Positions 1 to 64,000 of a stretch of DNA of 64,000 nt are shown piece by piece. The DNA is from an uncultured Gammaproteobacteria bacterium (GTDB lineage: Bacteria; Pseudomonadota; Gammaproteobacteria; SZUA-229). The first letter of the stretch is position 1. Each line of letters begins with the position of its first letter. The translations under genes and the position numbers were made by a program. The DNA is taken from contig CAVWXQ010000014.1 of the NCBI GenBank assembly GCA_963759005.1, positions 23,655 to 87,654 on the forward strand, in the 5' to 3' direction. Below the pieces are notes generated by a model, which saw nothing but the letters and a program-made list of their open reading frames with translations, was not told where the DNA came from and did not search any database.

Positions 1-373
1 TCCTCAGCACACGTGCCAGGCTGATCTCGTCGAAGGCAGGGTGTTTGCGCCCGTTCTCGTGAACATGACCGTAGACCTTGGTCAGTTCGCTCCAGCGGAT
101 ATCCGGCGGCTGCACGCCACCCTCGGGGCGGCCCAGGCCATCGGGGCCGTGGCAACTCGCACAGGGCACAGCGCTGGCCGGCAACGATACCCCTTCCGTG
201 CCTACGATGGCGGTGATTTGCCCATCAGTAGAACTGGTACCCTGCAGGTAGATTTGTTTGCCCCGGCTCTGTGCCGCGTCCGGAGCTGCCGAAACCAGGT
301 CCGGACCAAGAACCATCGTTAGTCCGACCACGGCAAGTGCGAGTCGTTGGCGGATGCCGTATGCTGAGCTCAT
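1..373 (-). CDS. c-type cytochrome, partial (3' end runs off window start)
   Basis: Minus-strand ORF with ATG at 371-373. Translation MSSAYGIRQRLALAVVGLTMV... looks like a signal peptide and carries the heme motif CASCH. Not in the ORF track because it is open at the window edge. Confidence 0.6.
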   Translation of the reverse strand, partial: MSSAYGIRQRLALAVVGLTMVLGPDLVSAAPDAAQSRGKQIYLQGTSSTDGQITAIVGTEGVSLPASAVPCASCHGPDGLGRPEGGVQPPDIRWSELTKVYGHVHENGRKHPAFDEISLARVLR

Positions 374-1006
374 TCTGGACTTTCTTCCGCCAGGTCGCGC
401 ATCTTGTTCGCGATATCCGGCGGCGTAAGCATCGGCATCACACGGGTCCAGTGTTTGGTGATCGTGTTGCCAGCCAGCATCAGCGTGGTGTGCGATTCGA
501 TATCGGGCGTGTACTGGCCCAGCCGCTTGATCAGGAACTCGATGTTGTCTTTCTCACCCGTCAGGAAAATCCAGCGGCTCTCGTCCACGCTCTGCTTTTT
601 GGCGAACGCTTTCATCGCTTCCGGGGTGTCGCGCTCCGGGTCGACGCTGAGCGTCACGTACCAGACTTCATCCTTGATCGACGGCACCATCGCTGCGCGC
701 GCCTGCTTGAGCTTCTGTGCCTGCATCGGGCAGGCGAATTCGCAGTTGGTGAAGATGAAACTGATCAACACCACGCGGCCCTTCAACACGTCGCTGTAGA
801 AACGCTGTTTTTTGCCGTTCTGGTCGATCACCTCGGTGTCGGTGAAATAGTTGCGTGCCTTTTCCTCTGCTGCCGCGTCACTGGACGGTATTTGACACAG
901 CTGCAGCACTGGACAGGGGAACACTATCCTTAGACAGGACAGCTTGCGGAAGCAGTGCCAGGCCAAGACACAGCACTACTATTAGATTACTCAACTTTTT
1001 CATCAT
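370..1006 (-). CDS. SCO1/SenC family copper chaperone, probable frameshift near N-terminus
   Basis: Thioredoxin-like Sco motif FTNCEFACP in the 370..966 ORF. An ATG-ATG at 1006/1003 sits right after the upstream gene stop and encodes the signal/anchor MMKKLSNLIVVLCLGLALLP, but in another frame that ends in a stop. Confidence 0.65.
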
Positions 1007-1699
1007 TTAACCTCCTGCTGCAACGTTGCGTGCAGCCTGTAATGCATTGACCTGCTCCACCAGCCGGTCCGGACTCGGAAAACCGAAGAAACGTGACCAT
1101 TCGCCGGTCTGACCATCGCCGACCAGCACCATGGCCGGGTGGTTCTCGAAATTTGGTGTATAGGCGCCGAGGCCGTCGAGCACCTTGTCCATCGTCCGCT
1201 TGCCGCCGGTCAGCCAGATCCAGCCCGGTTCGGCCTTGTGGATAGCCGCGTAGGCCTTGAGCCGCTGCGGTGTGTCGCGCACGGGGTCGACGCTGACCGA
1301 AACCAGCACGACCTCGTCACCGAGCTGGTCGCCGAGCTTGTTCTGCACCTGGCCGAACACGGCCGAGATCACCGGACACACCGTGGTGCAACTCGTGTAA
1401 ATGAAATCCATGACCACGATGCGGTCGCCGATCACGTCGCTGACGAATTTCATTTCGTCGCCGTGCTGGTCCATCAGCACCAGGTCCAGCAGTTCCACCT
1501 CGGTAGTCTTGGCCGGTTCGGCCGGCTTGTTCATCATCGCCTTGTGGTGGGCGTGGGGATCGTCGTCGCCGCTCGCTGCGTGATCATGATGCTCGTGATG
1601 TTCGTGCCCGCTGTCTTCTGCTTGGACGTTCAGCGCAAGCGTACCCGCGGCAATAAACAACACCGCTAATATCATATAATTCTTACATTTATAAAACAT
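1007..1699 (-). CDS. SCO1/SenC family protein with His-rich N-terminal region
   Basis: Motif YTSCTTVCP (CxxxC). His-rich stretch HEHHEHHDHA...HAHH. Signal peptide present. Confidence 0.8.
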   Translation of the reverse strand: MFYKCKNYMILAVLFIAAGTLALNVQAEDSGHEHHEHHDHAASGDDDPHAHHKAMMNKPAEPAKTTEVELLDLVLMDQHGDEMKFVSDVIGDRIVVMDFIYTSCTTVCPVISAVFGQVQNKLGDQLGDEVVLVSVSVDPVRDTPQRLKAYAAIHKAEPGWIWLTGGKRTMDKVLDGLGAYTPNFENHPAMVLVGDGQTGEWSRFFGFPSPDRLVEQVNALQAARNVAAGG

Positions 1700-1725
1700 T
1701 TTTAATCTCCACTCTCAATTCTCAA

Positions 1726-1812
1726 GCCCCCTCTCCGCCTGGGCGAGGGTCAGGGTGAGGAAAAAATATTACCCCCTCATCCTGTCCTTCTCCCCAGGGG
1801 AGAAGGGACCTT
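1726..1812. repeat. REP-like multi-hairpin intergenic element, copy 1
   Basis: Stems ccctc/gaggg, gagggtcagggtgagg/cctcatcctgtccttc and ccttctcc/ggagaagg. ORF-track translations such as PSPLPKGEG come from the repeat, not from a gene. Confidence 0.5.
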
Positions 1813-1888
1813 CTTTCTGGCTGTCTCGCGTGCTCGCGGGTGCTTCGCAAACGCTCCAACCCAACGCACGCTCCTGCTTCCAGCGCGC

Positions 1889-1975
1889 CCCCTCTCCTTT
1901 GGGGAGAGGGCTGGGGTGAGGGGAAAAATTCCCTACCCTCGTCCGGCTCTTCTCCCAACGGAGAAGAGATCTTCT
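1889..1975. repeat. REP-like multi-hairpin intergenic element, copy 2
   Basis: ccctctcc-N5-ggagaggg and ctcttctcc-N5-gagaagag hairpins. About 65% similar to copy 1. Confidence 0.5.
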
Positions 1976-2011
1976 GCCGAACAGCACGCAGACGCACACC
2001 GCAGCGTAATT

Positions 2012-2974
2012 CTATTTGTCCTCCGGCCGCTCCAGCGCGATCAGGATCTCGACCTCGCCCTGCTCGCGCAGACGCACGATTTCCTGTTCAACCGCAGCTT
2101 CCATTCGTTCCTCGCGCATATGGTCTCGCAGCTTTTCTCGAATCTCGTCCAGCGGCAGCAGGTAGGCCTCCTTGTGCTCCTCCAGCTTCAGGATGTGCAC
2201 GCCGAAAGGGGTCTCCACCGGGTCCGATATTTCGCCGGGCTTCAGCACGAATGCGGCTGCTTCGAACGCCGGCGCCATTTCGCCGCGCTTGAACAGGCCG
2301 GTATCGCCGCCGTTCTGTCTGGTCGCATAATCATCCGAGAACTCGCGCGCGAGCTCCGCGAAATCTTCGCCCGCACGGGCCCGTTCCAGGATCGGCTTCA
2401 TCTGTTCGCGGATCGCGGCCTTGTCGTCGGTCGTGCCCATCGGCTTCCAGGTCAGCAGGATGTGGCGCACGCGCACCTGCTCCGGGAACGTTAGCCGGAC
2501 CTCATTGTCGCGATAGTATTGCTCGAGGTCTTCGTCGCTGACCTCGGCCACGCTCAGGCGGATGTCATCGAGGTATTTCTTGGCAGCGATCATGCGCCCC
2601 ACGTGCTCGCGGTAGCTCTCCGGCGTGAAACCCTCGCTCTGGATGCGCCGGTTGAATTCATCCGGCGTCTTGAACGGCTGGCTGATCTCGTCAATGGCCC
2701 TGTCGACCTCTGCATCGATGACCTCGATACCTTTGGTCTCCGCCGCCTGGCACACGAGCTCCTGCTTAATCATTTCGTCCATGGCTTCCTTGCGCAGCTT
2801 GGTTAGCCTGTTCAGGTGGTCGCCCCGCCCGGCCACGCTGATACCGTACGGGCGGCGGTATTCCTGGTAGAACGCGTTGAATCGCTCGTAGCTGACCTCG
2901 ACCCCGTTCACGCGCGCCGCGGTGCCGGGATAAATGCCCGTCGCCCAGACCGAGGCAACGGGCGTGACAAGCAA
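2012..2974 (-). CDS. PpiC/parvulin-type peptidyl-prolyl cis-trans isomerase (SurA/PrsA-like)
   Basis: Parvulin domain recognised in translation (for example ...GDTGLFKRGEMAPAFEAAAF...PFGVHIL). The signal peptide RILLLLLVTPVASVWA lies upstream in frame, but only a TTG start is available. Confidence 0.75.
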   Translation of the reverse strand: MLVTPVASVWATGIYPGTAARVNGVEVSYERFNAFYQEYRRPYGISVAGRGDHLNRLTKLRKEAMDEMIKQELVCQAAETKGIEVIDAEVDRAIDEISQPFKTPDEFNRRIQSEGFTPESYREHVGRMIAAKKYLDDIRLSVAEVSDEDLEQYYRDNEVRLTFPEQVRVRHILLTWKPMGTTDDKAAIREQMKPILERARAGEDFAELAREFSDDYATRQNGGDTGLFKRGEMAPAFEAAAFVLKPGEISDPVETPFGVHILKLEEHKEAYLLPLDEIREKLRDHMREERMEAAVEQEIVRLREQGEVEILIALERPEDK

Positions 2975-3013
2975 CAGCAGCAGAATTCGTAGCGCCGCAA
3001 AACCGCATGGCTG

Positions 3014-5068
3014 TCAGGAACCACCCTCTGCCGCAGCCTGTGGCGCGGTTTTGCCGCCCTGGGACGGCGTGCCCATCAGGCTGAAGAACGGTATGTCGTT
3101 ATACATCATCTTCTCCGACTGCGAGCCCACGAACACGTAATACGTTACCATGCGTTCGATTTTCACATCGGCCTCGTAGACGCCACCACCGAGCGATTTC
3201 GCCGGCACGACCGTGCGTCCGCGACCGTCTGAGCCGTAGTACAGCACCGTGACATCGGGAATATCATGCCGCGGCAGCGTGGTGCGTGGATCGGTCAGCT
3301 TGAACTTGACCTTGGTGCTCTCGCCCACCGGTATACGCCGATCGGTGTTCAGGTATTCGATGTCCATCGGCGCCGTGGTGACCTCGATGTCGGGATTGGG
3401 TTCCACCTTCGCGCTGAAGCAGTGCAGGAAGCGCGGTGTGTCCATCATGAAGGCGACGTCGTAGGTGCCCTCGATCGGGATCTTGACCCGCCCGACATAG
3501 ACGCCGGGCTCCTGTTCGCCGAGGCTGCGGTCGACGATCTCGATCGCGCGGGCCTCGTGGCCGTAGTTGCGGAACGCGCCCATGGGCGCGGCCATGCCCT
3601 CCATGTAATAATGAACCGTGCCCTCGGCCTGGTTCACGATGTAGGCCGCGGCCTGCTTGACCGAAGGCACGATGCTGTCGGCGATGCTGATGTCCGCGGC
3701 CGTGCCGGGCGGGCGCTGGCCGGCCGGGACGTAGGTGATCGGCGGGACGCTGTCCTCGTCGAGCTCGGACACCGGTATCAGGCCGACGTCCTGCGTGCCC
3801 AGCGAGCGCACATAGCCGTAGCCGCGCGTGAAGTTGACCTGGTACGGCTGCTTGCCGACGGTGATCGAGTGGGCGAGCTGGTCCTTGGAGGCGTCGATCG
3901 CGAACACCAGGTTCTCGATCGGGTTGACCACGAGCCCCCAGCGACCGTCCTGCGAGAAGCGCATCGGGCCCAGGCCCGGCTTCGCCTCGATGCGGGCGCG
4001 AATCTCGTGCTTGTCGGCATCGATCACGCTGATGATGCCGGTCTTGCCGTCGGCCACGTAGACCGCGTCGCCCAGCGGCGAGTACGCAATCGAGATCGGT
4101 ATCGGCCCGGTTTCGAGGTCCTTGACCTTCTTCAGGGACTGCACGTCGATCACCGAAACCGTTCCCGTGTCGCGGTTGGTCACGAACGCGTAACTGTCAT
4201 CTTCGTTGAACGTGATCTCGTGGTGCCCCGTGCCGGTCGCAATGAACGCGACCTTTTTGAGGCTCTCGGTATCGATCACGGTCACCCCGCTGTCGGCGGC
4301 TTCGTTCGAATTGTTGCCGACCCAGAGGTAGCGCTCGTCCCCCTGCAGCACGGCCCGCGTCGGGTTGTAGCCGGCCTCGATATTGTTCACGACCTTGAAC
4401 GTCTCGGTATCGACCAGCGCGACCATGTCGGCGGTCGGCATGGACACGAACAGGCGCTTCTGGTCTTCGGTCTTGGCCCAGTCCGCGCCGGGCCGGTCGA
4501 GGCTGATCTGGGCGAACAGGTTGGTGATGCCGGTAATGCCGACGGCAGGGTCGATCACCGAGATCGAATCATCGCGGTTCAAGACCAGCAGGAAGTGGCT
4601 GTTCAGGTCGATCATCGGGCGCACGCCGACGATGCCCTGCAGATAGGTCGAAACCCGGTCCTCGCAGCTCATCGGTCTTTCACCCTTGGCTTCCCAGGCC
4701 AGGGCCAGGTCCATCCAGGCGGCCGGGTAGCGTCCCTTGATCGGTTCGCCGGTGTTGGCATCGGTGATGCGGAAGCTCACGTCGGCCCAGTCGGCCGCAA
4801 TCACCTTGTCGGCCGTTGCATCCGTCGGACGCGTTGAGAACTCGACCACAACACCCTCGCGGCTGATGCGGTTAAGCTCGTCTTGTACAGCGGCGGCTTC
4901 GGAGCCAGCGTCTGCGCTTTGCGGCACGCTGGCGGTAGCAGCAGCGTTATCAGCGGCCGCGATGGTTTCGGCGCCGGCAGGGGTGCTCGGCGAGCAGCCC
5001 TGCAATGCGGTGGACATCAGCAGGGCAAGTGTTGCCCCCTTTAGTAAGGTATTCAGTGAAAATTGCAC
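3014..5068 (-). CDS. YVTN-family beta-propeller repeat lipoprotein
   Basis: Lipobox LQGC. Repeated roughly 40-aa units ending ...VTNRDTGTVSVID / ...YVADGKTGIISVID. Confidence 0.7.
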   Translation of the reverse strand: MQFSLNTLLKGATLALLMSTALQGCSPSTPAGAETIAAADNAAATASVPQSADAGSEAAAVQDELNRISREGVVVEFSTRPTDATADKVIAADWADVSFRITDANTGEPIKGRYPAAWMDLALAWEAKGERPMSCEDRVSTYLQGIVGVRPMIDLNSHFLLVLNRDDSISVIDPAVGITGITNLFAQISLDRPGADWAKTEDQKRLFVSMPTADMVALVDTETFKVVNNIEAGYNPTRAVLQGDERYLWVGNNSNEAADSGVTVIDTESLKKVAFIATGTGHHEITFNEDDSYAFVTNRDTGTVSVIDVQSLKKVKDLETGPIPISIAYSPLGDAVYVADGKTGIISVIDADKHEIRARIEAKPGLGPMRFSQDGRWGLVVNPIENLVFAIDASKDQLAHSITVGKQPYQVNFTRGYGYVRSLGTQDVGLIPVSELDEDSVPPITYVPAGQRPPGTAADISIADSIVPSVKQAAAYIVNQAEGTVHYYMEGMAAPMGAFRNYGHEARAIEIVDRSLGEQEPGVYVGRVKIPIEGTYDVAFMMDTPRFLHCFSAKVEPNPDIEVTTAPMDIEYLNTDRRIPVGESTKVKFKLTDPRTTLPRHDIPDVTVLYYGSDGRGRTVVPAKSLGGGVYEADVKIERMVTYYVFVGSQSEKMMYNDIPFFSLMGTPSQGGKTAPQAAAEGGS

Positions 5069-5530
5069 AGATCAACTCCTCGGTCGTTTTATCTATTTGT
5101 TCAGCGTGGAAAGTATTCCATGTCGGGTGGCGAGGTGTCGAAGAAGGATGTGAACCCTTTTTCACCATGCACGGCAGGTTGAAACATGGACTCTCCTTAT
5201 CGTTACGCTGTTACAGTCATATGATTATAAACTATCCGGTCATCACCAGGGCAGACTTGTGAACACGCTTTGATTCCCATCGCAGCAGTCAACATCGATC
5301 AGTTCTGATTGCCATCCTGGCCCGACAGTATTGCCGTGTTTCCTCAACACTGTGTTTGCCATATTACTGATGCCCATTAGAGGCGAGAGTTCAACCGCTT
5401 ATAGCTTGCTGAAGCTAAGCCTAAGTTGGGACATATTACAGCTGCGGTGCGCACGGCGCACCCTACGTTTCCTGTCACTTCTATCCAGCCCTCAGCCGGA
5501 TGTAATCGGTACGCATAGCGCAGCCTGCTT

Positions 5531-5559
5531 CAAAAAAATGGGTGCAGCCTCCTGGCTGC
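5531..5559 (-). terminator. rho-independent terminator after the multicopper oxidase gene
   Basis: On the minus strand: stop (5571-5573), 11 nt, hairpin gcagcc-agga-ggctgc, then acccattttttt. Confidence 0.5.
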
Positions 5560-5570
5560 ATCCACATGTT

Positions 5571-8500
5571 TTATTGTGCGGCCCGTCCGTTGGGCCGCAG
5601 ATGGAATGCTACTACGGCGTCGCTGGACTCCACCCTCAGGATACCGAACTGGCCGTTGCGGTTACCGTTGGGCTGTAGTCGCGGAACAGGTAGTCACCCT
5701 CAACCGCACCGCTACCACCGGCATTGAACAGGATCGGCCAGTGACCGTAGGCGTGGCCCATGCCTTCCTCGCCGCCCATGTACTTGGCCGATCGGGTTCA
5801 GACCGAGCGCGATGGAATCGACCGTGCCATGAGTCCAGACACAGGCCTGTCAGACCGAGGTCGTTCTCGACCCGGGCAGACGAACGGATCGCGCTGCCAC
5901 ACGTGGCCGTGCAGGATGAAGGTACCGTCACGGTCAGCCGAGGCGCCGTTGAGCACGTGGATGCGGCTGGCCTGCTCCGGCAGTCGCCCGGAACACCGGT
6001 GTTGCCGGATCACCCGCTGCGCTCACGCCCGGGATCGCCGGGACTGCGTTGGGCTCGCCGATGGTCAGCAGGTTGGCGTACATCGCCTGCGCGTTCGGGA
6101 TGCGCCGAAGCTGTTGGGCGTACCGGCGTTGCCGAAGGGCACATCCGGCGGCAGTTTGAAGCGGAACCAGCTCGGCTCCATGCCGTAGTTGAAGCCGGCG
6201 AAGCCGCTGTCCTCGGCGCCTTCACGGCCCAGCTCACCCTGGTGGATGTTGGCGATCGCGGTGCCGTCCTTCCAGCGGATATTGGCGATCTTGTGACCGA
6301 TCGCAGGTTCTCGCGGAAGTCACCGCCGGAACCGGCTCCACCGACAGGCGCGGTCACCGTGACCTGGGCGCGGGTCAGGCGTGTCCAGCCGGATTCAGCG
6401 TGCCGTCTGCATTGACCGCCATCTGGCCATCAGGCACCTGGGTGTCCTCTGCCACGGTTGAACCGGGCGGCAGGATCGACAGCGCACCGAACAGACCCTT
6501 CTGCGGCTGCTTGACGCGGTCCGCCGACAGCAGGTTGCTGGCGCCGAACTCGATCGGGGTAGCCACCAGCTCGAGCAGCTCGGTGTTGCCCTGCTGACCG
6601 ACCGTGTTGTAGGTCAGGTCGCCCGCGTACCAGCGGTAGGTCCTGGAACTCGCCGGGCGCGACGATCTGCTGGCCCGGCGCGTTCTGGCCGACCAGGACA
6701 CCGTCGTCACGGCTGGCGTCGTACTCGACCAGCTGGGCGTGCAGACCGACGTGGCTCGACGGCCGGATCAGGTTGTTGTTGAAGAAGTGCATCTCCGGCA
6801 ATGCCGGTGACCGGATCAACCTGGATCCTGCGCTTGACGATCCACATCATGTCCTGCCAGCCGGCCAGGTCGGGCGCGACCGCCGGGATGCGGTTGCGCA
6901 GCGTGGTCTCGATGCAGTCGCCCGCGTTGGCGCGCAGCGCGATCGGCTCGACCGGAGCAGTATCGCTCAGACGAACCGGACAGGTTGGTGCAGCCAATGG
7001 GTCAGCTAACGGCAGGCCCGTTACCGGATCCAGACAACCGGGGTCGGCCGGATCTATAACGACCAGATCACTGGTGCGGACGTACATCATCGCGGTCGGA
7101 TCGTTCAGCGGACCGTCGCCGCCCTGCAGCGTGACCGGCGGCTCGCCGCCTTCACCCGGCAGGGTCAGCGTCGGTACCGTGGTACCACGACGGTTGTAGA
7201 CCAGCGTGCCGCCGGCGGTATTCAGCGGACCACCGTTGTTGTCGCGATACCGTCACCGTTGGAGTCGCCACCCACGTTGGCCGGGATGGTCACACCGAGG
7301 TTGTTCGGCAGCACGTCGTTGGCCAGTACCGCGGTCACGTCATAAGCCGACCACGTTCGGCGGTCATCCGGGCAGACGCCGTTGAACTCGTTGGCGTTGA
7401 CCACGCGGCGGTTGCCGGCCGGGTTGCTCGGCAGCTCGACGAGGTCCTGTTGACGGTTGCCGTAGGCGCGCAGGATACCCCAGGGGCCGGTCCAGAAACC
7501 GTCGCGGGTGGCGTCGGTCGCGTACAGGTAGTCGACCGGTTGCCGACCTGATTCCGGATCCGGGTTGATCGGGATCTGCAGGCTGAACTGCTCGGAGATA
7601 CCGTGCGACTGGAAGTTACGCCAGCCGGAGTTCGGCGAGCGGCCGAAGCCGGAGCCGTTGGACAGCCACTTCATGCCGTGCACGGTCGCCTGGTGCTGCT
7701 CCTCGGTGGCGCCGACCTGGATCTTGATCTTGACGTCGTCACCCTCGTAGGCACGCATGATCGGCGTGATCGGGTCACCGCGCCGGCGGTCGCAGTTGAT
7801 GCCGTCGCCGGTGTTGCCCTGGCAGTACGTCGCCGGGGTCCGGTAGCCGGGCGGCATGTCGCCGAAGCTGGTGTTCAGCTGCGGGATCGCGCGGTCGCTG
7901 CGGCTCTGCAGCGCGAACGCGAGGTCGCCGGCTTCACCGGCCGCCTGGGTACCGTTCTGGCCGTCAGGACCGGCCGCGTTCGGATCGAACACGCGCAGGC
8001 CCACCGGCTCGTTGCGGTAGTTGACCACGAACATCGAGCTGTGGCTGATGTTGATGGCCTCGGCGCAGGGACGCGGCACGTTCGGATCGGCATTGCCGGC
8101 CGGTCCCGGGCAGACGCCCTCGGCCGTGACCATGTCCGGGAACGGCACCGACTTCAGCTTCAGCGGCGGATTGATCGCCTGCTGCCAGGTGTCCTGCATC
8201 GTCGGGCGCGAAGGCCGTGGTGACGTCGAACGCGAACGGGCTGATCGATGTGCGTCTGGACCGGACGACCATCCGCGATCGGCACCGACGTAGACACCGG
8301 CCTCGTAGGCGTGCTGGAAGTCGCTCATCTCGAAGTAGAACTCGCGATGATCCGGGATGTTCTCCGAGCCCGTGGTGCTACCCAGTGGCGCCTGGCAGGC
8401 GTCATGATGATCGCCTGCCAGGTGGTCGGGCCACCGTCGTGCACGCGGAGCCGGTCTGCCGTCGACCAGCGCGCCGATCTGCGCGCCGCTCTCGTTGTGC

Positions 8501-11500
8501 ACCCAGGTCGAACCGGCCGGCTCGGCCAGGATGGTCGAGTACAGGCCGATCTGCTGGAAGGTCGACGGACCGTAGTGGTCGTGCGAGAAGGTCAGGCCGA
8601 GGCCGCGGTCCACACCGGCCACGTTGACCAGCGGGTCCATCAGGATGCGCTGGATGTGGTGCGCGCGCCGCAGTATTCACCATAGGGCTCGACGTCACAG
8701 TGCCGCCGACACCGGTCACCGAAGAACGGATGCGGCTTGCGGCGTGCAGCTCGGTCACGCCAGCGCACGACGCTGCTGCCCGGGTCACCGGTGTCGATGG
8801 TCGGCACCGGGGCCAGATCGGTCAGGTCAACCGTGGTGGTTGGCCACCGCAGCGACCAGGTCGGGCGGCAGGTCGTCGGCCTTGCCGAGCGCGACCAGCA
8901 GGTCAACCAGGTTGGGCGCTTGACCGGCCAACGCGTTGAAGTGGTTGATCGCGTTGATGCGCTCCTCCACCATGCCCGGCGCCAGCGTGCCGTCCTCGTA
9001 GTTCCAGCCGTTGGCCGCACCGTCGTTGGTGGTCAGGTCCCACTTCGGCAGGTGGATGTGCTGACCGATGATGTCGGTCGGCGTGCGCACCTGGAAGTCG
9101 TCCAGCTCGAACTCCTTCGGCACCAGGTTGGTGTGCAGGATCTTGCCGCAGTCGAAGGTGTTGAAGCGCATCACCAGCGGCTCCGGCGGACGCTGCTTGG
9201 CGATGGTCGGCGCCACGTCGTCCCACAGCGCGATGATGCGCTCCTGCGGGTAGTGCTAGCCGACCTTGTTGAACACCGCGTCGATCTGCACGTTGGCGAC
9301 CTTGTAGGTGCGCGGGTTCTCGCAGGTCCAAGTCCGAGCGCGCCCATGTTGCCGCAGCGTACCCTGGTCGTTGTCACCATCGAACCAGTGGCCGATGACA
9401 CCAGCGATCAGCGGGGTGCCCGCGTCGTCGATGCAGGGATCCTGGAAGGGACCGCCCGGTACCGGCAGGGCACCGTTGAGCACGAAGCCGCCGCTGCCGT
9501 CGGGGTTGGCCACGCCGGTTGTCGCGTCACACAGAGCCTCCGAAACGGTGCCGTCACGGTTCTGCTTGTAGGTGTCGCGGCAGCGCACGGCGTGGTAGGC
9601 CATGCGACCTGCTCCAGTCGTCGGTGCCGATCTCGGGGAAGTACACCGGCTGGGCGACCTCGACTTCCTTGGCGAAGTCGAGGCGGCTGTTGGTGTCCAG
9701 CGAGAGGCCGCCGGAGGAGTAGCCGAGCAGGTTGTGGCGCGGCAGGCCGCCGTCCCAGCCGCCGGCCTGCGCCGGTGCGATATCCGTTCGCTGTCGCGCC
9801 GGCCTCGGTCAGCATGTCCAGCGGCGGGGTCGGCATGCGCTGGCCAACCGTGCCCTTCGGGCAGCGGAGTCGTCTGCATGTCGCGTCATCACGCCGCACT
9901 CGTTGCCGGCCAGCCAGAACGGGAAGCCGGGGCTGACGTCGTCGGCGGTACCGAGGTCAGCGTCGGGACCGGCCACGGCGTGCGATAGTCGATCACGGCC
10001 TGGCTCGGACGTTCGGGGATGCCATCCGGGCCTGTCCTGCCGCCCAGCACGCCGAAGTTACCGCGGTCGACCGCGACGACCTTGACCGGGGCAGGCATAC
10101 GGCATGGCCTTGCCGGGCAGCGGCACGATGGCCGGAATCGGCCAGCCGTCGGGCAGCTCGGCGTCGGGCAGCGCGCGGGCGCCGGCCGCCGGCTTACCGC
10201 TGCGCAGCGCCCAACGCGTGTCATGGAAGCCGTCACCGTCGGGTCGGCGTTGCCCGCCATCTGCATCACGGCGCTGTCGAGACGGCCAGCAGGCTGCCGG
10301 TTTCGAACGTGTCCTGGATGCGGATGTGGTACCACATGCCCTGCGCAAAGTGCGGGTAGAAGTGGCAGTGGAAGATCGCGTCGCCCGCGGTCTTGTTGCG
10401 GTTGCCGACGCCGCCGTTGTTTATCTCGTAGGTGTGGCCCGAGCCCGGCATGATTTCCTGGGCGTCCAGGTAGTTGGCGTTGTCGTCGTTCGGGTTGAAC
10501 AGCCACTGGTGGTTGTGCAGGTGGAAGATGTGCTGCTCGAACGCACCGACGTGGATGTTGCGGATCTTGACGAAGTCACCGGTGTAGGAGTGGTGCACGT
10601 TGGACGGGTCTTCCTGGTACAGCGCGTAGTTGCCCGGGATCGGCGGGTTGGCACCGATCGGCGATCACCGCCATTGGACCGGGACGTCGATCGTCGAACT
10701 GACGCCAGCAGGCCGGACGTCAGGATGTCGGTCGGGTCGCACTGCTCGATGCCGGTGTTGGCCGGGAAGTTGACCAGCATGGCCGGGTCGCCGACGGTCT
10801 GCGAGGCGAGGAAGAACTCCTCGTAGGCGCAGTCGGTGCAGTCGTGCATCGGGCCGGTGTGCAGGCGGTTGGCGATGATTTCGGAACCGATGCCGCCGGA
10901 GCCGTAGTTGATCATGAACTGGTCCTTGACGCCGGCCAGGGTGTAGTTCAGCACCGGGTTGCCGTACCAGCGCGGGAACACCTGCGAGTTGGTCTGCTCG
11001 TCGTGGAAGATCGAGGTGAACTCGCGGAACGGCTCGAGCCGGTTCGGCAGGCTCGGCACGTTGTTGCCGACGCTCTCCAGCGGGTAGGTGCTGGCCGGGA
11101 ACGTGTACCGTCGGCATTCGGGCCGGCGATGATCGCGTTGATGTCGCTGTGCACCAGCTCGTTGCCGGCTGTCAGCATGTTCAGGATCGGCAGGCCGGCC
11201 TTGCCCTCGGAGATCCAGGGCTCGACGTTCGGGTAGGTCGCCTCGTAGTCGATGATCGGCTGGCCGAGGCCGGAGTCGTGTCGGTGGTGGCCAGGCGCAT
11301 TTCTTCCTCGGTCACCATGCTGCGGTACATGCGCGCACCGACGGGCTGGACGTTCAGCTCGCCGAACATGCCGATGCCGAGGTTGCCGCTGTTCTGCTCG
11401 CTGCCGAGGGTGGCGCCGTAGCTGTTGATCACGAAGGCGCCTTCGTGCGGGGTGTACAGGTTGTAGGTCCTGGCTCTCGTTCGGTGCTGCCATGCCGAGG

Positions 11501-12069
11501 CCGCAGTTGCGCTGTCCGGCGTCAGTCGGGCCAATGTTCGCGCCGGGGTTGTTACCGACCATGCTGCCGTCGTCGGCGATGTCATCGACCAGCTTCGGTG
11601 CCCGAGGCGTGGAAGCCGGCGCAGCGGCCCGCGACCTGGTCGTTGTTGATCAGCTGGTCCTGCTGCGCATTGTTCGGATTGGCGACCGGCGCCAGCAGGT
11701 TGGTGAAGTTGACCGTCAGGCAGCTGCCCGCGACCGAACGCACCACCAGCGGACGGGGCCGCTTGTCGGGGCGCAGCTCGACGTTGCCTGCGGTACAGGC
11801 TGCCCTGCGAACAGGGCACGCCGCGTCGGTCCCGTCGATGACATCGCGCTCGAGCGCGTAGGTGATCCAGTTCGGGTTCTGCGCACCGAGGCGGTTGAAC
11901 ACCGTCGGGTTGTCCAGCACCACCACGTTGGCGGTTATGGTATTGCTGTACAGCTAACCGCTGCCTGCGCACCCGGCACAAACAGCATGGACAGCATTAC
12001 CATGCATAATATAACAACAGCGAGCAAAATATTATTGTTCGCCATTGGACTGGTGGCTTGAGTTTTCAT
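5571..12069 (-). pseudogene. giant multicopper oxidase (MnxG/MofA-like), about 2160 codons, at least 12 frameshifts
   Basis: ATG at 12067-12069 with RBS ggagag and signal peptide MKTQATSPMANNNILLAVVILCMVMLSMLFVPGAQA. Cupredoxin-like pieces are spread over three frames, including FHCHFYPHFAQGMWYH (T1 Cu site), IFHLHNHQW, IGQHIHLPKWD and HGMKW. Confidence 0.7.
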
Positions 12070-12117
12070 TATAGCTCTCCTATTTCTTTTTGGAGCAACG
12101 GATTCTGTCTAAACCTG

Positions 12118-12154
12118 TTGACCCACATTTGTGTTGACCATTTGACAATGACCG
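12118..12154. promoter_or_regulatory. TTGACC/TTGACA direct repeats in AT-rich region upstream of the oxidase gene
   Basis: ttgaccN10ttgaccN2ttgacaN2tgacc within a 290-bp 35%-GC island between GC-rich genes. Confidence 0.25.
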
Positions 12155-12401
12155 GTGAACTTGTTTCAGCTGAATTTGCCGTTTTCGAGTACTAAAAAAC
12201 AACGGAAATGTCGCAAGTCCAACATTTAGACCAAGTATAAACATATCGAATGTGAGCAAATTTGGTAACCGACTATAGGTACTGTTTGTACCTGATAAAA
12301 AGTCCAGTTTTAAGCAGTACTTTAGTACAGTAAGCTAGCCACAATGGGGGATGCGGGCATGGCAGGGTTTTATTTTACAGGCAAAAAAACCCGACTATAA
12401 T

Positions 12402-13121
12402 CTACTCACTTACCGAGGTGGTGCTGAACAAATAGCCAAGCCAGGGTATATCCATCAACAGCGGGATACCCGCCCTGCCCTCGTTGCGAGTTTCGAGGAT
12501 CAGGCCACCGAGCACCACAGTCGCACCGCTCTGCACCACGACACTGCTGCTGATGCTGCGCTGTGAAATCGCCACATTGCCGCCGCCGCCGACAGCCGGC
12601 TCTGAACCGGGAAGGCTGACTTCCTGGCTGATTTCCATGGTGACCTGGCCGCCGGCGTTGATGCGCGGAGTGACGGACAACAAGGTGCCGGTGTCACGAA
12701 ACTGCACCTCAGAGACCACCGGGGCATCCGGGTTTGTGGTACTCTGGGAACTGCGCACGGTGACCGGTATCTGGTCACCCACGCGGATATTCGCGGTATG
12801 GTTGTCCAGCACCATGATCTGCGGCGCCGAGAGGAATTTGACATCGGTCTTACTGGCCAGCAGGTCAATAAACATCCTGGCATCATTGCTGCTCGAAAAC
12901 GTGGCCAGTGTCAGGCCATCACCACCAGCAGCGGTGGGCACCGGTGCGTTGAAGCCCAGACTGGTGTTGCCGCCGGAGAGGAACCAGCGCACGCCGTAAT
13001 CCAGCGCATTGGAAAGGGTCACCTCGGCGATGGTGGCCTCGATCAGCACCTGGCGAGGCTGCTCATCGAGCTGTTTAATGACGGCTTCGATGCCACGGTA
13101 ATCCCTGGGACTGGCCAGCAA
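12402..13121 (-). pseudogene. secretin (GspD/PilQ family) C-terminal domain fragment
   Basis: VLIEATIAEV, SAPQIMVLDNHTANIRVGDQIPV and IPLLMDIPWLGYLF match secretin C-domain motifs. Frame closed by tag/tga immediately upstream, so the N-terminal two-thirds are absent. Confidence 0.75.
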
Positions 13122-13127
13122 TCGTCA

Positions 13128-13476
13128 CTACCTGAAAACGACCAGCGAAGCGCTGGCCGCCGCCAGCCTGCAAGGTATCGTCAAGAAAATCGCGGCATCG
13201 ACAGGCATGGAAGTGCTAAGCACCCAGATCCTGCCTGCAGGCGAGCAAGAGGGTTTCAAGCGTGTCACCCTGAAGGTTCGTATGCGCGGCGTGCTGGAAA
13301 ACACAGTAAAGGCATTCCACGCCATGGAGACCGGCCAGCCGTATCTGTTTCTGGACAATGTCTCAATCCGCGGCCTTGCCCGGCGTACAGGCAACTATGG
13401 CAAAGGCAAAGTCAACTATGATCAAATGCTGAATGTGGATTTTGATCTCATCGGCTACATGCAGCAGCAATCATGA
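13128..13476 (+). pseudogene. PilO/GspM-like C-terminal fragment
   Basis: Open frame ...LQGIVKKIAASTGMEVLSTQILPAGEQEGFKRVTLKVRMRG...YLFLDNVSIRG with no N-terminal TM part. Abuts the inverted secretin fragment. Confidence 0.35.
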
Positions 13477-13530
13477 AAATGTTCTCTGATAGGAAATTAC
13501 CTCACTCCCTACCTGCTAACCACCTGCGCG

Positions 13531-13947
13531 TTGTCGGCTGGTGTACTGGCAATCGAGAGCGGTAACCTGATCGAGACACAAGGCCATGCCTCGCCCGAAA
13601 CACAGCCTGCTGTCGATCCGATTGAGCAGGCAAAATTCACTGCATCAGGGATTGCCGCATTCAGCGAAATCACCGAACGACCGTTGTTCAGGGAAGGTCG
13701 TGAGCCACCGAGCGAACCCACAGCCACACCCGTGGCAGCCAGGCCGTCACCACTACGCCTGAAGCTGGAAGGCGTGGCCATTACACCTGGATCAAAAATT
13801 GCCATACTGCGCGATCTCAGCAACAACAAGATGCTGCATCTCGAAACTGGCATGAAACACCAGGGCTGGGAACTCACCTCTGTTACCGACACCGTCGCCA
13901 CATTCAAGCTTGGCGAACAGAGCCAGGAACTGACGCTAAAAAAATAG
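13531..13947 (+). CDS. PilP / GspC-HR-like pilus/secretion assembly protein
   Basis: ITERPLF motif followed by a beta-rich C-terminus ...LEGVAITPGSKIAILRD...LTSVTDTVATFKL. Confidence 0.4.
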   Translation: MSAGVLAIESGNLIETQGHASPETQPAVDPIEQAKFTASGIAAFSEITERPLFREGREPPSEPTATPVAARPSPLRLKLEGVAITPGSKIAILRDLSNNKMLHLETGMKHQGWELTSVTDTVATFKLGEQSQELTLKK

Positions 13948-14013
13948 GCAAGAATACCCGTAGCAAATAACAGGTGACAACATCAGTTATCTATGCACAA
14001 TTGATAGATACAG

Positions 14014-14263
14014 CACATCAAGCCCGGATATTTCATAGGAACGCTGCTAATCTTGCTTAACATTATGATTATTATAAGAAATAGCAGTATATTAGAGAAG
14101 TACACTATGTACCTGACAACGCTATGCAGTTTTTGGAAAAATATCAGCGGCCATTTTGTACGATACCCCTGTAACCATAGCTACGGCTATGCTTTTCGGC
14201 GAATAGTACAAACTGACTCACTGATATTTCCCCAAAATTCTGCATTCCTATGAAATATCCGGG
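14014..14263 (+). mobile_element. MITE copy 1 (about 250 bp, 19-bp TIR CCCGGATATTTCATAGGAA)
   Basis: Perfect terminal inverted repeats. Near-identical copies at 21903, 33239 and 40022. Confidence 0.7.
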
Positions 14264-14289
14264 CTAGCACAATCGAAGCAATGCGCCAG

Positions 14290-14660
14290 GCATGATAACG
14301 AAGTGTCAATTTTTTGACACACGTAATGTCATACTTATTACTCAAAAATATAAAGCTATCCGACTATCAACAATGTATATTTCCTGTCTTTATGACGAAT
14401 TGTTTTACACATTACGTATAAACGATATACTTATATTGCTTTTCCTATTGATAATTATAATATATTTATATCTAGCACATATATTGCCTATTTTTCATAT
14501 GCATCAGGCATGACAAAGAGCGCCAGCTTTGACATACAAAGTGCCAGATATGGCATACGAATGTCATGTTTAGTATACAAAAATATACTTAATATTGTTT
14601 ATACTATTGATAATTATAATATATTTATATCTGGCACATATATTGCTTTTATTTAGAAGC
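14290..14660. repeat. degenerate tandem duplication (about 160-230 bp units) in AT-rich region
   Basis: tattgataattataatatatttatatctRgcacatatattgc at 14447 and 14607, and gcatgaYaa...gtcat... at 14292 and 14512. Confidence 0.4.
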
Positions 14661-14745
14661 AAATACCCTTAATAAGCTTACAAATAAAGTTTTTTTTGTT
14701 AACTTTTTTCCAGTATGCATACTGGAACCAATCGATGAAAGTTGA

Positions 14746-15408
14746 ATGGCGCCCAAAAAAAAGGAGTTATCGATGTCTAAAACTATCCACGTTGCGATTT
14801 GTGATTATTGCTCTACAATTCGATACGGAATTCAGCATATTTTAAACAGGGATGCCAATATCAGCCTGGTTGCTGAAGCAAGCTCACCCAAAGAAATACT
14901 CACCAAATTTACCAGCCTTGATCTGGATGTCATCCTGATTGATCCTGGTGAAAACAGACAGACAGGGTTCGATTGTTTACGTAAATTTCGTGAATTAAAG
15001 CCCAATACCAAAACCATCCTCTTTACCAGTAGTTATAGCGATAAAAATCTGATAGTAGAAGCCATTCAAACAGGCGTTCAAGGTTACCTGCTCAAACAAG
15101 CTGAAAGTGAGGAAATCATAAATGCCATTTATGCTGTCGATCAGGGTGACACGATCCTGGCACCCAGTGTAACAACAATATTATTAGAATATATGCAACA
15201 TAAACAACACCAACTGCAAGCAAACCTAAGTAATCGTGAGCAAGAAGTTCTGGACCAGATAGCCCAGGGCAAAACCAATGGCGACATAGCGAATGCACTA
15301 TTCATCAGTATACGTACTGTTAAATTTCATGTCAGCTCTATTTTGGCAAAATTGAATCTAAAAAATCGAACCGAAGCTGCTTTATGGGGCAATAAGTCCC
15401 CCTGTTAA
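14746..15408 (+). CDS. NarL/FixJ (LuxR-type) response regulator, atypical receiver acid pocket
   Basis: REC domain plus C-terminal HTH LSNREQEVL...IRTVKFHVSSIL. The receiver N-terminus reads DYCS where DD is expected. Confidence 0.75.
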   Translation: MAPKKKELSMSKTIHVAICDYCSTIRYGIQHILNRDANISLVAEASSPKEILTKFTSLDLDVILIDPGENRQTGFDCLRKFRELKPNTKTILFTSSYSDKNLIVEAIQTGVQGYLLKQAESEEIINAIYAVDQGDTILAPSVTTILLEYMQHKQHQLQANLSNREQEVLDQIAQGKTNGDIANALFISIRTVKFHVSSILAKLNLKNRTEAALWGNKSPC

Positions 15409-15608
15409 GTAAATAGTTTACAGGCTGGTACAACAACGGTTAAGCGCAAACTCAAGCGTATAACTTAAATTCCATTACCCGCATAAAAAAGCAGCCAATG
15501 ACTCAGATGCACTTCAGGAAGCCAGTGACGACTATCACATTCATCAACAGAAGCCACTATAAAAGTCTGGATTGTTTTTATGGGTGTCTTTGTTTGTCTT
15601 GTTTATTA

Positions 15609-18600
15609 TTACACGGAAGCTGGGATGATAATCCCGCGTTGGGCCTCAACATCGCTTCCCGGCTCTCGGGCATTCGCCTCACTACGCCATAGCCGTTCCT
15701 GATCGAAGTCCTTCAAGATCCAAAGCAACCAGGCATGATTTCGTTGCCGGGTGGACATGGGTTTGGCGCCCAGCCAAACGGTAACCGGAAATACCAGCCA
15801 TGTGGCAAGCAGAGCGATGAGTAAAATGCTGATTGATGCTTCAAGCGACCATAGTGCCAGGCTAAAAGCCAGGGCTATGGCGGTATAGCCCCAGGTTTTT
15901 TTGAGCGCAGCCATGAATGAAACATGCTGCGTTTCCCTTTCGACCTCCGCCTGGACCTTCCATGTAGCTTGACCAATGAGTAAGCTTTTCACTGCGAGCC
16001 ATAGGCGAAGCGGGCTGTAGAGAACATCAGGCATATAAACAAAAGGCGTTGTAAGTATCTCGAGCCAGGCAGCGATGAATCCCCGCAAGGCCGAATTGAT
16101 ATTTCCAAGCGCCTCGGTACGTTGGCGCAAGAATGAGAGCCTGACCCCCGCTATAAAATTGAGTGATGGCTTATACATTTTAGGAAGCAGCACCAGACCC
16201 AGGATAATAAAATAGAAGTGAACTTTCATGAGCACCGGGTTTGTGTGAATCAAAATCGACTGGCCAAATGTTTCAATGAAAATCCATAGAAAGAAGAGCG
16301 GTGCTCGAAACAGCGCACGTGATGAAAAATGGGCGATATAGTGTGCAGTGTACGGAACAGCCGGCACTTTAATACTGTAGGATAAATTGTCGCTGTGGCT
16401 GTTACCGAAAAGCTTTTTAGCAAGTACGAAAGCGCGACCAATCCATTTTGGCGATAACAATACAGCATTCATCAGGTCACCCTGGGTCCAGCGAGTGAGC
16501 TGCGCCTGACGATTGAACGCGTTAGATGGCACACCTTCGTAGAAAAATACCTGCGGCACATAGGCCGGATTTAGATACAGTGCTTCAATCGTGTCATGGC
16601 TGAGAATATCAAGAGGCAAGGTTTCCCTGGGCGCTTGAGGTGTGCCAATAAACTGTTCAATGAATACGTCATTGTCTGCAAGTCCTTTGCCATAGTGACC
16701 GAATCGACCAAAAGCACGGAACTGTGCTTCCGGCATCTTAGACACGGTATGATGAGACAAAATTTCACGAAAAGCATGCCAGGTATCCATATTGGAAACA
16801 AGCACACCCGACTGGAAGAATCCCCGTTCGGGATTGGCGGCGGCGATCTCAATCAGTGTTCGTATGGCATCGGCGGGAACGCGATTGTCTGCGTCAAGCA
16901 GCACAGTGTAGCGGTAGCTGATATCCTCGTCTGTTCCGTAGGTCTGCCCTGCTTGCTTCAGATCGATTATATCCTGCAACCCACGCGCCTCCAACGCATG
17001 TGTCATTTTCTCGAACTCGTGTTTTAACAACGCTTGATCATTTTCAAGGTTCGAACAAAAACCGAATACTGGCAACTCAGCTGAGCGACCGCGATTGCCA
17101 TATTTTTCTTCGAGATAGGTAAATGGTCGGTCAATTCCTCGTGAACCGAGAAGCATTAAATCCTGGTACTGCCCGGCTTTTTTCAGCGTTGTGGACGTGC
17201 GATGAATATATTTAAAGCCCCGCACAACGCGCTCCACCGAGATCTCGATCGCCTTTTCCAGTTTTTCTCCCGAATAACCCTGTTGTTGCCAACGACTAAA
17301 AAGTCCGCACCAGAAATCCGCACGCAGACAATCGTTGTTTAATTTCATTGCTTCCATATGGCTAATCTTGTGAATTTCCGCCTCTGCAAGCAAGGTGCTG
17401 CGGATCCGCTCACGGTAGTTATCACGCAGGTCCATTTCGTGCTGAACGACAGACAAGGAAGTGGATGCGCTAACTAGTACTGCCGTCAGGTTCCCGTTAA
17501 TGTCCAGATTATCCAGGTAAGAGCGGTACATATTGTCAAAGGCTTCATCACACTCCCGAGCATGATTAGAGCGCAACATGTATGCAACAGTCGTTCTGTG
17601 ACTTGTTGGAATACCATCGGGCATGTCCACACGTCGACACTGAAGAGGCCCTTTTAACAACCGGAACCCGATTAAAAACAATAGCTGGGTAATCACATCC
17701 GCCACCCCCCATATAAGGTAGCCGATAGCGAAAGTTACAAAACCAGCAATGAACACATTTGAAAACGTCCAGTCGATCGTCAATGCATAAAGAACTGTCA
17801 AGCTGATAGTGATGAGTCCTACACACAAAAAATACAGATAGGCTGATATCGGCATTTTTGTTTGAGCTTTACCCGGCTGCTGGGTTGACGATGGCTGGGT
17901 TGACGATGGCTTGCTTTGGAATGCCGCGCCCCGCCCGACCCCTGTTCGACGGCGTAGACCGTCATAAAGGCCAGCCCAGATAGCCCTGAAACCCTGCCAA
18001 TTCATAGAACTAAGCGTCCACAGAGAATACAGGCAGATGTGTCGTCCCAATTTGACGAATTGAACGGGTCGGAGACGCGCAGGACAGGAATACAATGTCA
18101 TCATCAGCACCATATTGCGCAACAGATAGTAGATTCGCAAAGGCGACAATATACCCTGCTCCGAACCACCGAGGCTCTGGTGGCAGTCATGTAACACTTT
18201 ACCTTCAACAGGTACCAATTTAACTTCATAGCCCTTACGTCGAACACGCTGAAACCACTCAACATCCTCGTAGCCGAAGAACAGCCGCTCATCAAAATAG
18301 CCAAGCTCAATGAAGGCCTCTGTCTTGATGAGTGCAGTGGCCGTGGCCACACCGTCCACTGATTTGTGATTGTTGTACATATCACGTAATCCCCAATCGG
18401 CTTCCATCTGTGCCGGGAACCTCCATCCGTCAGTCCACCAGCTTGTCCAAAGACGCTCCGGCTCCTGTGCGAAATGCAATAGAGGCGCAAACACCAACTC
18501 TTCGGGGCGTGATGTCTCGGCCCGCTGAACCAGATCCTCAATTACCTGTGGATCGACGGTGACATCATTATCCAGTGTCAGGATATATTTAGGTGGAGTT

Positions 18601-18956
18601 GCCTTACCTGATTCCAGTACATATTTCAGCGCCTGATTCCTGCCCTGGGCAGCACCTAGATTTTCCTGATTGAGGATCAGGTGAGACCGACTGAAATTCT
18701 TCAGCTCTTGCTGAATAATGGCCACAGAACCGTCTTTTGAGCCGTTATCAACAACGATGATTTCAACATCGAAACAACTGCAATGCACACGGCTTAAGGA
18801 CTGTAGGAGTCGTTGGATCTGGGATTTGGCATCAATGTTCAGAATTACAATGGCAATCCGTGGAGCACAGTCCGCATCATGTTGGGATGCCGCTGTTTGT
18901 GTAACTGCTGCTGGTTGATGGCTATTGGTCGATGAATCGAGCCTAAATGTTGTCAT
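15609..18956 (-). CDS. large fusion glycosyltransferase: N-terminal GT2 plus OpgH/cellulose-synthase-like processive GT2 with TM domains
   Basis: IVVDNGSKDGS and TLDNDV (GT2 N-terminus). VLLDADN and QAQLTRW (QxxRW). Multiple TM helices in the middle and at the C-terminus. Confidence 0.7.
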   Translation of the reverse strand: MTTFRLDSSTNSHQPAAVTQTAASQHDADCAPRIAIVILNIDAKSQIQRLLQSLSRVHCSCFDVEIIVVDNGSKDGSVAIIQQELKNFSRSHLILNQENLGAAQGRNQALKYVLESGKATPPKYILTLDNDVTVDPQVIEDLVQRAETSRPEELVFAPLLHFAQEPERLWTSWWTDGWRFPAQMEADWGLRDMYNNHKSVDGVATATALIKTEAFIELGYFDERLFFGYEDVEWFQRVRRKGYEVKLVPVEGKVLHDCHQSLGGSEQGILSPLRIYYLLRNMVLMMTLYSCPARLRPVQFVKLGRHICLYSLWTLSSMNWQGFRAIWAGLYDGLRRRTGVGRGAAFQSKPSSTQPSSTQQPGKAQTKMPISAYLYFLCVGLITISLTVLYALTIDWTFSNVFIAGFVTFAIGYLIWGVADVITQLLFLIGFRLLKGPLQCRRVDMPDGIPTSHRTTVAYMLRSNHARECDEAFDNMYRSYLDNLDINGNLTAVLVSASTSLSVVQHEMDLRDNYRERIRSTLLAEAEIHKISHMEAMKLNNDCLRADFWCGLFSRWQQQGYSGEKLEKAIEISVERVVRGFKYIHRTSTTLKKAGQYQDLMLLGSRGIDRPFTYLEEKYGNRGRSAELPVFGFCSNLENDQALLKHEFEKMTHALEARGLQDIIDLKQAGQTYGTDEDISYRYTVLLDADNRVPADAIRTLIEIAAANPERGFFQSGVLVSNMDTWHAFREILSHHTVSKMPEAQFRAFGRFGHYGKGLADNDVFIEQFIGTPQAPRETLPLDILSHDTIEALYLNPAYVPQVFFYEGVPSNAFNRQAQLTRWTQGDLMNAVLLSPKWIGRAFVLAKKLFGNSHSDNLSYSIKVPAVPYTAHYIAHFSSRALFRAPLFFLWIFIETFGQSILIHTNPVLMKVHFYFIILGLVLLPKMYKPSLNFIAGVRLSFLRQRTEALGNINSALRGFIAAWLEILTTPFVYMPDVLYSPLRLWLAVKSLLIGQATWKVQAEVERETQHVSFMAALKKTWGYTAIALAFSLALWSLEASISILLIALLATWLVFPVTVWLGAKPMSTRQRNHAWLLWILKDFDQERLWRSEANAREPGSDVEAQRGIIIPASV

Positions 18957-18968
18957 AGCCAGGAGCCC

Positions 18969-18998
18969 CTACGAAATTCGTAGTTTGAAGTACTTCAA
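18969..18998. promoter_or_regulatory. two adjacent perfect palindromes in 5' leader of the GT gene
   Basis: CTACGAAATTCGTAG (18969-18983) and TTGAAGTACTTCAA (18985-18998), 13-42 nt upstream of the start at 18956. Confidence 0.3.
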
Positions 18999-19340
18999 GT
19001 ATAAACCACTGCGTCAGGCGCTGGCAATTGTCTATCGTAGCATTGCTCTCAATACACCCTGTAATAACAATGACTTTTTCAGCCTGCTCCTTCCATCGAT
19101 ACAGCATATTATTGGCTATAGCCAGTGATTTTGCAGCCTAGCACTGAATAACCCTGTTCGCGCACCAGAGCTACCGCTTCTTCTTTTAATTTTCTAGAAT
19201 ATTGTTTGTATGTTCGTTTCTGTCCCATAATGACTAAAATCCGCACTTTGATTTAAAAATCAGCAGCATAGTTATATTTATCGATATTTTTTTGGTTAAA
19301 GTCTAAAATCATCCATATAAGTTAATAAATTGGTGACACA

Positions 19341-20729
19341 ATGACAATAAAACAGGCGCTTATTGTAGATGATTCCAAATCTGCACGTGTCGTGCTAGAA
19401 CGTATGCTTATAGAGCTTGCGCTTGATGTAGATTGTGTTGAGACTGCGGTTGATGCACTCGATTATTTGAAAGATCATCAACCTGATGTGATATTTATGG
19501 ATCACATGATGCCAGGCATGGACGGTTTTGAAGCGGTTAAGCATATAAAAACTAATCCGCATACAACTGCTATTCCTATCATGATGTACACCTCTAGAAG
19601 CGGTGAGGTATACCTTAGTCAGGCGCGTGCACTTGGCGCTGTTGGTATTATTCCCAAAACTATTTCTCCTGTTGGTCTAAAAGAATCTTTATTTAAATTA
19701 GGGTTAATTGATGACCGTCGAATCGAATCCGCACTGGTAGTTGATGAACCAATAGCAGGCAAAGCAGACGAACAGGTAATTAAAAAGCGTCCCTTAACAC
19801 AGCACAGTGACCAAGACACTTTTTTGGAAGAGCTTGAAAGATTGATGGATGACCAGACAGTCGAGTTACACAAAAGTATGTGGCTAGGTGTTGAGTCTGT
19901 TAGTCATGAAATATTCAACCGGCTAAATGGTGAACTTGAAAAACAACTTGAAAAGATGCAACCAGCGTCACCAGTACAAAACAAGATATTCTCGCCATTT
20001 TATTTTGTAGGCGCCTTACTTGTGCTATCGATTTTTTTTAATGTCAGATTACTTTCTGATAACTATCAACTTGAAAAAAACCTGGTAGCCACAAATATAA
20101 ATCACACCATTGCGCCTGATGAGAGCAGCGTAGAAGAAAACCTGGCTGACAAGCAAGATGTATTAAAGGAGTTTGTTTCCTGGGCGCATAATATGGTGCT
20201 CGAATATCCATTTGACGAACTGGCACTGAATGATAAGCGTTTACCCTTCATTGAGGAATTAGTTAAAAAAGCATTGGAAGCCGAATATAGCGGAAACATT
20301 ATTTTACAAACGCATGTTGGCAGATTCTGCATGAACAGAGATCCAATGGGCAACTTTATACTTGCAGACAATACATTATCAATTACACAGTGTGAATATA
20401 TAGGAAATGACCTGCAACCAAATGACGCACCTTCTGCTCATCAATCTTTGAGTTTTGCAAACTATCTTTCGGAAATAAATTCTCTGAACAAAAAAAGTGT
20501 AGAGGTTGACGTTGATAATGTCGCACGGTCATTCGAATTATCAAAATATCCTAAAGCTGTCCCGCAGACTACAGTAGAAGAGTGGAACCTGGCAGCACAA
20601 CTTAATAATCGCATTACCGTTAAGCTGGAGCCAGCACCGACTGAATCGGAGCTAAAGGCCGAATACCTATTGTGGACAAAAAAATTATCTTCGGACAAGC
20701 TTAAAAATGATGCTTCCGCCCCCCAATAA
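19341..20729 (+). CDS. CheY-like receiver domain protein with TM segment and uncharacterised C-terminal domain
   Basis: Canonical REC (IVDDS...IFMDHMMPGMDG...YTSRS...K). Hydrophobic segment FYFVGALLVLSIFF. About 230-aa C-terminus with no motif I recognise. Confidence 0.7.
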   Translation: MTIKQALIVDDSKSARVVLERMLIELALDVDCVETAVDALDYLKDHQPDVIFMDHMMPGMDGFEAVKHIKTNPHTTAIPIMMYTSRSGEVYLSQARALGAVGIIPKTISPVGLKESLFKLGLIDDRRIESALVVDEPIAGKADEQVIKKRPLTQHSDQDTFLEELERLMDDQTVELHKSMWLGVESVSHEIFNRLNGELEKQLEKMQPASPVQNKIFSPFYFVGALLVLSIFFNVRLLSDNYQLEKNLVATNINHTIAPDESSVEENLADKQDVLKEFVSWAHNMVLEYPFDELALNDKRLPFIEELVKKALEAEYSGNIILQTHVGRFCMNRDPMGNFILADNTLSITQCEYIGNDLQPNDAPSAHQSLSFANYLSEINSLNKKSVEVDVDNVARSFELSKYPKAVPQTTVEEWNLAAQLNNRITVKLEPAPTESELKAEYLLWTKKLSSDKLKNDASAPQ

Positions 20730-20801
20730 AATCACTTTTATTGCAGCAGAAGCTTAGATCTGTCACCTGGTCAGTCTGCTTTAAGGTAGCCGTCCCCCAT
20801 C

Positions 20802-21830
20802 ATGTCCAAATGTCTGAAGTTTTTAGTCGCCATGCCAGTACAGCTTGTTTTGCTTCTGTCAATGTGCGCATGTAGTAATCCTAAATTTCAGACGCGACCA
20901 GATACCACTCTTCATAACACCCGACTAACGCCCGGGTCAGTGATAATGTCTGACGGTTATGTGTTACCCATGAAGACATGGCCATCTACAGATGACCCCG
21001 CCTTCGTGGTGCTCGCCATGCACGGTTTCAATGATTACAGCAACGCCTTCGATGCGACTGCACATAAATTTGCAGATAATTTGATCACTACCTACGCCAT
21101 TGACCAGCGCGGCTTCGGTGCGACCAGGCAGCACGGCATCTGGGCTGGAGACAGCACCCTGCAATCCGACCTCATAGCAACGGTCAATCTGCTGTGCGAG
21201 AAACACTCTGGTCTGCCATTATTCCTGCTGGGCGAGAGCATGGGCGGTGCTGTTATACTCAGTGCAGCACAGCAGTTGAAACGGACCTGCATACAGGGTG
21301 TAATCCTGTCATCCCCTGCCGTATGGGGCTGGCAAACCATGCCATGGTGGCAAACAGTGCCGCTAAGACTTCTCGCCCATACACTTCCCGAACTCACAGT
21401 GACCGGTGAAGGCCTGGAAATTCATCCGTCGGACAACGTCGAAATGCTACGTGCATTAGGTAGTGACTCCCTGATCATTAAAGAGACACGCATCGACGCG
21501 CTCTACGGGCTCACTGACCTAATGGAAACCGCCCTGGTAAACAGCGGGTCACTGAAAATGCCAGCATTAATCCTGTATGGCGAACACGATGAAATCATTC
21601 CACCAAAACCATTCTGCCAGATGCTCAATAAGCTGCCTGATAGAGCCACATCTCATTGGCGCCTGATGCTCTACCCCAACGGGTATCACATGCTATCACG
21701 TGATTTGCAGGGTGAGACTGTAATCCAGGATATGGTAACGTGGATACACAACCAAAAATCCTGGTTACCTTCTGGTCAGGAAATTACTCAGAACACCTCT
21801 CGCTTATCGGCGCTGAGTGAATGCGATTAA
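20802..21830 (+). CDS. secreted alpha/beta-hydrolase (lysophospholipase/monoglyceride lipase-like)
   Basis: HGFNDY plus GESMGG (GxSxG nucleophile elbow). Signal peptide. Confidence 0.7.
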   Translation: MSKCLKFLVAMPVQLVLLLSMCACSNPKFQTRPDTTLHNTRLTPGSVIMSDGYVLPMKTWPSTDDPAFVVLAMHGFNDYSNAFDATAHKFADNLITTYAIDQRGFGATRQHGIWAGDSTLQSDLIATVNLLCEKHSGLPLFLLGESMGGAVILSAAQQLKRTCIQGVILSSPAVWGWQTMPWWQTVPLRLLAHTLPELTVTGEGLEIHPSDNVEMLRALGSDSLIIKETRIDALYGLTDLMETALVNSGSLKMPALILYGEHDEIIPPKPFCQMLNKLPDRATSHWRLMLYPNGYHMLSRDLQGETVIQDMVTWIHNQKSWLPSGQEITQNTSRLSALSECD

Positions 21831-21902
21831 CTACACACTAACCATTACCAACACCTTGTTATTCTGTGGATTGAATAACTACATTGAGGAATCTCTAATT
21901 AA

Positions 21903-22318
21903 CCCGGATATTTCATAGTAATGCAGAATTTTGGGGAAATATCAGTGAGTCAGTTTGTACGATTCACCGATAAAATCGTAGGAACGATTTTACATGAGCG
22001 AAGCGAGCCCGTAGGGTTAATGGGCAGGAGGCCCGTAATTAAAGCATAGCCGTTCGGCACACCGCTTCGCTGCTCCATGCATTGCCCTACTACCGTACTT
22101 CCTATACATAAGCTATGGTTACAGGGGAATCGTACAAAATGGCCGCTGATATTTTTCCAAAAACTGCATATACTGCCATGGATGGCAGGTAGTAGGGCAA
22201 TGCAGGAGCTATTGCCGAGCATTGTCAGGTACATAGTGTACTTCTCTAATATACTGCTATTTCTTATAATAATCATAGCGTTAAGCAAGATTAGCAGCGT
22301 TCCTATGAAATATCCGGG
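21903..22318 (-). mobile_element. MITE copy 2 with about 170 bp of nested insertions
   Basis: Same TIRs in inverse orientation. Contains extra internal segments that are inverted repeats of each other (gcattgccctactacc / ggtagtagggcaatgc). The terminal ...GGGTT overlaps the TAA stop of the ada-like gene. Confidence 0.7.
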
Positions 22319-23173
22319 TTAAGTTGACAATCCAGTTCTCGCCGCCTCCCATAGATGAATTGCGTGCTTTCGAGTCTCGCCCCAATGATAGCCACCAAGA
22401 TTTCCGCTTTGTTGAATAACACGATGACAGGGTATAAGAAACCCAATCGGGTTTGAACCGATAGCCCTGCCAACAGCACGGGCTGAATTTGGACGTCCAA
22501 TTGAAGCAGCCACCTGAGAATAACTCACTACTTTGCCCATTGGAATATCAAGCAAAGCCCGCCAGACACTTACCTGAAAATTTGTACCAGAGACCAGTAA
22601 AGATAATGGGCGGTCTTTATCATTTTCTATAGCGAACATTGAATCGATAATTTCAGCTGTATGTTTGCTGTTGTTTATTAACTGCGCATAAGGCCAGCGC
22701 TTCACAAGATCTTTAATTTCCTGTTCAGCATTGCTCTCTTCAGGAAATGAAAATTTACAGATCCCTCGTGGCGTAATAGCAATAAACGCGCTGCCAAATA
22801 CCGTTTCATGAACCGCATACTCAATAGTCAGGCCACTGCCCTGCGTTTTAAATTCACCTGGCGTAACTGCCTCGAGACTAACAAAGTGGTCGTAAAGTCT
22901 CGAGCCGCTACTCAACCCGACTTCATGCGTTACCTCTAATATGGGTTTAGCCTCTTGCAGCAATTTTTTTGCGCGTTCTACGGTAAGAACCTGTAAGAAT
23001 CTTTTTGGGGTAACGCCTGCCCAACGCGTGAACATCCGCTGAAAATGATAAGAACTTAAATGAACATGCGCTGCTATTTCATCCAGGGTTGGCTGTTGCC
23101 CAACCTGATTAGTTACATAATGGATAGCTTTCGCGATTCGTTCATAATCCGACATATTTCTTATGTCCCGCAA
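22319..23173 (-). CDS. Ada-like bifunctional AraC-type regulator / methylated-DNA-protein-cysteine methyltransferase
   Basis: AraC HTH in the N-terminus. MGMT active site IPCHRVI in the C-terminus. Confidence 0.8.
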   Translation of the reverse strand: MRDIRNMSDYERIAKAIHYVTNQVGQQPTLDEIAAHVHLSSYHFQRMFTRWAGVTPKRFLQVLTVERAKKLLQEAKPILEVTHEVGLSSGSRLYDHFVSLEAVTPGEFKTQGSGLTIEYAVHETVFGSAFIAITPRGICKFSFPEESNAEQEIKDLVKRWPYAQLINNSKHTAEIIDSMFAIENDKDRPLSLLVSGTNFQVSVWRALLDIPMGKVVSYSQVAASIGRPNSARAVGRAIGSNPIGFLIPCHRVIQQSGNLGGYHWGETRKHAIHLWEAARTGLST

Positions 23174-23237
23174 TTCCTGAAATAATTTTTAACAGGTTTC
23201 ATAATTTCTCACTACTGTCTCGTTAACTGCCAGAGAC

Positions 23238-23342
23238 ATGAACCGGACACATTCACCATCGACACGCCGTAAAGCCATCCATGGCGGCTCAACACCCGCG
23301 TCCATGCAGGTGATGGTCGTTGATAAATGTGTCCGGTTCATG
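23238..23342. repeat. 17-bp perfect inverted repeat pair, 71-nt spacer, in ada-like promoter region
   Basis: catgaaccggacacatt ... aatgtgtccggttcatg. Confidence 0.3.
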
Positions 23343-23716
23343 CCTCGGATTAATGCAACCCTTATCCTGGCCTGCTACATCAGCTAGTCCAGGTAATTGC
23401 TTTTAGTTAACAGGACAACGAAGCAATATAATCAATTCCTGAACTTGTGCCCGCGACAATAGCAGCGCTCTTATATAGTGCATCCATTTCATTATTCCTC
23501 TCATCATTTTATTTTTAACTGAGAAAGCATTATGAATGATCCGATTTTATCTAACGACCCGAATCTTGCTACATAGACGAATAGTATCTTTGATATTATT
23601 CGATTTCGTCAAACAGATGTTCGACCGAGACTTCCAGGCACAACGCATAAATAAACCGAAAAGAGGTGTTGAGTCGGTGGCAAATGCTAAACACTCACCC
23701 ACCACTCCCTTCTTCC

Positions 23717-24022
23717 TTATAACTCACCCGACTCGTCCACTTCAGTAATCCAGTACATCCCCTTACCTGTAAACGATATACCCGAACCACGAAGCTCATC
23801 CAGTAAAGTTTTCGCGCGGGCATCTTCCAGAATCACATCAACACGCACCTGAGGCACATAACCCACCACTTTATCCCGAGCCGATAAAAAAGCATCCTGC
23901 TTTAATTGCGAGCTATGCTCTTCGATATGACTGAACATAAAACTGTCCAGCTGCAGGCTACGCAAACAGTCAGCCAGTTCCTGTTGCAGTGATGTATGCA
24001 CCACGATGGATAATTTTTTCAT
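23717..24022 (-). CDS. DUF3240-like P-II-fold protein, typical 3' partner of HME-RND pumps
   Basis: About 100 aa. Position overlaps the RND stop by 4 nt. I recall this family as a small P-II-like protein downstream of czc/cus pumps. Confidence 0.5.
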   Translation of the reverse strand: MKKLSIVVHTSLQQELADCLRSLQLDSFMFSHIEEHSSQLKQDAFLSARDKVVGYVPQVRVDVILEDARAKTLLDELRGSGISFTGKGMYWITEVDESGEL

Positions 24023-27000
24023 GCTGAGACCTCCACTTTTTTCACCCGCATCTTTTTCTCTAATGCTTCTTCTACCCAGGCATAGAGTGCCGGCAGTAAA
24101 ATCAATGTCAGGATGGTTGAGGTAAACAGGCCGCCAATCACCACGACGGCGAGTGGCTGCTGCAGTTCAGAGCCGGGGCCGGTCGCTGTCAGCAGGGGCA
24201 ATAAACCAAAGCTGGCTATCATGGCTGTCATCAGTACCGGTCTTAATCGTCGTTCAGCGCCCCGTCTTACCGCTTGCTGAATACTTAAACCCCTTTGCCT
24301 TAGTTGATTGAAGTAACTCACCATCACCACACCATTGAGTACCGCAACACCAAACAGGGTAATAAAACCTACCGATGCCGGTACCGACAGATAAAGTCCG
24401 GAATAATACAAACTGACGACACCGCCAATCATAGCGAAAGGGATGTTCAGAATAATCACGCCTGCCTGTAACAGCGAACGGAAAGTGGTAAACAACATGA
24501 AGAAAATAAGCACTATGGCAACAGGTACCACCAGAGCCAGTCTGGTTGATGCACGCTGCTGGTTTTCGAACTGACCACCAAAGGTAACATAATAACCCGT
24601 AGGCAAGTCCACTTTTTCTTCTATCTTACGACGTACTTCCTCGACAAAACTGACCACATCGCGGGCCTCTACATTTGACTGGATAACCACCAGACGTTTG
24701 GCCGATTCACGTATAATCTGAACCGGTCCATCCACCACTGTCACTTCGGCCAGGTGTCCCAGAGACACTTTAGTACCATTGGGTAAACTCACCAGCATTT
24801 TTTTAATGGCTGCCGCTGAGCTGCGATCTTTTTCCTGATAGCGCACCAGGATGCCGACACGACGATTATTTTCCAGTAATTCGGTCACCACCTGGCCACC
24901 GACTGCGGTTTCTACTAACCTGTTAATGTCTTCAACATGGATGCCATAACCGGAAATCACGTCCTGATTGATGTCGATCTGTAAATATTTCTGCCCTGAA
25001 ATATCAGCACGAAACACGTCTACTGCACCCGTTATATTATTCACCAGTTGTTCAATTTCGATGGCTTTCTGCTCCAGTACAAACAGATCATCACCATAAA
25101 GTTTGATTGCCATGGCAGAACGCACACCGGTTAGCATTTCTGATACGCGCATATCGATTGGCTGACTGAAGGCGTAATCAACATTATCAAAAGGGGCTAA
25201 TTTTTCACGCAAATTTTCCTGGAACTGTTGCAATGAAATATTCCATTCTTCCTGTGGTTTTGTCACCAGAAAATTATCGGTCTGATTTAAGCCCATTGGA
25301 TCCATGCGTAATTCATCAGCGCCTGTTCGCGAGGTGACGCCAATCACTTCAGGCAGCTCCATCATGGCTTTTTGAATCGGTGCGTCCATTTCCAGCGATT
25401 TTTCCAGGGTGATACTGGGATCTTTTTCTAACAGGATAACGGTACTGCCCTCATCCATGATCGGCATAAATTCTTTACCGATATGAGGGAACAGGGTTGC
25501 TGTTGCAAACAGCGCCACCAGCGCTAACCCTACCGCCGTTTTTCTATAACGTAGCGCCCAGTTCATCGCCGGTAAATAAATGATTTTCAGCACTCGCATA
25601 AGACGACCATCTGTGTCTGCATTTTGGGCCTCGGCCAGCGCATTTTCGGCCTGCTTTTCATCGTCCTGTTTTTTCGCCTGTTCATTCGGTTGATTTTGGA
25701 CATGAAGTTTCATAAAGAAACTGGCCAGCACTGGAATCACGGTTAATGACATTATTAACGAACCAATCAGGGCAAAAGTAATGGTAATGGCCAGCGGCGA
25801 AAACATTTTCCCTTCCAGTCCGGTCAGGCTAAACAATGGCAGAAACACAGCCACAATAATCAGTATGCCGGAAATAACCGGCGACGATACTTCCAGCACC
25901 GCGCGATAAACAAGGTGCAATTTATTAACACCTGCAGGCGCTTTACTGAAATGGCTATGAATGTTCTCCACCACCACGACGGCGGCATCAACCAGAATGC
26001 CAATAGCGATTGCCAGCCCGCCTAGTGACATCAGGTTGGCAGATACATTGAACAGCTTCATCATAATGAAGGTAAACAACACGGTTAACGGCAAAATTAA
26101 TGCCACCGTTAACGCACTGCGGATATCACCCAGCATAATAATTAACACCAGCAATACCAGCACAACGGCTTCACCCAGTGCTTTTTCCACCGTCCATACT
26201 GCCTTGGTAATCAGCTCGGTTCGATCATAAAACGATTCGATGCTAACGCCTTCAGGCAAAATAGCTTTTAATGTTTCCAGTGCTTTTTTAGTTTCTGCTA
26301 CCGTCTGTAAACTGTTGGCGCCTTTACGCAACAGAACCAGTCCGGTGACGACTTCACCCTCGCCATCAGCAGTTACCGCGCCATAACGTGTCATACTGCC
26401 AACGCGCACCTCGGCTACATCACTAATATGTATCGGTTCACCATAAAGTGTGCGTACGGTTATGTTCTTAATGTCGTCCACGTTGTTTAATTTTCCGACC
26501 GTACGCACCAGTAATACTTCATCGTTCTGGTTGATGCGATCACCGCCAGCATTGCGGTTACTCTCCATCAGAGCATGCTCTATTTCGTCGATACTGATGC
26601 CGTGTTTAACCAGCGTTTTCGGTTTGATAACTACTTCATAGGTACGAACTTCACCGCCCAGTGAATTAACATCTGCCACCCCTTCTACTTTGCGCAGATG
26701 CGGACGGATGACCCAGTCCTGCAAACTGCGCAATTCCTGGTTGCTATAACTCTTGCCGCTATCATCGCCGCTGTTGGTGTCGTAGTTATGGCCGATAATG
26801 CGATACATAAATATCTCACCCAGTGGGGTGGTAATGGGAGCCAGACCACCTTCAATATCGGCCGGTAATGAATCCCAAACCTGGTTGAGTCGCTCTGTCA
26901 CCAGATTACGCGCCAGATAAATATCCATGTCATCTTCAAAGTCGACAACAATCACACTTAATGCATATTTTGTTGTTGATCTAAGTACGGTCTGTCCGGG

Positions 27001-27228
27001 AATGCCCTGCATTTCCATTTCAATCGGAAAGGTAATGCGCTGCTCAACTTCACTGGGTGACATACCGGGGGCCTTGATAATAATCTGCACCTGGGGCGCT
27101 GAAATATCCGGAAAAGCATCAATCGGTAAGGTTTTAAACGACCATAAACCGGCAGCAGAAATGCCCAGTGTGACTAACACAACCATCAGTCTCTGGATAA
27201 GAGAAAAACGTAAAATTGCAGCAATCAT
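24019..27228 (-). CDS. heavy-metal efflux RND permease (CzcA/CusA family)
   Basis: About 1070 aa with 12-TM RND architecture. N-terminus MIAAILRFSLIQRLMVV...DAFPDISAPQV is typical of HME-RND. Likely start is the ATG at 27226-27228, 1 nt after the OMF stop, with RBS ggagg. Confidence 0.9.
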   Translation of the reverse strand: MIAAILRFSLIQRLMVVLVTLGISAAGLWSFKTLPIDAFPDISAPQVQIIIKAPGMSPSEVEQRITFPIEMEMQGIPGQTVLRSTTKYALSVIVVDFEDDMDIYLARNLVTERLNQVWDSLPADIEGGLAPITTPLGEIFMYRIIGHNYDTNSGDDSGKSYSNQELRSLQDWVIRPHLRKVEGVADVNSLGGEVRTYEVVIKPKTLVKHGISIDEIEHALMESNRNAGGDRINQNDEVLLVRTVGKLNNVDDIKNITVRTLYGEPIHISDVAEVRVGSMTRYGAVTADGEGEVVTGLVLLRKGANSLQTVAETKKALETLKAILPEGVSIESFYDRTELITKAVWTVEKALGEAVVLVLLVLIIMLGDIRSALTVALILPLTVLFTFIMMKLFNVSANLMSLGGLAIAIGILVDAAVVVVENIHSHFSKAPAGVNKLHLVYRAVLEVSSPVISGILIIVAVFLPLFSLTGLEGKMFSPLAITITFALIGSLIMSLTVIPVLASFFMKLHVQNQPNEQAKKQDDEKQAENALAEAQNADTDGRLMRVLKIIYLPAMNWALRYRKTAVGLALVALFATATLFPHIGKEFMPIMDEGSTVILLEKDPSITLEKSLEMDAPIQKAMMELPEVIGVTSRTGADELRMDPMGLNQTDNFLVTKPQEEWNISLQQFQENLREKLAPFDNVDYAFSQPIDMRVSEMLTGVRSAMAIKLYGDDLFVLEQKAIEIEQLVNNITGAVDVFRADISGQKYLQIDINQDVISGYGIHVEDINRLVETAVGGQVVTELLENNRRVGILVRYQEKDRSSAAAIKKMLVSLPNGTKVSLGHLAEVTVVDGPVQIIRESAKRLVVIQSNVEARDVVSFVEEVRRKIEEKVDLPTGYYVTFGGQFENQQRASTRLALVVPVAIVLIFFMLFTTFRSLLQAGVIILNIPFAMIGGVVSLYYSGLYLSVPASVGFITLFGVAVLNGVVMVSYFNQLRQRGLSIQQAVRRGAERRLRPVLMTAMIASFGLLPLLTATGPGSELQQPLAVVVIGGLFTSTILTLILLPALYAWVEEALEKKMRVKKVEVSA

Positions 27229-27229
27229 T

Positions 27230-28573
27230 TTACACTCCTCCTTCGAGCAGGCTGACATTCAGTGTATCGGCATCCGATATCATTTGCCCGGCAAACAGCT
27301 TGACCTCCGCTAACTCCACCCATGCCTGATAGAGTAATTCCATATAAGTTAAGCGTGCTTCAAAATAGGTATTATTTGCATCTACCAGAGACAATATATT
27401 TAATTCGCCACTGCTAAATCCCTTGTTGGTTAAGTCGAGCATCTTCTTCGCTGGCTTAAGCACTTTTTGTTTATAGTCCCTGGCCTGTTCAACTACATGG
27501 TTCAAATGCGTAAAGCTTTTATTCAGATTAATTTTCAACTCACGTCGCAATAACTGTAACTCGATACGTTGCTGACTGGCTTTATAGGTGGCTTTGCTTG
27601 CTGCGGTGTTTTTACGGTCATTGATTGGAATTTGAACATTGAACATGATGGCGTAAACATCACCGCGTCCACTGAGAAAGGTATCTTTTGACCAGCTCAA
27701 AGCGATAGTCGGGTCGACCATCTGGCTACTGCGAGCAACATCTATTTCATGCTTCGCCGCCAGAACCTGCTGCTGCTGGCTGGAGAGCTGTGCATGATTA
27801 TCCTGTAATGAAATCAGATTATTAATATCGGGAATTTCTTCGATAGGCTGCAGCTCAGAAACTGTTGCCACACTGCCAATCTCCAGACCTAATAATTTGA
27901 CAAACTCATTCACCACTTCATTGTATTTACCTTCAGCGCTGCTTGCTGCCTGACGCGCTTCTTCCTGAATAATGGTCAGTCGCATTTTTTCCAGTGGTGT
28001 TAAATAACGCACAACAATGCCCGCTGAATTTTTCTTTGATTGACCACCCCACTCATTAGCCAGCTGAAGCTGTTTTTCAGCCAGCTTTAATTCTGACGAA
28101 ACAAGCTGTAACTGGTGATATATTTTCGTCACACGATTTTGCACCTGCAGCGTCTGATACTGGCGGGAAAACCGGGCCGCTTTCAGACTGGCCTCAGCAG
28201 CTGATGTCTGGTATTTGATACGTGAGATTGGGATGGGCTGGCTAATCGTAATATCAGTCAGATCATACCCGCCGGTTTCATCATCCTGCCCCAATTTATT
28301 ATCGATGCGAGCGCCTATGCTAGGTTCTGGCCATAAACTGGACAGGTTTATGTCCTCCTTGCGCGCACCAATTTCAGCCATCGCCTGTTTTAATTCTGGT
28401 GAGACAGACATTGCCTGCTCAACGCTAGATTGCAAGGTCCATTGCTGTGCAATGGACGGTGTACTCAGCAGCAGCATTATTATCAGTGCCAATAGCACTA
28501 TTAGTACAGCGGTGATTTTTGAAAATACGGCTTTTGTCGACTTAATGGTGGTAAGAACGGGGGTAATAAACAT
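27230..28573 (-). CDS. outer-membrane efflux factor (TolC/CzcC/CusC family)
   Basis: 447 aa with a signal/TM N-terminus. Coiled-coil-rich two-repeat OMF pattern. C-terminal ...LNILSLVDANNTYFEARLTYMELLYQAWVELAEVKL. Confidence 0.8.
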   Translation of the reverse strand: MFITPVLTTIKSTKAVFSKITAVLIVLLALIIMLLLSTPSIAQQWTLQSSVEQAMSVSPELKQAMAEIGARKEDINLSSLWPEPSIGARIDNKLGQDDETGGYDLTDITISQPIPISRIKYQTSAAEASLKAARFSRQYQTLQVQNRVTKIYHQLQLVSSELKLAEKQLQLANEWGGQSKKNSAGIVVRYLTPLEKMRLTIIQEEARQAASSAEGKYNEVVNEFVKLLGLEIGSVATVSELQPIEEIPDINNLISLQDNHAQLSSQQQQVLAAKHEIDVARSSQMVDPTIALSWSKDTFLSGRGDVYAIMFNVQIPINDRKNTAASKATYKASQQRIELQLLRRELKINLNKSFTHLNHVVEQARDYKQKVLKPAKKMLDLTNKGFSSGELNILSLVDANNTYFEARLTYMELLYQAWVELAEVKLFAGQMISDADTLNVSLLEGGV

Positions 28574-28707
28574 ATTAAAAACTCCAGACCAGGGACTGCA
28601 AATCTGCTTTTTTAACCAGCTTTTTAGCTAGCTTCACAGTTAGTCCCACAACAACACATCAGCAGAAAACTTCTGCTGACAAAAAAATTAACGGGTTGGT
28701 TTTGAGT

Positions 28708-29055
28708 TTATTGAGGTGGCGCGCGCAGGGGCGGCGTGCCACGAAAAGGAATAATCGGTAAACGTGTCTGGCTTTCTCGCAAACGACCGATGAAGGTTCG
28801 ACACTGCACGGCTGCCAGAACAGCAATCAGCAGGAATACAGCCAGCATGCTTACACTGTTTTGTTTTACTTTCAGCACACTGTCCGGACTGACGATGATT
28901 TCATGACTACTATCATCGGGCATGAGGTGACTAGCAAAAGAACTTATGTCCACAGCAAAGCCATGCTCTACAGTTGCTGCAGTTTCCTGGGTATGAATAT
29001 GTAATTCGACGGAAGTCAGAAACAGCAACGCAGTGATCACATACATGATCAGCAT
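28708..29055 (-). CDS. small two-TM membrane protein with His cluster
   Basis: TM helices at both ends. HIHTQE...H...H in the loop. First gene of the pump operon by position. Confidence 0.3.
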   Translation of the reverse strand: MLIMYVITALLFLTSVELHIHTQETAATVEHGFAVDISSFASHLMPDDSSHEIIVSPDSVLKVKQNSVSMLAVFLLIAVLAAVQCRTFIGRLRESQTRLPIIPFRGTPPLRAPPQ

Positions 29056-29228
29056 TTTGATGGTGAGCTGTTTTTTATTTTGACGACATAATCGAATATT
29101 CTAATATATTTATACTTGTATGACCATCCCGTATACTTCACAGGAATGCCGCTGATGGGCACATACGACCCACATGGACATGGAAAGTTCGGGAAACGTA
29201 ATAAGCCTGATAATTATTTTCAATGTGT

Positions 29229-29268
29229 AAACTAATCACGGCGGCTCTAATAGCCGCCGTATTAGTTT
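29229..29268. promoter_or_regulatory. long near-perfect palindrome in divergent promoter region
   Basis: aaactaatcacggcggct-ctaat-agccgccgtattagttt (17-bp arms, 1 bulge). Confidence 0.3.
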
Positions 29269-29382
29269 GTGCCTCGAAAAGAATTTACCTGCAAGTTCCA
29301 CGAAAAAAATAAGCGTTCGCCACTATACTTAGGTAAAGTAGACTGCTGGCAACATCGACCAACTGCTGATTTTATTTTATAG

Positions 29383-30130
29383 GTGTGTAGTTATATGACT
29401 AATGTAAGTTTTCAACAATACAAAGTATGGGATGTAGCAACCAGATTATTTCACTGGATTAATTTCATAACCATTATTTGCCTTATTTTTATGGGTTTAA
29501 TTATGTTGTTCAAGAAAGAACTCGGCATAACCAGCATTGAAGCTAAAGTGGGTTTAAAAGAAGTTCATGTCATTATAGGTTATGTCTTTGTATTAAATTT
29601 TGCCTGGCGAATCATCTGGGGTTTCATCGGAAACAAATATGCACGCTGGACTAACATTGTTCCGGGCAAAGGTTTTATTAGTCTTGTTCGTAATTACATT
29701 CGATTCTGTAAAAAGCGGCGACCCCGAACAATACATCGGCCACAACCCGCTGGGACGTCTGGCAATATTATTCATTCTTTTACTTATGTTTACCTCAGCC
29801 GTAACCGGTCTGGTGCGCGCCGGCACTGATATTTATTACCCGCCTTTCGGTTCGTTTGTTGCTGACTATATTGCGGAGCCCGGTATAGACCCGGACAGCA
29901 TAAAACCTTATATTGCGGAAGGCACGAATAAAGATAAGGCTGCCAGCTTAAAAGCGTTTAAAGATCCTTTTGGTCAAATCCACATCTATTGTGCATACGT
30001 ACTTATGTTTATGATCGTCCTGCACATTTTCGTTGTGGTGCGCACCGAGGTACGAGAAGGTGGCAGTTTGATCACCGCCATGTTTACTGGCAACAAAATA
30101 TTGGCAAAGAAACCGATTGATATAGATTGA
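29383..30130 (+). CDS. cytochrome b561 / Ni-Fe hydrogenase b-type cytochrome family, frameshifted near 29670
   Basis: RLFHWINFITIICLIFMGL (frame A). GHNPLGRLAILF and HIFVVVRTEV (frame B). The two ORFs 29383..29829 and 29600..30130 overlap. Confidence 0.6.
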
Positions 30131-30172
30131 GCAGCTCACTGCACCCTGAAACAGATTATATCGAGTAACTAT

Positions 30173-30202
30173 TATCCAAAAAAAAGCCCGCCAGTTGGCG
30201 GG
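30173..30202 (-). terminator. bidirectional rho-independent terminator between convergent cytochrome genes
   Basis: aaaaaaaa-gcccgcc-agtt-ggcgggc-ttaaacaaaaa. Strong T-run when read on the minus strand. Confidence 0.6.
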
Positions 30203-30224
30203 CTTAAACAAAAATGCAACTTTA

Positions 30225-32375
30225 TTATTGTAGATTTAACTGTCTGCGACCACGCGCCTGATAACTTACCGAGCCACTGGCTGATCCACCATCACCACTA
30301 CAGGTTAAGGTAAATGTTACCGGACCATTAATCACTATAGACTCAGAACCATTGGTCACTTTTAATCCAGACCAGTCACCGGAGGCAGAGCAGCTGGTGG
30401 CATCTGTTGATGACCAGCTTAATGTTATCGTATCACCACGAAATACTGACGCTGGACTTGCCGTCAGATTAACCGTCGGTACAATAACGGCTGTTGGTGC
30501 ATTTACTGTTACTGTCACGCTGGCACTGGCAATTCCGCCGTCACCGGTACAGCTAATGGTATAGCTGGTGGTTGCCGTCGGAGTAACCACTTCAGAACCA
30601 CTGGTAGCACGACTGCCGCTCCAGCCACCCGAAGCCGTACAGCTTATGGCATCACTTGAACTCCAGCTCAAGGTCGCTGACTGGCCCTGGTCAATAGTTA
30701 ATGGCGAGGCTAAAAGGGACACAACAGGTACAGGGAGCGTGCCACTAATAACATCATTAAGCACTGTTATTTGCGCACTGGCGATCTGCTCATGTTTCAA
30801 ACTTTGTGCATCATAAAGTGTTTTGAAAGTCTGCACCTGTTCCAGGTGGTTATCACGATATAGATCCTGTAAATAACCATATGCGATAGTCTGATAATTT
30901 ATAGACACGCTAACATTCAGATCACCGGCAACAGTAACAGGAATACGGTAAGTTATTTCATCACTTCCCTGATTAAAGTTGGCATCATCAAACGCCAGAC
31001 CGCGAACTGCAACATCCGATGGCACGGCAAGCTTGTCAAAACCTTCTGGCGTCAGCCTGTTATCTTTCAAATACTGTGCGCCACGCAACAGGGTAAAAGT
31101 CACATTACTATCGGAATCACCCATAATCGGCTCATAAATCTGCACCTGGTCAGCTGAAGTAACCAGATCGTAATGCGGTTCAAACACAGTATTGTCTGCG
31201 TCATTGTCTGCACCTACAATAGAACCATCTGCGTTTATCCGGCCTGATTCAAAAACAATATTATTGTTACTGTCAGTAACCTTAAAGTTGAGCCACATGC
31301 GCCGTGATGGATAACCTGTTGGCGTTTTATGGCCTGAGTTATTTTGCACTTTAACCTGGGCTTCCAGCACACCATTGTTCACCGAAGCCGATACAAAGGC
31401 TATGTTTACTGCGCTCTGCAACATGGCGCGGGCACGGTCAATACTTAAATCCATATTGGCACTGGTCACGTCCAGCTGCGCGGCATTATTGTTAAGCAAG
31501 GTCAGCATTGTGGTATTGGCCCCCACCAGCTGATGTTTGGCAAAGCCATCTTTAACACCGAGCCATCGTGGACGATTGGCTATTTTGGATGTTGTTTTCG
31601 GCATATGGCAATCCTGGCAGCTTTGCGGGTTGCTGCCAGCGTCATCAAAAATCGAATTCTGCCATTCTGTATAGGGCATCTGTTCGGGAAACTCTGTATC
31701 TGGTGTGGTGCTCACTACCAGGCCGTTTGCATCAACAAAAGGTGTTTTTAAATCATGGCAGGTCGCACAGACGGCTGAATCTGAAATATGTGCACTGTAT
31801 TCCGGGGTGTATCCGGTGTTATTAATCATTGGCTGGGCGGTGATGTTGCTATATTGCCCGTAGATTGTTTTCGTATCATTAATTGTGTAGTGACCTGATG
31901 CGCCAGCCGGTGTACCCAGGGTAGCATCATCTTTGATTTGATGACACACAGTACAGCTGACACCATTCATACCGGCATCATGCAGTTCATGATTAGTATC
32001 AAGGATGCCGTTGGGTCCAAACAGTGTGACATCGCCACCCTGTACTTTCGTGATTTCGTAGTTAGCCATTGGTGCATGACACTTGCTGCACTTATCATTT
32101 ATCAATGAAGATAGATGCGGATTACGTTCTAACTCAGTCGCTACCTTTGCACGCCAGAAAGGGTCCTTGGTCGCATTCGCCATCATCGATGTTCCCCAGT
32201 CCTCGACGATGGACACATTATCACCTGAAGTATCGGTCAAGCCATCATGGCACATGGTGCAGTTTCCTGAACCTGAAAAATGTGAGGTGGTGAAATTGTC
32301 ATTCTCTGCCTGCGCAGTGAAAGAAAAAAGAAAAAATAGGATAGTTACTGATAGTCGAAATACGTTTTTGCTCAT
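30225..32375 (-). CDS. secreted pentaheme c-type cytochrome with two C-terminal Ig-like repeats
   Basis: Signal peptide. Five CxxCH motifs (CTMCH, CSKCH, CTVCH, CATCH, CQDCH). About 55-aa repeat (LxASP...SATLSWSS...SCTASG.WSG...TYTISCTGDGG) present twice. Confidence 0.8.
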   Translation of the reverse strand: MSKNVFRLSVTILFFLFSFTAQAENDNFTTSHFSGSGNCTMCHDGLTDTSGDNVSIVEDWGTSMMANATKDPFWRAKVATELERNPHLSSLINDKCSKCHAPMANYEITKVQGGDVTLFGPNGILDTNHELHDAGMNGVSCTVCHQIKDDATLGTPAGASGHYTINDTKTIYGQYSNITAQPMINNTGYTPEYSAHISDSAVCATCHDLKTPFVDANGLVVSTTPDTEFPEQMPYTEWQNSIFDDAGSNPQSCQDCHMPKTTSKIANRPRWLGVKDGFAKHQLVGANTTMLTLLNNNAAQLDVTSANMDLSIDRARAMLQSAVNIAFVSASVNNGVLEAQVKVQNNSGHKTPTGYPSRRMWLNFKVTDSNNNIVFESGRINADGSIVGADNDADNTVFEPHYDLVTSADQVQIYEPIMGDSDSNVTFTLLRGAQYLKDNRLTPEGFDKLAVPSDVAVRGLAFDDANFNQGSDEITYRIPVTVAGDLNVSVSINYQTIAYGYLQDLYRDNHLEQVQTFKTLYDAQSLKHEQIASAQITVLNDVISGTLPVPVVSLLASPLTIDQGQSATLSWSSSDAISCTASGGWSGSRATSGSEVVTPTATTSYTISCTGDGGIASASVTVTVNAPTAVIVPTVNLTASPASVFRGDTITLSWSSTDATSCSASGDWSGLKVTNGSESIVINGPVTFTLTCSGDGGSASGSVSYQARGRRQLNLQ

Positions 32376-32697
32376 TTAAAGGCCTCCGGGCGTTCTTTAT
32401 TGTGCTTAATGTTTTGTTAGTACGGTGGCATTTATACTCCCATTGAAAATAAAACCACAGTAACTTGTTCGTTCATTTTCGTTCATTTTTTACAAGCGTA
32501 TTTTTATTATTTAAATCATTAATTTACAAATCTTTACAAACGGTTTTTAACGATGACCGGTGACACAAAACCGAGCTTTCCATTTTTAATATTAATTGTT
32601 ATTGCTGAGCCAAATATTTCATATTGATTTATGTCATTATATATAGCCGACAAACGGTGTATAAAACCACTTCTGTATTTTTACCGATTGAGCAAAA

Positions 32698-33124
32698 TAT
32701 GAGCGATTTAACTTTCCAGATGCTACTGCATTGTAATTACATAGACGACCAGAATACTATCGATCAGTTACATGTCGAACATTTAGTTAAAGACAACTGG
32801 CAGGAATTTGATATCAATACCTCCAGCCCTGGCTTCGATATTTTTATGTATGCTATTCTCACCTGTCAGCATATGTACTTTAGAAATAATGCTGCAGAAT
32901 ATGGTCTGGTTCTGGACTCAAGTGAAGGGCTATTAACAGTCATTGCTAACGAACACAGAAGCATTGAAACATTGAATGTCGAATTTAAAGGCAAACTGAA
33001 AAAAGGCGAGGCGACTGAAGACATCGTGAATTCTATTACTGCACGCATGGGCTTATGCCCGGTTTCCATCAACCTGAAGGATATATTAAACAATCATATA
33101 ACAGCGAGTTTTGAACCTGCCTGA
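32698..33124 (+). CDS. OsmC/Ohr-family protein (putative hydroperoxidase)
   Basis: ATG at 32698 (MSDLTFQ...). Paired Cys motifs AILTCQHMY and MGLCPVSINL resemble OsmC AACFSMA / AGCPVSQ. Confidence 0.5.
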
Positions 33125-33238
33125 CAGGAAATAAAAAGTCGGTTACAAAACCACTAAGTTAAGCGCAGGAAAACCAGGTCAGCAATAGTCACTGTATCTA
33201 TTTAGTGCTGCAGTCTCATGAGGGAATGCTTATACGAG

Positions 33239-33395
33239 CCCAGATATTTCATAGGAACGCTACAGCTTTAACTTAACATTATGATTGTATTGAGAAATAT
33301 TGGCATATTAGCAAAGCACACTATGTACCCGATAACGCTCGGCAATTGCTCCTGCATTGCCCTACTACCTGCCATCCATGGCAGTATATGCAGTT
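33239..33395 (+). mobile_element. MITE copy 3 (5' portion only, variant with internal insert)
   Basis: Left TIR cccagatatttcataggaacgc plus an internal segment identical to the insert in copy 2. The right end is missing. Confidence 0.5.
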
Positions 33396-33472
33396 GCTCG
33401 GGAATTATGGCTAGAACACATTACGCCCATAAATGGGCACAATGTTCACAACATATCTAGTGTAAGCCCCTA

Positions 33473-33958
33473 CTAAGATAAACTGAGTTTGATTGCATCA
33501 ACCAGATCATCACAGGCTTTGGCGCATGCATCGCACTCGATATGCTTCTCATGTTTTTTGCATTCTTTTGCACAATCCTGGCACACTTTGTCACATATTT
33601 GTGAGTACTCTTTAGTGTAACTGGAGTTCGATGCCACAAGATAGGCAAAACCACCACAAACTGACATCATTTCCTGCACCTTGCTCGCACAGTCAGCCAG
33701 TTCGGTATCACCCTCGGTAAAACTAACCATACAGTGTGCAACACAACGTCGCCCTTTGTCGAGGCAAGCATTAACTGCATCCATCACATCGGTTAACTGC
33801 GTTGCATGTTTGCTGTGATCGTGCTCTTTTGCGGCCGCCGATGCAGAACCTGCATAAGCCATGGTCGCAGCAGCACCCATCCCCAGCAATACATCTCTAC
33901 GACTGATGCCATTTTTTACCTGTTGCTGTTTTTCAGATACGGTTTCTTTTTCTGACAT
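33473..33958 (-). CDS. TAT-exported Cys-rich four-helix-bundle protein (Csp/DUF326-like copper storage)
   Basis: Twin-arginine signal SRRDVLLGMGAAATMAYAG. Many Cys in CxxxC-type spacing (CLDKGRRCVAHC, CDKVCQDCAKEC, CDACAKAC). Confidence 0.65.
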   Translation of the reverse strand: MSEKETVSEKQQQVKNGISRRDVLLGMGAAATMAYAGSASAAAKEHDHSKHATQLTDVMDAVNACLDKGRRCVAHCMVSFTEGDTELADCASKVQEMMSVCGGFAYLVASNSSYTKEYSQICDKVCQDCAKECKKHEKHIECDACAKACDDLVDAIKLSLS

Positions 33959-33993
33959 AGTTTGGGACTCCCCTGTTAAATTGTGAAGTATAT

Positions 33994-34380
33994 TTGTACT
34001 ACAGATGTGAACAACAAATCAAGATATATTATGAATATAGCAGTACCTTAATGATACATCGTGATGTTTTGGAGTTAACGAGTCAGCAGATCAGTTCCTT
34101 TCGCAATTGGCGTAAGCAAAACTATGGAAACATGGTGGACGTTATGAATACTCTTATCGAAAAGCGTGTCGAATTTAAAAAAGCTTCGCTAAATCCCGAT
34201 ACATCGGAAGAAGAATTGATTAAGACGCAAGATGATATTCTGAATTTGCACAAAAAACTTCTTGAGATAAAGTTAACCTGCCGTAAGATGTTAGTTGACA
34301 GTTTCACAGAGGCACAGTGGGATAATTTTGCATTTGCGGTTGCTGATCATCCCAAGCTTGGGAGTTTAATTCAGCGATAG
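33994..34380 (+). CDS. Spy/CpxP-family LTXXQ periplasmic protein, N-terminally truncated paralog (possible pseudogene)
   Basis: About 85% nucleotide identity to 39178-39501 from HRDVLELTSQQ onward. Lacks the signal-peptide portion present in the 38992 copy. Confidence 0.5.
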   Translation: MYYRCEQQIKIYYEYSSTLMIHRDVLELTSQQISSFRNWRKQNYGNMVDVMNTLIEKRVEFKKASLNPDTSEEELIKTQDDILNLHKKLLEIKLTCRKMLVDSFTEAQWDNFAFAVADHPKLGSLIQR

Positions 34381-34522
34381 GAAATTGCGATGGGTTTATA
34401 ATCACTTTCATACATGTGTGCCGTGCAGCATATAACCTGGTAGTTACGTAATCTCACCGGTTTGGTTGAGTCTATGTGTCAAAAATACAAACAGCACTAC
34501 CGGAATGATAATTGTTGAATGG

Positions 34523-34578
34523 CCGTTGTGGGTCGACTTTGCCCTGTCAGCTCATTACCCCGAAGGAGAATATGCGGC
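34523..34578 (+). repeat. 56-bp dispersed repeat, copy A
   Basis: ccgttgtgggtcgRctttgccctgtcagctcattaccccgaaggagaatatgcggc. Identical to 37971-38026 except for 1 nt. Confidence 0.6.
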
Positions 34579-34831
34579 CAAAAACAGTCCCTCACCAGTT
34601 ATCTGAAGCAAATAATGCAGCATGATGGGAGAACTGTTGAACATACATGATAATGGCACGTAATATAGGCCATATCACCCAGCAAATTCGACCACATAGT
34701 CATTAGGAATCCAATACCTCCAATTGATACAACCAGAAGTATCGACGCATACATACACTTTATTTAACAGGGAACCAATAAAAAGTCAGATCATTGGTAT
34801 TTCACAATCCGACCGTTGCATTTCCTCCAAT

Positions 34832-35065
34832 TCACAGCCCGATAAGTTGGGCATGCGCTCCCTGGTCCGTTATGCGTTTCAGAATTTTCTGAGAATCCAT
34901 TTCCTCAGGATTGTATTGTACAACGGTCAGATGTGGTGTTTTGCTCGAACCATGTACGCTGACAACCCCGTCCAGGGCACGAAGACTGTCCTCTACCGTT
35001 ATTCTCTGTTCAGGGCTCAGGTTTTCATCGATATGCACAGTAAGATCAACAAGATTGATATCCAT
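34832..35065 (-). CDS. small hypothetical protein (HMA-like fold guess, no CxxC)
   Basis: 77-aa ORF. No motif I can place. Confidence 0.25.
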   Translation of the reverse strand: MDINLVDLTVHIDENLSPEQRITVEDSLRALDGVVSVHGSSKTPHLTVVQYNPEEMDSQKILKRITDQGAHAQLIGL

Positions 35066-35471
35066 AGCCTACCTCCTATATATCTGGTGCACTAATCACT
35101 CAAAGCGTGATAGTTTAACCTCAAATTAGTGTAAACGACCGCCTCCCTGATGTTCTTGTTCTATGTCAAACTTTCGCTTCGTTTTCTGGCGAAGCATACG
35201 TAAGCCTCGGCTAATACTGTAACTACCAGCGTGCTCGCTTTGGTTCGGTTAAGGCATATTCACAGACGCTAACGATAATGGGTCAACTACTGTCTGTTAG
35301 CTATAGCTAGTATTAAGAGCAGCTAACAGTCTCTCTTGGGTCGATAGCTGCCTGTTCGATGCAAGTAATATTAGAATTATCTAACTGTCGCCTTTGGTTC
35401 CACAACGCTCTATCAGCTCAGTATCATGACCGCGGATAAGCGGCCAATAACGCCCATTCAAGATCAAAGGC

Positions 35472-35631
35472 ATTAGTCCGCGAAGTACGCGAAAGACGCG
35501 AAGTAAAACCTTTTTTATTTTTTATTAAGACGCAGCAGTAAAGGGAATAAATAAACAACTTATATTTTTTTCTTTGCTTTCTTTGCTTTCTTTGCTTTTT
35601 TTGCTTTTTTTGCGTTCTTCGCGGACTAATG
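35472..35631. repeat. 15-bp TIR-bounded element enclosing (tttctttgc)n tandem repeats
   Basis: cattagtccgcgaag ... cttcgcggactaatg with 3x tttctttgc plus 2x tttttttgc inside. Confidence 0.45.
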
Positions 35632-35986
35632 TTTTAAGTTTTTTGAATGAGTAATAAGGGTCGGCAACAGACATAAAAAAGCACCCGTAGAGGGAGTCCG
35701 TTCTCTAGTGTGCTCGCAGCCTGACTTCCGAATCTTGATGCTGACCGTGTATCGGCTGATTTGTATATTACTGGTAGACCTGTTCTATTGCTGTCGGTCC
35801 GAGCTTGTTGAAATCAGGATTTTCCTACAGGTTGATATTAAAGTAACTTGATATACATTCTTCCAGTGAACCCAGTAACAGGCACACCTGTGACAGAAGG
35901 GTCGTTTAAATATACAGGTAATACATTAACCGTTCCCGAAGTAGAATTACAGCCTAAGGCTACGTTTGCATACGAGTAAATGGATG

Positions 35987-36030
35987 CCGATATTGGGCAA
36001 TAATTTCATCAAGTGGATATCACTATATTG
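35987..36030 (+). repeat. about 45-bp repeat, copy 1 (inverted copy at 38731-38781)
   Basis: ccgatattgggcaataatttcatcaagtggatatcactatattg versus the reverse complement of caatatagtgatagtgaaatccacttgaaggaaattattgcccaatatcgg. Confidence 0.45.
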
Positions 36031-36152
36031 CCCATACTAACTTTCACATTTTAGGGCTGGCTCACCATCGGCCCAAATTTTTTCGACTTTTCACACAACC
36101 TGGTCCAACAAGAGACATTCAGCACAAATAAAAACGGCTCCTGAAGGAGCCG

Positions 36153-36467
36153 CTATTGATTAACTTTTAATTGTTGTGCCTTCTTTCCTCTGGCAACACC
36201 GATTAAACCGATTAACCCTGAACCAAAAAGCCATACGGCTGCAGGAACGGGAACAGCTGAAACCGATATATTGTCTAATTGTAAATAACTTCCGCTTGTC
36301 TCAGTCCATGATGCACTTAATACATTAGACCAATTTAAATTAAAGGTTTCCAAGCCTATAATACTATCAGTGCTTACAACAGTAGATAATAATGATCCTG
36401 AATTTGTTACAGCATTAATACTTATGTTTTGGCTAACACCTGAATTAAATACGTCGCCAATCTATAG
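36153..36467 (-). pseudogene. PEP-CTERM sorting-signal protein remnant
   Basis: C-terminus VPVPAAVWLFGSGLIGLIGVARGKKA (PEP-like motif, TM, basic tail). Only about 100 codons open and no proper start. Confidence 0.5.
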
Positions 36468-36597
36468 AAAATAAATTAAATGCGCCGCCATTAAGTTGAG
36501 TTAGAGTCGTTGTGTAATTGCTGTGCGTGCACCAGCACGGTGGGGGTTAATACGTTGGCTCCCCGGGTCTTTCTGGGCGCATAAAACCCTTTGGTCA

Positions 36598-36690
36598 GCA
36601 ACCCCGATAGCGTTTAACGGCACGTTTGATGCTGATCTTTGACACGCCAAAAGCACGCGCAATCTCTGCCGTTTGCCTGTACTGGAATAG
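36598..36690 (-). mobile_element. IS630-family transposase N-terminal HTH remnant
   Basis: RQTAEIARAFGVSKISIKRAVKRYRGC* matches the IS630 N-terminal pattern R.EAA.RFGVS.S...RW..RYRE.G. Stop codons on both sides. Confidence 0.4.
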
Positions 36691-37356
36691 TTATGAGAGA
36701 AAGTCACGCCACTCGGATCAGCATTGTATGGAGAAGAGCTTTCCCAATGAAGAATGGAGCCAATGCCAGCAGAAGAGTAATAAACAGGTTGAAAATCCTT
36801 GGAAGCATCAAGAGATGGCCAGTCGTAATGGAGCCAATGCCAGCAGATTTAAACTTTGCTTGTGTTGTCAAAAAGATTTCTTCAAAATCAAATAATTGAC
36901 GAATGTCTGCAATGGGTCGTAATGGTACTTTAGCGGCAGCTAATATTGAGAGTTGTTAACGGTTGTCTTTGGGTCGATAACTGGCATTCCATTATTCCAG
37001 ATGACATCATCATCTTGGTCTGAAACTATAACCATAAAGCACTCACCCAACAATCGAGAGGCATGGATGATTGCACCCTTCTTATTGTCGTAACTCCCCA
37101 CGGTTGACAATGATTGAGAATGTTTATCGGGTTTGCACTGTACTATCCACATATTACTATCCTGTTTGTAATTATCTGGTCGTCATTACGTCGAGTTTGT
37201 TTATTCAAATATCAAAGCAATATTTATACCAAAATAATAATATATAAGATTATCAGGGCATTAATTATATAAGAGCATTTAATGGATTACTTAGTTGTAA
37301 AGCAGGGTTACAGTTGTTGAATGGCCGCTTAGGCAACAGACATAAAAATGCGCCCA

Positions 37357-37540
37357 CTATCCATAAGGGGGTGCGGCATAGTCAGGTAACCTTTCGTATA
37401 TTTCTTCACTATAAACCGTCACTTCTTCAGGTGCGTCTATACCTATCCTGGCATGGTTGCCTTGAATGTCCAGTTAGAGTAATTTCAATATCACCGTCTA
37501 AAATAATTGTTTCGCCAATTTTTTTAGTCAGCAACAACAT
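37357..37540 (-). pseudogene. csrA: csrA (carbon storage regulator) with +1 frameshift at about 37476
   Basis: RBS aggagg, then MLLLTKKIGETIILDGDIEITL. The rest (LDIQGNHARIGIDAPEEVTVYSEEIYERL) is in the +1 frame. One extra base in ctaACTgg. Confidence 0.7.
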
Positions 37541-37970
37541 TATTACCTCCTAGCTTTATTGGTACCTTTAAAACTGGAAGTTGTTATGGCAAGTATGAAA
37601 ATAATGCTTATGACTGATGACCACGCTACCATCTCTATAACTATTGCTTCTCGCTTGTTATCTTTTTTATCTTTCATTTTTAATTTACTTGTCGTTGCGA
37701 CGAAAACTTGTTTTAATAATGATGCACAGCAAAAACCATACCAAAATAAGAAATTATCTAACTATCAATTAGATAGCTAAATATTAGCATTTCATTGATT
37801 TTTAACGTGTTAAGAACACCGGACAGAATACGAAATATAAGGCTGGAAATAACAGGATTTCTCTACACTTGCTGAACATCTCTCATGGGTCGGAAGCTAC
37901 CATACAAGCATATAACGCATTATTTAAAGCAAATCTTAGGATGTAAATAATTTCGACAGGGGCTGACAGT

Positions 37971-38026
37971 CCGTTGTGGGTCGGCTTTGCCCTGTCAGCT
38001 CATTACCCCGAAGGAGAATATGCGGC
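37971..38026 (+). repeat. 56-bp dispersed repeat, copy B
   Basis: See 34523-34578. Preceded by gctgacag, which pairs with the internal ctgtcagc. Confidence 0.6.
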
Positions 38027-38122
38027 TATTGGAAGTTCACGATACAATAAAAATGACCTTGGAGTAGCTATTTTTCTGGTGATATAAATTAGAAACCTGT
38101 GGTCAAATAACCGTTGCTATTA

Positions 38123-38560
38123 TTATTTATGTGGCGACAATGAGGACAGGTACTCAGAAGAACACCAACCTTTTCCGTGAAATTGTGTATTCACATAATA
38201 CCAACCATCAGCCTCTCTAATATATTCAACCTCTGATCCAACTTTCAGTACGGCGATTGGAGTGGTGTCCAATGATGCAGAAGGTCTGAGGTTTAACTTT
38301 GCTCTAACTGTATGTGTTGGAACAAATGCCTTTACTGCTTCAGATGTCATATGGGCTGATCTTGGAGCATCAGGTTCAGTTGCAGCTTGCGACTCATCTG
38401 GCTCCGCGATTTGTGGGCCGGGCGCATGGGCTGACGCATCTTCCTCTGGGGCCGTGGCTTCCTTTTCCGAGCAACCGGCACCCAGCAGCATCACTAGTGC
38501 CAGTGTGGGGGTTATCGCCTTTACGCAAAATCTCCGGCGCTGGGTAGTATCAATAGACAT
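38123..38560 (-). CDS. SH3b-domain lipoprotein
   Basis: RBS ggaggtg, then ATG at 38560. Lipobox LGAGC. C-terminus VRAKLNLRPSAS...VLKVGSEVEYI...GWYYV..GKGWCSSEYL matches the SH3_3 pattern. Confidence 0.6.
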   Translation of the reverse strand: MSIDTTQRRRFCVKAITPTLALVMLLGAGCSEKEATAPEEDASAHAPGPQIAEPDESQAATEPDAPRSAHMTSEAVKAFVPTHTVRAKLNLRPSASLDTTPIAVLKVGSEVEYIREADGWYYVNTQFHGKGWCSSEYLSSLSPHK

Positions 38561-38730
38561 GGGTTCACCTCCGTAATGACGTGATTGGGTAATCTGTTGT
38601 TGTGAAGTGTACGTGAAAATCACTTGGGTGTAAAAAAAAGTCGGGTCCTGTCCTTCCCTCGAATCACAGCGGGTTGCAGGCTAAACACGTACTTTCGGCT
38701 GCCAGTTCAACCGTATGAAAGGTTTAGTAT

Positions 38731-38781
38731 CAATATAGTGATAGTGAAATCCACTTGAAGGAAATTATTGCCCAATATCGG
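38731..38781 (-). repeat. about 45-bp repeat, copy 2 (inverted relative to 35987)
   Basis: See 35987-36030. The flanking ttttcacacaRcctggKcc motif is also shared. Confidence 0.45.
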
Positions 38782-38991
38782 CTTCCATTTACCACTTTCA
38801 AATATCACTAATACTTTTCACACAGCCTGGGCCATGAACGGTCATTCAGATGCACATCTAAATAATATATACACTGAGCTTACAATGTAGGACTTTTCCT
38901 ACAAGTCATTCAGGTGTAAGTCATATTATTCGATATATTTTTGAGTATTATAATCATGCGGGGGAATTAATACTTCAGAGGAAGGGAAAAT

Positions 38992-39501
38992 ATGAATATA
39001 AATGCTATAAAACTCGCCACTATTCTCATAACAACCTTTTTGTTTGTCGAGCCACTCTCGGCAATGCATAAAAGTGACCATGATCTATCCAATGATGAAT
39101 GGGCGATACTAATGCGCAAACTTGAGCTACTGGATGGTGTTAACTACATGCCAACATTATTACCTACAATAATGAGACATCGTGACGTATTGCAGTTAAC
39201 GAGCCAGCAGATCAACTCCTTTCGCAATTGGCGTAAGCAAAACTATGAAAACATGGTAAAAGTAATGAATACAATTATCGAAAAGCGTATCGATTTCAAA
39301 AAAGCTTCGTTAAACCCCAAGACTTCAGAGGAAAAATTACGTGAGATGCAAAGCGATATTCTGACCTTGCATAAACAGCTTCTTGAGATAAAGTTATCCT
39401 GTCGTAAAATGCTCGTTGATAGTTTTACAGAGGAGCAGTGGGATAACTTTGCCTTTGCGGTTGCTGATCACCCCACGCTAGCGAGTTTAGTTCAACAATA
39501 G
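38992..39501 (+). CDS. Spy/CpxP-family LTXXQ periplasmic protein (full length, signal peptide)
   Basis: Signal peptide MNINAIKLATILITTFLFVEPLSA. LTSQQ motif. Paralog of 33994-34380. Confidence 0.6.
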   Translation: MNINAIKLATILITTFLFVEPLSAMHKSDHDLSNDEWAILMRKLELLDGVNYMPTLLPTIMRHRDVLQLTSQQINSFRNWRKQNYENMVKVMNTIIEKRIDFKKASLNPKTSEEKLREMQSDILTLHKQLLEIKLSCRKMLVDSFTEEQWDNFAFAVADHPTLASLVQQ

Positions 39502-40021
39502 GAATTTGTTGCGGGTTTTAACCTACCTATGTGTCCGGTCTATACACCTATTTCATGCATGCACCGGACGTCATGCAAATAATATGGTAGATACGTATTT
39601 CAACGGTTTGGTTGCACCATGTATCAAAATGCAACCAACACTCCCGTAATGGTAATTACTGAATGACCGTATTGGGTCGGTTAACGACCTTCAAGCAATT
39701 AATCATCGCCATTATAAATCAGCGGTCGCTTACCGGTACACACTGCGTGAAAACTCAATTTGTAAATTGCAATAAATAGTGGCTTCATCGAATGATTGTG
39801 AAGCCACTATCGAGTATTCTTTGAGTTTTCACATACTCCGGGCCATGAGCAGATCGTCATAAGTTTTTACTATGTCCCAAACTTACCATGCAAGACCCCT
39901 TTACTTTTAATGTTAAGTTAAATTTTTAGCGTTCCTAAGAATTATTCGGATTAACTCCAGAAACAAAAACGGCAGCCTCAATGGCTGCCGCTATCATGCT
40001 ATGAATTAGTTTTTACTGTAA

Positions 40022-40276
40022 CCCGGTTATTTCATAGTAACGCTGCTAATCTTGCTTAACACTATGATTATTATAACAAATAGCAATATATTAGAAAAAC
40101 ACACTATGTACCTGACAACGCTATGCAGTTTTTGGAAAAATATCAGCGGCCATTTTCTACGATTCCCCTGCAACCATAGCTACGGCTATGCTTTTCGGCG
40201 AATCGTACAAACTGACTCACTGACCGATTTTAATAAAACATGACCCCATCGTCTGCATTCCTATGAAATATCCGGG
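40022..40276 (+). mobile_element. MITE copy 4
   Basis: Both TIRs intact. Terminal ...GGGTT overlaps the TAA stop of ORF 40277-40564. Confidence 0.7.
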
Positions 40277-40564
40277 TTAAGGTAATGTTAATGCTTTTAT
40301 TAACTCATGTAGTGAGTTCCATGTAATTTCAACATCATCCTTGAACTCTTCCCATGTTTCATCACCAGCCTGTTTTAGTCGCTGAAGTTTTTTATGAGCG
40401 GCTTCTAGCTCCAGTTTCACTTCTTCGATTAACGTGTAGTACTCAAGCTGCAAATTGGTTTCTTCCTGTTCGGCTTTTTCCTTAAACGCCGCAAGCCTGG
40501 TTTTCCACTCATCAAGCTGTGCCTGCATATTCTTTTCATATACGTCTCTAATGCTCATATTCAT
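40277..40564 (-). CDS. small coiled-coil protein, hypothetical
   Basis: 95 aa, E/K/Q-rich heptad-like sequence. Confidence 0.3.
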   Translation of the reverse strand: MNMSIRDVYEKNMQAQLDEWKTRLAAFKEKAEQEETNLQLEYYTLIEEVKLELEAAHKKLQRLKQAGDETWEEFKDDVEITWNSLHELIKALTLP

Positions 40565-40587
40565 TCCTACGGACTATTCGGGTTAAT

Positions 40588-40613
40588 GCAGCATTGTTAT
40601 ATAACAATGCTGC
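40588..40613. promoter_or_regulatory. perfect 26-nt palindrome between degP stop and next gene start
   Basis: gcagcattgttatataacaatgctgc. Confidence 0.3.
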
Positions 40614-40633
40614 CCGTATATCATATGACCAGA

Positions 40634-42097
40634 TTACCAACTCAATGCCACGAATTGCTGCATATTGTTTTTTCTGATGAGTAACAGTATACGTTTGCTG
40701 GCGCTGCTTTTTTTCACTTCACGTTTAAAGTCCTCAGCACTTGTTATCGGTATACGGTTTACCTGTACGATAATGGAACCGGATTGTATGCCTGCACTGG
40801 CAGCAATGGAATCAGGTCTGACTTGCGTAACCACCACCCCTTCACCGGCTTTTGCGTTAAATTGTTCAGCCAGTTGTGGCGTAATGGTCTGCACGGTCAG
40901 GCCTAGCTCATCGGTGCTTTGAGTTGATGCCTCTGCAACCATTTTGTCCTTGCTTAGTGTACCGATAGTGACAGAAATATTGCGGCGCTTACTATCGCGG
41001 ATAATCGTCAATTGTTCGCGGCTTCCCGGTGATGTAAGCGAGACCCGGTTACGGAATTCACCTACTTTGGTCACTGGTTTACCCTGGTAGGCAACAATGA
41101 CATCACCCTGTTTCAAACCCGCCTCTGCGGCCGGTGAATCTTCGGTTACCTGGGCGATCAAAATCCCCTGGTTTTGATCAAGATCGAACGACCTGGCCAG
41201 TTCAGGTGTTAACTCCTGAATGACGATACCAAGATAACCTCGTGTCACCTCGCCACTATCCATCAACTGATCAGCAATGCCTTTGGCCAGGTCAATGGGG
41301 ATGGCGAAACCGACACCCATATAACCGCCGCTGCGAGAAAGGATCGCGGTATTGATGCCGACAACTTCACCATCAAGATTAACCAGAGGCCCACCGGAGT
41401 TACCAGGATTGATGGCCGCATCTGTCTGGATGAAATCCTCATAATCACTAATCCCTAAACTGGTGCGTCCTTTAGCGCTGACCACGCCTACAGTAAGGCT
41501 ATGGCTTAATCCAAAAGGGCTACCAATGGCAATGACCCATTCCCCGACCTCCAATGAAGAAGAATTGCCCAGCGCCAGTGCCGGCAGCCCTCCTGTCTTG
41601 ATCACTAGTACGGCAACGTCGGATTGCGGGTCTGTACCGACGATCTCGGCATCAAATTCACGGCCATCCTTGAGTTGCACATGGATCTTGTCTGCTCCAG
41701 CCACAACATGGTTATTTGTCAGGATATAGCTTTTATCGGAGAACAGACCATCCTTTGACTTGAAGATAAACCCCGAACCCTGACCGACAGCACGGCGCTT
41801 GCTCTCTGGCGTCTCAGATCGAGGCATTTGCGGGAGCTGAAATTGATCGCCAAAAAAGCGTTTAAACAGGTCATCATTGAATGGTCCACCTTCACCGAAA
41901 GGGAACTGAAAATCGGGCATTTCTTGCCCGCTCACTATGCCCTCACTGCGAATATAAACGACAGAAGGCGATACAGTGCGAGCCACTGAGGTGAAAGCCT
42001 TGCCAGTCTCACGCAAACTTTCAATGCCACTTTCCTGTGCATGGACTGGTGTTATGAATAGAAACACACTCAGGATTAAAATTATTTTATTATTCAT
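40634..42097 (-). CDS. degP: DegP/DegQ (HtrA) periplasmic serine endoprotease with two PDZ domains
   Basis: Catalytic triad contexts TNNHVV, D, GNSGGPL. Signal peptide. Confidence 0.9.
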   Translation of the reverse strand: MNNKIILILSVFLFITPVHAQESGIESLRETGKAFTSVARTVSPSVVYIRSEGIVSGQEMPDFQFPFGEGGPFNDDLFKRFFGDQFQLPQMPRSETPESKRRAVGQGSGFIFKSKDGLFSDKSYILTNNHVVAGADKIHVQLKDGREFDAEIVGTDPQSDVAVLVIKTGGLPALALGNSSSLEVGEWVIAIGSPFGLSHSLTVGVVSAKGRTSLGISDYEDFIQTDAAINPGNSGGPLVNLDGEVVGINTAILSRSGGYMGVGFAIPIDLAKGIADQLMDSGEVTRGYLGIVIQELTPELARSFDLDQNQGILIAQVTEDSPAAEAGLKQGDVIVAYQGKPVTKVGEFRNRVSLTSPGSREQLTIIRDSKRRNISVTIGTLSKDKMVAEASTQSTDELGLTVQTITPQLAEQFNAKAGEGVVVTQVRPDSIAASAGIQSGSIIVQVNRIPITSAEDFKREVKKSSASKRILLLIRKNNMQQFVALSW

Positions 42098-42274
42098 TAT
42101 TTAAACCTATCTTATGTCGTTAACTAATATCGAAGATAATCGATCCAACGTTCTCAATCATATTTAACACATTAAGAAAATGATCTTATATTAACAATTG
42201 CTTCTGTACTAGACATCCATGTCTACGTGAGCACCTGGCGTACAAAACACACACCCTGCAAGCCAAACATTATT

Positions 42275-42310
42275 GGAAACGGAGTGATAAAAGAATAATC
42301 ACTCCGTTCC
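42275..42310 (-). terminator. hairpin downstream of Hsp20 gene
   Basis: ggaacggagtgat-N9-atcactccgtttcc on the minus strand, 25 nt after the stop. The following U-run is weak. Confidence 0.4.
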
Positions 42311-42334
42311 CTTTATGCTTAACCCTGTAAAGGC

Positions 42335-42832
42335 TTACTCAACTTTTATTTGTTTACGTTGAGATTTTTCCTGTTTTGGTATGGTCATTTCCAGCACACC
42401 ATTCTTGTAGGATGTTTTGATTTTTTCATCATCAACCTCGTCAGGTAAGAAAACAGAACGATAGATCTCGCTCTGTCTGATTTCCTGTTTCAGGTAGTCA
42501 CCTTTTTCCTCTTTTTCTTCCTTGCAGGTTTTTGCTTTGATAACGAGTCGGTTATTAGCTATCGAAATATCGAGATCATCTTTATCAAAACCGGGTAATT
42601 CAGCTTTAACAAAAATTTCTTTATCTCTATCGACAACATCTATCTTTGGCATTTTGCTTAGAGAACTAAAAGAAAACGTGTCAGGTAATTTCTCATGATG
42701 GAAAGGATTGCGCCACATGTTATGAAACATGTTTTCAACTCTGTCCTCAAGGTCCCTGAACGCTGTTAAATAGCTATTCTCAGCCTCATTTGTGGTTTTT
42801 GAAAGATTTTTTTTGTCAGACATTTTAATCAC
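42335..42832 (-). CDS. Hsp20/alpha-crystallin family small heat-shock protein
   Basis: ...IFVKAELPGFDKDDLDISIANNRLVIKAK...YKNGVLEMTIPK. Confidence 0.85.
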   Translation of the reverse strand: MIKMSDKKNLSKTTNEAENSYLTAFRDLEDRVENMFHNMWRNPFHHEKLPDTFSFSSLSKMPKIDVVDRDKEIFVKAELPGFDKDDLDISIANNRLVIKAKTCKEEKEEKGDYLKQEIRQSEIYRSVFLPDEVDDEKIKTSYKNGVLEMTIPKQEKSQRKQIKVE

Positions 42833-43140
42833 CTCTTGTTAATTATTTATCACACTTCACAGTAAATTTATTACTATACATGTAACATGTAACATGATTT
42901 TCGTGGCTTAACATTGATACACATCAATATTTGAATGTGAAGTTTATAGCGTTTTCGAAACAGCCCGGCCGCATGTGAGTAACTAATTATCAGGACAGTA
43001 AATATCCTGTTCGCCACTTCTAGAGATGCATCATTATATAATATCTATTATTTGGACAAAGCCGAATGGTACGAAGACGTCTGTAATTTGCTCAAGTACG
43101 ACGAGCTACCTGTTAAGTAATACTGATAGTATGACTTCGT

Positions 43141-43752
43141 TTAACTAGAACAACTCAGTGATAGTTGCGATAAACGAAGCGTCTCCGGCTTACCAACATA
43201 ACTTGCCTGTGCCAAAAACAGCTCTGCTGTGGCTTGCGCATCTGCCAGTGCATTGTGTTGAACGCCATGAGGTAAACCATAACGTTGGCGGCACTGCGCC
43301 AATCGAAGTCCATTCATCTTGCCTTGTAAATGCAAGCGCCTTTTTTCTATCACCATGGTATCAACGTAACTAAACAACAGCGGACAGCGAAAAGTTTCTA
43401 TGGTGGCTTTTTGTAAAAATCGCACATCAAGCGGCGCATGATGAAACACCAGTACTGATCCAGGCATCTGCTTCATCAGTAACATCAGAACAATCGCCAC
43501 ACTTTTAGCGCCGGCGATGTTGCTATCGAGTAAACCATGTATCTTACTGCTATCTCCCGTGCCTCTATCGGCATGAATGAGAAGATGTTTTGCGCTCGAG
43601 TTTATGATGCGCCCTCGCTCTATAAGCACCCAACCGATACTGAGTAACTGGCATTTCTTCGGATCAAGACCACTCATCTCGCAATCAATCACTAAAAAAC
43701 GCGTATCAAGAAAAAATTGAGACGAGGAAATAATCGGTGCCTGATAAAGCAT
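43141..43752 (-). CDS. DnaQ-like (DEDDh) 3'-5' exonuclease
   Basis: FLVIDCEMSGLD (Exo I). HHAPLDVRFL. HNALADAQATAELF (Exo III). Start chosen at MLYQ, which avoids overlap with the upstream gene. Confidence 0.75.
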   Translation of the reverse strand: MLYQAPIISSSQFFLDTRFLVIDCEMSGLDPKKCQLLSIGWVLIERGRIINSSAKHLLIHADRGTGDSSKIHGLLDSNIAGAKSVAIVLMLLMKQMPGSVLVFHHAPLDVRFLQKATIETFRCPLLFSYVDTMVIEKRRLHLQGKMNGLRLAQCRQRYGLPHGVQHNALADAQATAELFLAQASYVGKPETLRLSQLSLSCSS

Positions 43753-43813
43753 TTGCAGAGGCGTGTTATCTGCCTCCTGCCTGTAGCGATATTGCCGGTA
43801 ACGATAAGATAAA

Positions 43814-45685
43814 TTATATAACACCGCCACCAAACCTTGTTCGCATTGCAGCCTGCGCATCACGAACAACATTAAAAGCATCTTTCAGTTGATGACGTAC
43901 CAATGGCGATAATTCTTTTGGATCTAAATAATTATTAACAGTCATGCCTTCGCGATACTGCCTGCCCTGTGCGCTAAGACGTATACCTGCGATAAACTCA
44001 TGTGCGTCGATTAAACTGAGCGCCATTTCTTCAGACATCACTCCAGCTTTTTCCATCGCCTGTAAACGCTCGATTGAATTTAACGGTTTTAGGCTGGCAG
44101 AAAGCGCATAGTTACGTGCAACATCAACGATAGGGATAGTGCCGCGTTTCTTTAAGTTAAGCGTATGGTTATGATCACCATCACTTTCCAGCACAAATGT
44201 TTTAAAAAAACCAAGCGGCGGTGAATTCAGTAATGCATTGTCACACATCATGGCAAGAAAAATGGTATTACTCTTTGCCCTTTCGATTACATATGCCCGC
44301 AAAGCTTTAGTAAGGTTCGCGTCACCAGAGATATGACGCATATCAAAAAATATACTGGAGTGCATTACTGCCTTGGGTGATGGCTCTTCAATCCATTTTG
44401 CAAAATAACTAATCCACACTTTTAACGGTTGTCGCCACTTTTCATTCCTGGCCATGATATCACCAGGGCAATATGGCATACCGCAATCGGCCAGCCCGTT
44501 ATTAACAAATTCGGCTAGCCGTTTAAAATAAGCATCGTCAATAGCTACATCATCTGGCAGTAACAGACCGTTATCCTGATCAGAACCCAATACCTGCTCT
44601 TGCCTGGCCTGTGAACCAAAGGCCAACCATGCATATTTACAGGGCGGTGCACCAAACTTACGCCTTGCCAGTTTAAGCAGGCGTTTGGTTATACCGTCAG
44701 AAAATGAAGTAATGATTTTTCCAATTTCTACTGCACGAGCATCACGCTCTATTAACTTAACCACAAGACCAGGTAAGTTTTCGGCAGCGTCACTTAAATC
44801 ATCAACGGTATCGGCACGATTAATTGCGCGGATTAACGATAATGGCTCCGCATTATTTTCTCTTAACATATCACTTAAGGTAAGTATGCCAACAGGAACA
44901 TTAATCTTAACAACCGGTAGATGATGTACACCTTCAGACATCATTTTCAGGTGAGCATCATATAAGTGGTTACTTTCTTCAACACATTTCGGTGATTTAG
45001 TCATCACCTTCGCTACTTTTTTTGTATCCGGCACACCTTTCGCCAACACGCGCGAACGAAGATCACGATCGGTTAAAATACCAACGAGCCTTTCATCCTG
45101 TAGTATTAATAAAGAAGAGATATGATGTTGCTTCATCAGGCACGCCGCCTCTCGAATACTTGTCTCAGGACCTGTACTGATGATCTTGCCAGACATTGCA
45201 TCGCTAACTTTCTGACTTAAATAATTATCATTAATAAATTGTGCAACGGGTAATTCATCCGTCTGTGAATGTCCGATTTTTTTTGAATCGCTCTCCAGTA
45301 CCGATGCAATCTCACTACTGCTTGTACCTAGAGACCAGAGTGCATAATCTGTTATTTCGTAATACAGACAATCTTCGAGCACGATCACACGCGATGGATG
45401 TTCAGTTTGATTATCAATCACATCAGTTAGCAGATAATCACCACTGCTGAGACGATCTACCAGCTCGCCCTGCCCCGTTCTTATTTCCAGACTACCTGAA
45501 CGTACCACTATCATTCCAACCTTATGTGCATTATCAGCTGAGTTATCAATACTAATTTCACTTCCTGATTTACTGAAAGCGACAAAGATATTGGTACTCA
45601 CATACTCGAGTTGAGTTTGTGATAGTTGATCGAATGGCGGGTGCTGGACCAGGAACGCCTGCACATCATTTGTTTCACTAACCAT
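43814..45685 (-). CDS. cNMP-binding / tandem CBS / DUF294 nucleotidyltransferase signal-transduction protein
   Basis: CBS motifs (...LVGILTDRDL...). GS..LAFGSQARQEQVLGSDQDNGLL is a GlnD/GlnE-like nucleotidyltransferase motif. I recall this family pairing with a DnaQ-like exonuclease. Confidence 0.75.
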   Translation of the reverse strand: MVSETNDVQAFLVQHPPFDQLSQTQLEYVSTNIFVAFSKSGSEISIDNSADNAHKVGMIVVRSGSLEIRTGQGELVDRLSSGDYLLTDVIDNQTEHPSRVIVLEDCLYYEITDYALWSLGTSSSEIASVLESDSKKIGHSQTDELPVAQFINDNYLSQKVSDAMSGKIISTGPETSIREAACLMKQHHISSLLILQDERLVGILTDRDLRSRVLAKGVPDTKKVAKVMTKSPKCVEESNHLYDAHLKMMSEGVHHLPVVKINVPVGILTLSDMLRENNAEPLSLIRAINRADTVDDLSDAAENLPGLVVKLIERDARAVEIGKIITSFSDGITKRLLKLARRKFGAPPCKYAWLAFGSQARQEQVLGSDQDNGLLLPDDVAIDDAYFKRLAEFVNNGLADCGMPYCPGDIMARNEKWRQPLKVWISYFAKWIEEPSPKAVMHSSIFFDMRHISGDANLTKALRAYVIERAKSNTIFLAMMCDNALLNSPPLGFFKTFVLESDGDHNHTLNLKKRGTIPIVDVARNYALSASLKPLNSIERLQAMEKAGVMSEEMALSLIDAHEFIAGIRLSAQGRQYREGMTVNNYLDPKELSPLVRHQLKDAFNVVRDAQAAMRTRFGGGVI

Positions 45686-45865
45686 AACGACTATTTTTCT
45701 GGCAATTGTTTTTCATCTGATTCATAAATTATAAAAATCTAAACCTTATCTACACATAGCTTTAAATAGCATATCTGAATTTTTTTTATTTTATCGCATA
45801 GTCAATAAAAATATTAATGATATGTATCAGTAAACCTGTAATAGAAAAATTCCAGATACCGGAGC

Positions 45866-46381
45866 CTATTCGTTAGAAAAGTTTTCTCGCGAGAAAGACG
45901 TTTCATATTCTATAAAAATTGCTGTGGTTTCTGCATAATAAAGCGTATCAGAAATGCTAAATGCTAAACGGAGAATGCTGTTATCAGAAGGAACCTTGTC
46001 GAAGCTTGCGGACCAGACACCCGGTTGCTCCAGGCTCGCCAGCATCGGCGTCGGTTCAGCGTTTACAGTTTCATCGCCAGAATCATCCACAAATGATAGC
46101 AATGCATTCTGTAACGGTATAACTGAACTCAGAAATACTGTAGCTCGGCTGTTATCAATAATTTCGACACGAAGTTTAACTTCAACATCACCATTCTCGA
46201 GAGTACATGACCCGCTCTTATAGCGACAATTTGATTTAGCAGCAAGTTTGTAACTACTACCAGCAACTGCTGCATGTGGTTTCTCTGATACCACCTGATC
46301 TACTGAAAAATAAGCAATAACCGCCAGTACAGGCGCAATGAACATCGCCAATATCAGGTGTTTATTCTTTAGAAAATCCAT
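45866..46381 (-). CDS. hypothetical exported protein
   Basis: N-terminal hydrophobic segment. No motif I recognise. Confidence 0.3.
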   Translation of the reverse strand: MDFLKNKHLILAMFIAPVLAVIAYFSVDQVVSEKPHAAVAGSSYKLAAKSNCRYKSGSCTLENGDVEVKLRVEIIDNSRATVFLSSVIPLQNALLSFVDDSGDETVNAEPTPMLASLEQPGVWSASFDKVPSDNSILRLAFSISDTLYYAETTAIFIEYETSFSRENFSNE

Positions 46382-46461
46382 ATGAGATTACCTATGAGCT
46401 ACCGATGAGCTGTGTGAATAAAAGAATAGTTCGCATACGTCAAACTATAATACATTACAGA

Positions 46462-46507
46462 ACATTAAAATGCGAAAAGCACGCGGACAGAACGCCCGTG
46501 TGCTTTT
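46462..46507 (-). terminator. putative terminator after actP
   Basis: Minus strand: aaaagcacacgggcg-ttctgt-ccgcgtgctttt, then cgcatttt. One mismatch in the stem. Confidence 0.35.
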
Positions 46508-46527
46508 CATCAACATAGTAAACTTTT

Positions 46528-48260
46528 TTAGTGACTATGTGCGCTAGCTGCCCCTGCTGGTACACGTATATCTTCAACCATATGTTGAATGTGATCAGGT
46601 GGTGCTGGTGTCATCTTCGAAACAACATAGGCCACACTGAAGTTTACAACCGCGCCCACTGCACCAAACGCATTTGGCTCAATGCCCATAAACCAGTTTG
46701 GTTTCATGTCACCTAAGAAGGCGGTACCGGGAACAAACATAATACCTTTGTGTTGGAACACATAAAGTAGCGTGACAGAAATACCAGCAATCATACCTGC
46801 AATGGCGCCTTCCTTGTTCATATTCTTACTGAAAATACCCATCATCAGTACAGGGAAGATGGAAGATGCAGCAAGTCCGAATGCCAGTGCCACCGTTCCC
46901 GCAGCAAAGTCAGGCGGATTAAATCCCAGGTAACCAGCTAAGCCGATAGCACCTGCCATCGCTAACCGACTGGCGAACAACTCCTGCTTCTCGTTAATAT
47001 CCGGTCTAAACACCCCTTTCAATAAATCATGTGAAATGGATGAGGCTATCGCCAGCAACAAACCTGCGGCGGTAGATAGCGCAGCAGCAAGACCACCTGC
47101 AGCAACCAGGGCAATTACCCAGTTAGGTAAACCAGCTATCTCAGGATTTGCCAGCACCATGATATCTCTATCAACTTTCACCATTTCGTTAGTGACTGGG
47201 TCTGCAGAATAATTCAACCAGACCATCGCCATTTTTGTCTTCAAATTTCAACAGACCTGTTTTCTCCCAGTTTTTAAACCAGCTTGGACGGTCGTCATAA
47301 ACAAGATTTACACCAGGCTCGTGGCTGAATGGTTTCGTGTAAGTTTAAACGAGCCATCGCAGCTACAGCAGGTGCTGTTGTATAAAGAATAGTGATAAAG
47401 ATTAGTGCCCAACCAGCAGACACACGCGCATCACTCACTTTTGTCACTGTGAAGAAACGGATGATTACGTGGGGCAGACCCGCAGTACCAATCATTAGAG
47501 ACAAAGTATAAACAAAGGTGTTTAAGGTACCCAGTCTCGTAAGCGTCGTGTACTCAGCAAAACCGAGTTCCGTCACCACCTGATCCAGTCGATCCAGCAG
47601 ATAGGTTTCTGTACCCGCCATCATACTACCCAAACCTAACTGTGGAATTGGATTACCGGTCAGGTTCAGCGAGATAAAAATTGCAGGAATGGTATAAGCA
47701 AAAATAAGAACACAGTATTGTGCAATCTGGGTATAGGTAATACCTTTCATGCCGCCTACAACCGCGTAGATAAATACGATGCCCATACCAATTGACAATC
47801 CTAATTCATAACTCACTTCCAGGAATCGGGAGAATGCCACGCCGATACCTTTCATCTGACCGATTACATAGGTCACCGATGCAACAATCAAACAGATTAC
47901 TGCAACAATACGTGCAGTTTTTGAGTAATAACGATCGCCAATAAACTCTGGCACGGTGAACTTTCCGTACTTGCGCAGGTAAGGGGCAAGCAACATCGCC
48001 AACAACACGTAGCCACCCGTCCAACCCATAAGAAAGACAGAACCGCCGTAACCAAAGAACGCAATCAAACCCGCCATCGAAATAAACGATGCTGCTGACA
48101 TCCAGTCGGCGGCGGTCGCCATGCCGTTAGCAATCGGATGAATACCACCGCCAGCGATATAGAATTCACTGGTTGTTCCAGCACGCGCCCAGAAAGCGAT
48201 GCCGATATAGATCGAAAATGTTATACCTACGACAATAAATGTTAATGTTTGTAGTTCCAT
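46528..48260 (-). pseudogene. actP: actP-type cation/acetate symporter (SSF family), at least 2 frameshifts near 47240-47340
   Basis: The N-terminal 321 aa and C-terminal 238 aa are each SSF-like (...GLPHVIIRFFTV...). The linker HEPGVNLVYDDRPSWFKNWEKTGLLKFEDKNGDGL is readable only in a third frame. Confidence 0.8.
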
Positions 48261-48269
48261 GACGCCCCC

Positions 48270-48536
48270 TTATTTCTCGTGTACATCGTATTTACGATCA
48301 AGTTTGGCCATCAGCCGCGCATAGATAAATATGATCGCAACGAAACCGTACATGGAACCTTGTTGAGCAAACCAGAAACCCAGTTTGTAGCCACCTAGTC
48401 GAATTGTGTTTAGTTGTTCGACGAAAACTATGCCGCAGAGATACGATATTACAAACCACACACTTAGTAATATCACCATCAACCTGACATTTTCCCGCCA
48501 ATATGCTGTTCTTTTTTCTTGGTTAAATTCAGCCAT
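48270..48536 (-). CDS. DUF4212/YjcH-like small membrane protein upstream of actP
   Basis: 88 aa with two TM helices. Conserved position immediately 5' of actP. Confidence 0.6.
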   Translation of the reverse strand: MAEFNQEKRTAYWRENVRLMVILLSVWFVISYLCGIVFVEQLNTIRLGGYKLGFWFAQQGSMYGFVAIIFIYARLMAKLDRKYDVHEK

Positions 48537-48714
48537 TTCAGCCTCCGAAATTTAGCAGTAACTAAATGTAACAGGAGTCACGATTTTATGAGCCTCGACT
48601 TTAGTCTATAGGTAGACTAATGTCTTAATCGTTATACTGGCATTCAGCGTTAAATACGAGAATTTAGCGCAACACGCTATTAAGCAATAACTTACATAAA
48701 ACTGGAGCGGACTC

Positions 48715-51700
48715 TTGTCAGCAGTTACACTTCTTATATCATTGGCCATGTACCTGGCATTGCTGTTCTGGATAGCGCGACTTGGCGATCGCCGCCGTTT
48801 TAATACTACCGGCTGGGTGCGCCACCCGCTAGTTTATACACTCGCCCTGGGTGTTTATTGCACTTCCTGGACGTTTTACGGCTTAGTTGGCACAGCCGCT
48901 TCTCGTGGCTGGTACTACCTGCCAATTCTTCTCGGACCGATACTTCTTTTTACTTTCGGTTATCCTCTATTACAGCGCATCGCCAGTGTTAGTCGCCAGG
49001 AAAACATTCATTCCATCGCTGATTTTATAACCTCGCGTTACGGAAAACGTCAGTCCGTGGCTGTAATCGTTACAGTTATCATGCTTGCTACTACCGTGCC
49101 GTATATTGCCCTGCAATTAAAAGCCGTCACCGATACACTGCTCTACAGCGTAGATAATATTGCCTTTGCCAGTCAGGACATGACCATGCTGGTTGCTGTC
49201 GCAATGATATTATTTACCCTGATTTTTGGTGCAAACCGACTTGATGTCTCCAGTTATCACTCTGGCATTATGGCGGCGATTGCTTTTGAATCACTGATCA
49301 AACTTTTTGCCTTAATTACAATAGCCGTATTTGCACTAACTCTTTCCGCCGGTTTCGATCCCAGTCAAATAAGTAATAATGCTAATGCTGTATTTCAACA
49401 ATCAACCCTCACGCCTTCTTTCTGGATTCTAACCTTCGTTTCAGCAGCGACAATTTTTTGCTTGCCGCGCATGTTCCAGATTACTTTTGTTGAATGTTTA
49501 AGTGAACAGCATCTCAAATTTGCGCGCCGTGGTTTCAGTCTTTATTTAATTGCGATAGCTACAGCTGTTTTCGTGATTTCCTGGGTAGGCAACCAGGTAC
49601 TCGCCAACACCGATGTTGCCAGCGACACTTACGTACTCGCTTTACCATTGAGTACAGATAATCAACTGCTAACGCTACTCGCATTTATCGGTGGTTTTTC
49701 TGCCGCAACAGCAATGATCATTGTGGCTTCACTTACTTTAAGCCAGATGCTGAGTAATGATGTGATCCTGCCATTATTAATCAGGCAACAGAAAAACCGC
49801 AGCCCTATTCCCGATTATTCACGTGCGCTTATCCTGACACGACGACTTACCGTTATTGCTGTCATTCTCATGGCATGGCTGTATCAACATAGCCTGGCTG
49901 AAAATGTTGCACTGACAGAGATCGGTCTTATCGCATTTGCTTTAGCCGTGCAGTTGGCACCAGCGATCATCTTCGGGCTTTACTGGCACCGCGGTAATGC
50001 CATGGGCGCCTTTGCCGGACTGGGCTCCGGCGTACTTATCTGGTTTATAACACTCATGCTTCCTCTGCTGAGTAATGCTGGATTTATTAGTCCAACATTA
50101 ATAACCCATGGTCTTTTTGGCCTGGATTTTTTACGACCCGACCATCTTTTTGGTCTCACCTTTAGTGATGCTTATACGCGTGGCGTGGTGTTAAGTATCA
50201 GCGTGAATGTAATTGCTTTTTACCTCGTGTCATCAATGGATATAACACGCCTCTCCGATAGAATTCAGGCGCTGGCTTTCGTCCACCGAAAACGTTCAGA
50301 ACAACTTCCAACCATCGATAACTTAAAGATTAACAAAACGGATTTAACTACGATGTTGACACAGTTCCTGGGCGCGTCCGCCACTGAACGATTACTAAAA
50401 AACGAACCAGGCCCAGAATTATTACTCGTTAGCTCCAAACTGCTCGACCATGCTGAACAGGCACTATCCGGCGTCGTCGGTGTTGCTTCGGCACGTGCAT
50501 TACTATCAAGTTTGAGCAGCGGTGAAAGTCTTGGGGTGGAAGATGTAGTCAATATATTTGAAGAGACTACGCGCACACTGCAATTTAACCAGGATATGCT
50601 TTTTGCTACCTTCGAAAGTATTTCATCAGCAATTAGCGTGGTTAATGCCGACTTAAAAATTGTAGCCTGGAACAAACGTTACGAACAAATGTTCAATTAC
50701 CCGGAAGGTATGTTACGTGTTGGTAGAGCGATAGAAGATTTAGTTAGATTCAATGCAGAGCGTGGCATGCTCGGAGCCGGCGCAATTGAAGCACAGGTGA
50801 ACACTCGTCTCGGGCATTTAACTGCAGGCAAACCCTATCGTGTGGTGAGAAATCATAATCAGGGCGTTATAGAAATCAAAGGCAGACCGCTACCTAATGG
50901 CGGTTATGTAACGACCTATGATGATATAAGCGAATTTGTAAACGCGCAGAGTGAACTGGAAAAAGTTAATCTCAGTCTCGAACGCCGTGTACGCGAAAGA
51001 ACAGAAGAAATTGAAAAGATCAATAAATCACTGCGCAAAGAAGTAGAAAAACACAATGTCACAGAAATTGAATTGATTAAAGCGAAATCGATTGCCGAAA
51101 AATCAAACGCCAGTAAAACTCAGTTTCTTGCCATCGCCAGTCATGATATTTTACAACCTCTAAATGCCGCCAACCTTTATGCCAGCGCACTACTGGAAAG
51201 GCCCGATTCCAATGACCCGAAACAAACCGCAAGTCTCCAGCATCTGCATGCTGCCATCTGTTCTGCCGAGCTAATCATTTCCAACTTACTGGAAATATCA
51301 CGGCTTGATACTGGCTCACTCAAACCGAAATTAAGCCGCTTTGCACTTAATGATGTTTTAGAACCACTGGTTCATGATTTTCGCGTGCAAACCAATGCCG
51401 ATGTTATTTTTCGCTACCAGCGCACTTCTTTGTGGACAGAATCCGACGCAAAATACCTGCGCCGCATCTTGCAAAATTTCTTTTCTAACGCGGTGAAATA
51501 TACCAGCAAAGGAAAAATTCTTATCGGTTGCTTGCGCCATGGTGAGCAAATAAAAATATGTGTTTACGATACCGGTCCCGGTATTTCCGAAACACATCAA
51601 CAACGCATTTTCGACGATTTTTACCGTGTGACAACAAATGTTGACGGCGCCGGACTAGGCCTGGGCATCGCATTACGCTTCTCTCATCTGCTTGGCCATC

Positions 51701-52194
51701 AGATAAATGTGCAATCCAGTGATAGCAAAGGCAGTTTGTTTTCACTATTAGTACCTTTGTGTGAAAAGCAAATCACACAAAAAAGTACATTACAAACAAG
51801 CAAAATAACTTCTGGATTAGAAAATCTCAACATCTTCTATGTTGATGACGAAGAAAATAATATCCACGCACTCGGCACCCTGATGAACAATTGGGGCTGC
51901 ACATTTTCTAGTGCAAATGATGTTGCAACCGCTGAATTATACGCAACAAAAAATCAAGCACCCGATGTACTTTTAATGGATTTTCAGCTGGACACTGATG
52001 TTAACGGCATACAGCTGGCAGATGCCTTGCGCAAACACTGGAAAAACATTCCTGTCTGTATAGTCTCCGCTGCACCGGATGAAGATTTATCAACACGCGT
52101 GACCAATCATGGATATGATTTTCTACGCAAACCAATAAAACCCGGTAAGTTACGCGCCTTATTAGAAAAGTATTTACAACGTAAAAAAGCCTGA
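48715..52194 (+). CDS. CrbS/CbrA-like hybrid sensor kinase: N-terminal solute-symporter (SLC5) domain, PAS, HisKA-HATPase, C-terminal REC
   Basis: 13-TM SSF-like N-terminus. H-box LAIASHDILQPL. G-boxes DTGPGI, GAGLGLGIA. REC VLLMDFQLD. Confidence 0.85.
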   Translation: MSAVTLLISLAMYLALLFWIARLGDRRRFNTTGWVRHPLVYTLALGVYCTSWTFYGLVGTAASRGWYYLPILLGPILLFTFGYPLLQRIASVSRQENIHSIADFITSRYGKRQSVAVIVTVIMLATTVPYIALQLKAVTDTLLYSVDNIAFASQDMTMLVAVAMILFTLIFGANRLDVSSYHSGIMAAIAFESLIKLFALITIAVFALTLSAGFDPSQISNNANAVFQQSTLTPSFWILTFVSAATIFCLPRMFQITFVECLSEQHLKFARRGFSLYLIAIATAVFVISWVGNQVLANTDVASDTYVLALPLSTDNQLLTLLAFIGGFSAATAMIIVASLTLSQMLSNDVILPLLIRQQKNRSPIPDYSRALILTRRLTVIAVILMAWLYQHSLAENVALTEIGLIAFALAVQLAPAIIFGLYWHRGNAMGAFAGLGSGVLIWFITLMLPLLSNAGFISPTLITHGLFGLDFLRPDHLFGLTFSDAYTRGVVLSISVNVIAFYLVSSMDITRLSDRIQALAFVHRKRSEQLPTIDNLKINKTDLTTMLTQFLGASATERLLKNEPGPELLLVSSKLLDHAEQALSGVVGVASARALLSSLSSGESLGVEDVVNIFEETTRTLQFNQDMLFATFESISSAISVVNADLKIVAWNKRYEQMFNYPEGMLRVGRAIEDLVRFNAERGMLGAGAIEAQVNTRLGHLTAGKPYRVVRNHNQGVIEIKGRPLPNGGYVTTYDDISEFVNAQSELEKVNLSLERRVRERTEEIEKINKSLRKEVEKHNVTEIELIKAKSIAEKSNASKTQFLAIASHDILQPLNAANLYASALLERPDSNDPKQTASLQHLHAAICSAELIISNLLEISRLDTGSLKPKLSRFALNDVLEPLVHDFRVQTNADVIFRYQRTSLWTESDAKYLRRILQNFFSNAVKYTSKGKILIGCLRHGEQIKICVYDTGPGISETHQQRIFDDFYRVTTNVDGAGLGLGIALRFSHLLGHQINVQSSDSKGSLFSLLVPLCEKQITQKSTLQTSKITSGLENLNIFYVDDEENNIHALGTLMNNWGCTFSSANDVATAELYATKNQAPDVLLMDFQLDTDVNGIQLADALRKHWKNIPVCIVSAAPDEDLSTRVTNHGYDFLRKPIKPGKLRALLEKYLQRKKA

Positions 52195-52343
52195 CTGTTG
52201 GGAATTGCACGAACAGGTGGAGGCTCATAAATTTAGCGCAACATCGAATAAGCAGCCAATTTTTCTCATCCACACATATTTCCCTGAAGTCTGCTTTGCT
52301 ATGTAAACGAGATGACGCATTACGTGTGATGGTAGCGTTTAAT

Positions 52344-53009
52344 TCAGGAGCCAGCCGAATTCGCATTAAGCGACATTTTGCTAAGCATGATGACTGCCTG
52401 GGTACGATTGCTTATACCAAGCTTACGAAAGATTGCTGTAATGTGCGCTTTGATTGTTGCTTCGGTAATACCCATTTCATAGCCAATCTGTTTGTTTAGC
52501 CAGCCCTCTCGCAGATAACAAAGCACGCGGTATTGTTGCGGTGTCAATGTTGCTATCTTCGCGGCGAGATCTTTCTCTTCGTCATTAACTGGCGTCAAAC
52601 TGTGTCTAAAATCTTCAGGCACCCAACGTCCGCCGTCAAGCATGGCGCTTATCGCTTGAAGAATGAGCTGTGGTGAACACGATTTAGGTATGTAGCCACT
52701 CGCCCCGTGTCCCATCGCGCGATTAATGGTATTACTGTCTTCGTCCGCAGAAATAATCGTAACCGGGATACTCGGGAATTTTTCACGCACCAAAATCAAA
52801 CCGAACAGATCTTGACTGCCCGGCATATGTAAATCCAGCAGCAACAAATCGGTTTCACTATTTTGTTCGAGCGCTTTTATCGTACTATCCAGATCCATTG
52901 ATTCCCCGACGATAGAATCCGGATAATGCCGCTTGATAACTTCAAGGATGGCATTACGGAACAAGGGGTGATCGTCTGCTACATGAAAATGATACATCGA
53001 GACACTCAT
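52344..53009 (-). CDS. NarL/FixJ-family response regulator (CrbR-like partner)
   Basis: VADDHPLFR, LLLLDLHMPG and K. LuxR HTH LTPQQYRVL...ITEATIKAHITAIFRKL. Confidence 0.8.
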   Translation of the reverse strand: MSVSMYHFHVADDHPLFRNAILEVIKRHYPDSIVGESMDLDSTIKALEQNSETDLLLLDLHMPGSQDLFGLILVREKFPSIPVTIISADEDSNTINRAMGHGASGYIPKSCSPQLILQAISAMLDGGRWVPEDFRHSLTPVNDEEKDLAAKIATLTPQQYRVLCYLREGWLNKQIGYEMGITEATIKAHITAIFRKLGISNRTQAVIMLSKMSLNANSAGS

Positions 53010-53266
53010 AATAAATAATCAAGGTCATCTTAACTTAAGCAATAAATACTATCGACACCCATATTGTTATTCACTGATTATTCTATAAACAGGATTAACG
53101 CTATCGATTCAGCAGCACTGTTATTCAACAATATGCATAGTAAGTATTAGACCATTATATGCGTCATTATCAATTACGACTTTAGTAGAACATAGACTAA
53201 CATCTAATAGCGTTACGACTCACTTGGGGTGAACCTTTACCTACGAAACATAAGGGGAGTCTTTAA

Positions 53267-54442
53267 ATGAAATCTATCAATAAAAATATATTAAACGGGG
53301 GACTAGCAGGTGCGACCTTACTAGCAGCCGCATCAGTACACTCCGTCACAATTGGAACATTTGATAACACCACGGTAAAGATCGGCGGTTATGTCAAGCT
53401 GGATGCGATGTTGAGTGACTTCAGCGAAGGTCCAGTAGGTACTGGCATTGGCCGTGATTTTTATGTGCCGAGCATAACACCTGTTAACAGTAACAACACA
53501 GGCAGTGAAAACACCTACTTCGATATGCACGCCCGCCAGTCACGTTTTCATCTTGCAACTGACAGTATGGTCGGTGAGCATAAACTGAAAACTTATTTTG
53601 AAATGGACTTTATGGTCACACCAAATGGCGATGAGCGCATCAGCAACTCCTACTCACCGCGTATGCGTCATGCTTTTCTGACATATGATAAATGGCTATT
53701 CGGCCAGACCTGGTCGACTTTCCAGAACACGGACTCATTACCCGATTCAGTCGATTTTATCGGCAACACTGATGCCGGCATCTTCATCCGCCAGCCACAG
53801 GTTCGCTATACCAGGGGCCCATGGCAGTTCTCCATCGAAAACCCGGAAACGACTGTTACTGATGGCGGCCGGGTAGTTGCCGATGACAATGAGTGGCCTG
53901 ACTTCGTCGGACGTTACAACCTGAAGTCCGACAAGCTGTCACTGGCTGCTGCCGTGCTGTTACGCCAGTTAACTTATAACACTACTGGAACCGGTGGCAA
54001 CATTGACGATTCGGAGTCCGCGTACGGAATCAGTATCACTGGTAAGTTGATGCTGGGTAAAGACGATATCCGCTTTGGCATCAATACCGGCAGCGGCATG
54101 GGTCGCTACATCGGCCTTAACGTAGCCAACGGGGCTATAGTTGATGCCAACGGCAAGTTGGAAGCTATTGATTCCACCGGTTTGTTTGCTTCATACCGTC
54201 ATCTGTGGAACGCAAAATGGCGCAGCAATTTCATGTATTCAAGGATAGATATCGACAACAATACAACCCTTAGTGGTAACAACGCAACAAAAGCCACATA
54301 CAGTGCTCGCATAAACCTGTTCTACAGTGCAACGGATAAACTAACTTTTGGTGGTGAGTACGCCCATGCTAACCGGGAAATTGAATCCGGTAACGACGGC
54401 AATATGGATAGACTGCAGTTTATGGCTAAGCTGGCGTTCTAA
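53267..54442 (+). CDS. outer-membrane beta-barrel porin (unassigned family)
   Basis: Signal peptide. Alternating beta-strand pattern. C-terminal ...MAKLAF with terminal Phe. Confidence 0.5.
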   Translation: MKSINKNILNGGLAGATLLAAASVHSVTIGTFDNTTVKIGGYVKLDAMLSDFSEGPVGTGIGRDFYVPSITPVNSNNTGSENTYFDMHARQSRFHLATDSMVGEHKLKTYFEMDFMVTPNGDERISNSYSPRMRHAFLTYDKWLFGQTWSTFQNTDSLPDSVDFIGNTDAGIFIRQPQVRYTRGPWQFSIENPETTVTDGGRVVADDNEWPDFVGRYNLKSDKLSLAAAVLLRQLTYNTTGTGGNIDDSESAYGISITGKLMLGKDDIRFGINTGSGMGRYIGLNVANGAIVDANGKLEAIDSTGLFASYRHLWNAKWRSNFMYSRIDIDNNTTLSGNNATKATYSARINLFYSATDKLTFGGEYAHANREIESGNDGNMDRLQFMAKLAF

Positions 54443-54693
54443 ACAAACGTAAAAAAACTATACATACCGTTAAGCAAGGAGTCACTATATAAACAACCTG
54501 TTTACAACTGTTAAGCGAGTTTTTTAATACAGCATCATGTACCTGGTCGATGAACGCGTAACAGAAAACAGTGATAACGGTAAACATAGTCGCATACAGG
54601 CTAGCGAGAAGTATTCTTTCTAACTAGCCCTTTAGAAGATGTAATAATTTGCGGGAACCAGGCCTTTAGTAAACCTGGCTCCCGCACTTGGTG

Positions 54694-54775
54694 ATGAGAT
54701 CGCCCACGCTAACCGGAACTGGAATTCGGTGCCGACGGCAAATGGATAGCTTACAGCTCATGAAATATTGTGTTT
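54694..54775 (+). pseudogene. degenerate duplicate of the porin gene 3' end
   Basis: gatcgcccacgctaaccggaactggaattcggtgccgacggcaaatggatagcttacagctcatg parallels 54361-54430 (tacgcccatgctaaccgggaaattgaatccggtaacgacggcaatatggatagactgcagtttatg). Confidence 0.4.
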
Positions 54776-55130
54776 TATAGCTATAACAGGACAGAGACAA
54801 ATATTATCATTCTCTTTTTCAGGGGCGTAACCTAAAGGCTGCCCCTGTTTTTTTTCCTGTAAAAAATATAAAGCAAAGCAATCGACTCACGTACAGATAA
54901 ATCGAGAAAGCATCTTCTAATGAATATTTCTTAAGCTTTACAACTAACAAAGTCAGTATGAGCATTTCTTGACAAGCAGGTAGAAGAAGACAAGATCAAC
55001 AGCTTTCTTAGCACCACGCTGCCCATCCAATGCCGAAATAAACACTACCCACGTCATTGAGAACAAATCTGTGTTTCCATCTCAAACATTTGACTTTCTG
55101 CCAAGGCGTCCAGTGTACACATTGCATAGA

Positions 55131-55313
55131 CTGTATGACACTGCTGTCCCGTTAACAAAAAAGAAATTATCTAAACAGGCTGATGTAGCAGGCATTGACA
55201 AGGGTAGCTAATCCGATATGAATTGGGTCGTAGGAAGTCCAGAACTCGATGCGCGTCCATGCGGCAGTTGCAACGGATCGCCGACAGTTAACGGGACAGC
55301 AGTGACTGTATGA
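55131..55313. repeat. 18-bp inverted repeat pair (cactgctgtcccgttaac) with swapped ctgtatga modules, 130-bp spacer
   Basis: Left arm ctgtatga+cactgctgtcccgttaac. Right arm gttaacgggacagcagtg+actgtatga. Confidence 0.35.
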
Positions 55314-55467
55314 TTATTATTTTGAGCAGAAATATCATGACACAAAAGCCTTCCACTCAAAGTGAATAGTTTTAAACTAGCGTTCTATGACAATAAAAAA
55401 GCGGCAAGCAGATTTCTCCAGTTGCCGCATTCTATTCAGCTTATTTATTTAGGATTAATGTTTTTAA

Positions 55468-56904
55468 TTAAAGGAAAGCACCTGTATTATCGATAGCGTT
55501 TAGTTGCAAACCATCTGGACCAGTTTCACCTGTATCAGGTATCCATGGTGCAAGACATTGACGGTCTTTAACACAAGGATCGGTTAACGATTTTAAGAAC
55601 TCAACCAGATCGATCACATCATCATCGGTATAGGTAACATTTTGATGAACCCCTGCAACATTGTTAGCACGATTAGCTTCAAGCTGGTCCAGCGCAAACT
55701 GAGTATTTGTTTGCATATTTGAAAACTGTATATTTGCATTTGAATCTAATTGTGAATAATCGTAATTAGCAATAGCCTGTGCCGGATTCAACATGTGACG
55801 AACCATGTTCTCCAATGTGGTGTAAGCACCGGCATGTCCCCATGGGCCGGTAACTTCCACATTAAGTAATGTCGGTGTTCTGAAACGGTACATATCAGCC
55901 GCAACTTTACTTTCTCTGAAACGACCAAAATCATCATTGATCAATGTGCCATTATCATCACCTTTACCACGACCAATCTGGGGCGATGCCAGTACATGAT
56001 ATTGTTCATCGGTAAAGAAATCACCAGCGTGGCATGAGCTACAGTTCGCACCACCATCTTCAACTTTGCCAAAAAACATCATCGCACCACGTTTCGCAGA
56101 TTCACTAATCGCTGTAGCATTACCTTCTACATATGCTTTCCACGGAGAGTTTACAAAAACCTGTGAACGCTCATATTCGCCGATTGCTTCTGCAATGAGT
56201 GTATAAGTGATGGTAGTGGGTACACCAAAGGCAGTCTCGAATTCGGCAAGCCAATCAATATCTCCGGCCAATTTCAAAGCCAGTGCATCACGAATTTTAT
56301 CGTTAGTATTTTGAGCTGGCAGACTAAAACCATGCATTTCTTCAGGTGAGGTTACCGGAAATCGGGATTGCGCTGCCGCAAGCGTATCAGTTGCCGCATT
56401 CGGATCGGCAACATCAAAGGCTGAATCCGGTGTACGAATACCTATCCCATCATCACCATTTGCGCCCTCTGTTTTACCCAGGCTTTCCACCCTGCCATCA
56501 TGAAACAGCGCCTGATCCCACATTGCAATGTTAAACGTAGTCGGTGCATTTCTTGGCACGGTTGGACCACCATCAAATTCACCACCCACCGCATTAATAT
56601 CATGGAAACGTCCTGGACCTAGCAGGTCAGGATTTTCCGCACCAACACCAATCGATAATGATAATCCATCACCACCGCCTAATGATGGATGATGACAGGT
56701 CACGCATGCAGAGTCATCATCGCCACCCAGACCTTTAGTGAAAAACAGTTTCTTACCCAGCTGTGCTTTTGCGTCTGTAATAGCAGGAAGAACTCTGCCT
56801 GTGGCTGGATCGCCGGTTAATCCATATTCCGTTACCATCTGTAACAACTCAGCATTACTAACAGTAGCCTCAGGATTACTATTATCACATGCCGCCAGTA
56901 ACAA
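55468..56904 (-). CDS. MbnH/MauG-like di-heme cytochrome c peroxidase family enzyme (paralog 1), probable N-terminal frameshift
   Basis: CVTCHHP and CSSCHAG heme sites. FRTPTLLNVEVTGPWGHAG. Tail LKSLTDPCVKDRQC. The signal peptide MDRRHLLTLSIRIKL lies in another frame, followed by LLLAAC in this frame. Confidence 0.75.
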   Translation of the reverse strand: MLLAACDNSNPEATVSNAELLQMVTEYGLTGDPATGRVLPAITDAKAQLGKKLFFTKGLGGDDDSACVTCHHPSLGGGDGLSLSIGVGAENPDLLGPGRFHDINAVGGEFDGGPTVPRNAPTTFNIAMWDQALFHDGRVESLGKTEGANGDDGIGIRTPDSAFDVADPNAATDTLAAAQSRFPVTSPEEMHGFSLPAQNTNDKIRDALALKLAGDIDWLAEFETAFGVPTTITYTLIAEAIGEYERSQVFVNSPWKAYVEGNATAISESAKRGAMMFFGKVEDGGANCSSCHAGDFFTDEQYHVLASPQIGRGKGDDNGTLINDDFGRFRESKVAADMYRFRTPTLLNVEVTGPWGHAGAYTTLENMVRHMLNPAQAIANYDYSQLDSNANIQFSNMQTNTQFALDQLEANRANNVAGVHQNVTYTDDDVIDLVEFLKSLTDPCVKDRQCLAPWIPDTGETGPDGLQLNAIDNTGAFL

Positions 56905-57104
56905 ACAGCTTGATGCGGATGGACAACGTTAATAAATGACGCCTGTCCATTTTTCTCTTTTTACTTTTTTGCAACACACATATCTCCTTAACAACTATTA
57001 TTTTTAAAGTTCAACGAGGTAGCATGCAACAAGCGCGCCAGCCGTTCAAACTATAAAATTAAAATACTTACATGCATGCAAAGATTTATTTATGCGTGGT
57101 ATCA

Positions 57105-57135
57105 CACAGCTTGTGGAAATTCTTTACAGAATTGT
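57105..57135. promoter_or_regulatory. conserved upstream motif, copy 1 (also at 61459-61489)
   Basis: acacagcttgtggaaattctttacagaattg versus acacagcttgtagaattcttttacagaattt. Contains aattct-N4/5-agaatt inverted repeat. Confidence 0.4.
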
Positions 57136-57557
57136 TTGAATAAAAGACTTACATAACCGCACTAGTCTGTGTAATGCATATAATGGTTAACGCTTTTATA
57201 CTTGAACAACAACGGAAAGATAATTTGTTTGTTCATTGCTCCTTCTCCCCCGTTTTCTTCGTTGCCAGGTTCAGCATCATCAGCACTGGAAGCAGGATTA
57301 TTTTTGCGGCAAGCAGCAAGCTGCTAACCTCAAGCAATAAAAAAAGTCGGAACAACTTTTATAACTGGTGAATTGAACCGGTAATATTCTGTAATACTTT
57401 AGAAACTCCAGGTCATTGGGGTCAGTAATAAGTCTGTGTTTCAGTTTCCAGTTGCGATAAGTCTACAGCATCAAACCAGGTGTCATAATTTATTGCCAAA
57501 CTTACCGAACCCGTCGGGGTACTCGCCGATATCATCATTAACGCAGATAATAATAAA

Positions 57558-58181
57558 TTACGATTGTATTAATGTTGCACCCGTATCAATCAGAATCCTA
57601 CCGCCGCCACCGGCGCCTGCACCCAGTGTATAGCTACCTTCGATATAAACCGTTTTACCAATCATATCTGGCTCACCTGAACCTACAACAGGCAAATTAA
57701 TAGCATCGGCATCGGCAGCAAACAAATCAATATCAACCCCGCAGTAATCTGCTGCTGCAGGTGACATGCTGCCAATTGAAACAGGAACATTATCCGTTGC
57801 CAGCAAGTTGATAACGTAAGGCACACCGGTTGAGGTAGGTGTTGTTGTGGTGTGCGCATGCGCCTGTGGAAGAATAACATCCAGTAGCCCATCCAGTGCT
57901 GCAGAAAATGAAGCACCACATGTGGTTTCAATAGTTGTACTTGAAATAACCAGATAGGCTTTGGTCAGGGTAATAGAATGCCCCTCTGCAGTGACAAACA
58001 TTTTAGACCCAGCAGCCATAACTGCTGAATTTGCTGGCGAAGGCGCAGCACTCATGCTGACAGCTGTGGCGGTTGTAGCGCCATCAGAACTACTGCTTGA
58101 ACTGCAGGCTGATAAAACAACAGCAAGCAGGCTTATTGCCAGAATGTTAATGGCCGAAATATTAGTGGACCTGAAAATCAT
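57558..58181 (-). CDS. hypothetical lipoprotein
   Basis: Lipobox LSAC. Ser/Thr/Ala-rich. Last gene of the four-gene minus-strand operon. Confidence 0.3.
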   Translation of the reverse strand: MIFRSTNISAINILAISLLAVVLSACSSSSSSDGATTATAVSMSAAPSPANSAVMAAGSKMFVTAEGHSITLTKAYLVISSTTIETTCGASFSAALDGLLDVILPQAHAHTTTTPTSTGVPYVINLLATDNVPVSIGSMSPAAADYCGVDIDLFAADADAINLPVVGSGEPDMIGKTVYIEGSYTLGAGAGGGGRILIDTGATLIQS

Positions 58182-59070
58182 AAGTTATTCCTATGCTAAA
58201 AATGGTACCTTCTGTATGCTCACCATACAGTGCATCGATAGCAGGAAATTTAACTGTGGCATTCAGTAATAAATCCTGCACCATGGTGTAAATGAATCCT
58301 GGCGCAATAAAAATAATGGTGCCACCTGAATCCGGGTCATCCAGGCCGGAAAATGTGTCCCGCTTACTGCTTCTGCCTTCCAGACCTAAATAATATGCCA
58401 CACTGTGTTGCGAAGCATATTGCGCAGTTGCATTATATACCAGAGCATCTCCTGCCTGAAACTCCTGGTAACCTTCTGTTGCGACATGATAGGTCGCGCT
58501 GGTATAAAACAGATACGGATAATTATAATTGGCATACCAGGCACCTGCATTTAAAACTGTTGCGCCCTGGCCGGCCTGCACATCAAAATCCAGCGGAACA
58601 CCATTACTGTCAGTTTCTTCAGATGCAGTAGGTAATTTTAAACCGCCCAGAAAACCATACATATGTGTTTGCAAAAACTCTTTTTCCTGCATAAAGTTTT
58701 TAACTGTAATGGTGACATCACCCAGTGCCGTGACTTCTTCCTGAGTTAAATTAAATGATTCCAGCTGACGGTTAACATACGGAACATTCACCCCCAACAT
58801 TAATCGCGTGCTCGGTGCATAGGCCAGGTTTAATGAGACCCTGTTTTCATCAATGACTTTTTTATTAAAACCTTCACGCCCCAGTTCTTCACTGCGTGAC
58901 AAATAGTTTAATGACAGTCGCAGACGATTTTCATACGGTTTTTCTGCACCCATCAATGTCTGCGTGGGGTCACCAACCATACAGGTAGAGCAGGCCATTG
59001 CCACAGGTGCAGCTAAAAAACAGCATAAAAACAGAAGCGAATTTCTTACCATATTACAACCTAGGGACAC
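58162..59070 (-). CDS. outer-membrane beta-barrel protein (possibly transporter / MetA-pathway-like family)
   Basis: Signal peptide ...AAPVAMA. Beta-strand-rich. Overlaps neighbours by 10-20 nt, which suggests coupling. Confidence 0.35.
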   Translation of the reverse strand: MSLGCNMVRNSLLFLCCFLAAPVAMACSTCMVGDPTQTLMGAEKPYENRLRLSLNYLSRSEELGREGFNKKVIDENRVSLNLAYAPSTRLMLGVNVPYVNRQLESFNLTQEEVTALGDVTITVKNFMQEKEFLQTHMYGFLGGLKLPTASEETDSNGVPLDFDVQAGQGATVLNAGAWYANYNYPYLFYTSATYHVATEGYQEFQAGDALVYNATAQYASQHSVAYYLGLEGRSSKRDTFSGLDDPDSGGTIIFIAPGFIYTMVQDLLLNATVKFPAIDALYGEHTEGTIFSIGITYDFQVH

Positions 59071-60371
59071 ATTGCATGTTTCTGGATATTGCCGAAGGGA
59101 TCAGAGAGTTCATCCCGACAAACGAAGTCCCAGTCCGTCAAACTCTTGAAGAACTCGATGAGGTCAAGACGTTCATCAGCCGTGATGACGAAACCATTAA
59201 TAAAACCGCTCGTATTATTTGGACTCAGAGCACCATCACCCGCATTAGGATCAGGCGGTAAAATCAATCGTCCTCCCCGCGCATAGTGATCAATAACTTC
59301 ATCTAATGTTGCGATACTGCCATCGTGCATATAGGGCGCTGTCAGCTCGATATTTCTTAACGTCGGCGCACGGAACTTTCCTTCATCTTCAGGCAACAGG
59401 GTAAATTCCCTCAGGCCATGATTATTTTCTGGGTATAACCCATCTCCGATATCATCACCATTGCCATCAATATTATATAAAGCATTATTATGGAAATTGT
59501 TATGAGTGAATGTAGAACCCTCATGATCTACCGAATCACTGAAGTTGAATCCACCATGACAGTGAAAACATTCCAGTCTTTCACTAAAGAATAATTCCTT
59601 GCCTCGCTTCGCAGCATCAGACATGGTATTTGCTTCACCACGATTATCCTTATCGAATTCTGAGTCTCCGGAAATCATAATACTGCCAAACGCTGCAAAT
59701 GCCTTGACCACCGTCGACAGGGTTATCGGTTCGATTTCATCCGGGAAAGCATCAGCAAACATCTGCGGGTAGTCTGGTGCATTACCCACAAACATTGTGC
59801 CGGCGTAGTCAGCGTTTGAGGGAGACTTCAACCTGCCGAGGATCTCATCAACATGCCCTGCCCAGCCAAGTTCTATCGGATCTTCATTCAATACCACTGC
59901 CAGCGCCTGGTCATGCAGGTTCGCGATCTGGGGATTCGCCCAGTTCATCGTGCTGTTGTAAACCACATTGGTCATACTCATCGCGTTGCGCGCATGCACA
60001 TCAGCCTGCGAACCTACCGATACCGTCAGACCATCGGTGAATGCCTTTTCCTGTAGATGGCAGTCAGCACAAGATTGCGTCTGGTTGAATGACATATTGC
60101 GATCATAAAACAGCAGGTGACCCAGCTCGACCTTCTCCATGCTTAACGGGTTTTCTTCCGATTCTCTCGGTAGCGGAAAACCGCAGGGTAGCTCCACTGG
60201 CGCTCCGGAGCCACATTCACCATACAGCGCACTGGAAACAACTGGTGATTCCAGACCAGGTACCGGTGTTTCTGTATCAGACCCAGAGCAACTCGCCAGC
60301 AAGAAGCTGGCGATGATGCTTACAGGTAATATGGTTAAAGCTTTAGACGTTACAACTTGCATAATAATCAC
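59061..60371 (-). CDS. MbnH-like di-heme cytochrome c peroxidase family enzyme (paralog 2)
   Basis: CADCHLQ and CFHCHGG. FRAPTLRNIELTAPYMHDGS. Tail FKSLTDWDFVCRDE. Lipobox LASC. Confidence 0.8.
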   Translation of the reverse strand: MIIMQVVTSKALTILPVSIIASFLLASCSGSDTETPVPGLESPVVSSALYGECGSGAPVELPCGFPLPRESEENPLSMEKVELGHLLFYDRNMSFNQTQSCADCHLQEKAFTDGLTVSVGSQADVHARNAMSMTNVVYNSTMNWANPQIANLHDQALAVVLNEDPIELGWAGHVDEILGRLKSPSNADYAGTMFVGNAPDYPQMFADAFPDEIEPITLSTVVKAFAAFGSIMISGDSEFDKDNRGEANTMSDAAKRGKELFFSERLECFHCHGGFNFSDSVDHEGSTFTHNNFHNNALYNIDGNGDDIGDGLYPENNHGLREFTLLPEDEGKFRAPTLRNIELTAPYMHDGSIATLDEVIDHYARGGRLILPPDPNAGDGALSPNNTSGFINGFVITADERLDLIEFFKSLTDWDFVCRDELSDPFGNIQKHAMCP

Positions 60372-60412
60372 CGTATTTTAACCAATAATTCCGAGATTGC
60401 TAACATTGGCTA

Positions 60413-61336
60413 TCACTGTTTGCTGAACAATCTCTGGCCAGCGGTATATGTTGAAGCTACACCTGTCGCACTGCGGCCGTATGTGTAATCCAGACCGAGG
60501 CGCGGCATGATCTCCTCACAGTCATCATCATCAATAAATGACATGCAACCAGGTTTAGCACCATGATTAGTAGTCACATCATTACCCTCAAAGACACGTG
60601 CCGGATCAACTGCAATCACATCATTCTCAACATCAAAGTTAGCGATACATACTTCGAATGTGTTTGGCACGGTACAGGCTGAATCTGGTGGTGCTGTATT
60701 AGATGCACCCGGGCAGCCCTGCGCACCAAGATGTAAGACGAATGGGTTTGCAACACCGGTCGGATCACCTACACCATCTATGCGGATATACTTGTAACCG
60801 ATCTTCCAGGCCCAAAACATGCTTGAATCATTCAATGGAGACTCTACGGCATTTACATCGAGGTGGTTTTTATCTTCAGGCACACCCACGGTAAAACAGA
60901 CTTCAGCATCAGCTAAATCGACAGTATCAGGTACAGTGACCTTACCAGCCATCACTTTATTTGTTTCAGCAGTACCTGTGGCACAACCATCTTCAAAATC
61001 CAGTAAGGTAACATTATCTCTCTGCCAGACACCATCCTGAGTCAGCTCAATAGCATGATCATCACCGGTTAATGCATCATGTATATGCGCATTATGCACA
61101 TACATTCTGAAATCATTCACTTTATAATCATTACCGCCAGTGCCTACACCGGTATGTGTTTGTCCACAGGTAAAGTCCTGTCCATTTACCTGGGCAGCAA
61201 AACTAATTGCTACATCTTCAGCAAGGTCTGGTGCTGGTGCTGGTGCTAGTGCCACATCATCATTTGAACATGCAGTTAGCGCTATCGAAGAAGCGATTAC
61301 TAACGTTAAAGGTAACTGGTTATTACAAAATTTCAT
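60413..61336 (-). CDS. MbnP-like Cys-rich periplasmic lipoprotein (partner of MbnH-like enzyme)
   Basis: Lipobox LTAC. Eight further Cys and conserved Trp. Sits immediately 5' of the di-heme enzyme, which is the mbnP-mbnH order as I remember it. Confidence 0.5.
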   Translation of the reverse strand: MKFCNNQLPLTLVIASSIALTACSNDDVALAPAPAPDLAEDVAISFAAQVNGQDFTCGQTHTGVGTGGNDYKVNDFRMYVHNAHIHDALTGDDHAIELTQDGVWQRDNVTLLDFEDGCATGTAETNKVMAGKVTVPDTVDLADAEVCFTVGVPEDKNHLDVNAVESPLNDSSMFWAWKIGYKYIRIDGVGDPTGVANPFVLHLGAQGCPGASNTAPPDSACTVPNTFEVCIANFDVENDVIAVDPARVFEGNDVTTNHGAKPGCMSFIDDDDCEEIMPRLGLDYTYGRSATGVASTYTAGQRLFSKQ

Positions 61337-61458
61337 ATTTTCTCCTAGTTTTATTATTTAATTCAGTTAAGAGAGTCTTAAGCAACTAACGTGCCAATTA
61401 TCATCAATAGAATATCAATGACTTACGGAATCTTTTGATTTAAAAAGTGAGTCAAATA

Positions 61459-61489
61459 ACACAGCTTGTAGAATTCTTTTACAGAATTT
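61459..61489. promoter_or_regulatory. conserved upstream motif, copy 2
   Basis: See 57105-57135. Lies 123 nt upstream of the MbnP-like start. Confidence 0.4.
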
Positions 61490-61686
61490 AATAAGTTTGG
61501 TGATGTGATCGGGCAATGCTTGCTGATTCTTAGTACGATGATAAATTAAAGAGACAGGTCGACATGTGACTGAGGCAGGAGATAGGTCAGATATTCGTGA
61601 ACTGATTTTTTAGGTCACAAATTGAATACCATTAACCTTTATGTATAATAAATATAAATGGTAACGGGACAAAGGAGACTAAGGAT

Positions 61687-62719
61687 ATGAAACTACTATC
61701 CAGGCTATTTGACTTCACAGACGTGAAGAGCAGCAATACTGAATCACCTGCTAAAACAGACATTCCAGCCAATGTACTCAACGAGGCCATAGAGCGTGTA
61801 GTAGACGGCACTGATCCCAACATACGGTATTTTCCCGGTTATAAAAAAATTCTTAACAATAGCGTTGCCACTTCTTTGGCTTATATCAGCAATCTGGTCG
61901 ACACCATTCCCGGTCCGATTTTTATCAGCAGCAAAACCTTTAATACCGACCCACAGCTTAAAGCCTATTTTGCTAGCCATGGCAGATATTCAGAATATTT
62001 TTAGTGGCAGCACGGAACTGAGAGACTTCTTTGAAGTACCAGAAAACTGCAATCTGCGCGAAGCCTGTGCACTACTATGTATGAACGAGACAGAAAAACC
62101 CGTGCAGGGAATGGAGCTGCATGGAAATATTATTCAGCGTGATGTCTTGCAAACTACACTGCATTTTTCTGGACATAAGATTTTGTCACCGGCCTCAAGT
62201 GAGACCGAAGTACGCAAAGGCATTAAACAATGTATTTTTGATGCCTTGATCACCCACGTACTGCAACAAATTGTTGAACTTAAACAACAGAAACAGGGAT
62301 TGGAAGTTCAGCGCAGTATACTGAATTCAAGACTGAAAACAAGACAGTCACAGCCTGGTGGTCTAAGCAGCCTGCTGGCCAGTGCAACTGAAGCAAAACG
62401 ATCAGTAAATATTGAACAGCAAATTGCAGAAAATGAAAAAAAGCTCGAAAAACTACCAGCCAGCTGGAATGCTCCACGGTTTTATCTGGAAATTATCAAA
62501 CACACCTTTACCCACCCTGAGAACTTTATACATATCAAAGCGAAGTCTTTCAATATAACTAAAACGGGAATAGTGACCAGTGATGACTCCTCACAGTCAG
62601 TGAACAACATCCATTTTCATGAAGTTTTAATTGCTAATGTGCTAGAACGGGTCATCGCCATTGTGCGTTATCCCCGTAGCGAAATGCTGCCCAGGAAGGC
62701 GTTTAACCTGAAACAGTAA
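61687..62719 (+). CDS. hypothetical protein, frameshifted at about 61985
   Basis: ORFs 61687..62004 and 61865..62719 overlap in different frames (...ASHGRYSEYF* versus MADIQNIFSG...). RBS aggagac before the ATG at 61687. Confidence 0.3.
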
Positions 62720-62895
62720 AAACATAATTACATCATAAAACGAGAACCACTTACCCTGGTCATTAAATATAGGCGTCTATTATTGACCTTTTTTACCTGT
62801 CAGCCACAATCGTGAACGTCTGTTTGAGGGGTTCTAAGTTGAGTTTTACCTGTAGCGCCATATCAGGCATGAACTCAATAACCCATGCCAGCCCT

Positions 62896-63933
62896 TTAGA
62901 AGGTATATTGCGCGCCCAAAGTAAATACAAGATCGGTTTCCAGTTGCGGGCCGTCTAGCTTCTGATAAGCAGGCACGCCTGCTTCGGCAGCAAGCCGCAG
63001 GCTGGTAAATCCGGGTGGAACAAAGTTGATACCTATAAGCGCATCAACACGTGTACCTCCACGGAGGTTCGGGTCGGCAGTCGGTACCATAGCTGGCGCC
63101 AACATCAGCTTGTTATCGCTGCCGTCAATGTTATCCCAATCCAGTGCTTTCAATCGAAAAGAAAAGCTGGTTGATTTTGCCACCTGTTTTGCTGCCCACA
63201 CTGTCGCATTTAACCTGTTGCCTAATGTGTAACCATTATCATTTGTACCTGTTCTAAAGGTATACAGTCCTTGTGCACCCCATGACCAGTTTTCATAGGT
63301 CTGCACGTACGTCAGACCGGGTGTGACGTCCCAGGTACCTGAGCCCAGTTGCATTGGGTAAGGCAAGTGCACATCATCTGGACCCGTAGTGTTATCTCTT
63401 TCGTCAATCGATCCGGTCGGTACATTAACCGCAAAGTTAAACAGGAAATCAGATCCTGGTTTAGCGAACAGTCCATAGGTCGCAGCCAGTTTTACATCAC
63501 CGATACCATCGGACTCAGTGGTAAAATTTGAACCATTCATATTCACAAGATGATCCATCGAAATGGAAGTATATGGAACCATCGCCATCAACGTAAGTTT
63601 ATCTGATGGCGCAAACATGACGCCAATCATGTGCATATCCATGTCCATCGATAACGGGCTAACCATATAACCAGGTAGAGGCACACTAACACTGTCGGTG
63701 TCCGTTCGGTTACCATCCATCTCCATAGACATGAAGCGGTAACTCAGCATGAGTTCACCTTTTCGCATCAGGTGATCGCCCATGACGCCGATCGGTGCAT
63801 GACTATCTGGCCTGGTATGGTCATGACCAGAGTGATCTGCATGGCTCTCATGCCCGGCAGCCTGAGCGGATTGTATCGATAATAGAGACAGCGCAGTCAG
63901 TAATATCGGCGTGTGTTTTTGAGATGAGCTCAT
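62896..63933 (-). CDS. outer-membrane beta-barrel (transporter / MetA-pathway-like family) with His-rich N-terminus
   Basis: Signal peptide. AGHESHADHSGHDHTRPDSHAP plus Met-rich MDMDMHM. C-terminal ...GAQYTF. Confidence 0.45.
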   Translation of the reverse strand: MSSSQKHTPILLTALSLLSIQSAQAAGHESHADHSGHDHTRPDSHAPIGVMGDHLMRKGELMLSYRFMSMEMDGNRTDTDSVSVPLPGYMVSPLSMDMDMHMIGVMFAPSDKLTLMAMVPYTSISMDHLVNMNGSNFTTESDGIGDVKLAATYGLFAKPGSDFLFNFAVNVPTGSIDERDNTTGPDDVHLPYPMQLGSGTWDVTPGLTYVQTYENWSWGAQGLYTFRTGTNDNGYTLGNRLNATVWAAKQVAKSTSFSFRLKALDWDNIDGSDNKLMLAPAMVPTADPNLRGGTRVDALIGINFVPPGFTSLRLAAEAGVPAYQKLDGPQLETDLVFTLGAQYTF

Positions 63934-64000
63934 AGTATTGTCTTTATATTGTTAATTTATGTGATGACTTTTAGTTTGAAAATCATTCCTGGTAAAAATT

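Follow-up and report, generated by a model that had tools for sequence, protein, structure and literature searches.

A GC-rich MnxG-type oxidase operon with a broken oxidase frame and secretion-system remnants in a low-GC gammaproteobacterial contig

The analysed stretch of DNA, hereafter the window, comprises 64,000 nucleotides from an uncultured Gammaproteobacteria bacterium (GCA_963759005.1 CAVWXQ010000014.1:23655-87654). Its first ~13.95 kb probably constitute one GC-rich MnxG operon with the remains of a type II secretion system (T2SS), horizontal in origin, broken, and set in a chromosome of 44% GC. Judged from its sequence, the block is an operon of the Pseudomonas putida MnxG type, whose oxidases measure about 1950-2200 aa, and represents a known kind of module. 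Directly downstream of the T2SS remains, the genes follow in the order oxidase, YVTN lipoprotein, SurA-like parvulin, two Sco genes and a cytochrome c/binding-protein fusion.

Across the whole window, GC per kb amounts to 0.56-0.68 at positions 1-12000, 0.52-0.54 at 12-14 kb and 0.34-0.51 beyond. The block averages 64% GC against 44% (range 34-51%) in the host part, a mean that replaces the figure of about 40% given in an earlier note, which had nevertheless recognised the flank as low in GC. GC3 reaches 0.74-0.90 in the genes of the block versus 0.32-0.55 in the low-GC genes. With these values and a GC content of 56-68%, the GC-rich block with GC3-rich codons described in that note is confirmed, as are the minus-strand orientation of all genes in 1-12069 and its gene list (cytochrome c, two Sco proteins, parvulin, YVTN lipoprotein and giant multicopper oxidase). 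The compositional boundary does not lie at 12069, however, for GC-rich T2SS remnants run on to ~13947 and the GC content falls off at ~13.95-14.02 kb.

Tetranucleotide usage correlates poorly between block and host part (r 0.34-0.52; the value inside the host part is 0.92) and well between the block and GC-rich Chromatiales-like loci (r 0.82-0.85). The oxidase of one relative, L001, whose overall GC is 52%, has only 53-57% GC; a high GC content is therefore not intrinsic to the gene. Composition thus points to a GC-rich Chromatiales-like donor lineage, and a horizontally derived island, as the earlier note had suggested, is plausible: GC, GC3 and oligonucleotide usage all deviate from the host. 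This reading has its limits: the window contains no integrase among the ORFs scanned, no tRNA and no flanking direct repeats; the far end of the island falls outside the window, and these mobility marks were judged within it. The nearest named relatives of island genes and host genes alike are uncultured Gammaproteobacteria.

The accessory genes are well preserved, and nearly all of the 79 genome loci compared have kept the set. At the window edge, the minus-strand gene at 1..372 retains the N-terminus of a cytochrome c fused to a periplasmic-binding protein, with a continuous translation and a CASCH haem motif; its whole homologue in L081/L082 (529 aa, Cytochrom_C and Peripla_BP_6) stands directly after the second Sco gene. 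Two Sco/SenC copper chaperones are encoded on the minus strand, the first (1007..1699; Pfam SCO1-SenC 2.7e-18) with a His-rich N-terminal stretch and seven members in its 90%-identity cluster, the second (370..966; SCO1-SenC 4.6e-19) kept after the first in most of the loci. The SurA-like parvulin peptidyl-prolyl isomerase (2012..2974, minus strand; Pfam Rotamase 9.9e-30 and SurA_N_3) differs from that of L080 by ~1% mismatches (9/800 reliable columns), with no gaps. The YVTN/YncE-type beta-propeller lipoprotein (3014..5068, minus strand) carries Pfam Cytochrom_D1 and YNCE domains, the TIGR02276 YVTN repeat and an LQGC lipobox, and most of the 79 loci have its homologue after the oxidase. In the spacer between the SurA-like and first Sco genes, two REP-like hairpin repeat units occupy 1726..1975 as direct repeats (1726-1814 and 1887-1975); a 91-aa ORF at 1722-1997 was rejected as a gene, being this repeat pair without a Pfam match.

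The giant multicopper oxidase (5628..12069, minus strand) was traced by frameshift-aware alignment. Its span of 2147 codons agrees with the roughly 2160 codons previously reported, but it is not one ORF and needs 31 frame changes; the frame-corrected protein has 2133 aa. The sole NCBIfam match of this protein, from end to end and with 1890 bits, is to NF041487 ('manganese-oxidizing multicopper oxidase MnxG'). The intact oxidases of L005 and L001 score 1948 and 1925 bits and that of P. putida (L054) 3895. The window oxidase is accordingly classed as a predicted MnxG homologue outside the equivalog, whose cut-off is 3100 bits. It shares 68% identity with L005 and, over its full length (2175 aligned columns), 44% with P. 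putida MnxG. Its copper motifs read HLHNH, HCHFYPHFAQGM, HIHLPKWD, HDHYGPS and HGHVWQ, and the signatures sought for multicopper oxidases (HxH, HxxHxH and HCHxxxHxxxxM) are present.

Sco chaperones and multicopper oxidases both handle copper, and other parts of the window encode a CzcA/CusA efflux pump and an MbnP/MbnH pair, so that one might read the block as a copper-resistance or homeostasis locus in which a CueO/PcoA/CopA-type oxidase works with Sco chaperones, instead of as a manganese oxidase module. We consider this scarcely credible. The ~2140-aa oxidase aligns with MnxG along its whole length, whereas Pfam Cu-oxidase_2 is matched weakly (19.4 bits, cut-off 20.4) on a 110-aa oxidase fragment and this match does not amount to a CueO-like architecture; the operon and its T2SS surroundings are those of mnxG. 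The oxidase is indeed a giant one rather than of ordinary CueO/PcoA size. The MnxG-type assignment of the earlier note holds through the NF041487 match and an accessory set like that of P. putida GB-1, while its MnxC analogy, which points to the Bacillus Mnx type, gives way to the P. putida type.

The secretion genes belonging to the module, and their large deletion, had escaped the earlier note. Of the core T2SS set (gspD, E, F, G-K, L, M), the survivors in the window are an internal gspD fragment, the C-terminus of gspM and one small ORF. Upstream of the oxidase, an AT-rich spacer (12070..12410, 40% GC) resembles none of the relatives compared and contains no sigma-54-like site. It is followed by the fragment of the secretin gene gspD (12411..13117, minus strand; Pfam Secretin 2.9e-43), which lacks the N-terminal domains and the last ~46 codons, its homology stopping after '...LFSTTS'. 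In amino acids the fragment is 89% identical to P0137, which is the C-terminal piece of gspD in L089; in nucleotides it is 81% identical to L089, with 0 gaps. On the plus strand come the C-terminal part of gspM (13126..13476; Pfam T2SSM_b 5.6e-22, profile positions 6-111 of 111, supported by synteny with L083) and, in the position of gspN, a small ORF (13531..13947; 55% GC, L083 synteny) that is the last GC-rich gene and has no match in Pfam or NCBIfam. At the GC boundary lies a MITE of a low-GC host repeat family, with 24-nt terminal inverted repeats (14021..14265); further copies are found at 22111-22318, 33239-33395 and 40022-40279.

A three-way comparison of the window with L083 and L089 defined the junction between gspD (minus) and gspM (plus) at 13110..13128, where CTGGCCA and CTTGCCA form a microhomology. 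These related strains carry gspD-K/L/M, and in the native layout of L089 gspD diverges from gspE-K. A microhomology-mediated deletion probably took out the region from the 5' part of gspD through gspE-L to the 5' part of gspM, and the AT-rich spacer stands in place of the 3' end of gspD; in L089, different DNA follows gspD, on a contig that ends after 353 bp.

The abrupt transition raises the question of whether an assembler joined a GC-rich block of another organism to a low-GC contig, an option that the earlier note had left standing beside horizontal transfer. GC and tetranucleotide usage change sharply, the host repeats (MITEs) do not enter 1-12414 and no repeats are common to that segment and the rest of the window, two breakpoints (12411 and 13117) lie 700 bp apart, the oxidase segment looks locally error-like, and an independent, near-identical contig crossing 12.0-12.5 kb, where the gspD-oxidase join lies (12411), is lacking. 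Yet L083, an independent assembly, is 92-97% identical to the window from 24078 down to 13110 and crosses the GC shift at ~13.95 kb in the same gene order, so that the junction between low-GC DNA and T2SS genes is found again there at 92% identity; beyond 13110 it continues into intact gspM-L-K-J-I of 56-62% GC. The order gspD then oxidase on the same strand is native in L005, L061, L072, L121 and L157, while L001 has the operon placed with gspE on one side and gspD on the other. Moreover, the junction at 13117 agrees exactly with the outcome expected of a simple deletion in the native divergent gspD / gspE-M layout and has a microhomology, and the error-free accessory genes beside the oxidase do not fit a low-coverage foreign tail. 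Such a misjoin therefore has a very small probability in our estimation. Because 37/60 loci with full flanks have T2SS genes no more than 10 kb from the oxidase, the gspD-oxidase layout recurs and L083 crosses the same boundary, the join to low-GC DNA appears real and a chimeric assembly unlikely.

The broken oxidase frame had likewise been overlooked. By alignment to intact homologues, the oxidase offers no uninterrupted frame of about 1950-2200 codons, and besides its 31 frame changes it contains one genuine in-frame stop (TGG to TAG at 9256-9258, checked against L099/L103). The 5 kb of accessory genes have zero frameshifts. Comparison with L080/L099, close relatives whose copies are intact, gives 39 indels of a length not divisible by three in the oxidase, 0 in the YVTN gene and at most 1 in the SurA-like gene. 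In the oxidase, the first indel comes 124 nt past the start and the last 45 nt short of the stop. The 16 well-aligned 1-bp indels comprise 9 insertions and 7 deletions; five are compatible with slippage, and runs of at least three contain none of them. Of the oxidase homologues with enough length for a judgement, most keep a continuous frame; the copies in the nanopore MAGs L051 and L031 are broken too.

We lean towards consensus error over mutational decay since there is no excess of substitutions on the window branch and the indels involve one base each, with +1 and -1 in balance, and fall outside homopolymers. The indels look technical: only one nonsense codon is genuine, and the corrected protein scores like its intact relatives. 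It is thus somewhat probable, from the pattern of changes, that the frame breaks are consensus or polishing errors confined to a strain-variable oxidase gene. This would depend on the sequencing platform behind the 141-kb contig, and falls if the assembly is Illumina-only or HiFi.

Several observations speak for a genuinely decayed pseudogene, with ~31 frameshifts in the genome gained after or before the loss of the secretion system, and accessory genes kept by selection or refreshed through recombination. The breaks are restricted to one gene and their zone matches its limits, as expected from relaxed selection at the level of the gene; the TGG to TAG stop is real and stands in a conserved context; the cognate T2SS has been lost by a deletion with microhomology, gspD is truncated at its 3' end, and the region 5' of the oxidase has no sigma-54-like site. 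The short-read contig L103 has one frameshift in its own copy, and the frameshifts of L051 extend into neighbouring genes where those of the window do not. One split SSF gene is the only blemish in the low-GC part of the window, and the assembly is therefore not generally poor.

The amount and kind of change nevertheless make decay the doubtful alternative. The window branch has accumulated fewer oxidase substitutions than that of its intact sister L099 (154 vs 306), with the same codon-position bias, and the estimated 32 neutral-phase substitutions (95% CI -41 to 89) are too few, even at the upper bound, for 31-39 indels; spontaneous indels and substitutions stand at ~1:5 to 1:10 in mutation-accumulation studies. 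The ratio of frameshift to nonsense changes is 31:1, against roughly 2-4:1 in natural pseudogenes. One-base indels, balanced in sign and outside homopolymers, also sit badly with decay, as do the clean accessory genes and the absence of any indel in the dead 705-nt gspD fragment next door. A comparable number of frameshifts (26) affects the oxidase homologue of the nanopore MAG L051. That ~31 context-independent +1/-1 frameshifts are really genomic, with almost no substitutions and with five accessory genes and a dead gspD clean, is unlikely. If true, it would mean a gene-targeted, indel-dominated inactivation, or repeated selection for losing the oxidase alone, and not ordinary neutral decay.

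In intact relatives, family knowledge suggests how the module would operate. The ~2100-aa oxidase would reach the periplasm via a signal peptide, where the SurA-like isomerase would assist its folding and the Sco proteins would supply copper; the T2SS would then export it to the cell surface, where it would oxidise Mn(II) to Mn(III/IV) and reduce O2 in the process. As it stands in this contig, the module could not function.

The closest comparisons are with L005 (a Chromatiales MAG), L099/L080 (metagenome contigs) and L001 (NIOZ-UU29), intact orthologous loci from uncultured GC-rich Gammaproteobacteria, which share the operon order of the window. L005 has gspD directly upstream of the oxidase on the same strand, and the YVTN and SurA-like proteins of the window are 96-99% identical to those of L080/L099. 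Unlike the window, these relatives possess open oxidase frames of 2130-2190 codons and a complete gspD, and their whole contigs are of 59-70% GC (52% in L001) without a low-GC flank.

The Mnx complex of Bacillus sp. PL-12 (MnxE/F/G, with the Sco-like MnxC) likewise combines a Mn(II)-oxidising multicopper oxidase with a Sco-type chaperone. In the Bacillus complex (MnxDEFG), MnxG has ~1200 aa, with the small MnxE and MnxF encoded alongside. The Bacillus enzyme is much smaller and acts on the spore surface together with these small subunits, in contrast with the ~2100-aa proteobacterial architecture of the window oxidase and its beta-propeller, SurA-like and T2SS neighbours. PpMnxG and BaMnxG are distant homologues with 25% identity (bioRxiv 10.1101/2022.11.10.515945).

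P. putida GB-1's mnxG operon (PputGB1_2447; NF041487) contains a beta-propeller 'lactonase-family' protein, SCO, SurA-domain and binding proteins (PMC8218464), the same accessory gene set as the window. The order differs, with SurA before the Sco genes in the window and after the binding protein in Pseudomonas, and the window departs from GB-1 by its broken frame and deleted T2SS. Pseudomonas mnxG has a sigma-54 promoter, for which no counterpart was found in the upstream region of the window, nor did the window show mnxS/mnxR regulators. Pseudomonas mnxG loci also contain a GspE-type secretion gene within ~7 kb. According to de Vrind 2003, as cited in PMC3056050, secretion of GB-1's Mn-oxidising factor depends on a Gsp-related (Xcm) pathway. 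This pathway ties a dedicated T2SS genetically to the Mn oxidase, and in the gene family of the window the two are physically linked in 37/60 loci.

The GC-rich start of the window is compositionally foreign to the sequence that follows it. GC content per kilobase is 0.56-0.68 over positions 1-12000, 0.52-0.54 between 12 and 14 kb and 0.34-0.51 (mean 0.44) from 14 kb onward, and GC3 is 0.74-0.90 in the block genes versus 0.32-0.55 in 15 genes of the low-GC host part. The tetranucleotide correlation of the block with the low-GC part is 0.34-0.52, against 0.92 inside the low-GC part and 0.82-0.85 between the block and the GC-rich loci L004 and L005. High GC is no inherent property of the giant oxidase gene of the block, since this gene has 53-57% GC in the 52%-GC relative NIOZ-UU29 (L001). 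The earlier note had recognised the contrast, as well as the minus-strand orientation shared by every real gene within 1-12069. It had ended the block at 12069, but 12.4-13.95 kb is likewise GC-rich (54-61%), which moves the boundary to about 13.95 kb, and the roughly 40% GC given for the remainder is low GC indeed but understates the mean.

From its foreign composition, a horizontal origin of the block, as first proposed, is plausible. The usual traces of transfer did not accompany it: neither the Rfam nor the tRNA scan gave a match in the window, no integrase occurs among the ORFs scanned (the other island border lies outside the window), and host repeats, which would have proved co-residence, were sought inside the island but were absent, with no repeats shared. 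The alternative that the block was joined to the low-GC DNA by chimeric assembly is very unlikely. The 141,219-bp NCBI/ENA contig of the window bears both GC-rich and low-GC genes, and an independent assembly of a related strain (L083; contig_11485, ERZ25039508) matches the window from 24078 down to 13110 at 92-97% identity. It passes the same boundary of response regulator, gspN-position ORF and gspM, then continues into intact gspM-L-K-J-I genes of 56-62% GC; the GC step at about 13.95 kb is therefore real in the lineage. The order from gspD to the oxidase is also a native layout, seen in several relatives.

The frame-repaired oxidase (5628-12069, minus strand) has 2133 amino acids, is 68% identical over its whole length to the protein of a Chromatiales MAG (L005) and 44% to that of Pseudomonas putida, and carries the multicopper motifs HLHNH, HCHFYPHFAQGM, HIHLPKWD, HDHYGPS and HGHVWQ. 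Against the NCBIfam model of manganese-oxidizing multicopper oxidase MnxG (NF041487) it scores 1890 bits, below the equivalog cut-off of 3100 bits, compared with 1948 for intact L005, 1925 for intact L001 and 3895 for P. putida (L054). In relatives the oxidase gene can be duplicated, as a gammaproteobacterial MAG (L008, 1526-14710) bears two giant oxidase ORFs of 2151 and 2117 codons in tandem.

The accessory genes, all on the minus strand, are those listed in the earlier note, now backed by Pfam/NCBIfam matches: a YVTN/YncE-type beta-propeller with an N-terminal LQGC lipobox (3014-5068), a SurA-N and PPIC parvulin (2012-2974), two SCO1/SenC proteins (1007-1699 and 370-966) and a partial cytochrome c gene (1-372) with CASCH in its translation, whose complete 529-aa homologues in loci L081 and L082 combine Cytochrom_C and Peripla_BP_6. 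A 91-aa ORF at 1722-1997 was rejected as the cytochrome c; it has no Pfam match and is a spurious product of two REP-like GC-rich hairpin units (1726-1814 and 1887-1975) in the SurA-Sco1 spacer, which translate into GEGWGEG and PSPQPSP-type peptides. This spacer lies inside a region that aligns contiguously to L081 and L082. When the accessory proteins were compared by tblastn with 79 loci, the YVTN gene was found directly 3' of the oxidase almost everywhere, followed by Sco, Sco and SurA-like genes, and some 30 Pseudomonas loci conform to this, with identities of 40-47%. For P. putida GB-1 an mnxG operon has been predicted that comprises mnxG, a beta-propeller lactonase-family gene, SCO-family and SurA-N-domain genes and an ABC-type binding protein (PMC8218464), a parts list equal to that of the window. 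On these sequence comparisons the locus is assigned to the Pseudomonas-type MnxG operons, because of this equality and the accessory genes found at almost all of the 79 loci. Operon parts and tblastn conservation rule out an ordinary CueO/PcoA locus.

Beyond the oxidase, the block is structurally degraded and ends in the remnant of a type II secretion system (T2SS). A gspD secretin fragment (12411-13117, minus strand; Pfam Secretin, 2.9e-43) abuts the C-terminal T2SSM_b domain of gspM (13126-13476, plus strand; Pfam), followed by a small GC-rich ORF (13531-13947, plus strand) placed at the gspN position by synteny with L083. In a related strain with native gspD (L089), this gene is divergent from gspE-F-G-H-I-J-K, so that the gspD-gspM junction, marked by CTGGCCA/CTTGCCA microhomology, is best explained as the product of one deletion that would have run from inside gspD across gspE-L into gspM. 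An inversion or chimeric fold-back at 13117/13128 was ruled out by the divergence of gspD from gspE-M in L089, a plain deletion being sufficient. Homology of gspD to L089 ends 46 codons early, at about 12411, where a 340-bp spacer of 40% GC adjoins the truncated end; this spacer (12070-12410) has no similarity to the upstream regions of relatives or to the L089 tail.

The association with secretion genes recurs across loci. T2SS genes lie at most 10 kb from the oxidase in 37 of the 60 loci with full flanks: gspD stands upstream on the same strand in L005, L061, L072, L121 and L157, the operon is placed between gspE and gspD in L001, and in Pseudomonas the downstream side has a GspE homologue at a distance of about 7 kb. 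The coupling was found in Gammaproteobacteria, Betaproteobacteria and Myxococcota-like lineages.

The earlier note had described a single multicopper oxidase of roughly 2160 codons; the giant oxidase is confirmed, but its frame is not open. Some 18 overlapping minus-strand ORF fragments cover 5.6-12.1 kb, whereas the intact homologues from 79 genome loci each read through as one frame of 1950-2200 codons. Fragmented homologues of 300-800 aa are a search artefact rather than biology, as the search gave only matches up to about 1.75 times as long as the query. Frameshift-aware dynamic-programming alignment of 5600-12100 required 31 frame changes with either intact guide (L005 or L001), and one of three apparent in-frame stops is genuine (TGG to TAG at 9256-9258, where the surrounding sequence is the same as in L099 and L103). 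L080 and L099, short-read contigs recovered from samples other than that of the window, share 98.9% identity and have intact oxidase frames of 805 (partial) and 2135 aa. The window matches them at 96-97% identity with one gap over the YVTN/SurA region, and at 84-87% with 118-328 gap columns over the oxidase, where 39 indels are not a multiple of 3. Sixteen single-base indels (9 insertions, 7 deletions) lie where the alignment is good; only five of them duplicate or delete a neighbouring base, and none falls in a run of 3 or more.

These breaks are, on balance, probably consensus errors. Frameshifts occur about once per 200 bp over 6.4 kb of oxidase, and none is seen in 5 kb of accessory genes or, relative to L083, in about 9 kb of low-GC genes; the dead gspD fragment (705 nt) aligns to L089 free of indels. 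The consensus step, or polishing with short reads, may have failed solely in the oxidase, the most strain-variable segment (11% divergence from L099, 1-3% in its neighbours). Frameshift rates of this order do arise technically, since L051 (5500-14700), a nanopore MAG from Microflora Danica that has 73% GC and belongs to another lineage, has 26 in its oxidase homologue. There the neighbours are broken too, whereas the accessory genes of the window are clean, so that L051 demonstrates merely that such error rates exist and does not serve as a test of gene-specific corruption. The homologue in locus L031 has 4 frameshifts, and the short-read JGI contig L103 (1279-1953) a lone one near codon 125.

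True pseudogenisation of the oxidase is rather less probable, although the indel zone coincides with the gene borders, the secretion system is lost and the TAG stop looks real. Substitutions were polarised over 5061 sites with outgroups L103, L091 and L095, a five-sequence test more informative than the codon-position test with L080 only, which did not distinguish decay from error. The window branch is shorter than that of intact L099, with 154 substitutions (40/36/78 by codon position) against 306 (74/63/169), and the two do not differ statistically in codon bias; for the window branch, 32 substitutions (95% CI -41 to 89) are estimated to belong to a neutral phase. Spontaneous indel-to-substitution ratios are about 1:5 to 1:10, and natural pseudogenes have about 2-4 frameshifts per nonsense mutation. 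On these ratios, 31-39 indels alongside one nonsense codon and at most about 90 neutral substitutions are not a normal signature of decay.

Also in favour of a pseudogene, no convincing sigma-54 promoter was found upstream of the window oxidase; a search there for a sigma-70 promoter likewise gave nothing convincing. In Pseudomonas loci L054 and L042 a sigma-54-type site, TGGCATACACCTTGCT, precedes mnxG by about 60 nt and agrees with the published sigma-54/IHF promoter, and weaker candidates occur in L092 and L096; the window spacer has none. Taken as it stands, the contig sequence predicts that this locus supports no Mn oxidation. Selective corruption in MAGs can affect genes that are giant, GC-rich and strain-variable, and calling them pseudogenes requires read-level support.

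The low-GC host part has features of its own. A MITE family of about 245 bp with 24-nt terminal inverted repeats (AGCCCGGATATTTCATAGGAACGC) occurs at 14021-14265, exactly at the GC boundary, and at 40022-40279, 22111-22318 (with 21900-21973) and 33239-33395; the GC-rich block has no copy, and L083 has one at another site. AT-rich duplicated units of about 160 bp (14281-14654; for example 14433-14495 and 14592-14654, 89% identical) precede a LuxR-type response regulator (14746-15408) and could be repeated regulatory sites. In about 50 kb of low-GC DNA, the sole other broken gene seen is an SSF/ActP-like sodium:solute symporter gene on the minus strand, split in two frames (46528-47244, covering positions 1-252 of the Pfam profile, and 47295-48260, covering 289-406). 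A heavy-metal RND pump of the CzcA/CusA type, paired with an outer-membrane factor and closest among named relatives to uncultured Gammaproteobacteria and Woeseiaceae, and a 716-aa multihaem cytochrome with MtrC/c7-like matches occupy 24019-28573 and 30225-32375. Paralogous small genes (33994-34380 and 38992-39501, 76% nucleotide identity) flank a gene-poor, AT-rich 4-kb stretch at 34-38 kb with no ORF above 130 aa. The 55468-61336 cluster comprises an MbnP-family gene (60413-61336), an MbnH-like di-haem peroxidase (59061-60371) and a second di-haem cytochrome c peroxidase (55468-56904); the MbnP/MbnH pair is of copper-acquisition type, belongs to the host DNA and is unrelated to the island.

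The block is thus a known kind of system, a proteobacterial MnxG operon with a T2SS, here in a new host that is uncultured, and its sequence probably also contains local errors. The first description was largely right, apart from the open oxidase frame and the boundary position, and the T2SS linkage, corrected boundary, deletion and frameshift analysis are useful additions. In annotation, the block should be read as an MnxG-type Mn(II) oxidase operon with a T2SS remnant, rather than as a locus for copper resistance or an assembly error. The proposed MnxG-type reading holds in the Pseudomonas sense; the Bacillus MnxDEFG type was set aside, PpMnxG and BaMnxG being only 25% identical (bioRxiv 10.1101/2022.11.10.515945). 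Linkage to the T2SS can serve as a genomic signature by which surface-exported Mn oxidases are recognised, and it fits the genetics of one Pseudomonas strain: in P. putida GB-1, according to de Vrind 2003 as cited in PMC3056050, secretion of the Mn-oxidising factor depends on a Gsp-related pathway, in agreement with the association across loci.

Follow-up and report, generated by a model that had tools for sequence, protein, structure and literature searches.

Single-base frameshifts in nine genes of a 64-kb gammaproteobacterial window, a probable assembly artefact

Number and distribution of frame switches

Gene-by-gene comparison with homologs across a 64-kb stretch of DNA from an uncultured gammaproteobacterium (the window) identified approximately 40 single-base slips in nine genes. 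We put at roughly 80% the probability that most or all of these frame switches are indel errors of the assembly consensus and not mutations of the organism, a judgement made from the sequence and its homologs. The frameshift excess is probably an assembly artefact rather than a biological feature, useful chiefly as a warning about sequence quality. Taken literally, the slips would lead to ∼20% of the genes being annotated as pseudogenes and to reductive evolution being read into the genome. In addition, actP, csrA, cytochrome b561, a large manganese-oxidase-like enzyme and a Sco protein would all be recorded as missing. Error and decay can be separated without recourse to reads by using constraint on invariant alignment columns once frames are corrected, the indel:stop ratio, the direction and sequence context of indels, their clustering, and near-identical contigs.

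A preliminary description of the window had reported an excess of frameshifts in conserved genes; our analysis confirmed the excess and found it to have been understated. The affected genes, about nine of roughly 43 (∼20%), lie in both compositional blocks (A and B). Frame switches are indeed needed in seven of the eight genes listed in that description, while the eighth, a Spy-like paralog (34044..34380, + strand), is a 5′-truncated duplicate forming a 300-nt direct repeat with 83% identity to positions 39165–39464; no frame switch was found in this copy, and the sequence upstream of it had no homology in any frame. The list overlooked a lipoprotein gene with three switches (57362–58181) and was correct as to the multicopper oxidase, although it greatly understated the extent of the damage there (∼30 switches in a gene of ∼2,130 codons). 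The long genes reported as intact are so: the RND pump matched its Pfam model over positions 1–1020 of 1021, the sensor kinase aligned end to end with orthologs, and the glycosyltransferase is an unbroken frame of 1119 codons, an assessment based on the reading frame, with Pfam matches confined to the N-terminal third and residues 683–748.

Slip rates fell into two classes 20-fold apart, ∼5/kb in the giant oxidase gene versus 0.25/kb across the remaining 43.5 kb of coding sequence. The slips were clustered (P = 0.006 by simulation; for the giant gene, Poisson P∼1e-34): actP has two within 109 nt, the lipoprotein gene three within 165 nt and the giant gene ∼30. Outside the giant gene, 10 of 11 events were net +1 (P = 0.012). 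Exact placement was possible for five events, all of them single-base insertions that sit at runs of 0–1 identical bases and never in homopolymer runs of at least three. The ∼40 indels are accompanied by a single in-frame stop, giving an indel:stop ratio of ∼40:1.

The giant manganese-oxidase-like gene

The gene for the manganese-oxidase-like multicopper oxidase (12043→5628, − strand; 6.4 kb, 67% GC) was delineated by GC3 phase plot, tblastn and frameshift-aware alignments, and contains the copper-site motifs HLHNHQW and HCHFYPH. The references used were P0001–P0030, orf2 of L037 and alphaproteobacterial single-ORF homologs. Six independent single-ORF references agreed on ∼11–12 switches in the first ∼2.7 kb, and comparison with L037 orf2 indicated ∼24 further switches, six of them hidden within the seemingly intact ORF 7225–8676. 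The total of ∼30 is uncertain by a few, as references of low identity yield too many frameshift calls, better assemblies included; about as many switches are net +1 as net −1. The sole in-frame stop (9256..9258, − strand; FNKVG*HYPQ) falls where the references have Tyr.

The indel-dense zone coincides with the detectable limits of the gene, the first event lying 39 nt from the stop and the last ∼100 nt from the start. The adjoining beta-propeller gene (3014..5068, − strand; 64% GC), which served as a control, has a constant GC3 phase and zero switches relative to the 93%-identical P0292; at the giant gene's rate, zero events in this 2-kb gene would have a probability of 3.5e-5. One dead gene amid live neighbours would also give a gene-bounded indel zone, which is a counterpoint to error.

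As circumstantial support for error, the giant gene is likewise split in other assemblies with Flye-style ‘contig_’ record names (L108). Five of nine slip positions in relatives fell within ∼11 residues of a window event (P = 0.07, our own rough estimate); slip sites common to the relatives and the window were considered and rejected, the closeness being judged a placement effect in variable linkers. In a blastn search of a plasmid collection, the giant gene matched only distant homologs from alphaproteobacteria, which were used for synteny and are too distant for slip counts. The oxidase–propeller–SCO–cytochrome c cluster has syntenic counterparts on alphaproteobacterial plasmids and, once frame-corrected, is probably functional.

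No substitutional decay was observed after frame correction. At the N-terminus of the giant gene, none of 60 invariant columns and two of 97 columns conserved at ≥90% were changed (70 homologs); at the C-terminus, two of 170 invariant columns were changed, as compared to 4–42 in functional homologs (leave-one-out). Overall, four of 327 conserved columns were changed, no more than in functional homologs. In actP, none of the 384 columns invariant in 20 orthologs was changed, including those in the part downstream of both slips. For actP and for both ends of the giant gene, functional homologs show as many changes or more. Relaxed purifying selection was therefore not seen in the disrupted genes for which it was assessed (actP and both termini of the giant gene).

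Mutation-accumulation studies place the substitution:indel ratio in bacteria at roughly 10. For ratios of 5–10, 18–37 changes would be expected at the 327 codons, against four observed; at a ratio of 5 with ∼32 indels, ∼18 changes are expected and the probability of four or fewer is 6e-5. The giant gene is compatible only with a ratio of ∼1, like that of raw long reads. Genuine early reductive decay by frameshift, with the foreign oxidase gene on an acquired island being an older pseudogene, would need that same ratio to explain ∼30 indels without excess amino-acid change at these positions. We regard such decay as very unlikely, even though the indel-dense zone matches one gene with clean neighbours and the affected ∼20% of genes are spread over both compositional blocks, as decay would have it.

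Slips in the remaining genes and the state of their relatives

The intact state of six of the remaining genes in close relatives was observed directly. Sco paralog 2, cytochrome b561, csrA, actP, the lipoprotein gene and the gene near 61.7 kb are all single ORFs in relatives at 87–98% nucleotide identity or within the same 90% protein cluster, including L098 and L099 for actP (95.3% nucleotide identity), L109 for csrA (98%), and L111 and L112 for Sco paralog 2. The closest comparators are ∼95–98% identical and do not represent the same strain. The nearest relatives come from metagenomes, and some of them (the MFD bins L004, L021, L022 and L030) belong to MAG sets that are Nanopore-only and Medaka-polished (PMC12313526), which is circumstantial support for error. 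A search of genome contigs found no conspecific genome (best match 85% amino-acid identity), and a search of metagenome contigs with the porin returned only a 2.7-kb contig (94% amino-acid identity) that reaches no slip site. Rfam and tRNA scans of the window gave no hits, and a self-trained codon-usage frame plot of the low-GC block was noisy and used only as a pointer.

The best-resolved case is actP, a sodium:solute symporter gene (46528..48269, − strand) examined with Pfam, orthologs and L098. Its Pfam SSF match is divided between two ORFs (positions 1–252 and 289–406), and comparison with orthologs requires three frames; the gene is a single ORF in 20 of 20 orthologous loci. Comparison with the 95.3%-identical L098 shows one inserted base at 47321 (CCA[C]GAG) and another at 47212 (GAA[T]TAT), separated by 109 nt, and this pair constitutes the only indels in coding DNA over 10.3 kb of alignment between the window and L098. 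The lipoprotein gene (57362..58181, − strand) has switches of +1 at ∼57566, +1 at ∼57427 and −1 at ∼57404; its relative P0319 is a single ORF of 269 aa and is 90% identical over the full length once the frame is corrected. Multiple hits within 110–170 nt in otherwise perfectly conserved genes would be unexpected early in decay, and single ORFs in close relatives also count against decay.

Cytochrome b561 (29395..30130, + strand) carries one inserted T at ∼29706–29707 (CGAT[T]CTG), which splits PF01292 over two frames (positions 1–109 and 80–179). Members of its 90% cluster from relatives have 244 aa and read NYIRSVKSGDP, and frameshift-aware alignment sets the +1 event at 29707, with 94–96% identity on either side. 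The conserved hypothetical gene at 61687..62719 (+ strand) has a single extra base at ∼61974 (GCT[A]GCCATGG; a +1 event at 61975–61978 by alignment), and both of its fragments cluster with the 343-aa relatives P0332 and P0334. The csrA-like gene (37360..37540, − strand), in which tblastn with E. coli CsrA matches two frames, has one inserted base at 37473 (CCA[G]TTA on the plus strand); in the 98%-identical L109 the gene is intact at 60 aa and matches PF02599.

Two further slips were placed less exactly. Sco paralog 2 (370..1006, − strand) was studied by three-frame view and with L111 and L112, where it is one intact ORF of 206 aa. In the window its signal peptide (MMKKLSNL...) begins 1 nt past the stop of Sco paralog 1 and the body lies in another frame, one net +1 switch separating the signal peptide from the SCO domain. 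The surplus relative to L111 and L112 is net +16 nt (+1 modulo 3) at 896–941, and frameshift-aware alignment puts the +1 at ∼883; the slip falls in a variable stretch, ∼883–941. The MbnH-like di-haem peroxidase paralog 1 (55468..56950, − strand) has a probable +1 slip in its lipoprotein signal peptide at ∼56915–56945, as seen in the three-frame view and local DNA, where removal of one base restores the lipoprotein signal MDRRHLLTLSSASSCLLLAAC. It is this signal-peptide logic alone that makes an N-terminal slip probable.

In relatives, MbnH-like paralog 1 has an N-terminal deletion, and the surroundings of csrA differ from L109 by the presence or absence of 2.8-kb and 1.8-kb segments. Such structural gene loss in the lineage is real, and is a counterpoint to error.

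A mixed origin has some appeal for the single-hit genes: in csrA, b561 and the gene near 61.7 kb, a very young mutation may look just like an error in constraint tests, and the csrA region is structurally variable between strains. Under such an origin, the giant gene would lie in a badly supported stretch, either thinly covered or close to a possible chimeric junction of a high-GC organism with the 43%-GC host, while some isolated insertions would be real, very recent, strain-specific and inactivating. The 20-fold separation of rate classes fits this proposal, as does the composition of block A, whose nearest relatives are in genomes of 55–67% GC (L037, L038, L108, L111) and which contains no copies of the host MITEs; no independent contig spans the block A junction. 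However, the isolated events are nearly all +1 and are clustered, and the five placed exactly lie outside homopolymer runs of at least three, a pattern that natural mutation does not predict. Among the conserved block B genes examined, moreover, none is inactivated by a deletion, an IS insertion or a nonsense mutation. On balance we consider a mixed origin unlikely.

Assembly error compared with recoding and decay

The contig behaves as would a long-read assembly with incomplete polishing. Its coding sequence has a background of ∼0.25 stray single-base indels per kb, almost always an extra base, together with a 6.4-kb stretch at the giant gene of raw-read-like quality (∼5 indels/kb); the latter may reflect a local drop in coverage, failed polishing of GC-rich sequence, or a gap patched from few reads. 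Frameshifted gene calls are a known mark of Nanopore-only, Medaka-polished MAG-type assemblies (PMC9262707; proovframe preprint, 10.1101/2021.08.23.457338), in which residual errors are mostly homopolymer indels (PMC9262707). The window resembles the long-read (Nanopore or PacBio) error at which the IDEEL test and proovframe are aimed in its single-base indels splitting conserved ORFs, local variation in indel density, intact relatives and lack of accompanying substitutions. Two hallmarks of artefact, single ORFs in independent assemblies and indels without matching substitutions, are both present. The window differs from such error in that its five resolved events are non-homopolymer insertions and one 6.4-kb gene has ∼20 times the indel load of the sequence around it.

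The homopolymer miscalls typical of Nanopore, 454 and Ion Torrent data were not the pattern found here. The resolved insertions are unlike the usual Nanopore consensus errors, which are homopolymer deletions, and this too is a counterpoint to error. Classic homopolymer error accounts for the insertion spectrum less well than does CLR-like or generic low-coverage error; both the technical cause and the sequencing platform are what we tentatively infer from the pattern.

The perfectly conserved downstream frames look as if they were translated, as would be expected if transcriptional slippage or programmed ribosomal frameshifting bypassed the slips and the genes were functional as written. Like the genes with programmed frameshifting (prfB, dnaX, IS3-family transposases), those in the window have conserved segments in different frames. 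Unlike them, they have no slippery heptamer or stimulator, sites that are not conserved in orthologs, mixed directions, and up to ∼30 sites per gene. The resolved sites (CCA[C]GAG, GAA[T]TAT, CCA[G]TTA, CGAT[T]CTG, GCT[A]GCC) share no slippery motif, the oxidase gene has both +1 and −1 shifts, and orthologs at 90–98% identity lack the extra base, which leaves no conserved recoding site. Programmed frameshifting was rejected on the missing motif and the absence of the sites from orthologs, and recoding of either kind is exceedingly improbable.

The preliminary description had treated decay and long-read error as equally simple explanations. Error is favoured, and the evidence does not support decay as the source of the frameshifts, because constraint is kept, there is one stop only, events are biased toward +1 and clustered, and relatives are intact. 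In bacterial pseudogenes, deletions outnumber insertions and cover a broad range of sizes, with only about one third of deletions being of 1 nt (PMC6054270); the insertion bias of the window is opposite to this deletional bias (PMC6054270, PMC2817411), and the mixed lesions of pseudogenes were not found. Early-reductive genomes (leaf-nodule Burkholderia symbionts, Sodalis, Mycobacterium leprae, host-restricted Salmonella and Shigella) are similar to the window in their high frameshifted fraction and in having mobile or repeated elements and truncated genes within the same region. Theirs, however, are deletion-biased indels of multiple sizes accompanied by nonsense mutations, IS insertions and raised non-synonymous change (PMC6054270, PMC2916853), whereas the window has insertion-biased 1-nt events, one stop and preserved constraint.

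Were the slips real, the window would come from an uncultured sediment gammaproteobacterium with a recently acquired high-GC manganese-oxidase-like gene cluster whose 6.4-kb oxidase gene is riddled by an indel-only mutational process, a scenario that we find highly improbable. Acting on foreign GC-rich DNA, that process could be a repair defect or an error-prone polymerase, and the same insertion-prone process would be beginning to disable host genes.

The structural features that the preliminary description had cited in favour of decay (MITEs, a truncated secretin, the truncated Spy-like copy and PEP-CTERM remnants) do exist, lie close to the slips and, along with the MbnH-like paralog 1 deletion in relatives, are of the kind that decay would produce. 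They do not stand as evidence for it: they show a variable, repeat-rich region, not reductive evolution.

Extent and distribution of the frame switches

Frame switches in otherwise conserved genes were located using our own protein-to-DNA aligner, which allows frameshift moves and was run with homologs of each gene. These alignments bore out the frameshift excess reported in the preliminary description and showed it to be larger than claimed. The window consists of two compositional blocks, block A (1 to ~13.4 kb; 59–68% GC) and block B (13.5–64 kb; ~43% GC).

Many phase changes were apparent in the GC3 phase plot across the giant multicopper-oxidase-like gene of block A (12043→5628, minus strand; ~2,130 codons). 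Approximately 11–12 switches were placed in its first ~2.7 kb, where six independent single-ORF references concurred, and the use of orf2 of the related locus L037 (73% aa identity) as reference gave ~24 further switches. Six of the latter fell within the seemingly intact ORF 7225–8676, hidden there because the GC-rich sequence lacks stops when out of frame. A 524-aa composite of seven frame pieces matched homologs with 76% identity along its entire length (100%), and the reconstruction is therefore considered sound. The total for the gene was ~30 events (give or take a few, since distant references inflate such counts), with net +1 and net −1 changes, i.e. extra and missing bases, roughly balanced. 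Its sole in-frame stop (9256–9258, minus strand), where all references carry Tyr, was the only substitution-type disruption seen within the window.

Elsewhere, two events were found in actP (47212 and 47321) and one each in cytochrome b561 (~29707), csrA (37473), Sco2 (~900) and a conserved hypothetical gene (61687–62719, plus strand; event at ~61974), with one more probable in the signal peptide of the MbnH-like paralog 1 (~56930). A lipoprotein gene (57362–58181, minus strand), absent from the genes listed as frameshifted in the preliminary description, carried three within 165 nt (~57566, ~57427 and ~57404), while the Spy-like paralog included in that list proved to be a 5'-truncated duplicate with no slip. 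Two controls, the beta-propeller gene (3014–5068, minus strand) and a hydrolase, showed zero events against relatives of 93% and 94% identity, respectively (323/342 residues for the hydrolase), and all genes between 43 and 54.6 kb except actP were intact relative to orthologs. Outside the giant gene, 43.5 kb of coding DNA contained 11 events (0.25 per kb), compared with ~32 events in 6.4 kb (5 per kb) within it, an excess with a Poisson P of ~1e-34 as computed with eight of the outside events. At the latter rate, the chance of an event-free 2-kb propeller gene would be 3.5e-5.

Sequencing error versus decay

Reductive decay, one of two causes put forward in the preliminary description, was not supported by selective constraint, stops, relatives, spectrum or clustering, and all five point the same way, toward the other, long-read indel error. 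Once its frame was corrected, actP matched 20 orthologs at every one of the 384 columns on which they all agree, a comparison that extends over the 229 residues following the two slips. In the N-terminal part of the giant protein, none of the 60 invariant columns and 2 of 97 columns conserved at ≥90% differed (70 homologs); in the C-terminal part, 2 of 170 invariant columns differed, and in a leave-one-out test of this part functional homologs differed at 4–42 columns. Under neutrality, ~32 indels at 5–10 substitutions per indel would be accompanied by changes in 18–37 of 327 codons (P≤6e-5), and only a substitution:indel ratio near 1 fits the gene. In bacteria, mutation-accumulation work points to roughly ten substitutions for each indel. 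Furthermore, the single in-frame stop (9256) stands against ~40 indels, and ratios of 5–10 would predict 4–8 stops in the giant gene alone.

The disrupted genes are uninterrupted in close relatives. In contigs L098 and L099 (95.3% nt identity, 10.3 kb) actP encodes 576 aa, and the two extra actP bases are the sole indels between their coding DNA and the window. CsrA is intact (60 aa) in contig L109 (95.5–98% identity), Sco2 has 206 aa in L111 and L112, and proteins falling in the same 90% clusters measure 244 aa (b561), 343 aa (the 61687–62719 gene) and 269 aa (the lipoprotein, e.g. the single ORF of P0319).

With respect to spectrum, 10 of 11 events were net +1 when the giant gene is left aside (binomial P=0.012). 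The five exactly placed events were single inserted bases (CCA[C]GAG, GAA[T]TAT, CCA[G]TTA, CGAT[T]CTG and GCT[A]GCC), none of which falls within a homopolymer run of ≥3 nt. In a curated set of bacterial pseudogenes, deletions (396) outnumber insertions (300), sizes follow a power law, and 1-nt events account for only 131/396 deletions (PMC6054270); a bias toward deletion is the general rule in bacteria (PMC2817411). Events were also clustered: the two actP events fall within 109 nt and the three lipoprotein events within 165 nt (simulation P=0.006), unlike the single hits that should be expected at an early stage of decay. Programmed recoding was ruled out as well, because the sites share no motif and are absent from orthologs.

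Taken together, the switches are best explained by long-read indel error, to which we assign a probability of about 0.8, and reflect no biological feature; they would stem from a long-read assembly whose consensus was incompletely polished. A recognised symptom of such assemblies is frameshifted gene calls, and bins of low coverage require additional polishing (PMC9262707; proovframe preprint). Several relatives (L004, L021, L022, L030) stem from a Nanopore-only project with a single Medaka round (PMC12313526), and contigs that match parts of block B at 95.5–98% identity (L109) occur in ENA assemblies ERZ250395xx–ERZ250396xx, which carry Flye-style 'contig_' names. The insertions in the window, lying outside homopolymers, are unlike classic Nanopore error. 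The giant gene, 20 times worse than the rest, may reflect a local drop in coverage, unsuccessful polishing of this 67% GC segment, or a patch assembled from only one or two reads. It is likewise split, into 2–4 called ORFs, in three public assemblies, L037 (10001–16101), L038 (9490–12768) and L108 (947–7329), the last a contig of the same ENA set; mis-assembly or mis-calling of this gene is therefore frequent in other data as well.

Some observations speak against error: to the extent that frameshifts can be detected, the dense zone matches a single gene, the lineage shows real structural variation (the MbnH-like 1 N-terminus and the 2.76-kb and 1.84-kb differences from L109), and very recent genuine mutations are conceivable in genes hit only once. 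We therefore retain a mixed origin of the switches as an unlikely alternative and genuine decay as a still less likely one. The frameshift pattern is thus of value as a quality warning.

Gene content and structural variation

On its minus strand, block A encodes a cytochrome c (its gene truncated by the window start), Sco2 and Sco1, a PpiC/SurA-like isomerase (judged by eye from translation), the propeller protein (684 aa) and the giant protein. This arrangement (1–12043), with the giant gene followed by those for the propeller, SCO and cytochrome c, is shared with clusters carried by alphaproteobacterial plasmids (loci L035 and L036), in which the giant protein has 2,160–2,410 aa. Some sources label its homologs 'manganese oxidase', and Pfam coverage of the family is almost nil. 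Between the isomerase gene and Sco1, the spacer (1720–2010, minus strand) translates in different frames to 'SPHPSPLPKGEGA...' and 'LTPALSPKERG...', with an apparent resemblance to a repeat element widespread in Proteobacteria.

Based on Pfam, block B contains ordinary gammaproteobacterial genes, and its nearest genomes are uncultured sediment Gammaproteobacteria MAGs (≤85% aa identity). tRNA and Rfam scans of the window returned no tRNA and no Rfam family. In a heavy-metal-type RND operon (24022–28627, minus strand), the outer-membrane factor gene (27233–28627) abuts and overlaps the pump gene (24022–27258) with no membrane-fusion-protein gene visible between them, and a DUF3240 gene lies downstream.

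Relative to L109, window 34241–40181 lacks 2.76 kb, including the gene for a 529-aa beta-helix protein, and 1.84 kb with two genes; a 63-nt repeat (34516–34578 and 37964–38026; 94% identical) brackets the variable region. Proteins P0339 and P0340, which represent the MbnH-like paralog 1 (55468–56950 in the window, minus strand) in close relatives, are shorter at the N-terminus by ~140 residues, among them the first haem-binding CxxCH, and their upstream leader runs straight into residue ~150; those strains appear to have undergone a genuine deletion.

Either acquisition as an island or a chimeric join could account for block A. Its closest relatives were found in 55–67% GC genomes, and none of the independent contigs compared spanned the junction. 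A host MITE-like family has four copies, 78–98% identical and in both orientations (14021–14266, 21900–22321, 33237–33408 and 40019–40223), all within the low-GC block and none inside block A. The transition zone (12405–13944) has intermediate GC (53–59%) and contains a truncated secretin gene (12405–13124, minus strand; C-terminal 240 codons without the N-terminal part) adjoined by a plus-strand GspC-like ORF, both recognised by eye, Pfam reporting no family for the latter. One MITE-like copy lies at the right edge of this transition.

Follow-up and report, generated by a model that had tools for sequence, protein, structure and literature searches.

A full-length homologue of MnxG-type multicopper oxidases interrupted by about 32 frame switches on a GC-rich island of a gammaproteobacterial genome

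Genomic setting of the locus

The window analysed here is a 64,000-nucleotide stretch of a contig from an uncultured gammaproteobacterium (GenBank assembly GCA_963759005.1). On its minus strand, between positions 5571 and 12069, it carries a gene of approximately 2,150 codons that is homologous over its full length to MnxG-type manganese-oxidizing multicopper oxidases (MCO) and in which the frame switches about 32 times, counted net, and one TAG codon occurs. The gene runs from an ATG at 12069 to a TAA at 5573-5571. A Shine-Dalgarno-like AGGAG can be read in the sequence 7 nt upstream of the ATG (12077..12081, minus strand), and the first codons specify a Sec-type, signal-peptide-like leader (MKTQ...VPGAQA; 11962..12069, minus strand) that ends in AQA at a cleavage site placed by eye and is homologous to the leader of the L001 orthologue. 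The GC content of this leader is below that of the rest of the gene. An initial annotation of this DNA had described a promoter-proximal ribosome-binding site and signal peptide; these two elements are indeed present, but no sigma-70-like promoter was found upstream on the gene's strand. The clean terminator that it had also described corresponds to an intrinsic-terminator-like hairpin followed by a T-run directly after the TAA (5560-5543, minus strand).

Five operon genes lie downstream within the window, all on the minus strand and all free of frameshifts. Nearest is a gene for a YVTN-type beta-propeller of 684 aa (3014..5068), a conserved operon partner of mnxG with matches in both Pfam and NCBIfam and zero frameshifts against three references. 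It is followed by genes for a SurA/PpiC-type peptidyl-prolyl isomerase (PPIase; 2012..2974), a SCO1/SenC copper chaperone-like protein (1007..1699) and a second SCO1/SenC-like protein (370..966), and by the cut 5′ part of a gene of approximately 535 aa; each of these aligned to homologs in a single frame. The earlier statement that the YVTN and PPIase neighbours lack frameshifts therefore stands. The same operon order and orientation (YVTN propeller, PPIase, SCO1/SenC) is found at loci L001, L004, L005, L010, L012, L020 and L084-L116. Upstream are a truncated GspD secretin, of whose ~730-780 residues only the C-terminal ~240 remain, in one frame (12402..13121, minus strand), and a truncated gspM, or T2SS-M, fragment. 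The other ~57 kb show long intact ORFs, and searching the whole window for Rfam families and tRNAs gave no hits.

The operon and the upstream fragments are located on an island of 59-68% GC in a genome of approximately 44% GC, with a GC3 of 0.75-0.86 compared with 0.43-0.52 in the host, and the island is absent beside the conserved glycosyltransferase in relatives of the host. Positions 2810-4810 share 96.9% nucleotide identity with L084, the closest relative, with no coding indel. Synonymous divergence to L084 falls from ~0.21 to ~0.05 inside the YVTN gene, and this shift marks a recombination or mosaic boundary within that gene near 4.5-4.8 kb. We considered a chimeric origin matching the frameshifted patch and rejected it, as the boundary lies in the YVTN gene, away from the border of the MCO, and the two do not exactly coincide.

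Family assignment of the frame-corrected protein

After frame correction, the protein could be aligned end to end with 19 homologues. It has 84% amino acid identity to L084 and 50-51% identity to orthologues from Pseudomonas, Azoarcus and related bacteria, with which it is collinear over its whole length. The NCBIfam profile for MnxG, NF041487, matched the corrected protein with 1864 bits (E=0), short of the equivalog cut-off of 3100 bits; among intact genes, the close relative L005 scored 1948 bits and the Pseudomonas orthologue L022 scored 3892 bits. As both the window gene and its intact close relatives fall below the cut-off, they form a separate sediment-gammaproteobacterial subfamily, and judging by these profile scores the window gene is homologous to the NF041487 proteins but, as part of a sister subfamily, not an equivalog. 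The only Pfam match was to Cu-oxidase_2, with 17-19 bits on the fragments or the corrected protein, under the gathering score of 20.4. The original call of a giant multicopper oxidase is thus borne out in substance by membership of the MnxG family under NF041487, while its cupredoxin match in Pfam remains sub-threshold.

The window gene has the candidate copper-ligand motifs HCHFYPHFAQGM, HLHNHQW, SHDHYG and HIHLPKWD, all of them conserved. Both motifs that had been named previously were recovered on the minus strand: the copper-site motif FHCHFYPHFAQGMW (HCH...H....M), which was read intact in the sequence at 10332..10373 within a fragment covered by the weak Cu-oxidase_2 match, and HIHLPKWD, which is intact at 9037..9060 and kept in homologues.

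In genomes and metagenomes, over 100 orthologues each form one uninterrupted ORF; these comprise 67 complete ORFs in genome loci and all close metagenome loci, and the exception among those fully covered by their contig is L011, a Nanopore-derived MAG locus with one break. No near-identical copy was found in the genome and metagenome collections scanned, in which the best match was L084 (84% amino acid and 85.8% nucleotide identity), nor was a second mnxG copy found within the window. The collections contained no independent assembly of the gene, and looking up the exact sequences of four proteins from the window gave no match.

Number, type and context of the lesions

Using our own frameshift-aware protein-to-DNA alignment against nine different intact references, we counted 29-32 frame switches, well beyond the minimum of 12 frame-shifted pieces first recognised, and MnxG-type sequence does run on through all three minus-strand frames, as had been proposed. 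The approximate switch positions on the minus strand are 11945, 11593, 11472, 11269, 11105, 10714, 10679, 10665, 10268, 10099, 9989, 9864, 9782, 9619, 8835, 8653, 8439, 8392, 8274, 8240, 8206, 7244, ~6805-6829, 6651, 6385, 6314, 6093, 5975, 5875, 5838, 5795 and 5673. Nucleotide alignment to L084 revealed 39 gaps of a length not divisible by three, including two compensated +1/-1 pairs inside seemingly intact ORFs (7551/7539 and 8720/8702). The first of these pairs is hidden in the longest open piece (472 aa; 7222..8640, minus strand), which has several switches near its 5′ end. The absence of evident in-frame nonsense codons noted initially did not hold: an in-frame TAG at 9256..9258 (minus strand) replaces a conserved Tyr that is encoded by TAC or TAT in every homologue matchable at the site.

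The lesions are nearly all 1-2 nt long, and insertions outnumber deletions. Where homologue length is fixed, there were ~12 events of +1, 3-4 of +2, 6 of -1 and 1 of -2; the nucleotide alignment to L084 gave 15, 3, 10 and 4, respectively. Homologue alignments contained no deletion longer than 2 nt in length-conserved regions, large deletions are absent, and the overall length of the gene is kept (6,499 nt, against 2,130-2,190 codons in close relatives). Spacing of the switches is Poisson-like, with a CV of 1.03.

Sequence context did not distinguish the switch sites. The longest homopolymer per switch bracket averaged 2.16, compared with 2.21 at random positions (P=0.76), and no motif, repeat or palindrome was associated with the sites. 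No 4-mer was convincingly enriched at them, the best being AGTC with a nominal P=0.008 among ~136 tested; an association with GATC/CGATCG, examined in the same motif enrichment, was not significant. The gene contains no run of five or more identical bases, and we considered this depletion as a possible sign of a run-collapsing chemistry; intact orthologues have only 0.1-1.5 such runs per kb, so the depletion is not anomalous. At the five exactly placed sites the extra bases were mixed (G, T, C, C and G), and on this ground we discarded an editing-like signature, in which one type of base would be inserted or missing throughout. Switch sites fall in somewhat less conserved stretches (0.62 vs 0.73, P ~0.001), a difference to be read in light of the aligner favouring placements with low mismatch cost.

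Constraint on the frame-corrected protein

The corrected protein differs at 3 of 428 family-invariant residues, compared with 2-5 in intact peers at equal distance; two of the three differences are L->I and the third abuts a frameshift. At 85%-conserved columns, 11 of 690 residues differ, compared with 13-25 in intact peers. The branch is not accelerated, as each of the seven outgroups is closer to the window gene than to its sister L084. If substitutions had accompanied indels at ratios of 10:1, 5:1 or 1:1, we would expect 47, 24 or 4.7 extra changes at invariant residues, respectively, whereas the observed excess is approximately zero; similarly, 7.6 stop codons would be expected at 10:1, and one is observed. 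The lack of any excess at invariant residues together with the lack of branch acceleration implies that indels equal or outnumber substitutions. These results agree with the earlier remark that many indels with few substitutions are unlike natural decay, and because substitutions do not exceed indels, ordinary pseudogene decay and slippage are rejected.

The same density of lesions (~5 per kb) would be expected to produce ~23 frameshifts in the 4.7 kb of neighbouring genes. The probability of observing none is ~1e-10, and the contrast between the MCO and its neighbours is therefore not due to chance.

Origin of the lesions

We consider it likely that indel-type sequencing or assembly noise, restricted to a patch no longer than 7.3 kb, is the best explanation of the lesions. 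The pattern is indel-dominated, context-independent and randomly spaced, and the coding information is intact. Of the two origins suggested in the initial annotation, local error is favoured by the context-free, Poisson-spaced indels with their surplus of insertions and their high number relative to substitutions, the preserved constraint and the kept length; a recent burst of slippage mutations is not supported, given the lack of homopolymers at the switches and the occurrence of both insertions and deletions of 1 and 2 nt. The noise would be confined to somewhere between positions 5069 and 12401; these limits are outer bounds, because only coding sequence can reveal such noise. The lesion spectrum may be the residue of a weakly corrected long-read consensus, for which a gap-fill or bridge, low coverage, or a region beyond the reach of short-read polishing are candidate sources; alternatively, divergent strains or paralogues merged into one consensus could have generated it. 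It does not match the spectrum of spontaneous mutation in bacteria. The noise may have struck this gene because no other part of the foreign island is as rich in GC, against 44% in the genome, or because the sample contains multiple copies or variants of the gene. Outside the patch the window is free of such errors, and it holds no second copy of the gene to serve as a local cause. The errors would have to be sharply local, with clean GC-rich neighbours; sequencing error is normally blind to gene boundaries, and a special local cause must therefore be assumed. The truncated gspD and gspM nearby also make genuine decay in the region plausible.

The main alternative scenario is that mnxG is a genuine pseudogene, which was inactivated after the GC-rich operon entered a low-GC host and then accumulated ~35 small indels while its neighbours remained under selection. 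We regard this as unlikely, though several observations are in its favour: the frame is disrupted relative to intact orthologues (29-32 switches and one TAG), the TAG looks like a real nonsense substitution, the lesions end at the gene borders as they would under selection, the GC3 contrast marks the island as foreign, relatives of the host lack it, and the upstream genes on it are damaged (the truncated gspD and the T2SS-M fragment). The scenario would, however, require an indel:substitution ratio of ~0.8 or more, compared with ~0.1 in spontaneous bacterial mutation, in which indels occur mostly in runs. The relaxed constraint expected under neutral decay, in the form of excess substitutions and a longer branch, is not seen, and neither are indels in runs or repeats or an excess of deletions; the switch sites have no homopolymer context, deletions are no more frequent than insertions, and no deletion in length-conserved regions exceeds 2 nt, contrary to the deletional bias of bacterial pseudogenes. 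In addition, no decay is seen in the accessory genes, whose linkage to mnxG extends to all relatives examined.

It is considerably less probable still that the indels are real and arose through a gene-confined process generating only 1-2 nt indels, or, less likely again, that the frame is restored at the level of RNA or translation. The first of these, for example repeated break-and-repair or template switching in foreign GC-rich DNA, strikes us as very improbable: only the locality and the indel-only spectrum combined speak for it, whereas the sites show no motif, repeat or palindrome, the neighbours are unharmed although they are just as GC-rich, and we know of no gene-targeted, indel-only mutational process in bacteria. 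A functional gene whose frame is restored by programmed ribosomal frameshifting, transcriptional slippage or cryptogene-like RNA editing would account for the protein information preserved across all three frames and for the retained RBS, leader and terminator, but we find it scarcely credible given that the shifts lack the uniform direction (+1, +2, -1 and -2 are mixed), the shared slippery or stimulatory motif and the conservation in orthologues expected of recoding or editing (0 of >100 orthologues have any of them), that the extra bases are mixed, that an in-frame TAG is present, and that compensated pairs 12-18 nt apart would serve no purpose.

Implications

Under the preferred explanation of local sequence noise, the window gene is probably a normal, intact MnxG-type manganese oxidase gene, and Mn(II) oxidation is predicted from its sequence. 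The organism would then probably possess a Mn(II)-oxidase operon that was acquired horizontally and is intact (mnxG, YVTN, PPIase and two SCO1/SenC genes), and annotating the gene as a pseudogene would wrongly strip manganese oxidation from its inferred metabolism. More broadly, examining a frame-corrected protein for relaxed constraint is a useful check that separates decay from local indel noise. If the indels are instead real, a single gene has gained at least as many indels as substitutions, outside repeats, which would be very unusual; an indel-only process or frame restoration would in that case constitute a mutational or decoding mechanism undescribed in bacteria.

Comparison with known systems

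Multi-lesion pseudogenes such as those of Mycobacterium leprae and host-restricted Salmonella resemble the window gene in having a full-length orthologue, frameshifts, a stop codon and intact neighbours. In these natural pseudogenes, substitutions greatly outnumber indels, deletions predominate and indels occur in runs; the window gene has none of these three features. Its indel pattern resembles noise of the PacBio CLR type. Residual errors that fragment genes and persist where short reads cannot polish have been described in long-read and hybrid assemblies (PMC8812927, PMC12007338, PMC11017572), and residual Nanopore errors mostly concern homopolymer length (PMC8812927). The window gene is like these cases in that small indels are many and substitutions few, while the protein is perfectly conserved in other respects; such errors are usually genome-wide, and Nanopore ones are homopolymer-bound, whereas here they occupy at most 7.3 kb and fall outside homopolymers.

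Among characterised proteins, the only solved relative is MnxG of Bacillus sp. PL-12 (9bxa_A), to which the close homologue L005 matches in four stretches (E=1.2e-60). The Bacillus protein is distantly related and much shorter, at 1,227 aa, and its MnxEFG complex has no counterpart in the window operon. A closer comparison is provided by PpMnxG, one of the Mn oxidases of Pseudomonas putida GB-1 (bioRxiv 10.1101/2022.11.10.515945), with which the window gene shares the HCH...H....M copper motif; its identity to Pseudomonas orthologues is ~50%, with collinearity over the whole length. The sediment-gammaproteobacterial subfamily is ~200 residues longer than the PpMnxG type, and the reading frame in the window is broken ~32 times. 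Synteny with the YVTN propeller is common to the window and Pseudomonas loci, in which an ORF of ~665 aa follows mnxG, whereas matches to the SCO1/SenC pair, the PPIase and the nearby T2SS genes were confined to the closer gammaproteobacterial MAG loci.

Frameshifts in the multicopper oxidase gene

The multicopper oxidase gene on the minus strand of the window (mnxG, 12069..5571) is genuinely broken in the deposited sequence, and more extremely so than first reported. Using a purpose-written dynamic-programming aligner of protein to DNA that permits 1- and 2-nt frame skips, we found 29-32 frame switches at consistent places against nine different intact references. The open frame from the ATG at 12069 is 44 codons long as deposited, and tblastn with homologous proteins revealed strong similarity from 12069 to 5628 across all three minus-strand frames, bearing out an initial annotation of cupredoxin-type sequence spread over three frames; the two motifs quoted there were both found (10373-10332 and 9060-9037). 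Nucleotide alignment to the closest relative (L084, JGI contig Ga0316198_10003264; 84% amino acid and 85.8% nucleotide identity) contains 39 gaps of length not divisible by three, including 15 of +1, 3 of +2, 10 of -1, and 4 of -2, besides a small number of longer gaps in variable regions. Two +1/-1 pairs, with members 12-18 nt apart, are concealed in open pieces of the gene: one (7551/7539) changes the consensus Q.GN.V to SGRQP, the other (8720/8702) changes GVGGDCDVE, which is the L084 sequence, to DRCRRHCDV, and removing each pair brings back the family consensus and GVGGDCDVE, respectively. The true indel count is therefore higher than the number of frame switches, and given the switches, gaps, and hidden pairs, the earlier description of "at least 12 pieces" recognized the fragmentation but greatly underestimated it. 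That description also held that in-frame nonsense codons were lacking, which is wrong by one: a TAG lies at 9256-9258, where homologues encode Tyr (TAC/TAT).

The gene borders retain the signals described for them, all on the minus strand. A Shine-Dalgarno-like AGGAG (12081-12077) precedes the ATG, a candidate Sec-type leader judged by eye (MKTQ...VPGAQA) spans 12069-11962, and the TAA at 5573-5571 is followed by a hairpin (5560-5543) and a T-run.

Clean sequence around the damaged gene

Downstream of mnxG, gene order is the same as in relatives: a YVTN propeller gene (3014-5068), a SurA/PpiC-type PPIase gene (2012-2974), two SCO1/SenC genes (1007-1699 and 370-966), and, farthest away, a gene of ~535 aa cut by the window start. 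Aligned with the same program to three references, the YVTN gene shows no frameshift. Positions 2810-4810 are 96.9% identical to L084 over 2,009 aligned bases, the sole gap being a single base at 2990 in an intergenic spacer. The lesion density of mnxG, about 5 events per kb, would predict some 23 events over 4.7 kb of coding sequence downstream, and none were seen (chance about 1e-10 by our arithmetic); the neighbours are intact, as originally noted. Elsewhere in the window, long intact ORFs are numerous; three of them, of 1,115, 1,079, and 1,159 aa, match known families over their full length. The 500-nt spacer between mnxG and the YVTN gene (5069-5570) has lower GC (45-56%), shares no similarity with its 1.2-kb counterpart in L084, and carries small ORFs such as one of 44 aa (5243-5377, minus strand).

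Character of the lesions and constraint on the protein

In length-invariant stretches, the net changes were +1 (12 cases), +2 (3-4), -1 (6), and -2 (1), and the total length of the gene is kept despite them. The sites showed no association with homopolymers (mean maximum run 2.16, versus 2.21 at random positions; P=0.76) and no convincing 4-mer enrichment. The gene contains no runs of at least 5, which is unremarkable because orthologues have just 0.1-1.5 per kb. Lesion spacing is Poisson-like (CV = 1.03), and the extra bases at five exactly placed sites are G, T, C, C, and G.

We then considered the frame-corrected translation (the window protein) in an alignment with 19 homologues. It is changed at 3 of the 428 columns identical in all others, compared with 2-5 for intact homologues of similar nearest-neighbour distance; two of these changes are L to I, and the third adjoins a frameshift. 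At 85%-conserved columns it deviates at 11 of 690 (13-25 in the same peers). Across 1,896 ungapped columns it is nearer than its sister L084 to all seven outgroups, and its branch is therefore not lengthened. None of these three comparisons indicates relaxed constraint. Random substitutions in the gene's own codons would create a stop in 2.4% of cases and change the residue in 73%, such that substitution:indel ratios of 10, 5, 2, and 1 predict 47, 24, 9, and 4.7 extra changes at invariant residues, and a ratio of 10 predicts 7.6 stops. We observed no excess over background at invariant residues and one stop; the indel:substitution ratio of the lesions is therefore about 0.8 or higher.

A GC-rich island and its boundaries

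The mnxG operon lies in a GC-rich island (1 to about 13,950) of 59-68% GC and GC3 0.75-0.86, in a genome of ~44% GC with host GC3 of 0.43-0.52. The island is absent from host-relative contigs that share the adjacent glycosyltransferase (68-86% identical). It has the appearance of DNA acquired horizontally not long ago, or possibly of a chimeric join. Upstream of mnxG, just the last ~240 residues of the secretin gspD remain (12402-13121, minus strand), adjoined by an inverted T2SS-M fragment (13207-13476, plus strand) and, beside these type II secretion remnants, an inverted 138-aa ORF (13531-13947, plus strand). In relatives, homologues of this ORF sit beyond the opposite end of the mnxG operon, and the arrangement in the window is therefore rearranged or truncated. 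An AT-rich host repeat of ~110-250 nt is dispersed in four copies of 78-98% identity, some inverted (14021-14272, 21888-22333, 33230-33410, and 40019-40223), the first of which directly abuts the island edge; the repeat is possibly a MITE or IS remnant and could mark a point of integration or misassembly.

Within the island, mnxG and the YVTN 5′ end are about 86% identical in nucleotides to L084, which comes from a coastal-sediment metagenome. Synonymous divergence at fourfold sites, about 0.21 over mnxG plus the initial ~300 nt of the YVTN gene, falls to about 0.05 downstream of ~4.5-4.8 kb. The YVTN gene therefore contains a recombination or mosaic boundary, close to the damaged stretch yet off its edge.

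The host part of the window has features of its own. Some 3 kb (35100-38100) is almost without ORFs of at least 80 aa, unusually non-coding for a bacterial genome; repeats of this region include a 9-nt tandem repeat (35569-35619), 63-nt units at 34516, 35382, and 37964, and a 32-nt inverted pair at 35976/38761. Two MbnH/MauG-type di-haem enzymes (55468-56904 and 59061-60371), a 716-aa multihaem cytochrome-like protein (30225-32375), and CusA/TolC-type metal efflux genes (24019-28573) suggest a neighbourhood rich in metal and redox functions.

Origin of the frameshifts

The frameshift pattern is probably technical rather than biological. Its spectrum matches the noise of weakly corrected long reads, in that indels far outnumber substitutions, insertions equal or exceed deletions, placement is random, and content is otherwise perfect; the source would be residual errors of such a consensus. 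Previous reports document gene-fragmenting errors of this kind, and their persistence in stretches to which short reads cannot be mapped (PMC8812927, PMC12007338, PMC11017572). The earlier suggestion of local sequencing or assembly error fits the spectrum. The weak point is locality, as the coding sequence on either side of the damaged stretch is clean (up to 5068 and from 12402). Three causes are conceivable: GC content peaks here (64-70%) within an island foreign to a 44% GC genome, which may have starved short-read polishing; the gene may be present in more than one copy or strain variant (one relative, L008, carries two tandem copies, 91% identical); or the stretch may have been bridged by long reads.

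It is unlikely that mnxG is a real pseudogene whose lesions happen to show an unusual spectrum. Spontaneous mutation in bacteria, as seen in mutation-accumulation work, yields roughly ten substitutions per indel, and the indels fall mainly in runs and favour deletions, long ones included. All three expectations fail in mnxG, and ordinary decay is therefore a poor explanation, as is the slippage burst initially offered as one of two alternatives. Exotic processes take up the small probability that is left, and frame restoration by programmed recoding or RNA editing is unsupported, as the shifts run in four directions with differing bases and no common motif, and more than 100 orthologues lack them.

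Relationship to known manganese oxidases

Whatever the source of its frameshifts, the gene is a recognizable member of an already known family. A database search with a 472-aa piece (7222-8640) returned about 100 proteins, two of them source-named "manganese oxidase". Scans of genome and metagenome collections recovered 79 and 80 homologous loci, respectively; where the contig spans the whole gene, it is one ORF of 1,950-2,490 codons. The genome set holds 67 complete ORFs, close metagenome loci are intact without exception, and the only broken homologue seen, in a Nanopore-derived MAG (L011), has one break. Pfam gives a sub-threshold Cu-oxidase_2 match alone, and the sole relative with a solved structure is Bacillus MnxG (9bxa_A). 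The window protein matches NCBIfam NF041487 ("manganese-oxidizing multicopper oxidase MnxG") with E=0 and 1864 bits, under the equivalog cut-off of 3100 bits, as are its intact relatives (1948 bits), whereas Pseudomonas orthologues exceed it (3892 bits). The gene therefore belongs to a sediment-gammaproteobacterial subfamily within the MnxG superfamily.

Follow-up and report, generated by a model that had tools for sequence, protein, structure and literature searches.

Remnant of a type II secretion gene cluster, very probably left by a single deletion of about 9.5 kb, in an uncultured gammaproteobacterium

Introduction

Gene clusters for the type II secretion system (T2SS) of the Klebsiella/E. 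coli type are arranged in the order C-D-E...N, and the xps cluster of Xanthomonas in the order E...N-D. In the type IV pilus cluster pilMNOPQ, the gene of the PilQ-type secretin follows pilP on the same strand. The locus described here is from an uncultured gammaproteobacterium, was analysed within a 64,000-nucleotide stretch of DNA (the window), and carries a fragment of a secretin gene head to head with a fragment of gspM. A preliminary description took it for a secretion/pilus system broken by inversion plus deletion. The present analysis agrees with a broken system and a loss of DNA, but not with an inversion. The region is very probably a non-functional remnant of a T2SS (Gsp) cluster after one deletion of ~9.5 kb, the native order of the cluster being gspD divergent from gspE-N.

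Comparative material

The comparison is based on a sister strain and on loci of related genomes. The sister contig (ERZ25039508 contig_11485; 72 kb; loci L003 and L084) is from a separate assembly and was reached via the protein cluster of the neighbouring glycosyltransferase and a GspE homology search. It is 92-97 % identical to the window at the nucleotide level over host and T2SS genes. In addition, species-representative genomes were scanned with the secretin fragment, which provided 80 loci (L004-L083), and a panel of Gsp proteins was then mapped onto these loci. The features of the region are collected in Table 1.

Table 1. Features of the T2SS remnant and its surroundings in the window
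Feature	Position	Strand	Description
Giant multicopper-oxidase-like gene	~5800-12069	-	Homologues of 2,100+ aa with multicopper-oxidase signature
AT-rich spacer, 344 bp	12070..12413		36-43 % GC; between truncated 3' end of gspD and start codon of giant gene
Breakpoint B	12413/12414		Right edge of spacer; homology to sister gspD ends exactly at 12414
gspD, internal fragment of T2SS secretin gene	12414..13117	-	Pfam, TIGR02517, sister alignment
Putative deletion junction A	13110..13117		Microhomology (A)CTGGCCA, 7-8 bp; common to gspM and antisense gspD
gspM 3' fragment, XpsM/T2SSM_b type	13111..13476	+	Codons ~75-195 and stop; NF040576, PF10741
'gspN', short GspC/XpsN-like gene	13473..13947	+	157 aa: transmembrane helix, linker, HR domain
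MITE-like element, 245 bp	14021..14265		24-nt terminal inverted repeats, 96 % complementary; gspN-to-regulator spacer
LuxR/GerE-type response-regulator gene, ~44 % GC host	14746..15408	+	Right edge of T2SS island, both strains

Compositional setting

The GC profile of the window is stepped, with ~66 % at positions 1-11,990, 36-43 % at 12,000-12,400, ~58 % at 12,400-13,950 and ~44 % from 14,000 to the end. The 44 % GC part has ordinary unbroken genes, including those for a 1,115-aa glycosyltransferase, an AcrB-type pump with its outer-membrane partner, a DegP-like protease and a hybrid sensor kinase. On the sister contig, gspD and gspE-N are 60 % GC compared to 44.6 % for the flanking ftsK, ald, trxB-like and femAB-like genes, and the source genomes of the closest T2SS relatives are 56-67 % GC. 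Based on this composition and the GC content of the relatives, the T2SS cluster is probably a horizontally acquired island of ~60 % GC in a gammaproteobacterial genome of ~44 % GC. The island edges are not marked by an integrase, a tRNA or direct repeats. The window as a whole was free of tRNAs and Rfam families, and the promoter and terminator scans returned nothing meaningful.

The response-regulator gene at the right edge of the island shares 88 % nucleotide identity with L003 12729-13700, and its sister homologue has the Pfam domains Response_reg and GerE. Upstream of this gene, in very AT-rich DNA (20-36 % GC), are two direct repeats of 63 nt (14433-14495 and 14592-14654) that are 89 % identical and 159 nt apart. 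In the sister strain, an extra insert of ~4 kb and 57-61 % GC lies between the glycosyltransferase and the regulator (L003 8679-12728) and includes an HTH_17 gene, a peptidase C39 fragment and a c-type cytochrome. This insert, which the window does not have, is further evidence of foreign-DNA turnover in the neighbourhood.

Gene fragments of the T2SS

The secretin fragment resides in a mechanical open reading frame (ORF) of 239 codons (12402-13121, minus strand) with two stop codons directly on its 5' side, as the preliminary description had reported. The ORF encodes a C-terminal secretin domain, with a match to Pfam Secretin (PF00263) at E 2.9e-43 over profile positions 2-152 of 169. It scores 225 bits against the GspD model TIGR02517 (positions 315-573 of 600) and 141 bits against the PilQ model. 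The GspD score is under the equivalog cutoff of 351, and profile positions 1-314 and 574-600 are missing. When searched by tblastn with the sister protein, the fragment corresponds to residues ~344-580 of the 628-aa ORF. It lacks N0-N2, some of N3 and the final ~48 residues, and falls short of the full-length architecture of signal peptide, N0-N3 and complete secretin domain. Thus, the piece is a secretin fragment as first described but is cut at its 3' side as well. In the protein collection, the 239-aa ORF forms a singleton cluster.

The gspM fragment lies in a plus-strand frame that is open from 13102 and encodes the C-terminal 121 residues of GspM, equivalent to the 3' two-thirds of the gene. 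It matches NF040576 (GspM_XpsM) with 100.3 bits (cutoff 60; positions 67-180 of 180) and PF10741 (T2SSM_b) with 55 bits (cutoff 21.7; E 8e-15). The periplasmic C-terminal domain is, therefore, present above the curated cutoff, while the N-terminal cytoplasmic segment and transmembrane helix are missing with residues 1-74. An N-terminally truncated PilO/GspM-like C-terminus had been predicted on this strand, and the profile matches bear this out. The alignment with the sister gspM starts at codon ~75 (window 13110-13111), preceded by antisense gspD. Rather than being separated by 7 nt, as had been thought, the homologies of the secretin and GspM pieces overlap in the (A)CTGGCCA motif.

The 'gspN' start codon overlaps the stop codon of gspM (ATGA), and this native overlap is kept. 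The gene encodes a GspC/XpsN-like protein with an HR-domain fold, which docks on the N0 domain of the secretin. Compared to the sister strain and all homologues, the frame, believed intact in the preliminary description, has one G too many at 13488; it is shifted after codon 5, which splits the start codon from the transmembrane segment and HR domain. This G may stem from a sequencing error. No Pfam match at E <= 0.01 was obtained for the window protein, and 26 of its 36 homologues match T2SSC (PF11356; best E 2.4e-9). Its scores against XpsN (NF041470; E 0.0018) and TIGR01713 (E 0.026) are both far under the cutoffs, and a profile of the GspC-like family searched against PDB sequences gave noise only. 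The HR-domain fold was instead recognised by a fold search. At the superfamily level the earlier domain assignments hold, but the genes are those of a T2SS (GspD, GspM and GspC-like) and not PilQ, PilO and PilP.

The secretin fragment is free of internal stops and indels, with a dN/dS of 0.076 (dS 0.17) in comparison with the sister. This ratio suggests that gspD was under purifying selection for most of the divergence of the two strains and, therefore, that the deletion described below is recent. The same intact frame and low dN/dS, together with the native overlap of the truncated gspM with gspN, speak for a functional minimal module, in which a truncated secretin stands alone or a GspM'-GspC pair is kept for another machine. 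This reading is scarcely tenable. The secretin fragment has no start codon in context, signal peptide, N0-N2 domains or last ~48 residues; GspM' is without its transmembrane segment; and the gspN frame is broken at codon 6. Also lost are the promoter region and every ATPase, platform and pseudopilin gene, and a recent deletion accounts for the low dN/dS.

Gene order in the sister strain and related genomes

In the sister strain, the ftsK, ald, trxB-like and femAB-like genes are followed by gspD on the minus strand (called as the 628-aa ORF), then by gspE, F, G, H, I, J, K, L, M and N in the opposite direction, the LuxR-type regulator and the glycosyltransferase. Nothing secretin-like is found past gspN. 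The gspD of this divergent pair is the 95 % identical orthologue (nucleotide level) of the window fragment, and a similar neighbourhood is found in 21 related genomes. In these 21 of the closest genome loci, which share 69-88 % identity with the secretin fragment, gspE is immediately upstream of gspD on the opposite strand; nine have the whole arrangement, with N to E facing away from D.

Where gspD lies relative to gspE-N depends on the clade. The divergent order is found in Woeseiaceae-like loci and unclassified Gammaproteobacteria, and a co-directional D-E...N order in Thiodiazotropha/Sedimenticolaceae and tubeworm symbionts. The Xps-like E...N-D order is found in Thiobacillus (L079-L082) and in four other loci (L070, L071, L072 and L075). 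In two metagenome-assembled genomes (L008 and L009), E-K is followed by an inverted L-M-N and then by D.

The order bears directly on the inversion proposed in the preliminary description. There, the secretin was expected to follow a pilP-like gene on the same strand (...gspM-gspN-secretin), and its C-terminal piece would have been flipped and moved upstream, with further deletions and with a MITE replacing the start of the secretin gene. The E...N-D order does exist in the more distant relatives listed above, and two 5'-truncated genes placed head to head are also what one inversion junction looks like. Such an inversion is nonetheless very improbable. The sister strain and the 21 closest relatives have gspD divergent from gspE, and the window aligns plus/plus with the sister on both sides of the gap. 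Neither a reciprocal inversion junction nor any other T2SS fragment (5' parts of gspD and gspM, or gspL-E) is present in the 64-kb window. The inversion reading presupposes a pilMNOPQ/Xps-type order, which is foreign to this lineage. No PilQ-type secretin follows a pilP on the same strand, and the expectation of a pilP-pilQ order is not applicable, since this is not a pilus locus.

The deletion junction

Positions 12414-13117 of the window align without gaps to L084 6884-7587 at 95.2 % nucleotide identity, and positions 13110-14005 align to L084 17042-17950 at 92 %, both plus/plus. The window is collinear with the sister contig and is missing L084 7588-17041, a segment of 9,454 bp that runs from the middle of gspD to the middle of gspM. 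As the alignment is collinear and plus/plus on both sides of the gap, one deletion explains the head-to-head junction; the secretin fragment keeps its native orientation relative to gspM and gspN, with no need for inversion.

The two sister copies of CTGGCCA are on the same DNA strand (L084 ~7581-7587 and ~17043-17050). The sister reads GCTGGCCAT at the gspD end of the missing segment and ACTGGCCAG at its gspM end, and the window retains one copy, GGGACTGGCCAGCAATCG. At the junction site, the gspD of a related genome (L004) reads ACTGGCCA. A microhomology of at least 7 nt is expected at a random junction with a chance of about 4e-4 by the authors' estimate. Microhomology of 7-8 bp at a junction is the usual mark of deletions by slippage or illegitimate recombination.

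The proposed course of events starts from the native order, in which gspD is divergent from gspE, F, G, H, I, J, K, L, M and N and the host response-regulator gene follows gspN. A single 9,454-bp deletion between the two same-strand (A)CTGGCCA copies would have taken ~1 kb from the 5' part of gspD, the divergent promoter region, and everything from gspE to the first ~74 codons of gspM, and would have left 5'-truncated gspD and gspM head to head. Judged from the junction sequence, the deletion may have been microhomology-mediated and RecA-independent, through either replication slippage or illegitimate recombination. Breakpoint B would mark another, independent event that removed the last ~48 codons of gspD and whatever came after them. 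The leftover pieces are predicted to have no function and to be in the course of being lost, as they could not assemble a secretion machine.

The exact patterns of junctions A and B are absent from the JGI metagenome contigs. Counting against the proposed deletion, no second contig with the same junction was found, and the deletion is seen on one contig. This also leaves room for an assembly artefact, in which the gspM/gspD junction, the junction to the 66 % GC block or both would be a mis-join or a collapsed structural variant of a locus that is in reality intact. Consistent with an artefact, the contig combines three GC tiers (66 %, 58 % and 44 %), frameshifts are dense in its high-GC part (where the giant gene changes frame at least 8 times), neither junction is on any independent contig, and the sister has host genes beyond gspD instead of the 66 % GC block. 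By contrast, junction A is in unique sequence and joins two collinear sites of one locus at a 7-8 bp microhomology, which is the signature of a biological deletion; assemblers need long overlaps, and 7 bp is too short. The host/T2SS boundary at the gspN side recurs in the independent assembly, and ORFs of all three GC tiers are on a single deposited contig of 141,219 bp (NCBI/ENA). An artefact is, on this evidence, unlikely.

Frameshifts are many in both assemblies. The gspM of the sister has an additional G and an additional 14 bp, its gspN has an additional T that differs from the one-nucleotide insertion of the window, and its host genes are split. These lesions are either the independent decay of one island in two strains or assembly errors; split secretin genes also occur on other contigs of the same project as the sister. 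Single-base frameshifts in either assembly may be consensus errors, but the 9.45-kb deletion is not of that kind.

The MITE-like element

The element between gspN and the regulator has the properties of a miniature inverted-repeat transposable element (MITE): it is small, has terminal inverted repeats, occurs in several copies and has no transposase ORF. The window has further copies at 40022-40279, 21900-22318 and 33237-33347, and the sister contig has one at L003 1653-2100; for the copy at 21900-22318, a counterpart is present in synteny on the sister contig. The copies share 24-nt termini (ACCCGGATATTTCATAGGAACGC...) and are of a short version (~245-258 bp) and a long version (~420-450 bp) with internal insertions. 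Two copies only are flanked by TA, which points to a target duplication and suggests an IS630/mariner-type origin.

The preliminary description was correct that a MITE is present, but not that it occupies the position where the secretin should start, as neither the sister strain nor any of the 21 divergent-order relatives has a secretin gene in the gspN-to-regulator spacer. The sister has no MITE at this site and still no secretin there; its spacer has a different 200-bp sequence, which is not what simple excision leaves. The MITE appears to be an insertion in the downstream spacer that is unrelated to the position of the secretin.

The left breakpoint and the 66 % GC block

At breakpoint B, the homology to gspD ends 150 nt before the stop codon, with ~48 codons gone. 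Searches with the AT-rich spacer by blastn (word size 7) and tblastx gave no match elsewhere in the window or in any of 84 related loci. Beyond gspD, the sister has host genes, and the window has the spacer and the 66 % GC block.

The giant gene has at least 8 frame changes relative to its homologues in two related loci (L023 and L001). Either the gene is a pseudogene in advanced decay or the 66 % GC block was assembled with many errors. In six relatives (L001, L020, L023, L025, L029 and L030), a homologue of the giant gene is found 4-6 kb downstream of gspD on the same strand. The GC content of the pair differs by no more than 3 points in these relatives, compared to 61 % for the gspD fragment and 67 % for the giant gene in the window. 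The linkage of gspD and the giant gene may be that of an ancestral larger island, or the giant gene may be a separate import. As the 66 % GC neighbour differs completely from that of the sister, the left junction could also be a chimeric join. A homology-facilitated import via gspD was considered for the left junction and rejected as its main account, since the 3' end of gspD is missing and is not continuous with donor sequence.

The signal-peptide-coding 5' end of the giant gene (11935-12069, minus strand) is AT-rich (~38 % GC) with host-like codons, and the remainder of the gene is 67 % GC. The switch in GC content is within the gene near 11,990, just ahead of a conserved AAVSC motif, and a frameshift follows directly. 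The rest of the 66 % GC block (positions 1-5068) has genes for two SCO1/SenC copper chaperones, a SurA-like PPIase and a 684-aa beta-propeller protein, and resembles a copper/oxidase accessory cluster. In one related locus (L014), the DNA upstream of gspD shows partial synteny with it.

With its compositional mosaic, and with neighbours that differ between two near-identical strains, the site may be one where foreign DNA turns over rapidly. A stronger form of this idea, in which the site is a hotspot where a low-GC gammaproteobacterium repeatedly imports and then dismantles DNA of high-GC sediment Gammaproteobacteria, is rather doubtful. If it were true, the window may retain an ancestral island of larger extent, or a second import for which gspD homology was the anchor; the scars of such events would be the T2SS remnant and the giant gene's AT-rich 5' end.

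Comparison with known systems

The deletion is ordinary gene decay, with nothing unusual in its mechanism, and the wider interest of the locus is limited to the rapid turnover of GC-rich foreign DNA at the site. For annotation, the ORFs should be flagged as gsp pseudogene fragments, and the strain should not be credited with this T2SS. The locus is also a worked example of how a close relative turns an apparently "scrambled" arrangement into one microhomology deletion. It further shows that it can be misleading to expect the gene order of pilMNOPQ or xps operons, as the placement of gspD differs between clades.

Compared to the T2SS (Gsp/Xps) clusters of Gammaproteobacteria, the window has only fragments, with GspD and GspM truncated. 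The GspC/XpsN-like protein is short (157 aa), has no PDZ or coiled-coil domain, and is frameshifted. Unlike the Klebsiella/E. coli-type T2SS and the Xanthomonas xps clusters, the clade of the window has gspD divergent from gspE. The locus also differs from the type IV pilus cluster pilMNOPQ, in that the secretin fragment scores higher as GspD than as PilQ, the GspM model is matched above its cutoff, and the sister locus has gspE, gspF, the pseudopilin genes G-K and gspL instead. The closest likeness is to the microhomology-mediated deletions that make bacterial pseudogenes: 9.45 kb appears to have been lost between same-strand repeats of 7-8 bp, with one copy of the repeat left behind.

Follow-up and report, generated by a model that had tools for sequence, protein, structure and literature searches.

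This study asked what kind of element lies behind a set of short repeats in a 64,000-nucleotide stretch of DNA (the window) from an uncultured gammaproteobacterium, which transposase could move it, and why some of its copies end exactly at the stop codons of neighbouring genes. The 19-nt terminus CCCGGATATTTCATAGGAA, allowing up to three mismatches, has eight matches in the window, where 0.01 would be expected by chance, and none of 100 shuffled windows gave eight matches. It delimits three complete copies. Copy 1 (14023-14263, plus strand) is the canonical 241-bp form, with its A-end on the left and perfect 19-nt terminal inverted repeats (TIRs); it is 93-96% identical to copies from other genomes and lies, as had been noticed earlier, on a GC boundary, the GC content stepping from about 0.6 to about 0.35 with the last high-GC ORF 75 bp away. 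Copy 2 (21903-22318, minus strand, the orientation opposite to copy 1) is a variant of 416 bp that carries three additional modules, and copy 4 (40022-40276, plus strand) is 255 bp long. Copy 3 (33239-33395, plus strand) is truncated, consisting of the A-end and a single module (ins1) and lacking the right terminus. The original prediction of four copies sharing 19-bp TIRs thus holds for the family as such, but copy 1 starts at 14023 rather than at 14014, and copy 3 has only one of its two ends. The flanks are TTAA on the right of copies 2 and 4, as predicted, and the left flanks, originally described as inconsistent, include a matching TTAA in copy 2 (21899-21902 and 22319-22322). Three window copies have an imperfect flank on one side, namely CAAG to the left of copy 1 (14019-14022, with CTAG at 14264-14267 on its right), GTAA to the left of copy 4 and CGAG to the left of copy 3. 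An inverted-repeat search and BLAST coverage added a 48-bp A-end remnant with a degenerate TIR (39902-39949, minus strand), adjoining TTAA. A doubtful TIR-like 19-mer with three mismatches (29128-29146, plus strand), returned by the terminus scan, was rejected as an IS end, being solitary and degenerate, beside a cytochrome-b-like gene and with no element sequence after it. The repeats are confirmed as a family of small, non-coding mobile elements of the MITE type, with TIRs, many copies and target site duplications (TSDs).

A group of uncultured gammaproteobacteria was shown to carry the MITE, each genome with dozens of copies. The proposed copy count, run here as a scan for exact matches to the terminus, gave 78 loci beyond the window, mostly in three uncultured gammaproteobacterial genomes (27, 19 and 17 exact-terminus loci per MAG). 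The three MITE-rich MAGs are CAWDMF, CAVYHW and JAJDNP. The length of complete copies is most often 241 bp but varies between 67 and 892 bp. The extra segments noted in copy 2 are three modules on the minus strand: ins3 (70 bp, 21971-22040), of which 90-96% identical copies lie within 10 MITE copies of other genomes; ins2 (57 bp, 22054-22110), a stretch of which matches a stretch of ins1 in reverse complement; and ins1 itself (48 bp, 22171-22218), the segment held in common with copy 3 (33339-33386), as had been predicted. All three were found again in MITE copies from other genomes, and the copy 2 type of variant is also present at L041, L010, L032 and L058, a recurrence that bears out the suggestion of propagating sub-variants. 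Gain of internal modules, together with deletions, would produce such sub-variants, which may then spread. The sole ORF in the element, a 48-codon frame overlapping an internal hairpin, is unlikely to be coding: although it is open in about 14 of 20 of the 241-bp copies, replacements are frequent, indels disrupt it in other copies, and it coincides with the hairpin. Searches with IS1380 and IS630 transposase queries (tblastn) gave no match inside MITE copies, and copy 1 had no BLAST match in collections of plasmids and phages.

The flanking sequences define the target. When it is written as the four-base motif YTAR, with the observed forms TTAA, CTAG, TTAG and CTAA, the same 4-mer was found on both sides in 44 of the 46 copy entries that have YTAR on both flanks: 28 with TTAA, nine with CTAG, three with TTAG, and four with CTAA, three of these last being a single insertion seen in three samples. 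Outside the YTAR flanks, no base preference was visible in the 46 entries. Filled and empty sites could also be compared directly. At L159, L160 and L162 the 241-bp element lies in the context ...gactCTAA-(241 bp)-CTAAacacc, while L161, the flanks of which are 99% identical, has the empty site ...gactCTAAacacc; its single CTAA is compatible either with a site that was never entered or with seamless excision. In a second case, L006 is filled at CTAG, and paralogous repeats in L068 and L070 carry a single CTAG. The MITE therefore inserts at YTAR, duplicating four bases, and its presence or absence is polymorphic between nearly identical genomes. Both the further copies and the duplicated target on which the original prediction depended were thus found.

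These observations bear on the source first proposed for the family, an IS630/Tc1-mariner-type element that would duplicate TA, prefer TTAA or CTAG, and be moved by an IS630 transposase such as the one of which a remnant was thought to lie at 36.6 kb. The flanks do have a central TA and are mostly palindromic, which taken alone is ambiguous, and an IS630-family IS occurs in the same community (L024). IS630-derived MITEs such as RUP of Streptococcus pneumoniae are likewise small, TIR-bounded and intergenic and enter targets centred on TA, but they duplicate TA only, whereas in the CTAA filled/empty pair all four bases are directly duplicated, more than the TA alone. Flanks that are not palindromic, TTAG/TTAG and CTAA/CTAA, were seen, and the CTAA/TTAG pairs that the TA model predicts were absent among the MITEs. 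Moreover, the near-identical copies at L006 (CTAG) and L063 (TTAA) differ in both the outer and the inner flank bases, so that the target must supply all four bases. At L024 the IS630 element has unrelated ends (TA, then CTAAG...) and is simply nested in a MITE fragment, and the supposed remnant at 36.6 kb amounts to a sub-threshold HTH_23 match (17 bits, below the cut-off of 24.6; E 0.005), with no match there to an IS630 transposase query by tblastn. Taken with the ends of the element, which match the IS1380 family and not the IS630 family, the four-base YTAR duplication leads to rejection of the IS630 attribution, the probability of which we regard as close to nil.

The link to the IS1380 family comes from autonomous elements with the same ends. 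A 1608-bp IS at L069, in a Planctomycetota MAG and so outside the hosts of the MITE, has the structure TTAA-CCCGGATATTTCATAGGAA...CCAGG-TTAA, its left end matching the MITE terminus at 19 of 19 positions, and its protein (450-462 aa) scored 428 bits with the IS1380-family model NF033539 (cut-off 180) and 556 bits with PF13701. A second copy of this type of IS, at L043, is flanked by TTAG on both sides. Among metagenomic relatives of the L069 transposase, 58 of 80 have both ends as CCCGGATATTTCA or CCCGCATATTTCA with YTAR outside, and a terminal core of 14-16 nt is common to the MITE and more than 50 related ISs. Finished plasmids supplied ISPa33, CTAA-CCCGGATTTCTCATG...CCGGG-CTAA, and ISPosp7, CTAG-CCTGAATATTTCA...GCGGG-CTAG (both names are from RefSeq annotations), within an IS1380 clade comprising thousands of transposases at 75-89% identity. 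The search originally suggested, for a full-length IS with the same TIRs, was thus answered by IS1380-family elements of about 1.6 kb with the same terminus and YTAR flanks, and those elements, with the four-base CTAA duplication, replace the TA-duplicating IS630/mariner source. Among the ORFs beside unpaired termini, considered as possible partners, all were ordinary genes except those of the IS630-family element at L024 and the IS1380 element at L069.

The ISPa33/ISPosp7 group shares with the MITE the terminal CCCGGAT(A/T)T(T/C)TCA... at one end, GGG at the other, and the four-base YTAR duplication, whether this is CTAA (ISPa33), CTAG (ISPosp7), TTAA (L069) or TTAG (L043). Members of the group are about 1.56-1.66 kb long with one transposase gene of 435-465 aa, and the window element differs from them in being 241-416 bp, without a transposase, and with only the terminal 14-19 nt in common. 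ISfinder describes the IS1380 family as having ends that begin with CC and direct repeats of 4-5 bp; the CCC...GGG ends and 4-bp duplication of the MITE agree with this. It is very probable, in our assessment, that the 19-22-nt termini of the MITE are the recognition ends of the IS1380-family clade that includes ISPa33 and ISPosp7. IS5-family transposases would be the other candidates, since IS5 inserts at YTAR with a 4-bp duplication, the same target and duplication length as found here, although this alone does not discriminate. The IS1380-type transposase is also a weaker match to the general DDE_Tnp_1 model (PF01609), so that the two families are related. However, all autonomous elements with these ends encode an IS1380-family transposase (NF033539 at 428 bits, with no IS5 model reported), no IS5-type transposase lies beside any terminus, and the MITE ends begin with CCC, unlike those of the IS5 group, which begin with GG. 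An IS5-group MITE moved by an IS5-family transposase is accordingly regarded as highly improbable.

Mobilization by the IS1380-type clade would take place in trans: a DDE transposase of this family would bind both ends and excise or copy the element, which would then be joined at YTAR to target DNA cut with a 4-bp stagger. Neither the 64-kb window nor approximately 600 kb of gammaproteobacterial loci yielded an intact IS1380-family transposase; the only trace, at the edge of a locus in one host MAG (L048:7835-7999), was a decayed N-terminal piece of a pseudogene, about 54 aa long. Comparison with 82 IS loci gave no MITE-IS similarity past the terminal 14-19 nt, and since the similarity ends at the terminus, the MITE did not arise by simple deletion from any sampled IS. 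Full-length ISs in metagenome contigs from short reads had YTAR flanks that were identical in 24 cases, reverse-complementary in seven and mixed in 24; the discordant flanks are tentatively attributed to chimeric assembly across a multi-copy repeat, and for TSD evidence the short-read IS flanks were set aside in favour of long-read MAG copies and finished plasmids.

A comparable arrangement is that of the Nezha MITE of Anabaena/Nostoc, for which ISNpu3 is the presumed helper (Zhou et al. 2008, as summarised in PMC3184786). As far as that summary goes, Nezha is, like the window MITE, small and non-coding with TIRs, direct repeats and a stable predicted fold, has filled and empty sites in close relatives, and has an IS with the same TIR only in another organism; it differs in sequence, hosts and size (130-170 bp). 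No description of a MITE tied to IS1380 was found in the literature searched, the coverage of which was incomplete, and the present family may be an early documented example.

The target motif also accounts for the position of copies at the ends of genes. The TTAA duplication at 22319-22322 to the right of copy 2 includes, at 22319-22321 on the minus strand, the TAA stop of an ada-like gene (22319-23173, minus strand) with an AraC-type HTH (Pfam HTH_18, PF12833) and a methylguanine methyltransferase domain (MGMT, PF01035). In the same way, the TAA stop (40277-40279) of a coiled-coil-like ORF of 95 aa (40277-40564, minus strand) lies within the TTAA flank of copy 4. The original prediction that the element end supplies or overlaps these two stops was correct as to the abutment of copies 2 and 4, but the stops lie in the flanking duplicated target and not inside the element. 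The ada-like gene is 97% identical in nucleotide sequence to that of L159 up to the stop, and its relatives (93-99% identical) have a TGA stop and no element at that site; it follows that the TAA of the window either was already present as a variant, giving rise to the TTAA target, or was created at the junction of the insertion or rearrangement. In seven of the 54 copies an ORF of at least 80 codons ends exactly in the flank, and in one further case the flank is a mutated TTGA, compared with zero and two in two control frames. This abutment arises because YTAR contains TAA or TAG, on both strands. With selection acting against copies that interrupt genes, those that survive would often lie exactly on a stop codon, where the duplication would retain an in-frame stop, leaving the protein unchanged and the element joined to the 3' untranslated region.

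A different view is that the family is a functional RNA or regulatory repeat of the REP, ERIC or Correia kind, for example one that stabilises 3' untranslated regions, with the inverted termini and hairpin as its functional parts and mobility secondary or extinct. This is compatible with a MITE moved by IS1380-type transposases, the two not being exclusive, and several observations are in keeping with it. The single-strand fold of copy 1 is very stable (-84.8 kcal/mol, z = -8.25). Across 12 copies, the long, imperfect internal hairpin (32 pairs; 14124-14245 in copy 1, plus strand) is paired in 93.5% of cells, with four pairs in two helices showing compensatory changes on both sides, and the TIR of 19-22 nt in 98.6%, although the covariation counts were drawn from related copies and may reflect few events. 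From these patterns, the long internal hairpin appears to be kept by compensatory base changes. A terminator-like hairpin, known from a pattern match only (39968-39992, minus strand), lies downstream of copy 4 on that strand, which places the copy between the stop of the 95-aa ORF and a likely terminator. Neighbouring genes turn their 3' ends towards the element more frequently than their 5' ends (50 versus 31), and seven of the eight stop-abutting copies present the same element end to the gene. Against this, the seven of eight is not significant and no overall bias was seen in element orientation relative to neighbouring genes; promoter and terminator scans of copies 1 and 4 gave no signal above shuffled background, and Rfam at gathering thresholds had no match in the window. 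The presence/absence polymorphism and TSDs are, furthermore, the behaviour of a transposon. A primarily functional repeat is for these reasons judged improbable.

The MITE and its IS1380-type relatives also invite comparison with piggyBac. The eukaryotic piggyBac superfamily has been paired with IS1380-like elements, the IS1380 type being seen as its prokaryotic counterpart (PMC5718144), and IS1380 serves as an outgroup for piggyBac (PMC10813416). Both piggyBac and the MITE have a four-base target of the TTAA type duplicated on both sides and CCC/GGG ends, and TTAA is the commonest target of the MITE (28/44 identical pairs). The bacterial YTAR target is looser, with CTAG, TTAG and CTAA also in use, and no membership is claimed; piggyBac itself excises seamlessly, with a hairpin intermediate. 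A combined proposal, that the MITE and the ISPa33-like clade are a bacterial working equivalent of piggyBac with footprint-free excision, and that the internal hairpin is under selection, seems rather unlikely to us. If it were true, the CCC...GGG ends would act with a 4-nt staggered cut at the TTAA-like YTAR, some of the polymorphism between 99%-identical genomes would be due to true excision, the discordant IS flanks would represent 4-nt overhangs brought along from the donor site and not assembly errors, and the hairpin would be needed for transposition or as an RNA structure of the 3' untranslated region.

The MITE belongs to an already known kind of element, and the finding is sound but fairly ordinary. 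The element is reassigned from IS630 to IS1380, and its definition at the sequence level (ends, four-base YTAR, filled and empty sites) gives those who annotate these uncultured gammaproteobacteria a means of masking the repeat or following it. The finding also carries a caution, in that a gene which seems to end in a transposon is not truncated here, its stop landing at the element simply as a consequence of the target motif. More broadly, a large and widespread IS1380 clade has one end sequence and one target in common, and since both, the TTAA-like target and the CCC/GGG ends, resemble those of piggyBac, the clade may serve as a bacterial model of piggyBac chemistry.

Four copies of the MITE, a small non-coding repeat bounded by terminal inverted repeats (TIRs), were delimited in the window by reading the four places and aligning them: copy 1 at 14023-14263 (241 bp), copy 2 at 21903-22318 in the opposite orientation (416 bp), copy 3 at 33239-33395, truncated and retaining its left end only, and copy 4 at 40022-40276 (255 bp). 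The original prediction of a four-copy family was correct, as the 19-bp terminus CCCGGATATTTCATAGGAA (at most three mismatches) matched the window eight times against 0.01 expected, and none of 100 shuffled sequences reached eight. Its coordinates for copies 2-4 stand, and only the start of copy 1, put at 14014, was nine bases too far left. BLAST of all family members onto the window added an end fragment of 48 bp (39902-39949), and found no element sequence behind a weak terminus match at 29128. This degenerate solo terminus lies 250 bp upstream of two ORFs, 29383-29829 and 29600-30130, which overlap out of frame and look like one membrane (cytochrome-b-like) gene split by a frameshift. The extra segments seen earlier in copy 2 aligned as three modules absent from copy 1 (48, 57 and 70 bp), with the 48-bp module also present in copy 3.

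A wider search for copies, by exact 19-mer scan of one genome per species, found 78 loci, of which 27, 19 and 17 were in the uncultured gammaproteobacterial MAGs CAWDMF, JAJDNP and CAVYHW, respectively, and a few in other gammaproteobacterial or Thiotrichaceae MAGs. Pairing of termini gave 54 bounded copies, with a size peak at 241 bp, a second class at about 295 bp, a maximum of 892 bp, and deletion forms as short as 67 bp. The window genes share only 70-77% nucleotide identity with the MITE-rich MAGs; closer relatives (93-99% protein identity) were found in metagenome samples ERZ21818088-93. Each of the three copy 2 modules was found again, 90-100% identical, in MITE copies of other genomes and in varied combinations, which indicates that the family is mosaic and that its variants do spread, as had been proposed. 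The same MAGs also contain another small repeat family, about 100 bp in size (L068:3180-3283, L070:999-1076, and the flanks in L021 and L006), one copy of which is interrupted by the MITE in L006; the flanks of window copy 1 weakly resemble this family.

The four bases outside the MITE termini, on both sides, are YTAR (TTAA, CTAG, TTAG or CTAA). In the 54 copies first extracted, left flanks were TTAA in 29, CTAG in 14, CTAA in 3 and TTAG in 3, and right flanks TTAA in 32, CTAG in 10, TTAG in 4 and CTAA in 3. Examination of the flanks for a target-site duplication gave a consistent result: with later loci added, the two 4-mers were identical in 44 of 46 copy entries having YTAR on both sides (TTAA 28, CTAG 9, TTAG 3, CTAA 4, three of the CTAA entries being a single insertion present in three samples), and no base preference was seen beyond these four positions. 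Most of the 4-mers are palindromic and, taken alone, would also fit the TA target suggested originally, with one extra base belonging to each element end. That model predicts reverse-complementary pairs (CTAA/TTAG), and none occurred among the MITE copies, the non-palindromic pairs being direct (TTAG/TTAG, CTAA/CTAA). Near-identical copies also had flanks that differed at all four variable positions, CTAG in L006 and TTAA in L063, both copies being 93-96% identical to copy 1. At the ada-hydrolase locus, three contigs of close relatives (L159, L160, L162) carry a filled site, ...gaatgactCTAA[241-bp element]CTAAacaccctaaaag, while a fourth (L161), 99% identical to them, has the empty site ...gaatgactCTAAacaccctaaaag. 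A second empty site was provided by an unrelated small repeat, which has a single CTAG where it is intact (L068 and L070); in L006 the MITE interrupts it, and CTAG stands on either side of the MITE. The direct non-palindromic pairs, the L006 and L063 flanks, and the comparison of L159-L162 with L161 exclude duplication of TA, and the two filled and empty pairs mean that the MITE makes a 4-bp duplication. As it is polymorphic between nearly identical genomes, it has recently moved, or has recently been lost.

An IS630/mariner-like source had been suggested together with the TA target. Inspection of ORFs adjoining unpaired termini revealed two transposases, in L024 and L069. The IS630-family gene of L024 was rejected as a partner, having its own, unrelated ends (TA|CTAAG...) and merely lying inside a MITE fragment. 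This IS630-family IS with inverted ends (L024:1160-2400) is inside or beside the fragment, on a contig that is binned as Flavobacteriaceae but shares its sample with the gammaproteobacterial MAGs and may therefore be mis-binned. L069, from a Planctomycetota MAG, supplied the full-length IS with the same TIRs that had been sought: a 1608-bp element, TTAA-CCCGGATATTTCATAGGAA ... CAGATGAAATATCCAGG-TTAA, its left end matching the MITE terminus at 19/19 bases. Against NCBIfam model NF033539 ('IS1380 family transposase', cut-off 180) its ORF reached 428 bits, and against Pfam PF13701 it reached 556 bits. A second copy of this type in the same MAG (L043) holds an unrelated insertion and is flanked by TTAG/TTAG. 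The L069 transposase has thousands of relatives at 75-89% identity, and in 58 of 80 metagenomic loci taken for encoding relatives of 52-78% identity, both IS ends were visible; these ISs, 1.56-1.66 kb long, start CCCGGATATTTCA or CCCGCATATTTCA and are directly bordered by YTAR. Named elements on finished plasmids match as well: ISPa33 of Pseudomonas putida pKF715A (CTAA-CCCGGATTTCTCATG...CCGGG-CTAA) and ISPosp7 of Polaromonas JS666 (CTAG-CCTGAATATTTCA...GCGGG-CTAG). Judged by these sequence matches, the window MITE has the ends and target of the ISPa33/ISPosp7 group of the IS1380 family, and the autonomous elements with its ends are IS1380-family rather than IS630/mariner-like. For full-length ISs in short-read contigs (L079-L158), both flanks were always YTAR, but often not the same one: identical in 24 cases, reverse-complementary in 7 and mixed in 24. 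Since these ISs occur in multiple copies and numerous contigs stop a few bases past them, the discordance probably reflects chimeric assembly; the pattern would look alike if donor overhangs were carried over as in piggyBac. The evidence on IS flanks was taken from copies in the long-read MAG and in plasmids.

Neither the window nor any of the 78 gammaproteobacterial loci encodes an IS1380-type transposase, the sole trace being the decayed remains of an N-terminus, about 54 aa long, at one edge of L048. The MITE showed no similarity to any sampled IS past the terminal 14-19 nt; on this comparison the TIRs are all that MITE and IS have in common, and the MITE did not arise by simple deletion from any sampled IS. 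Because no helper was identified in the MITE's own hosts (the window and the 78 loci), we only infer that it is mobilised in trans by an IS1380-type transposase. Nezha and ISNpu3, described in PMC3184786, present the same situation, with a TIR-sharing IS and the helper not seen in its own hosts.

The predicted single-strand fold of copy 1 is stable (-84.8 kcal/mol, against -45.4 ± 4.8 for shuffles; z = -8.25), with the termini paired together and positions 102-223 forming a long imperfect hairpin. In 12 gap-free copies, 91% of cells were paired, compared to 27-41% with partners slid by 1-3 columns. Four pairs of the long hairpin changed on both sides (for example G-C to A-U, 7 versus 5 copies, and C-G to A-U, 8 versus 3 copies), as did three further pairs in a shorter helix of the left part, but the copies are related to one another, and these counts may represent few events only. 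A 48-codon frame (MYLTTLCSFWKNISGHF..., copy 1 14107-14253) overlaps the hairpin and is open in about 14 of 20 241-bp copies at 5-20% divergence; it shows many replacements, is broken by indels in other copies, and is probably non-coding. No promoter or terminator signals above background were found in the MITE.

The ada-like gene (22319-23173, minus strand; Pfam HTH_18 and MGMT) and the 95-aa, coiled-coil-like ORF (40277-40564, minus strand) do abut copies 2 and 4, as first noticed, and their TAA stops occupy the first three positions of the flanking TTAA. ORFs of at least 80 codons end exactly in the flank at 7 of 54 copies, plus one with a TTGA flank, against 0 and 2 in control frames. Such landings are expected from the target motif, because YTAR reads TAR on either strand: a stop preceded by a pyrimidine is itself a target, and the duplication leaves an in-frame stop. 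In seven of the eight stop-abutting copies the same MITE end faces the gene; there is no overall bias of MITE orientation relative to neighbouring genes. Relatives with 93-99% identical proteins end the ada-like gene in ...ACT TGA GCAATAAG, without an element there, and the window in ...ACT TAA|CCCGG; the last residues of the protein are the same. A 1.29-kb stretch between the relatives' ada-like and hydrolase genes (L159:966-2254), carrying an ORF of 133 aa and, in some relatives, also a 241-bp MITE at CTAA, is missing from the window, where copy 2 and about 45 bp (21858-22318) replace it; the ada genes of relatives with the stretch are 97% identical to the window's. Since the relatives end in TGA and the 1.29 kb is gone, the window TAA either goes back to a TGA-to-TAA variant, by which a TTAA target came into being, or marks the junction of an insertion and deletion, which could have arisen by, for example, recombination between two MITE copies. 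Copy 4 is probably transcribed as the 3' UTR of the 95-aa ORF, as it lies between the ORF stop and a terminator-like hairpin (39968-39992).

Copy 1 sits, as described originally, at a step in GC content, a sharp one between 1-13950 and 14000-64000, and the last ORF of the high-GC side is 75 bp away. Coding sequence has a GC of 0.58-0.68 as far as 13,947 and of about 0.44 after it; in 1-kb windows left of the step, GC is 0.52-0.68 (0.59-0.68 over 1-12 kb), against about 0.44 on the right. Genes on the high-GC side encode SCO1/SenC, a SurA-like isomerase (PPIase), a beta-propeller/cytochrome-D1-like protein, and a C-terminal secretin fragment, and this part could be a horizontally acquired block or the contig a chimera. 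A 94%-identical relative (L167) carries a MITE at the same site in the opposite orientation, with L167:1-127 identical (100% over 127 nt) to window 14021-14147, which could reflect independent insertion, in-place inversion, or an assembly effect. A spacer of 28% GC, 5' of a LuxR-type response regulator gene, holds a pair of 63-nt direct repeats with 89% identity (14433-14495, 14592-14654); this spacer is variable, given that close relatives (L166-L169) show a different alignment across it. The IS630-type remnant reported at 36.6 kb was not recovered: only a sub-threshold HTH_23 match (E 0.005) was seen, and a tblastn query with an IS630 transposase found nothing. A 32-nt inverted repeat, 97% complementary (35976-36007, 38761-38792), brackets 2.75 kb containing only short ORFs and this degenerate HTH remnant (about 36.55-36.62 kb, minus strand, below cut-off), and the stretch may be what is left of a decayed mobile element that has no relation to the MITE. 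Dispersed direct repeats occur at 34044-34343/39165-39464 (83%), which makes ORFs 33994-34380 and 38992-39501 paralogues, and at 34516-34578/37964-38026 (94%); their order differs between the places, which suggests a rearranged duplication around the 36-38 kb element.

IS5 elements use a YTAR target and make a 4-bp duplication. The MITE shares this target with IS5, but not the ends or transposase, and it differs from IS630-type MITEs, which duplicate TA. Its ends and target place it, at the sequence level, with IS1380-family elements. IS1380-like elements have been paired with eukaryotic piggyBac (PMC5718144), and IS1380 served as an outgroup in piggyBac work (PMC10813416); the CCC...GGG ends and TTAA-like 4-bp target of the MITE fit this pairing. 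No description of an IS1380-associated MITE was found in the literature searched, coverage of which was incomplete. In every defining feature tested, the element works as any bacterial MITE does. The outcome is a solid, well-defined MITE family whose family assignment has been corrected and whose effect at stop codons has a simple explanation.
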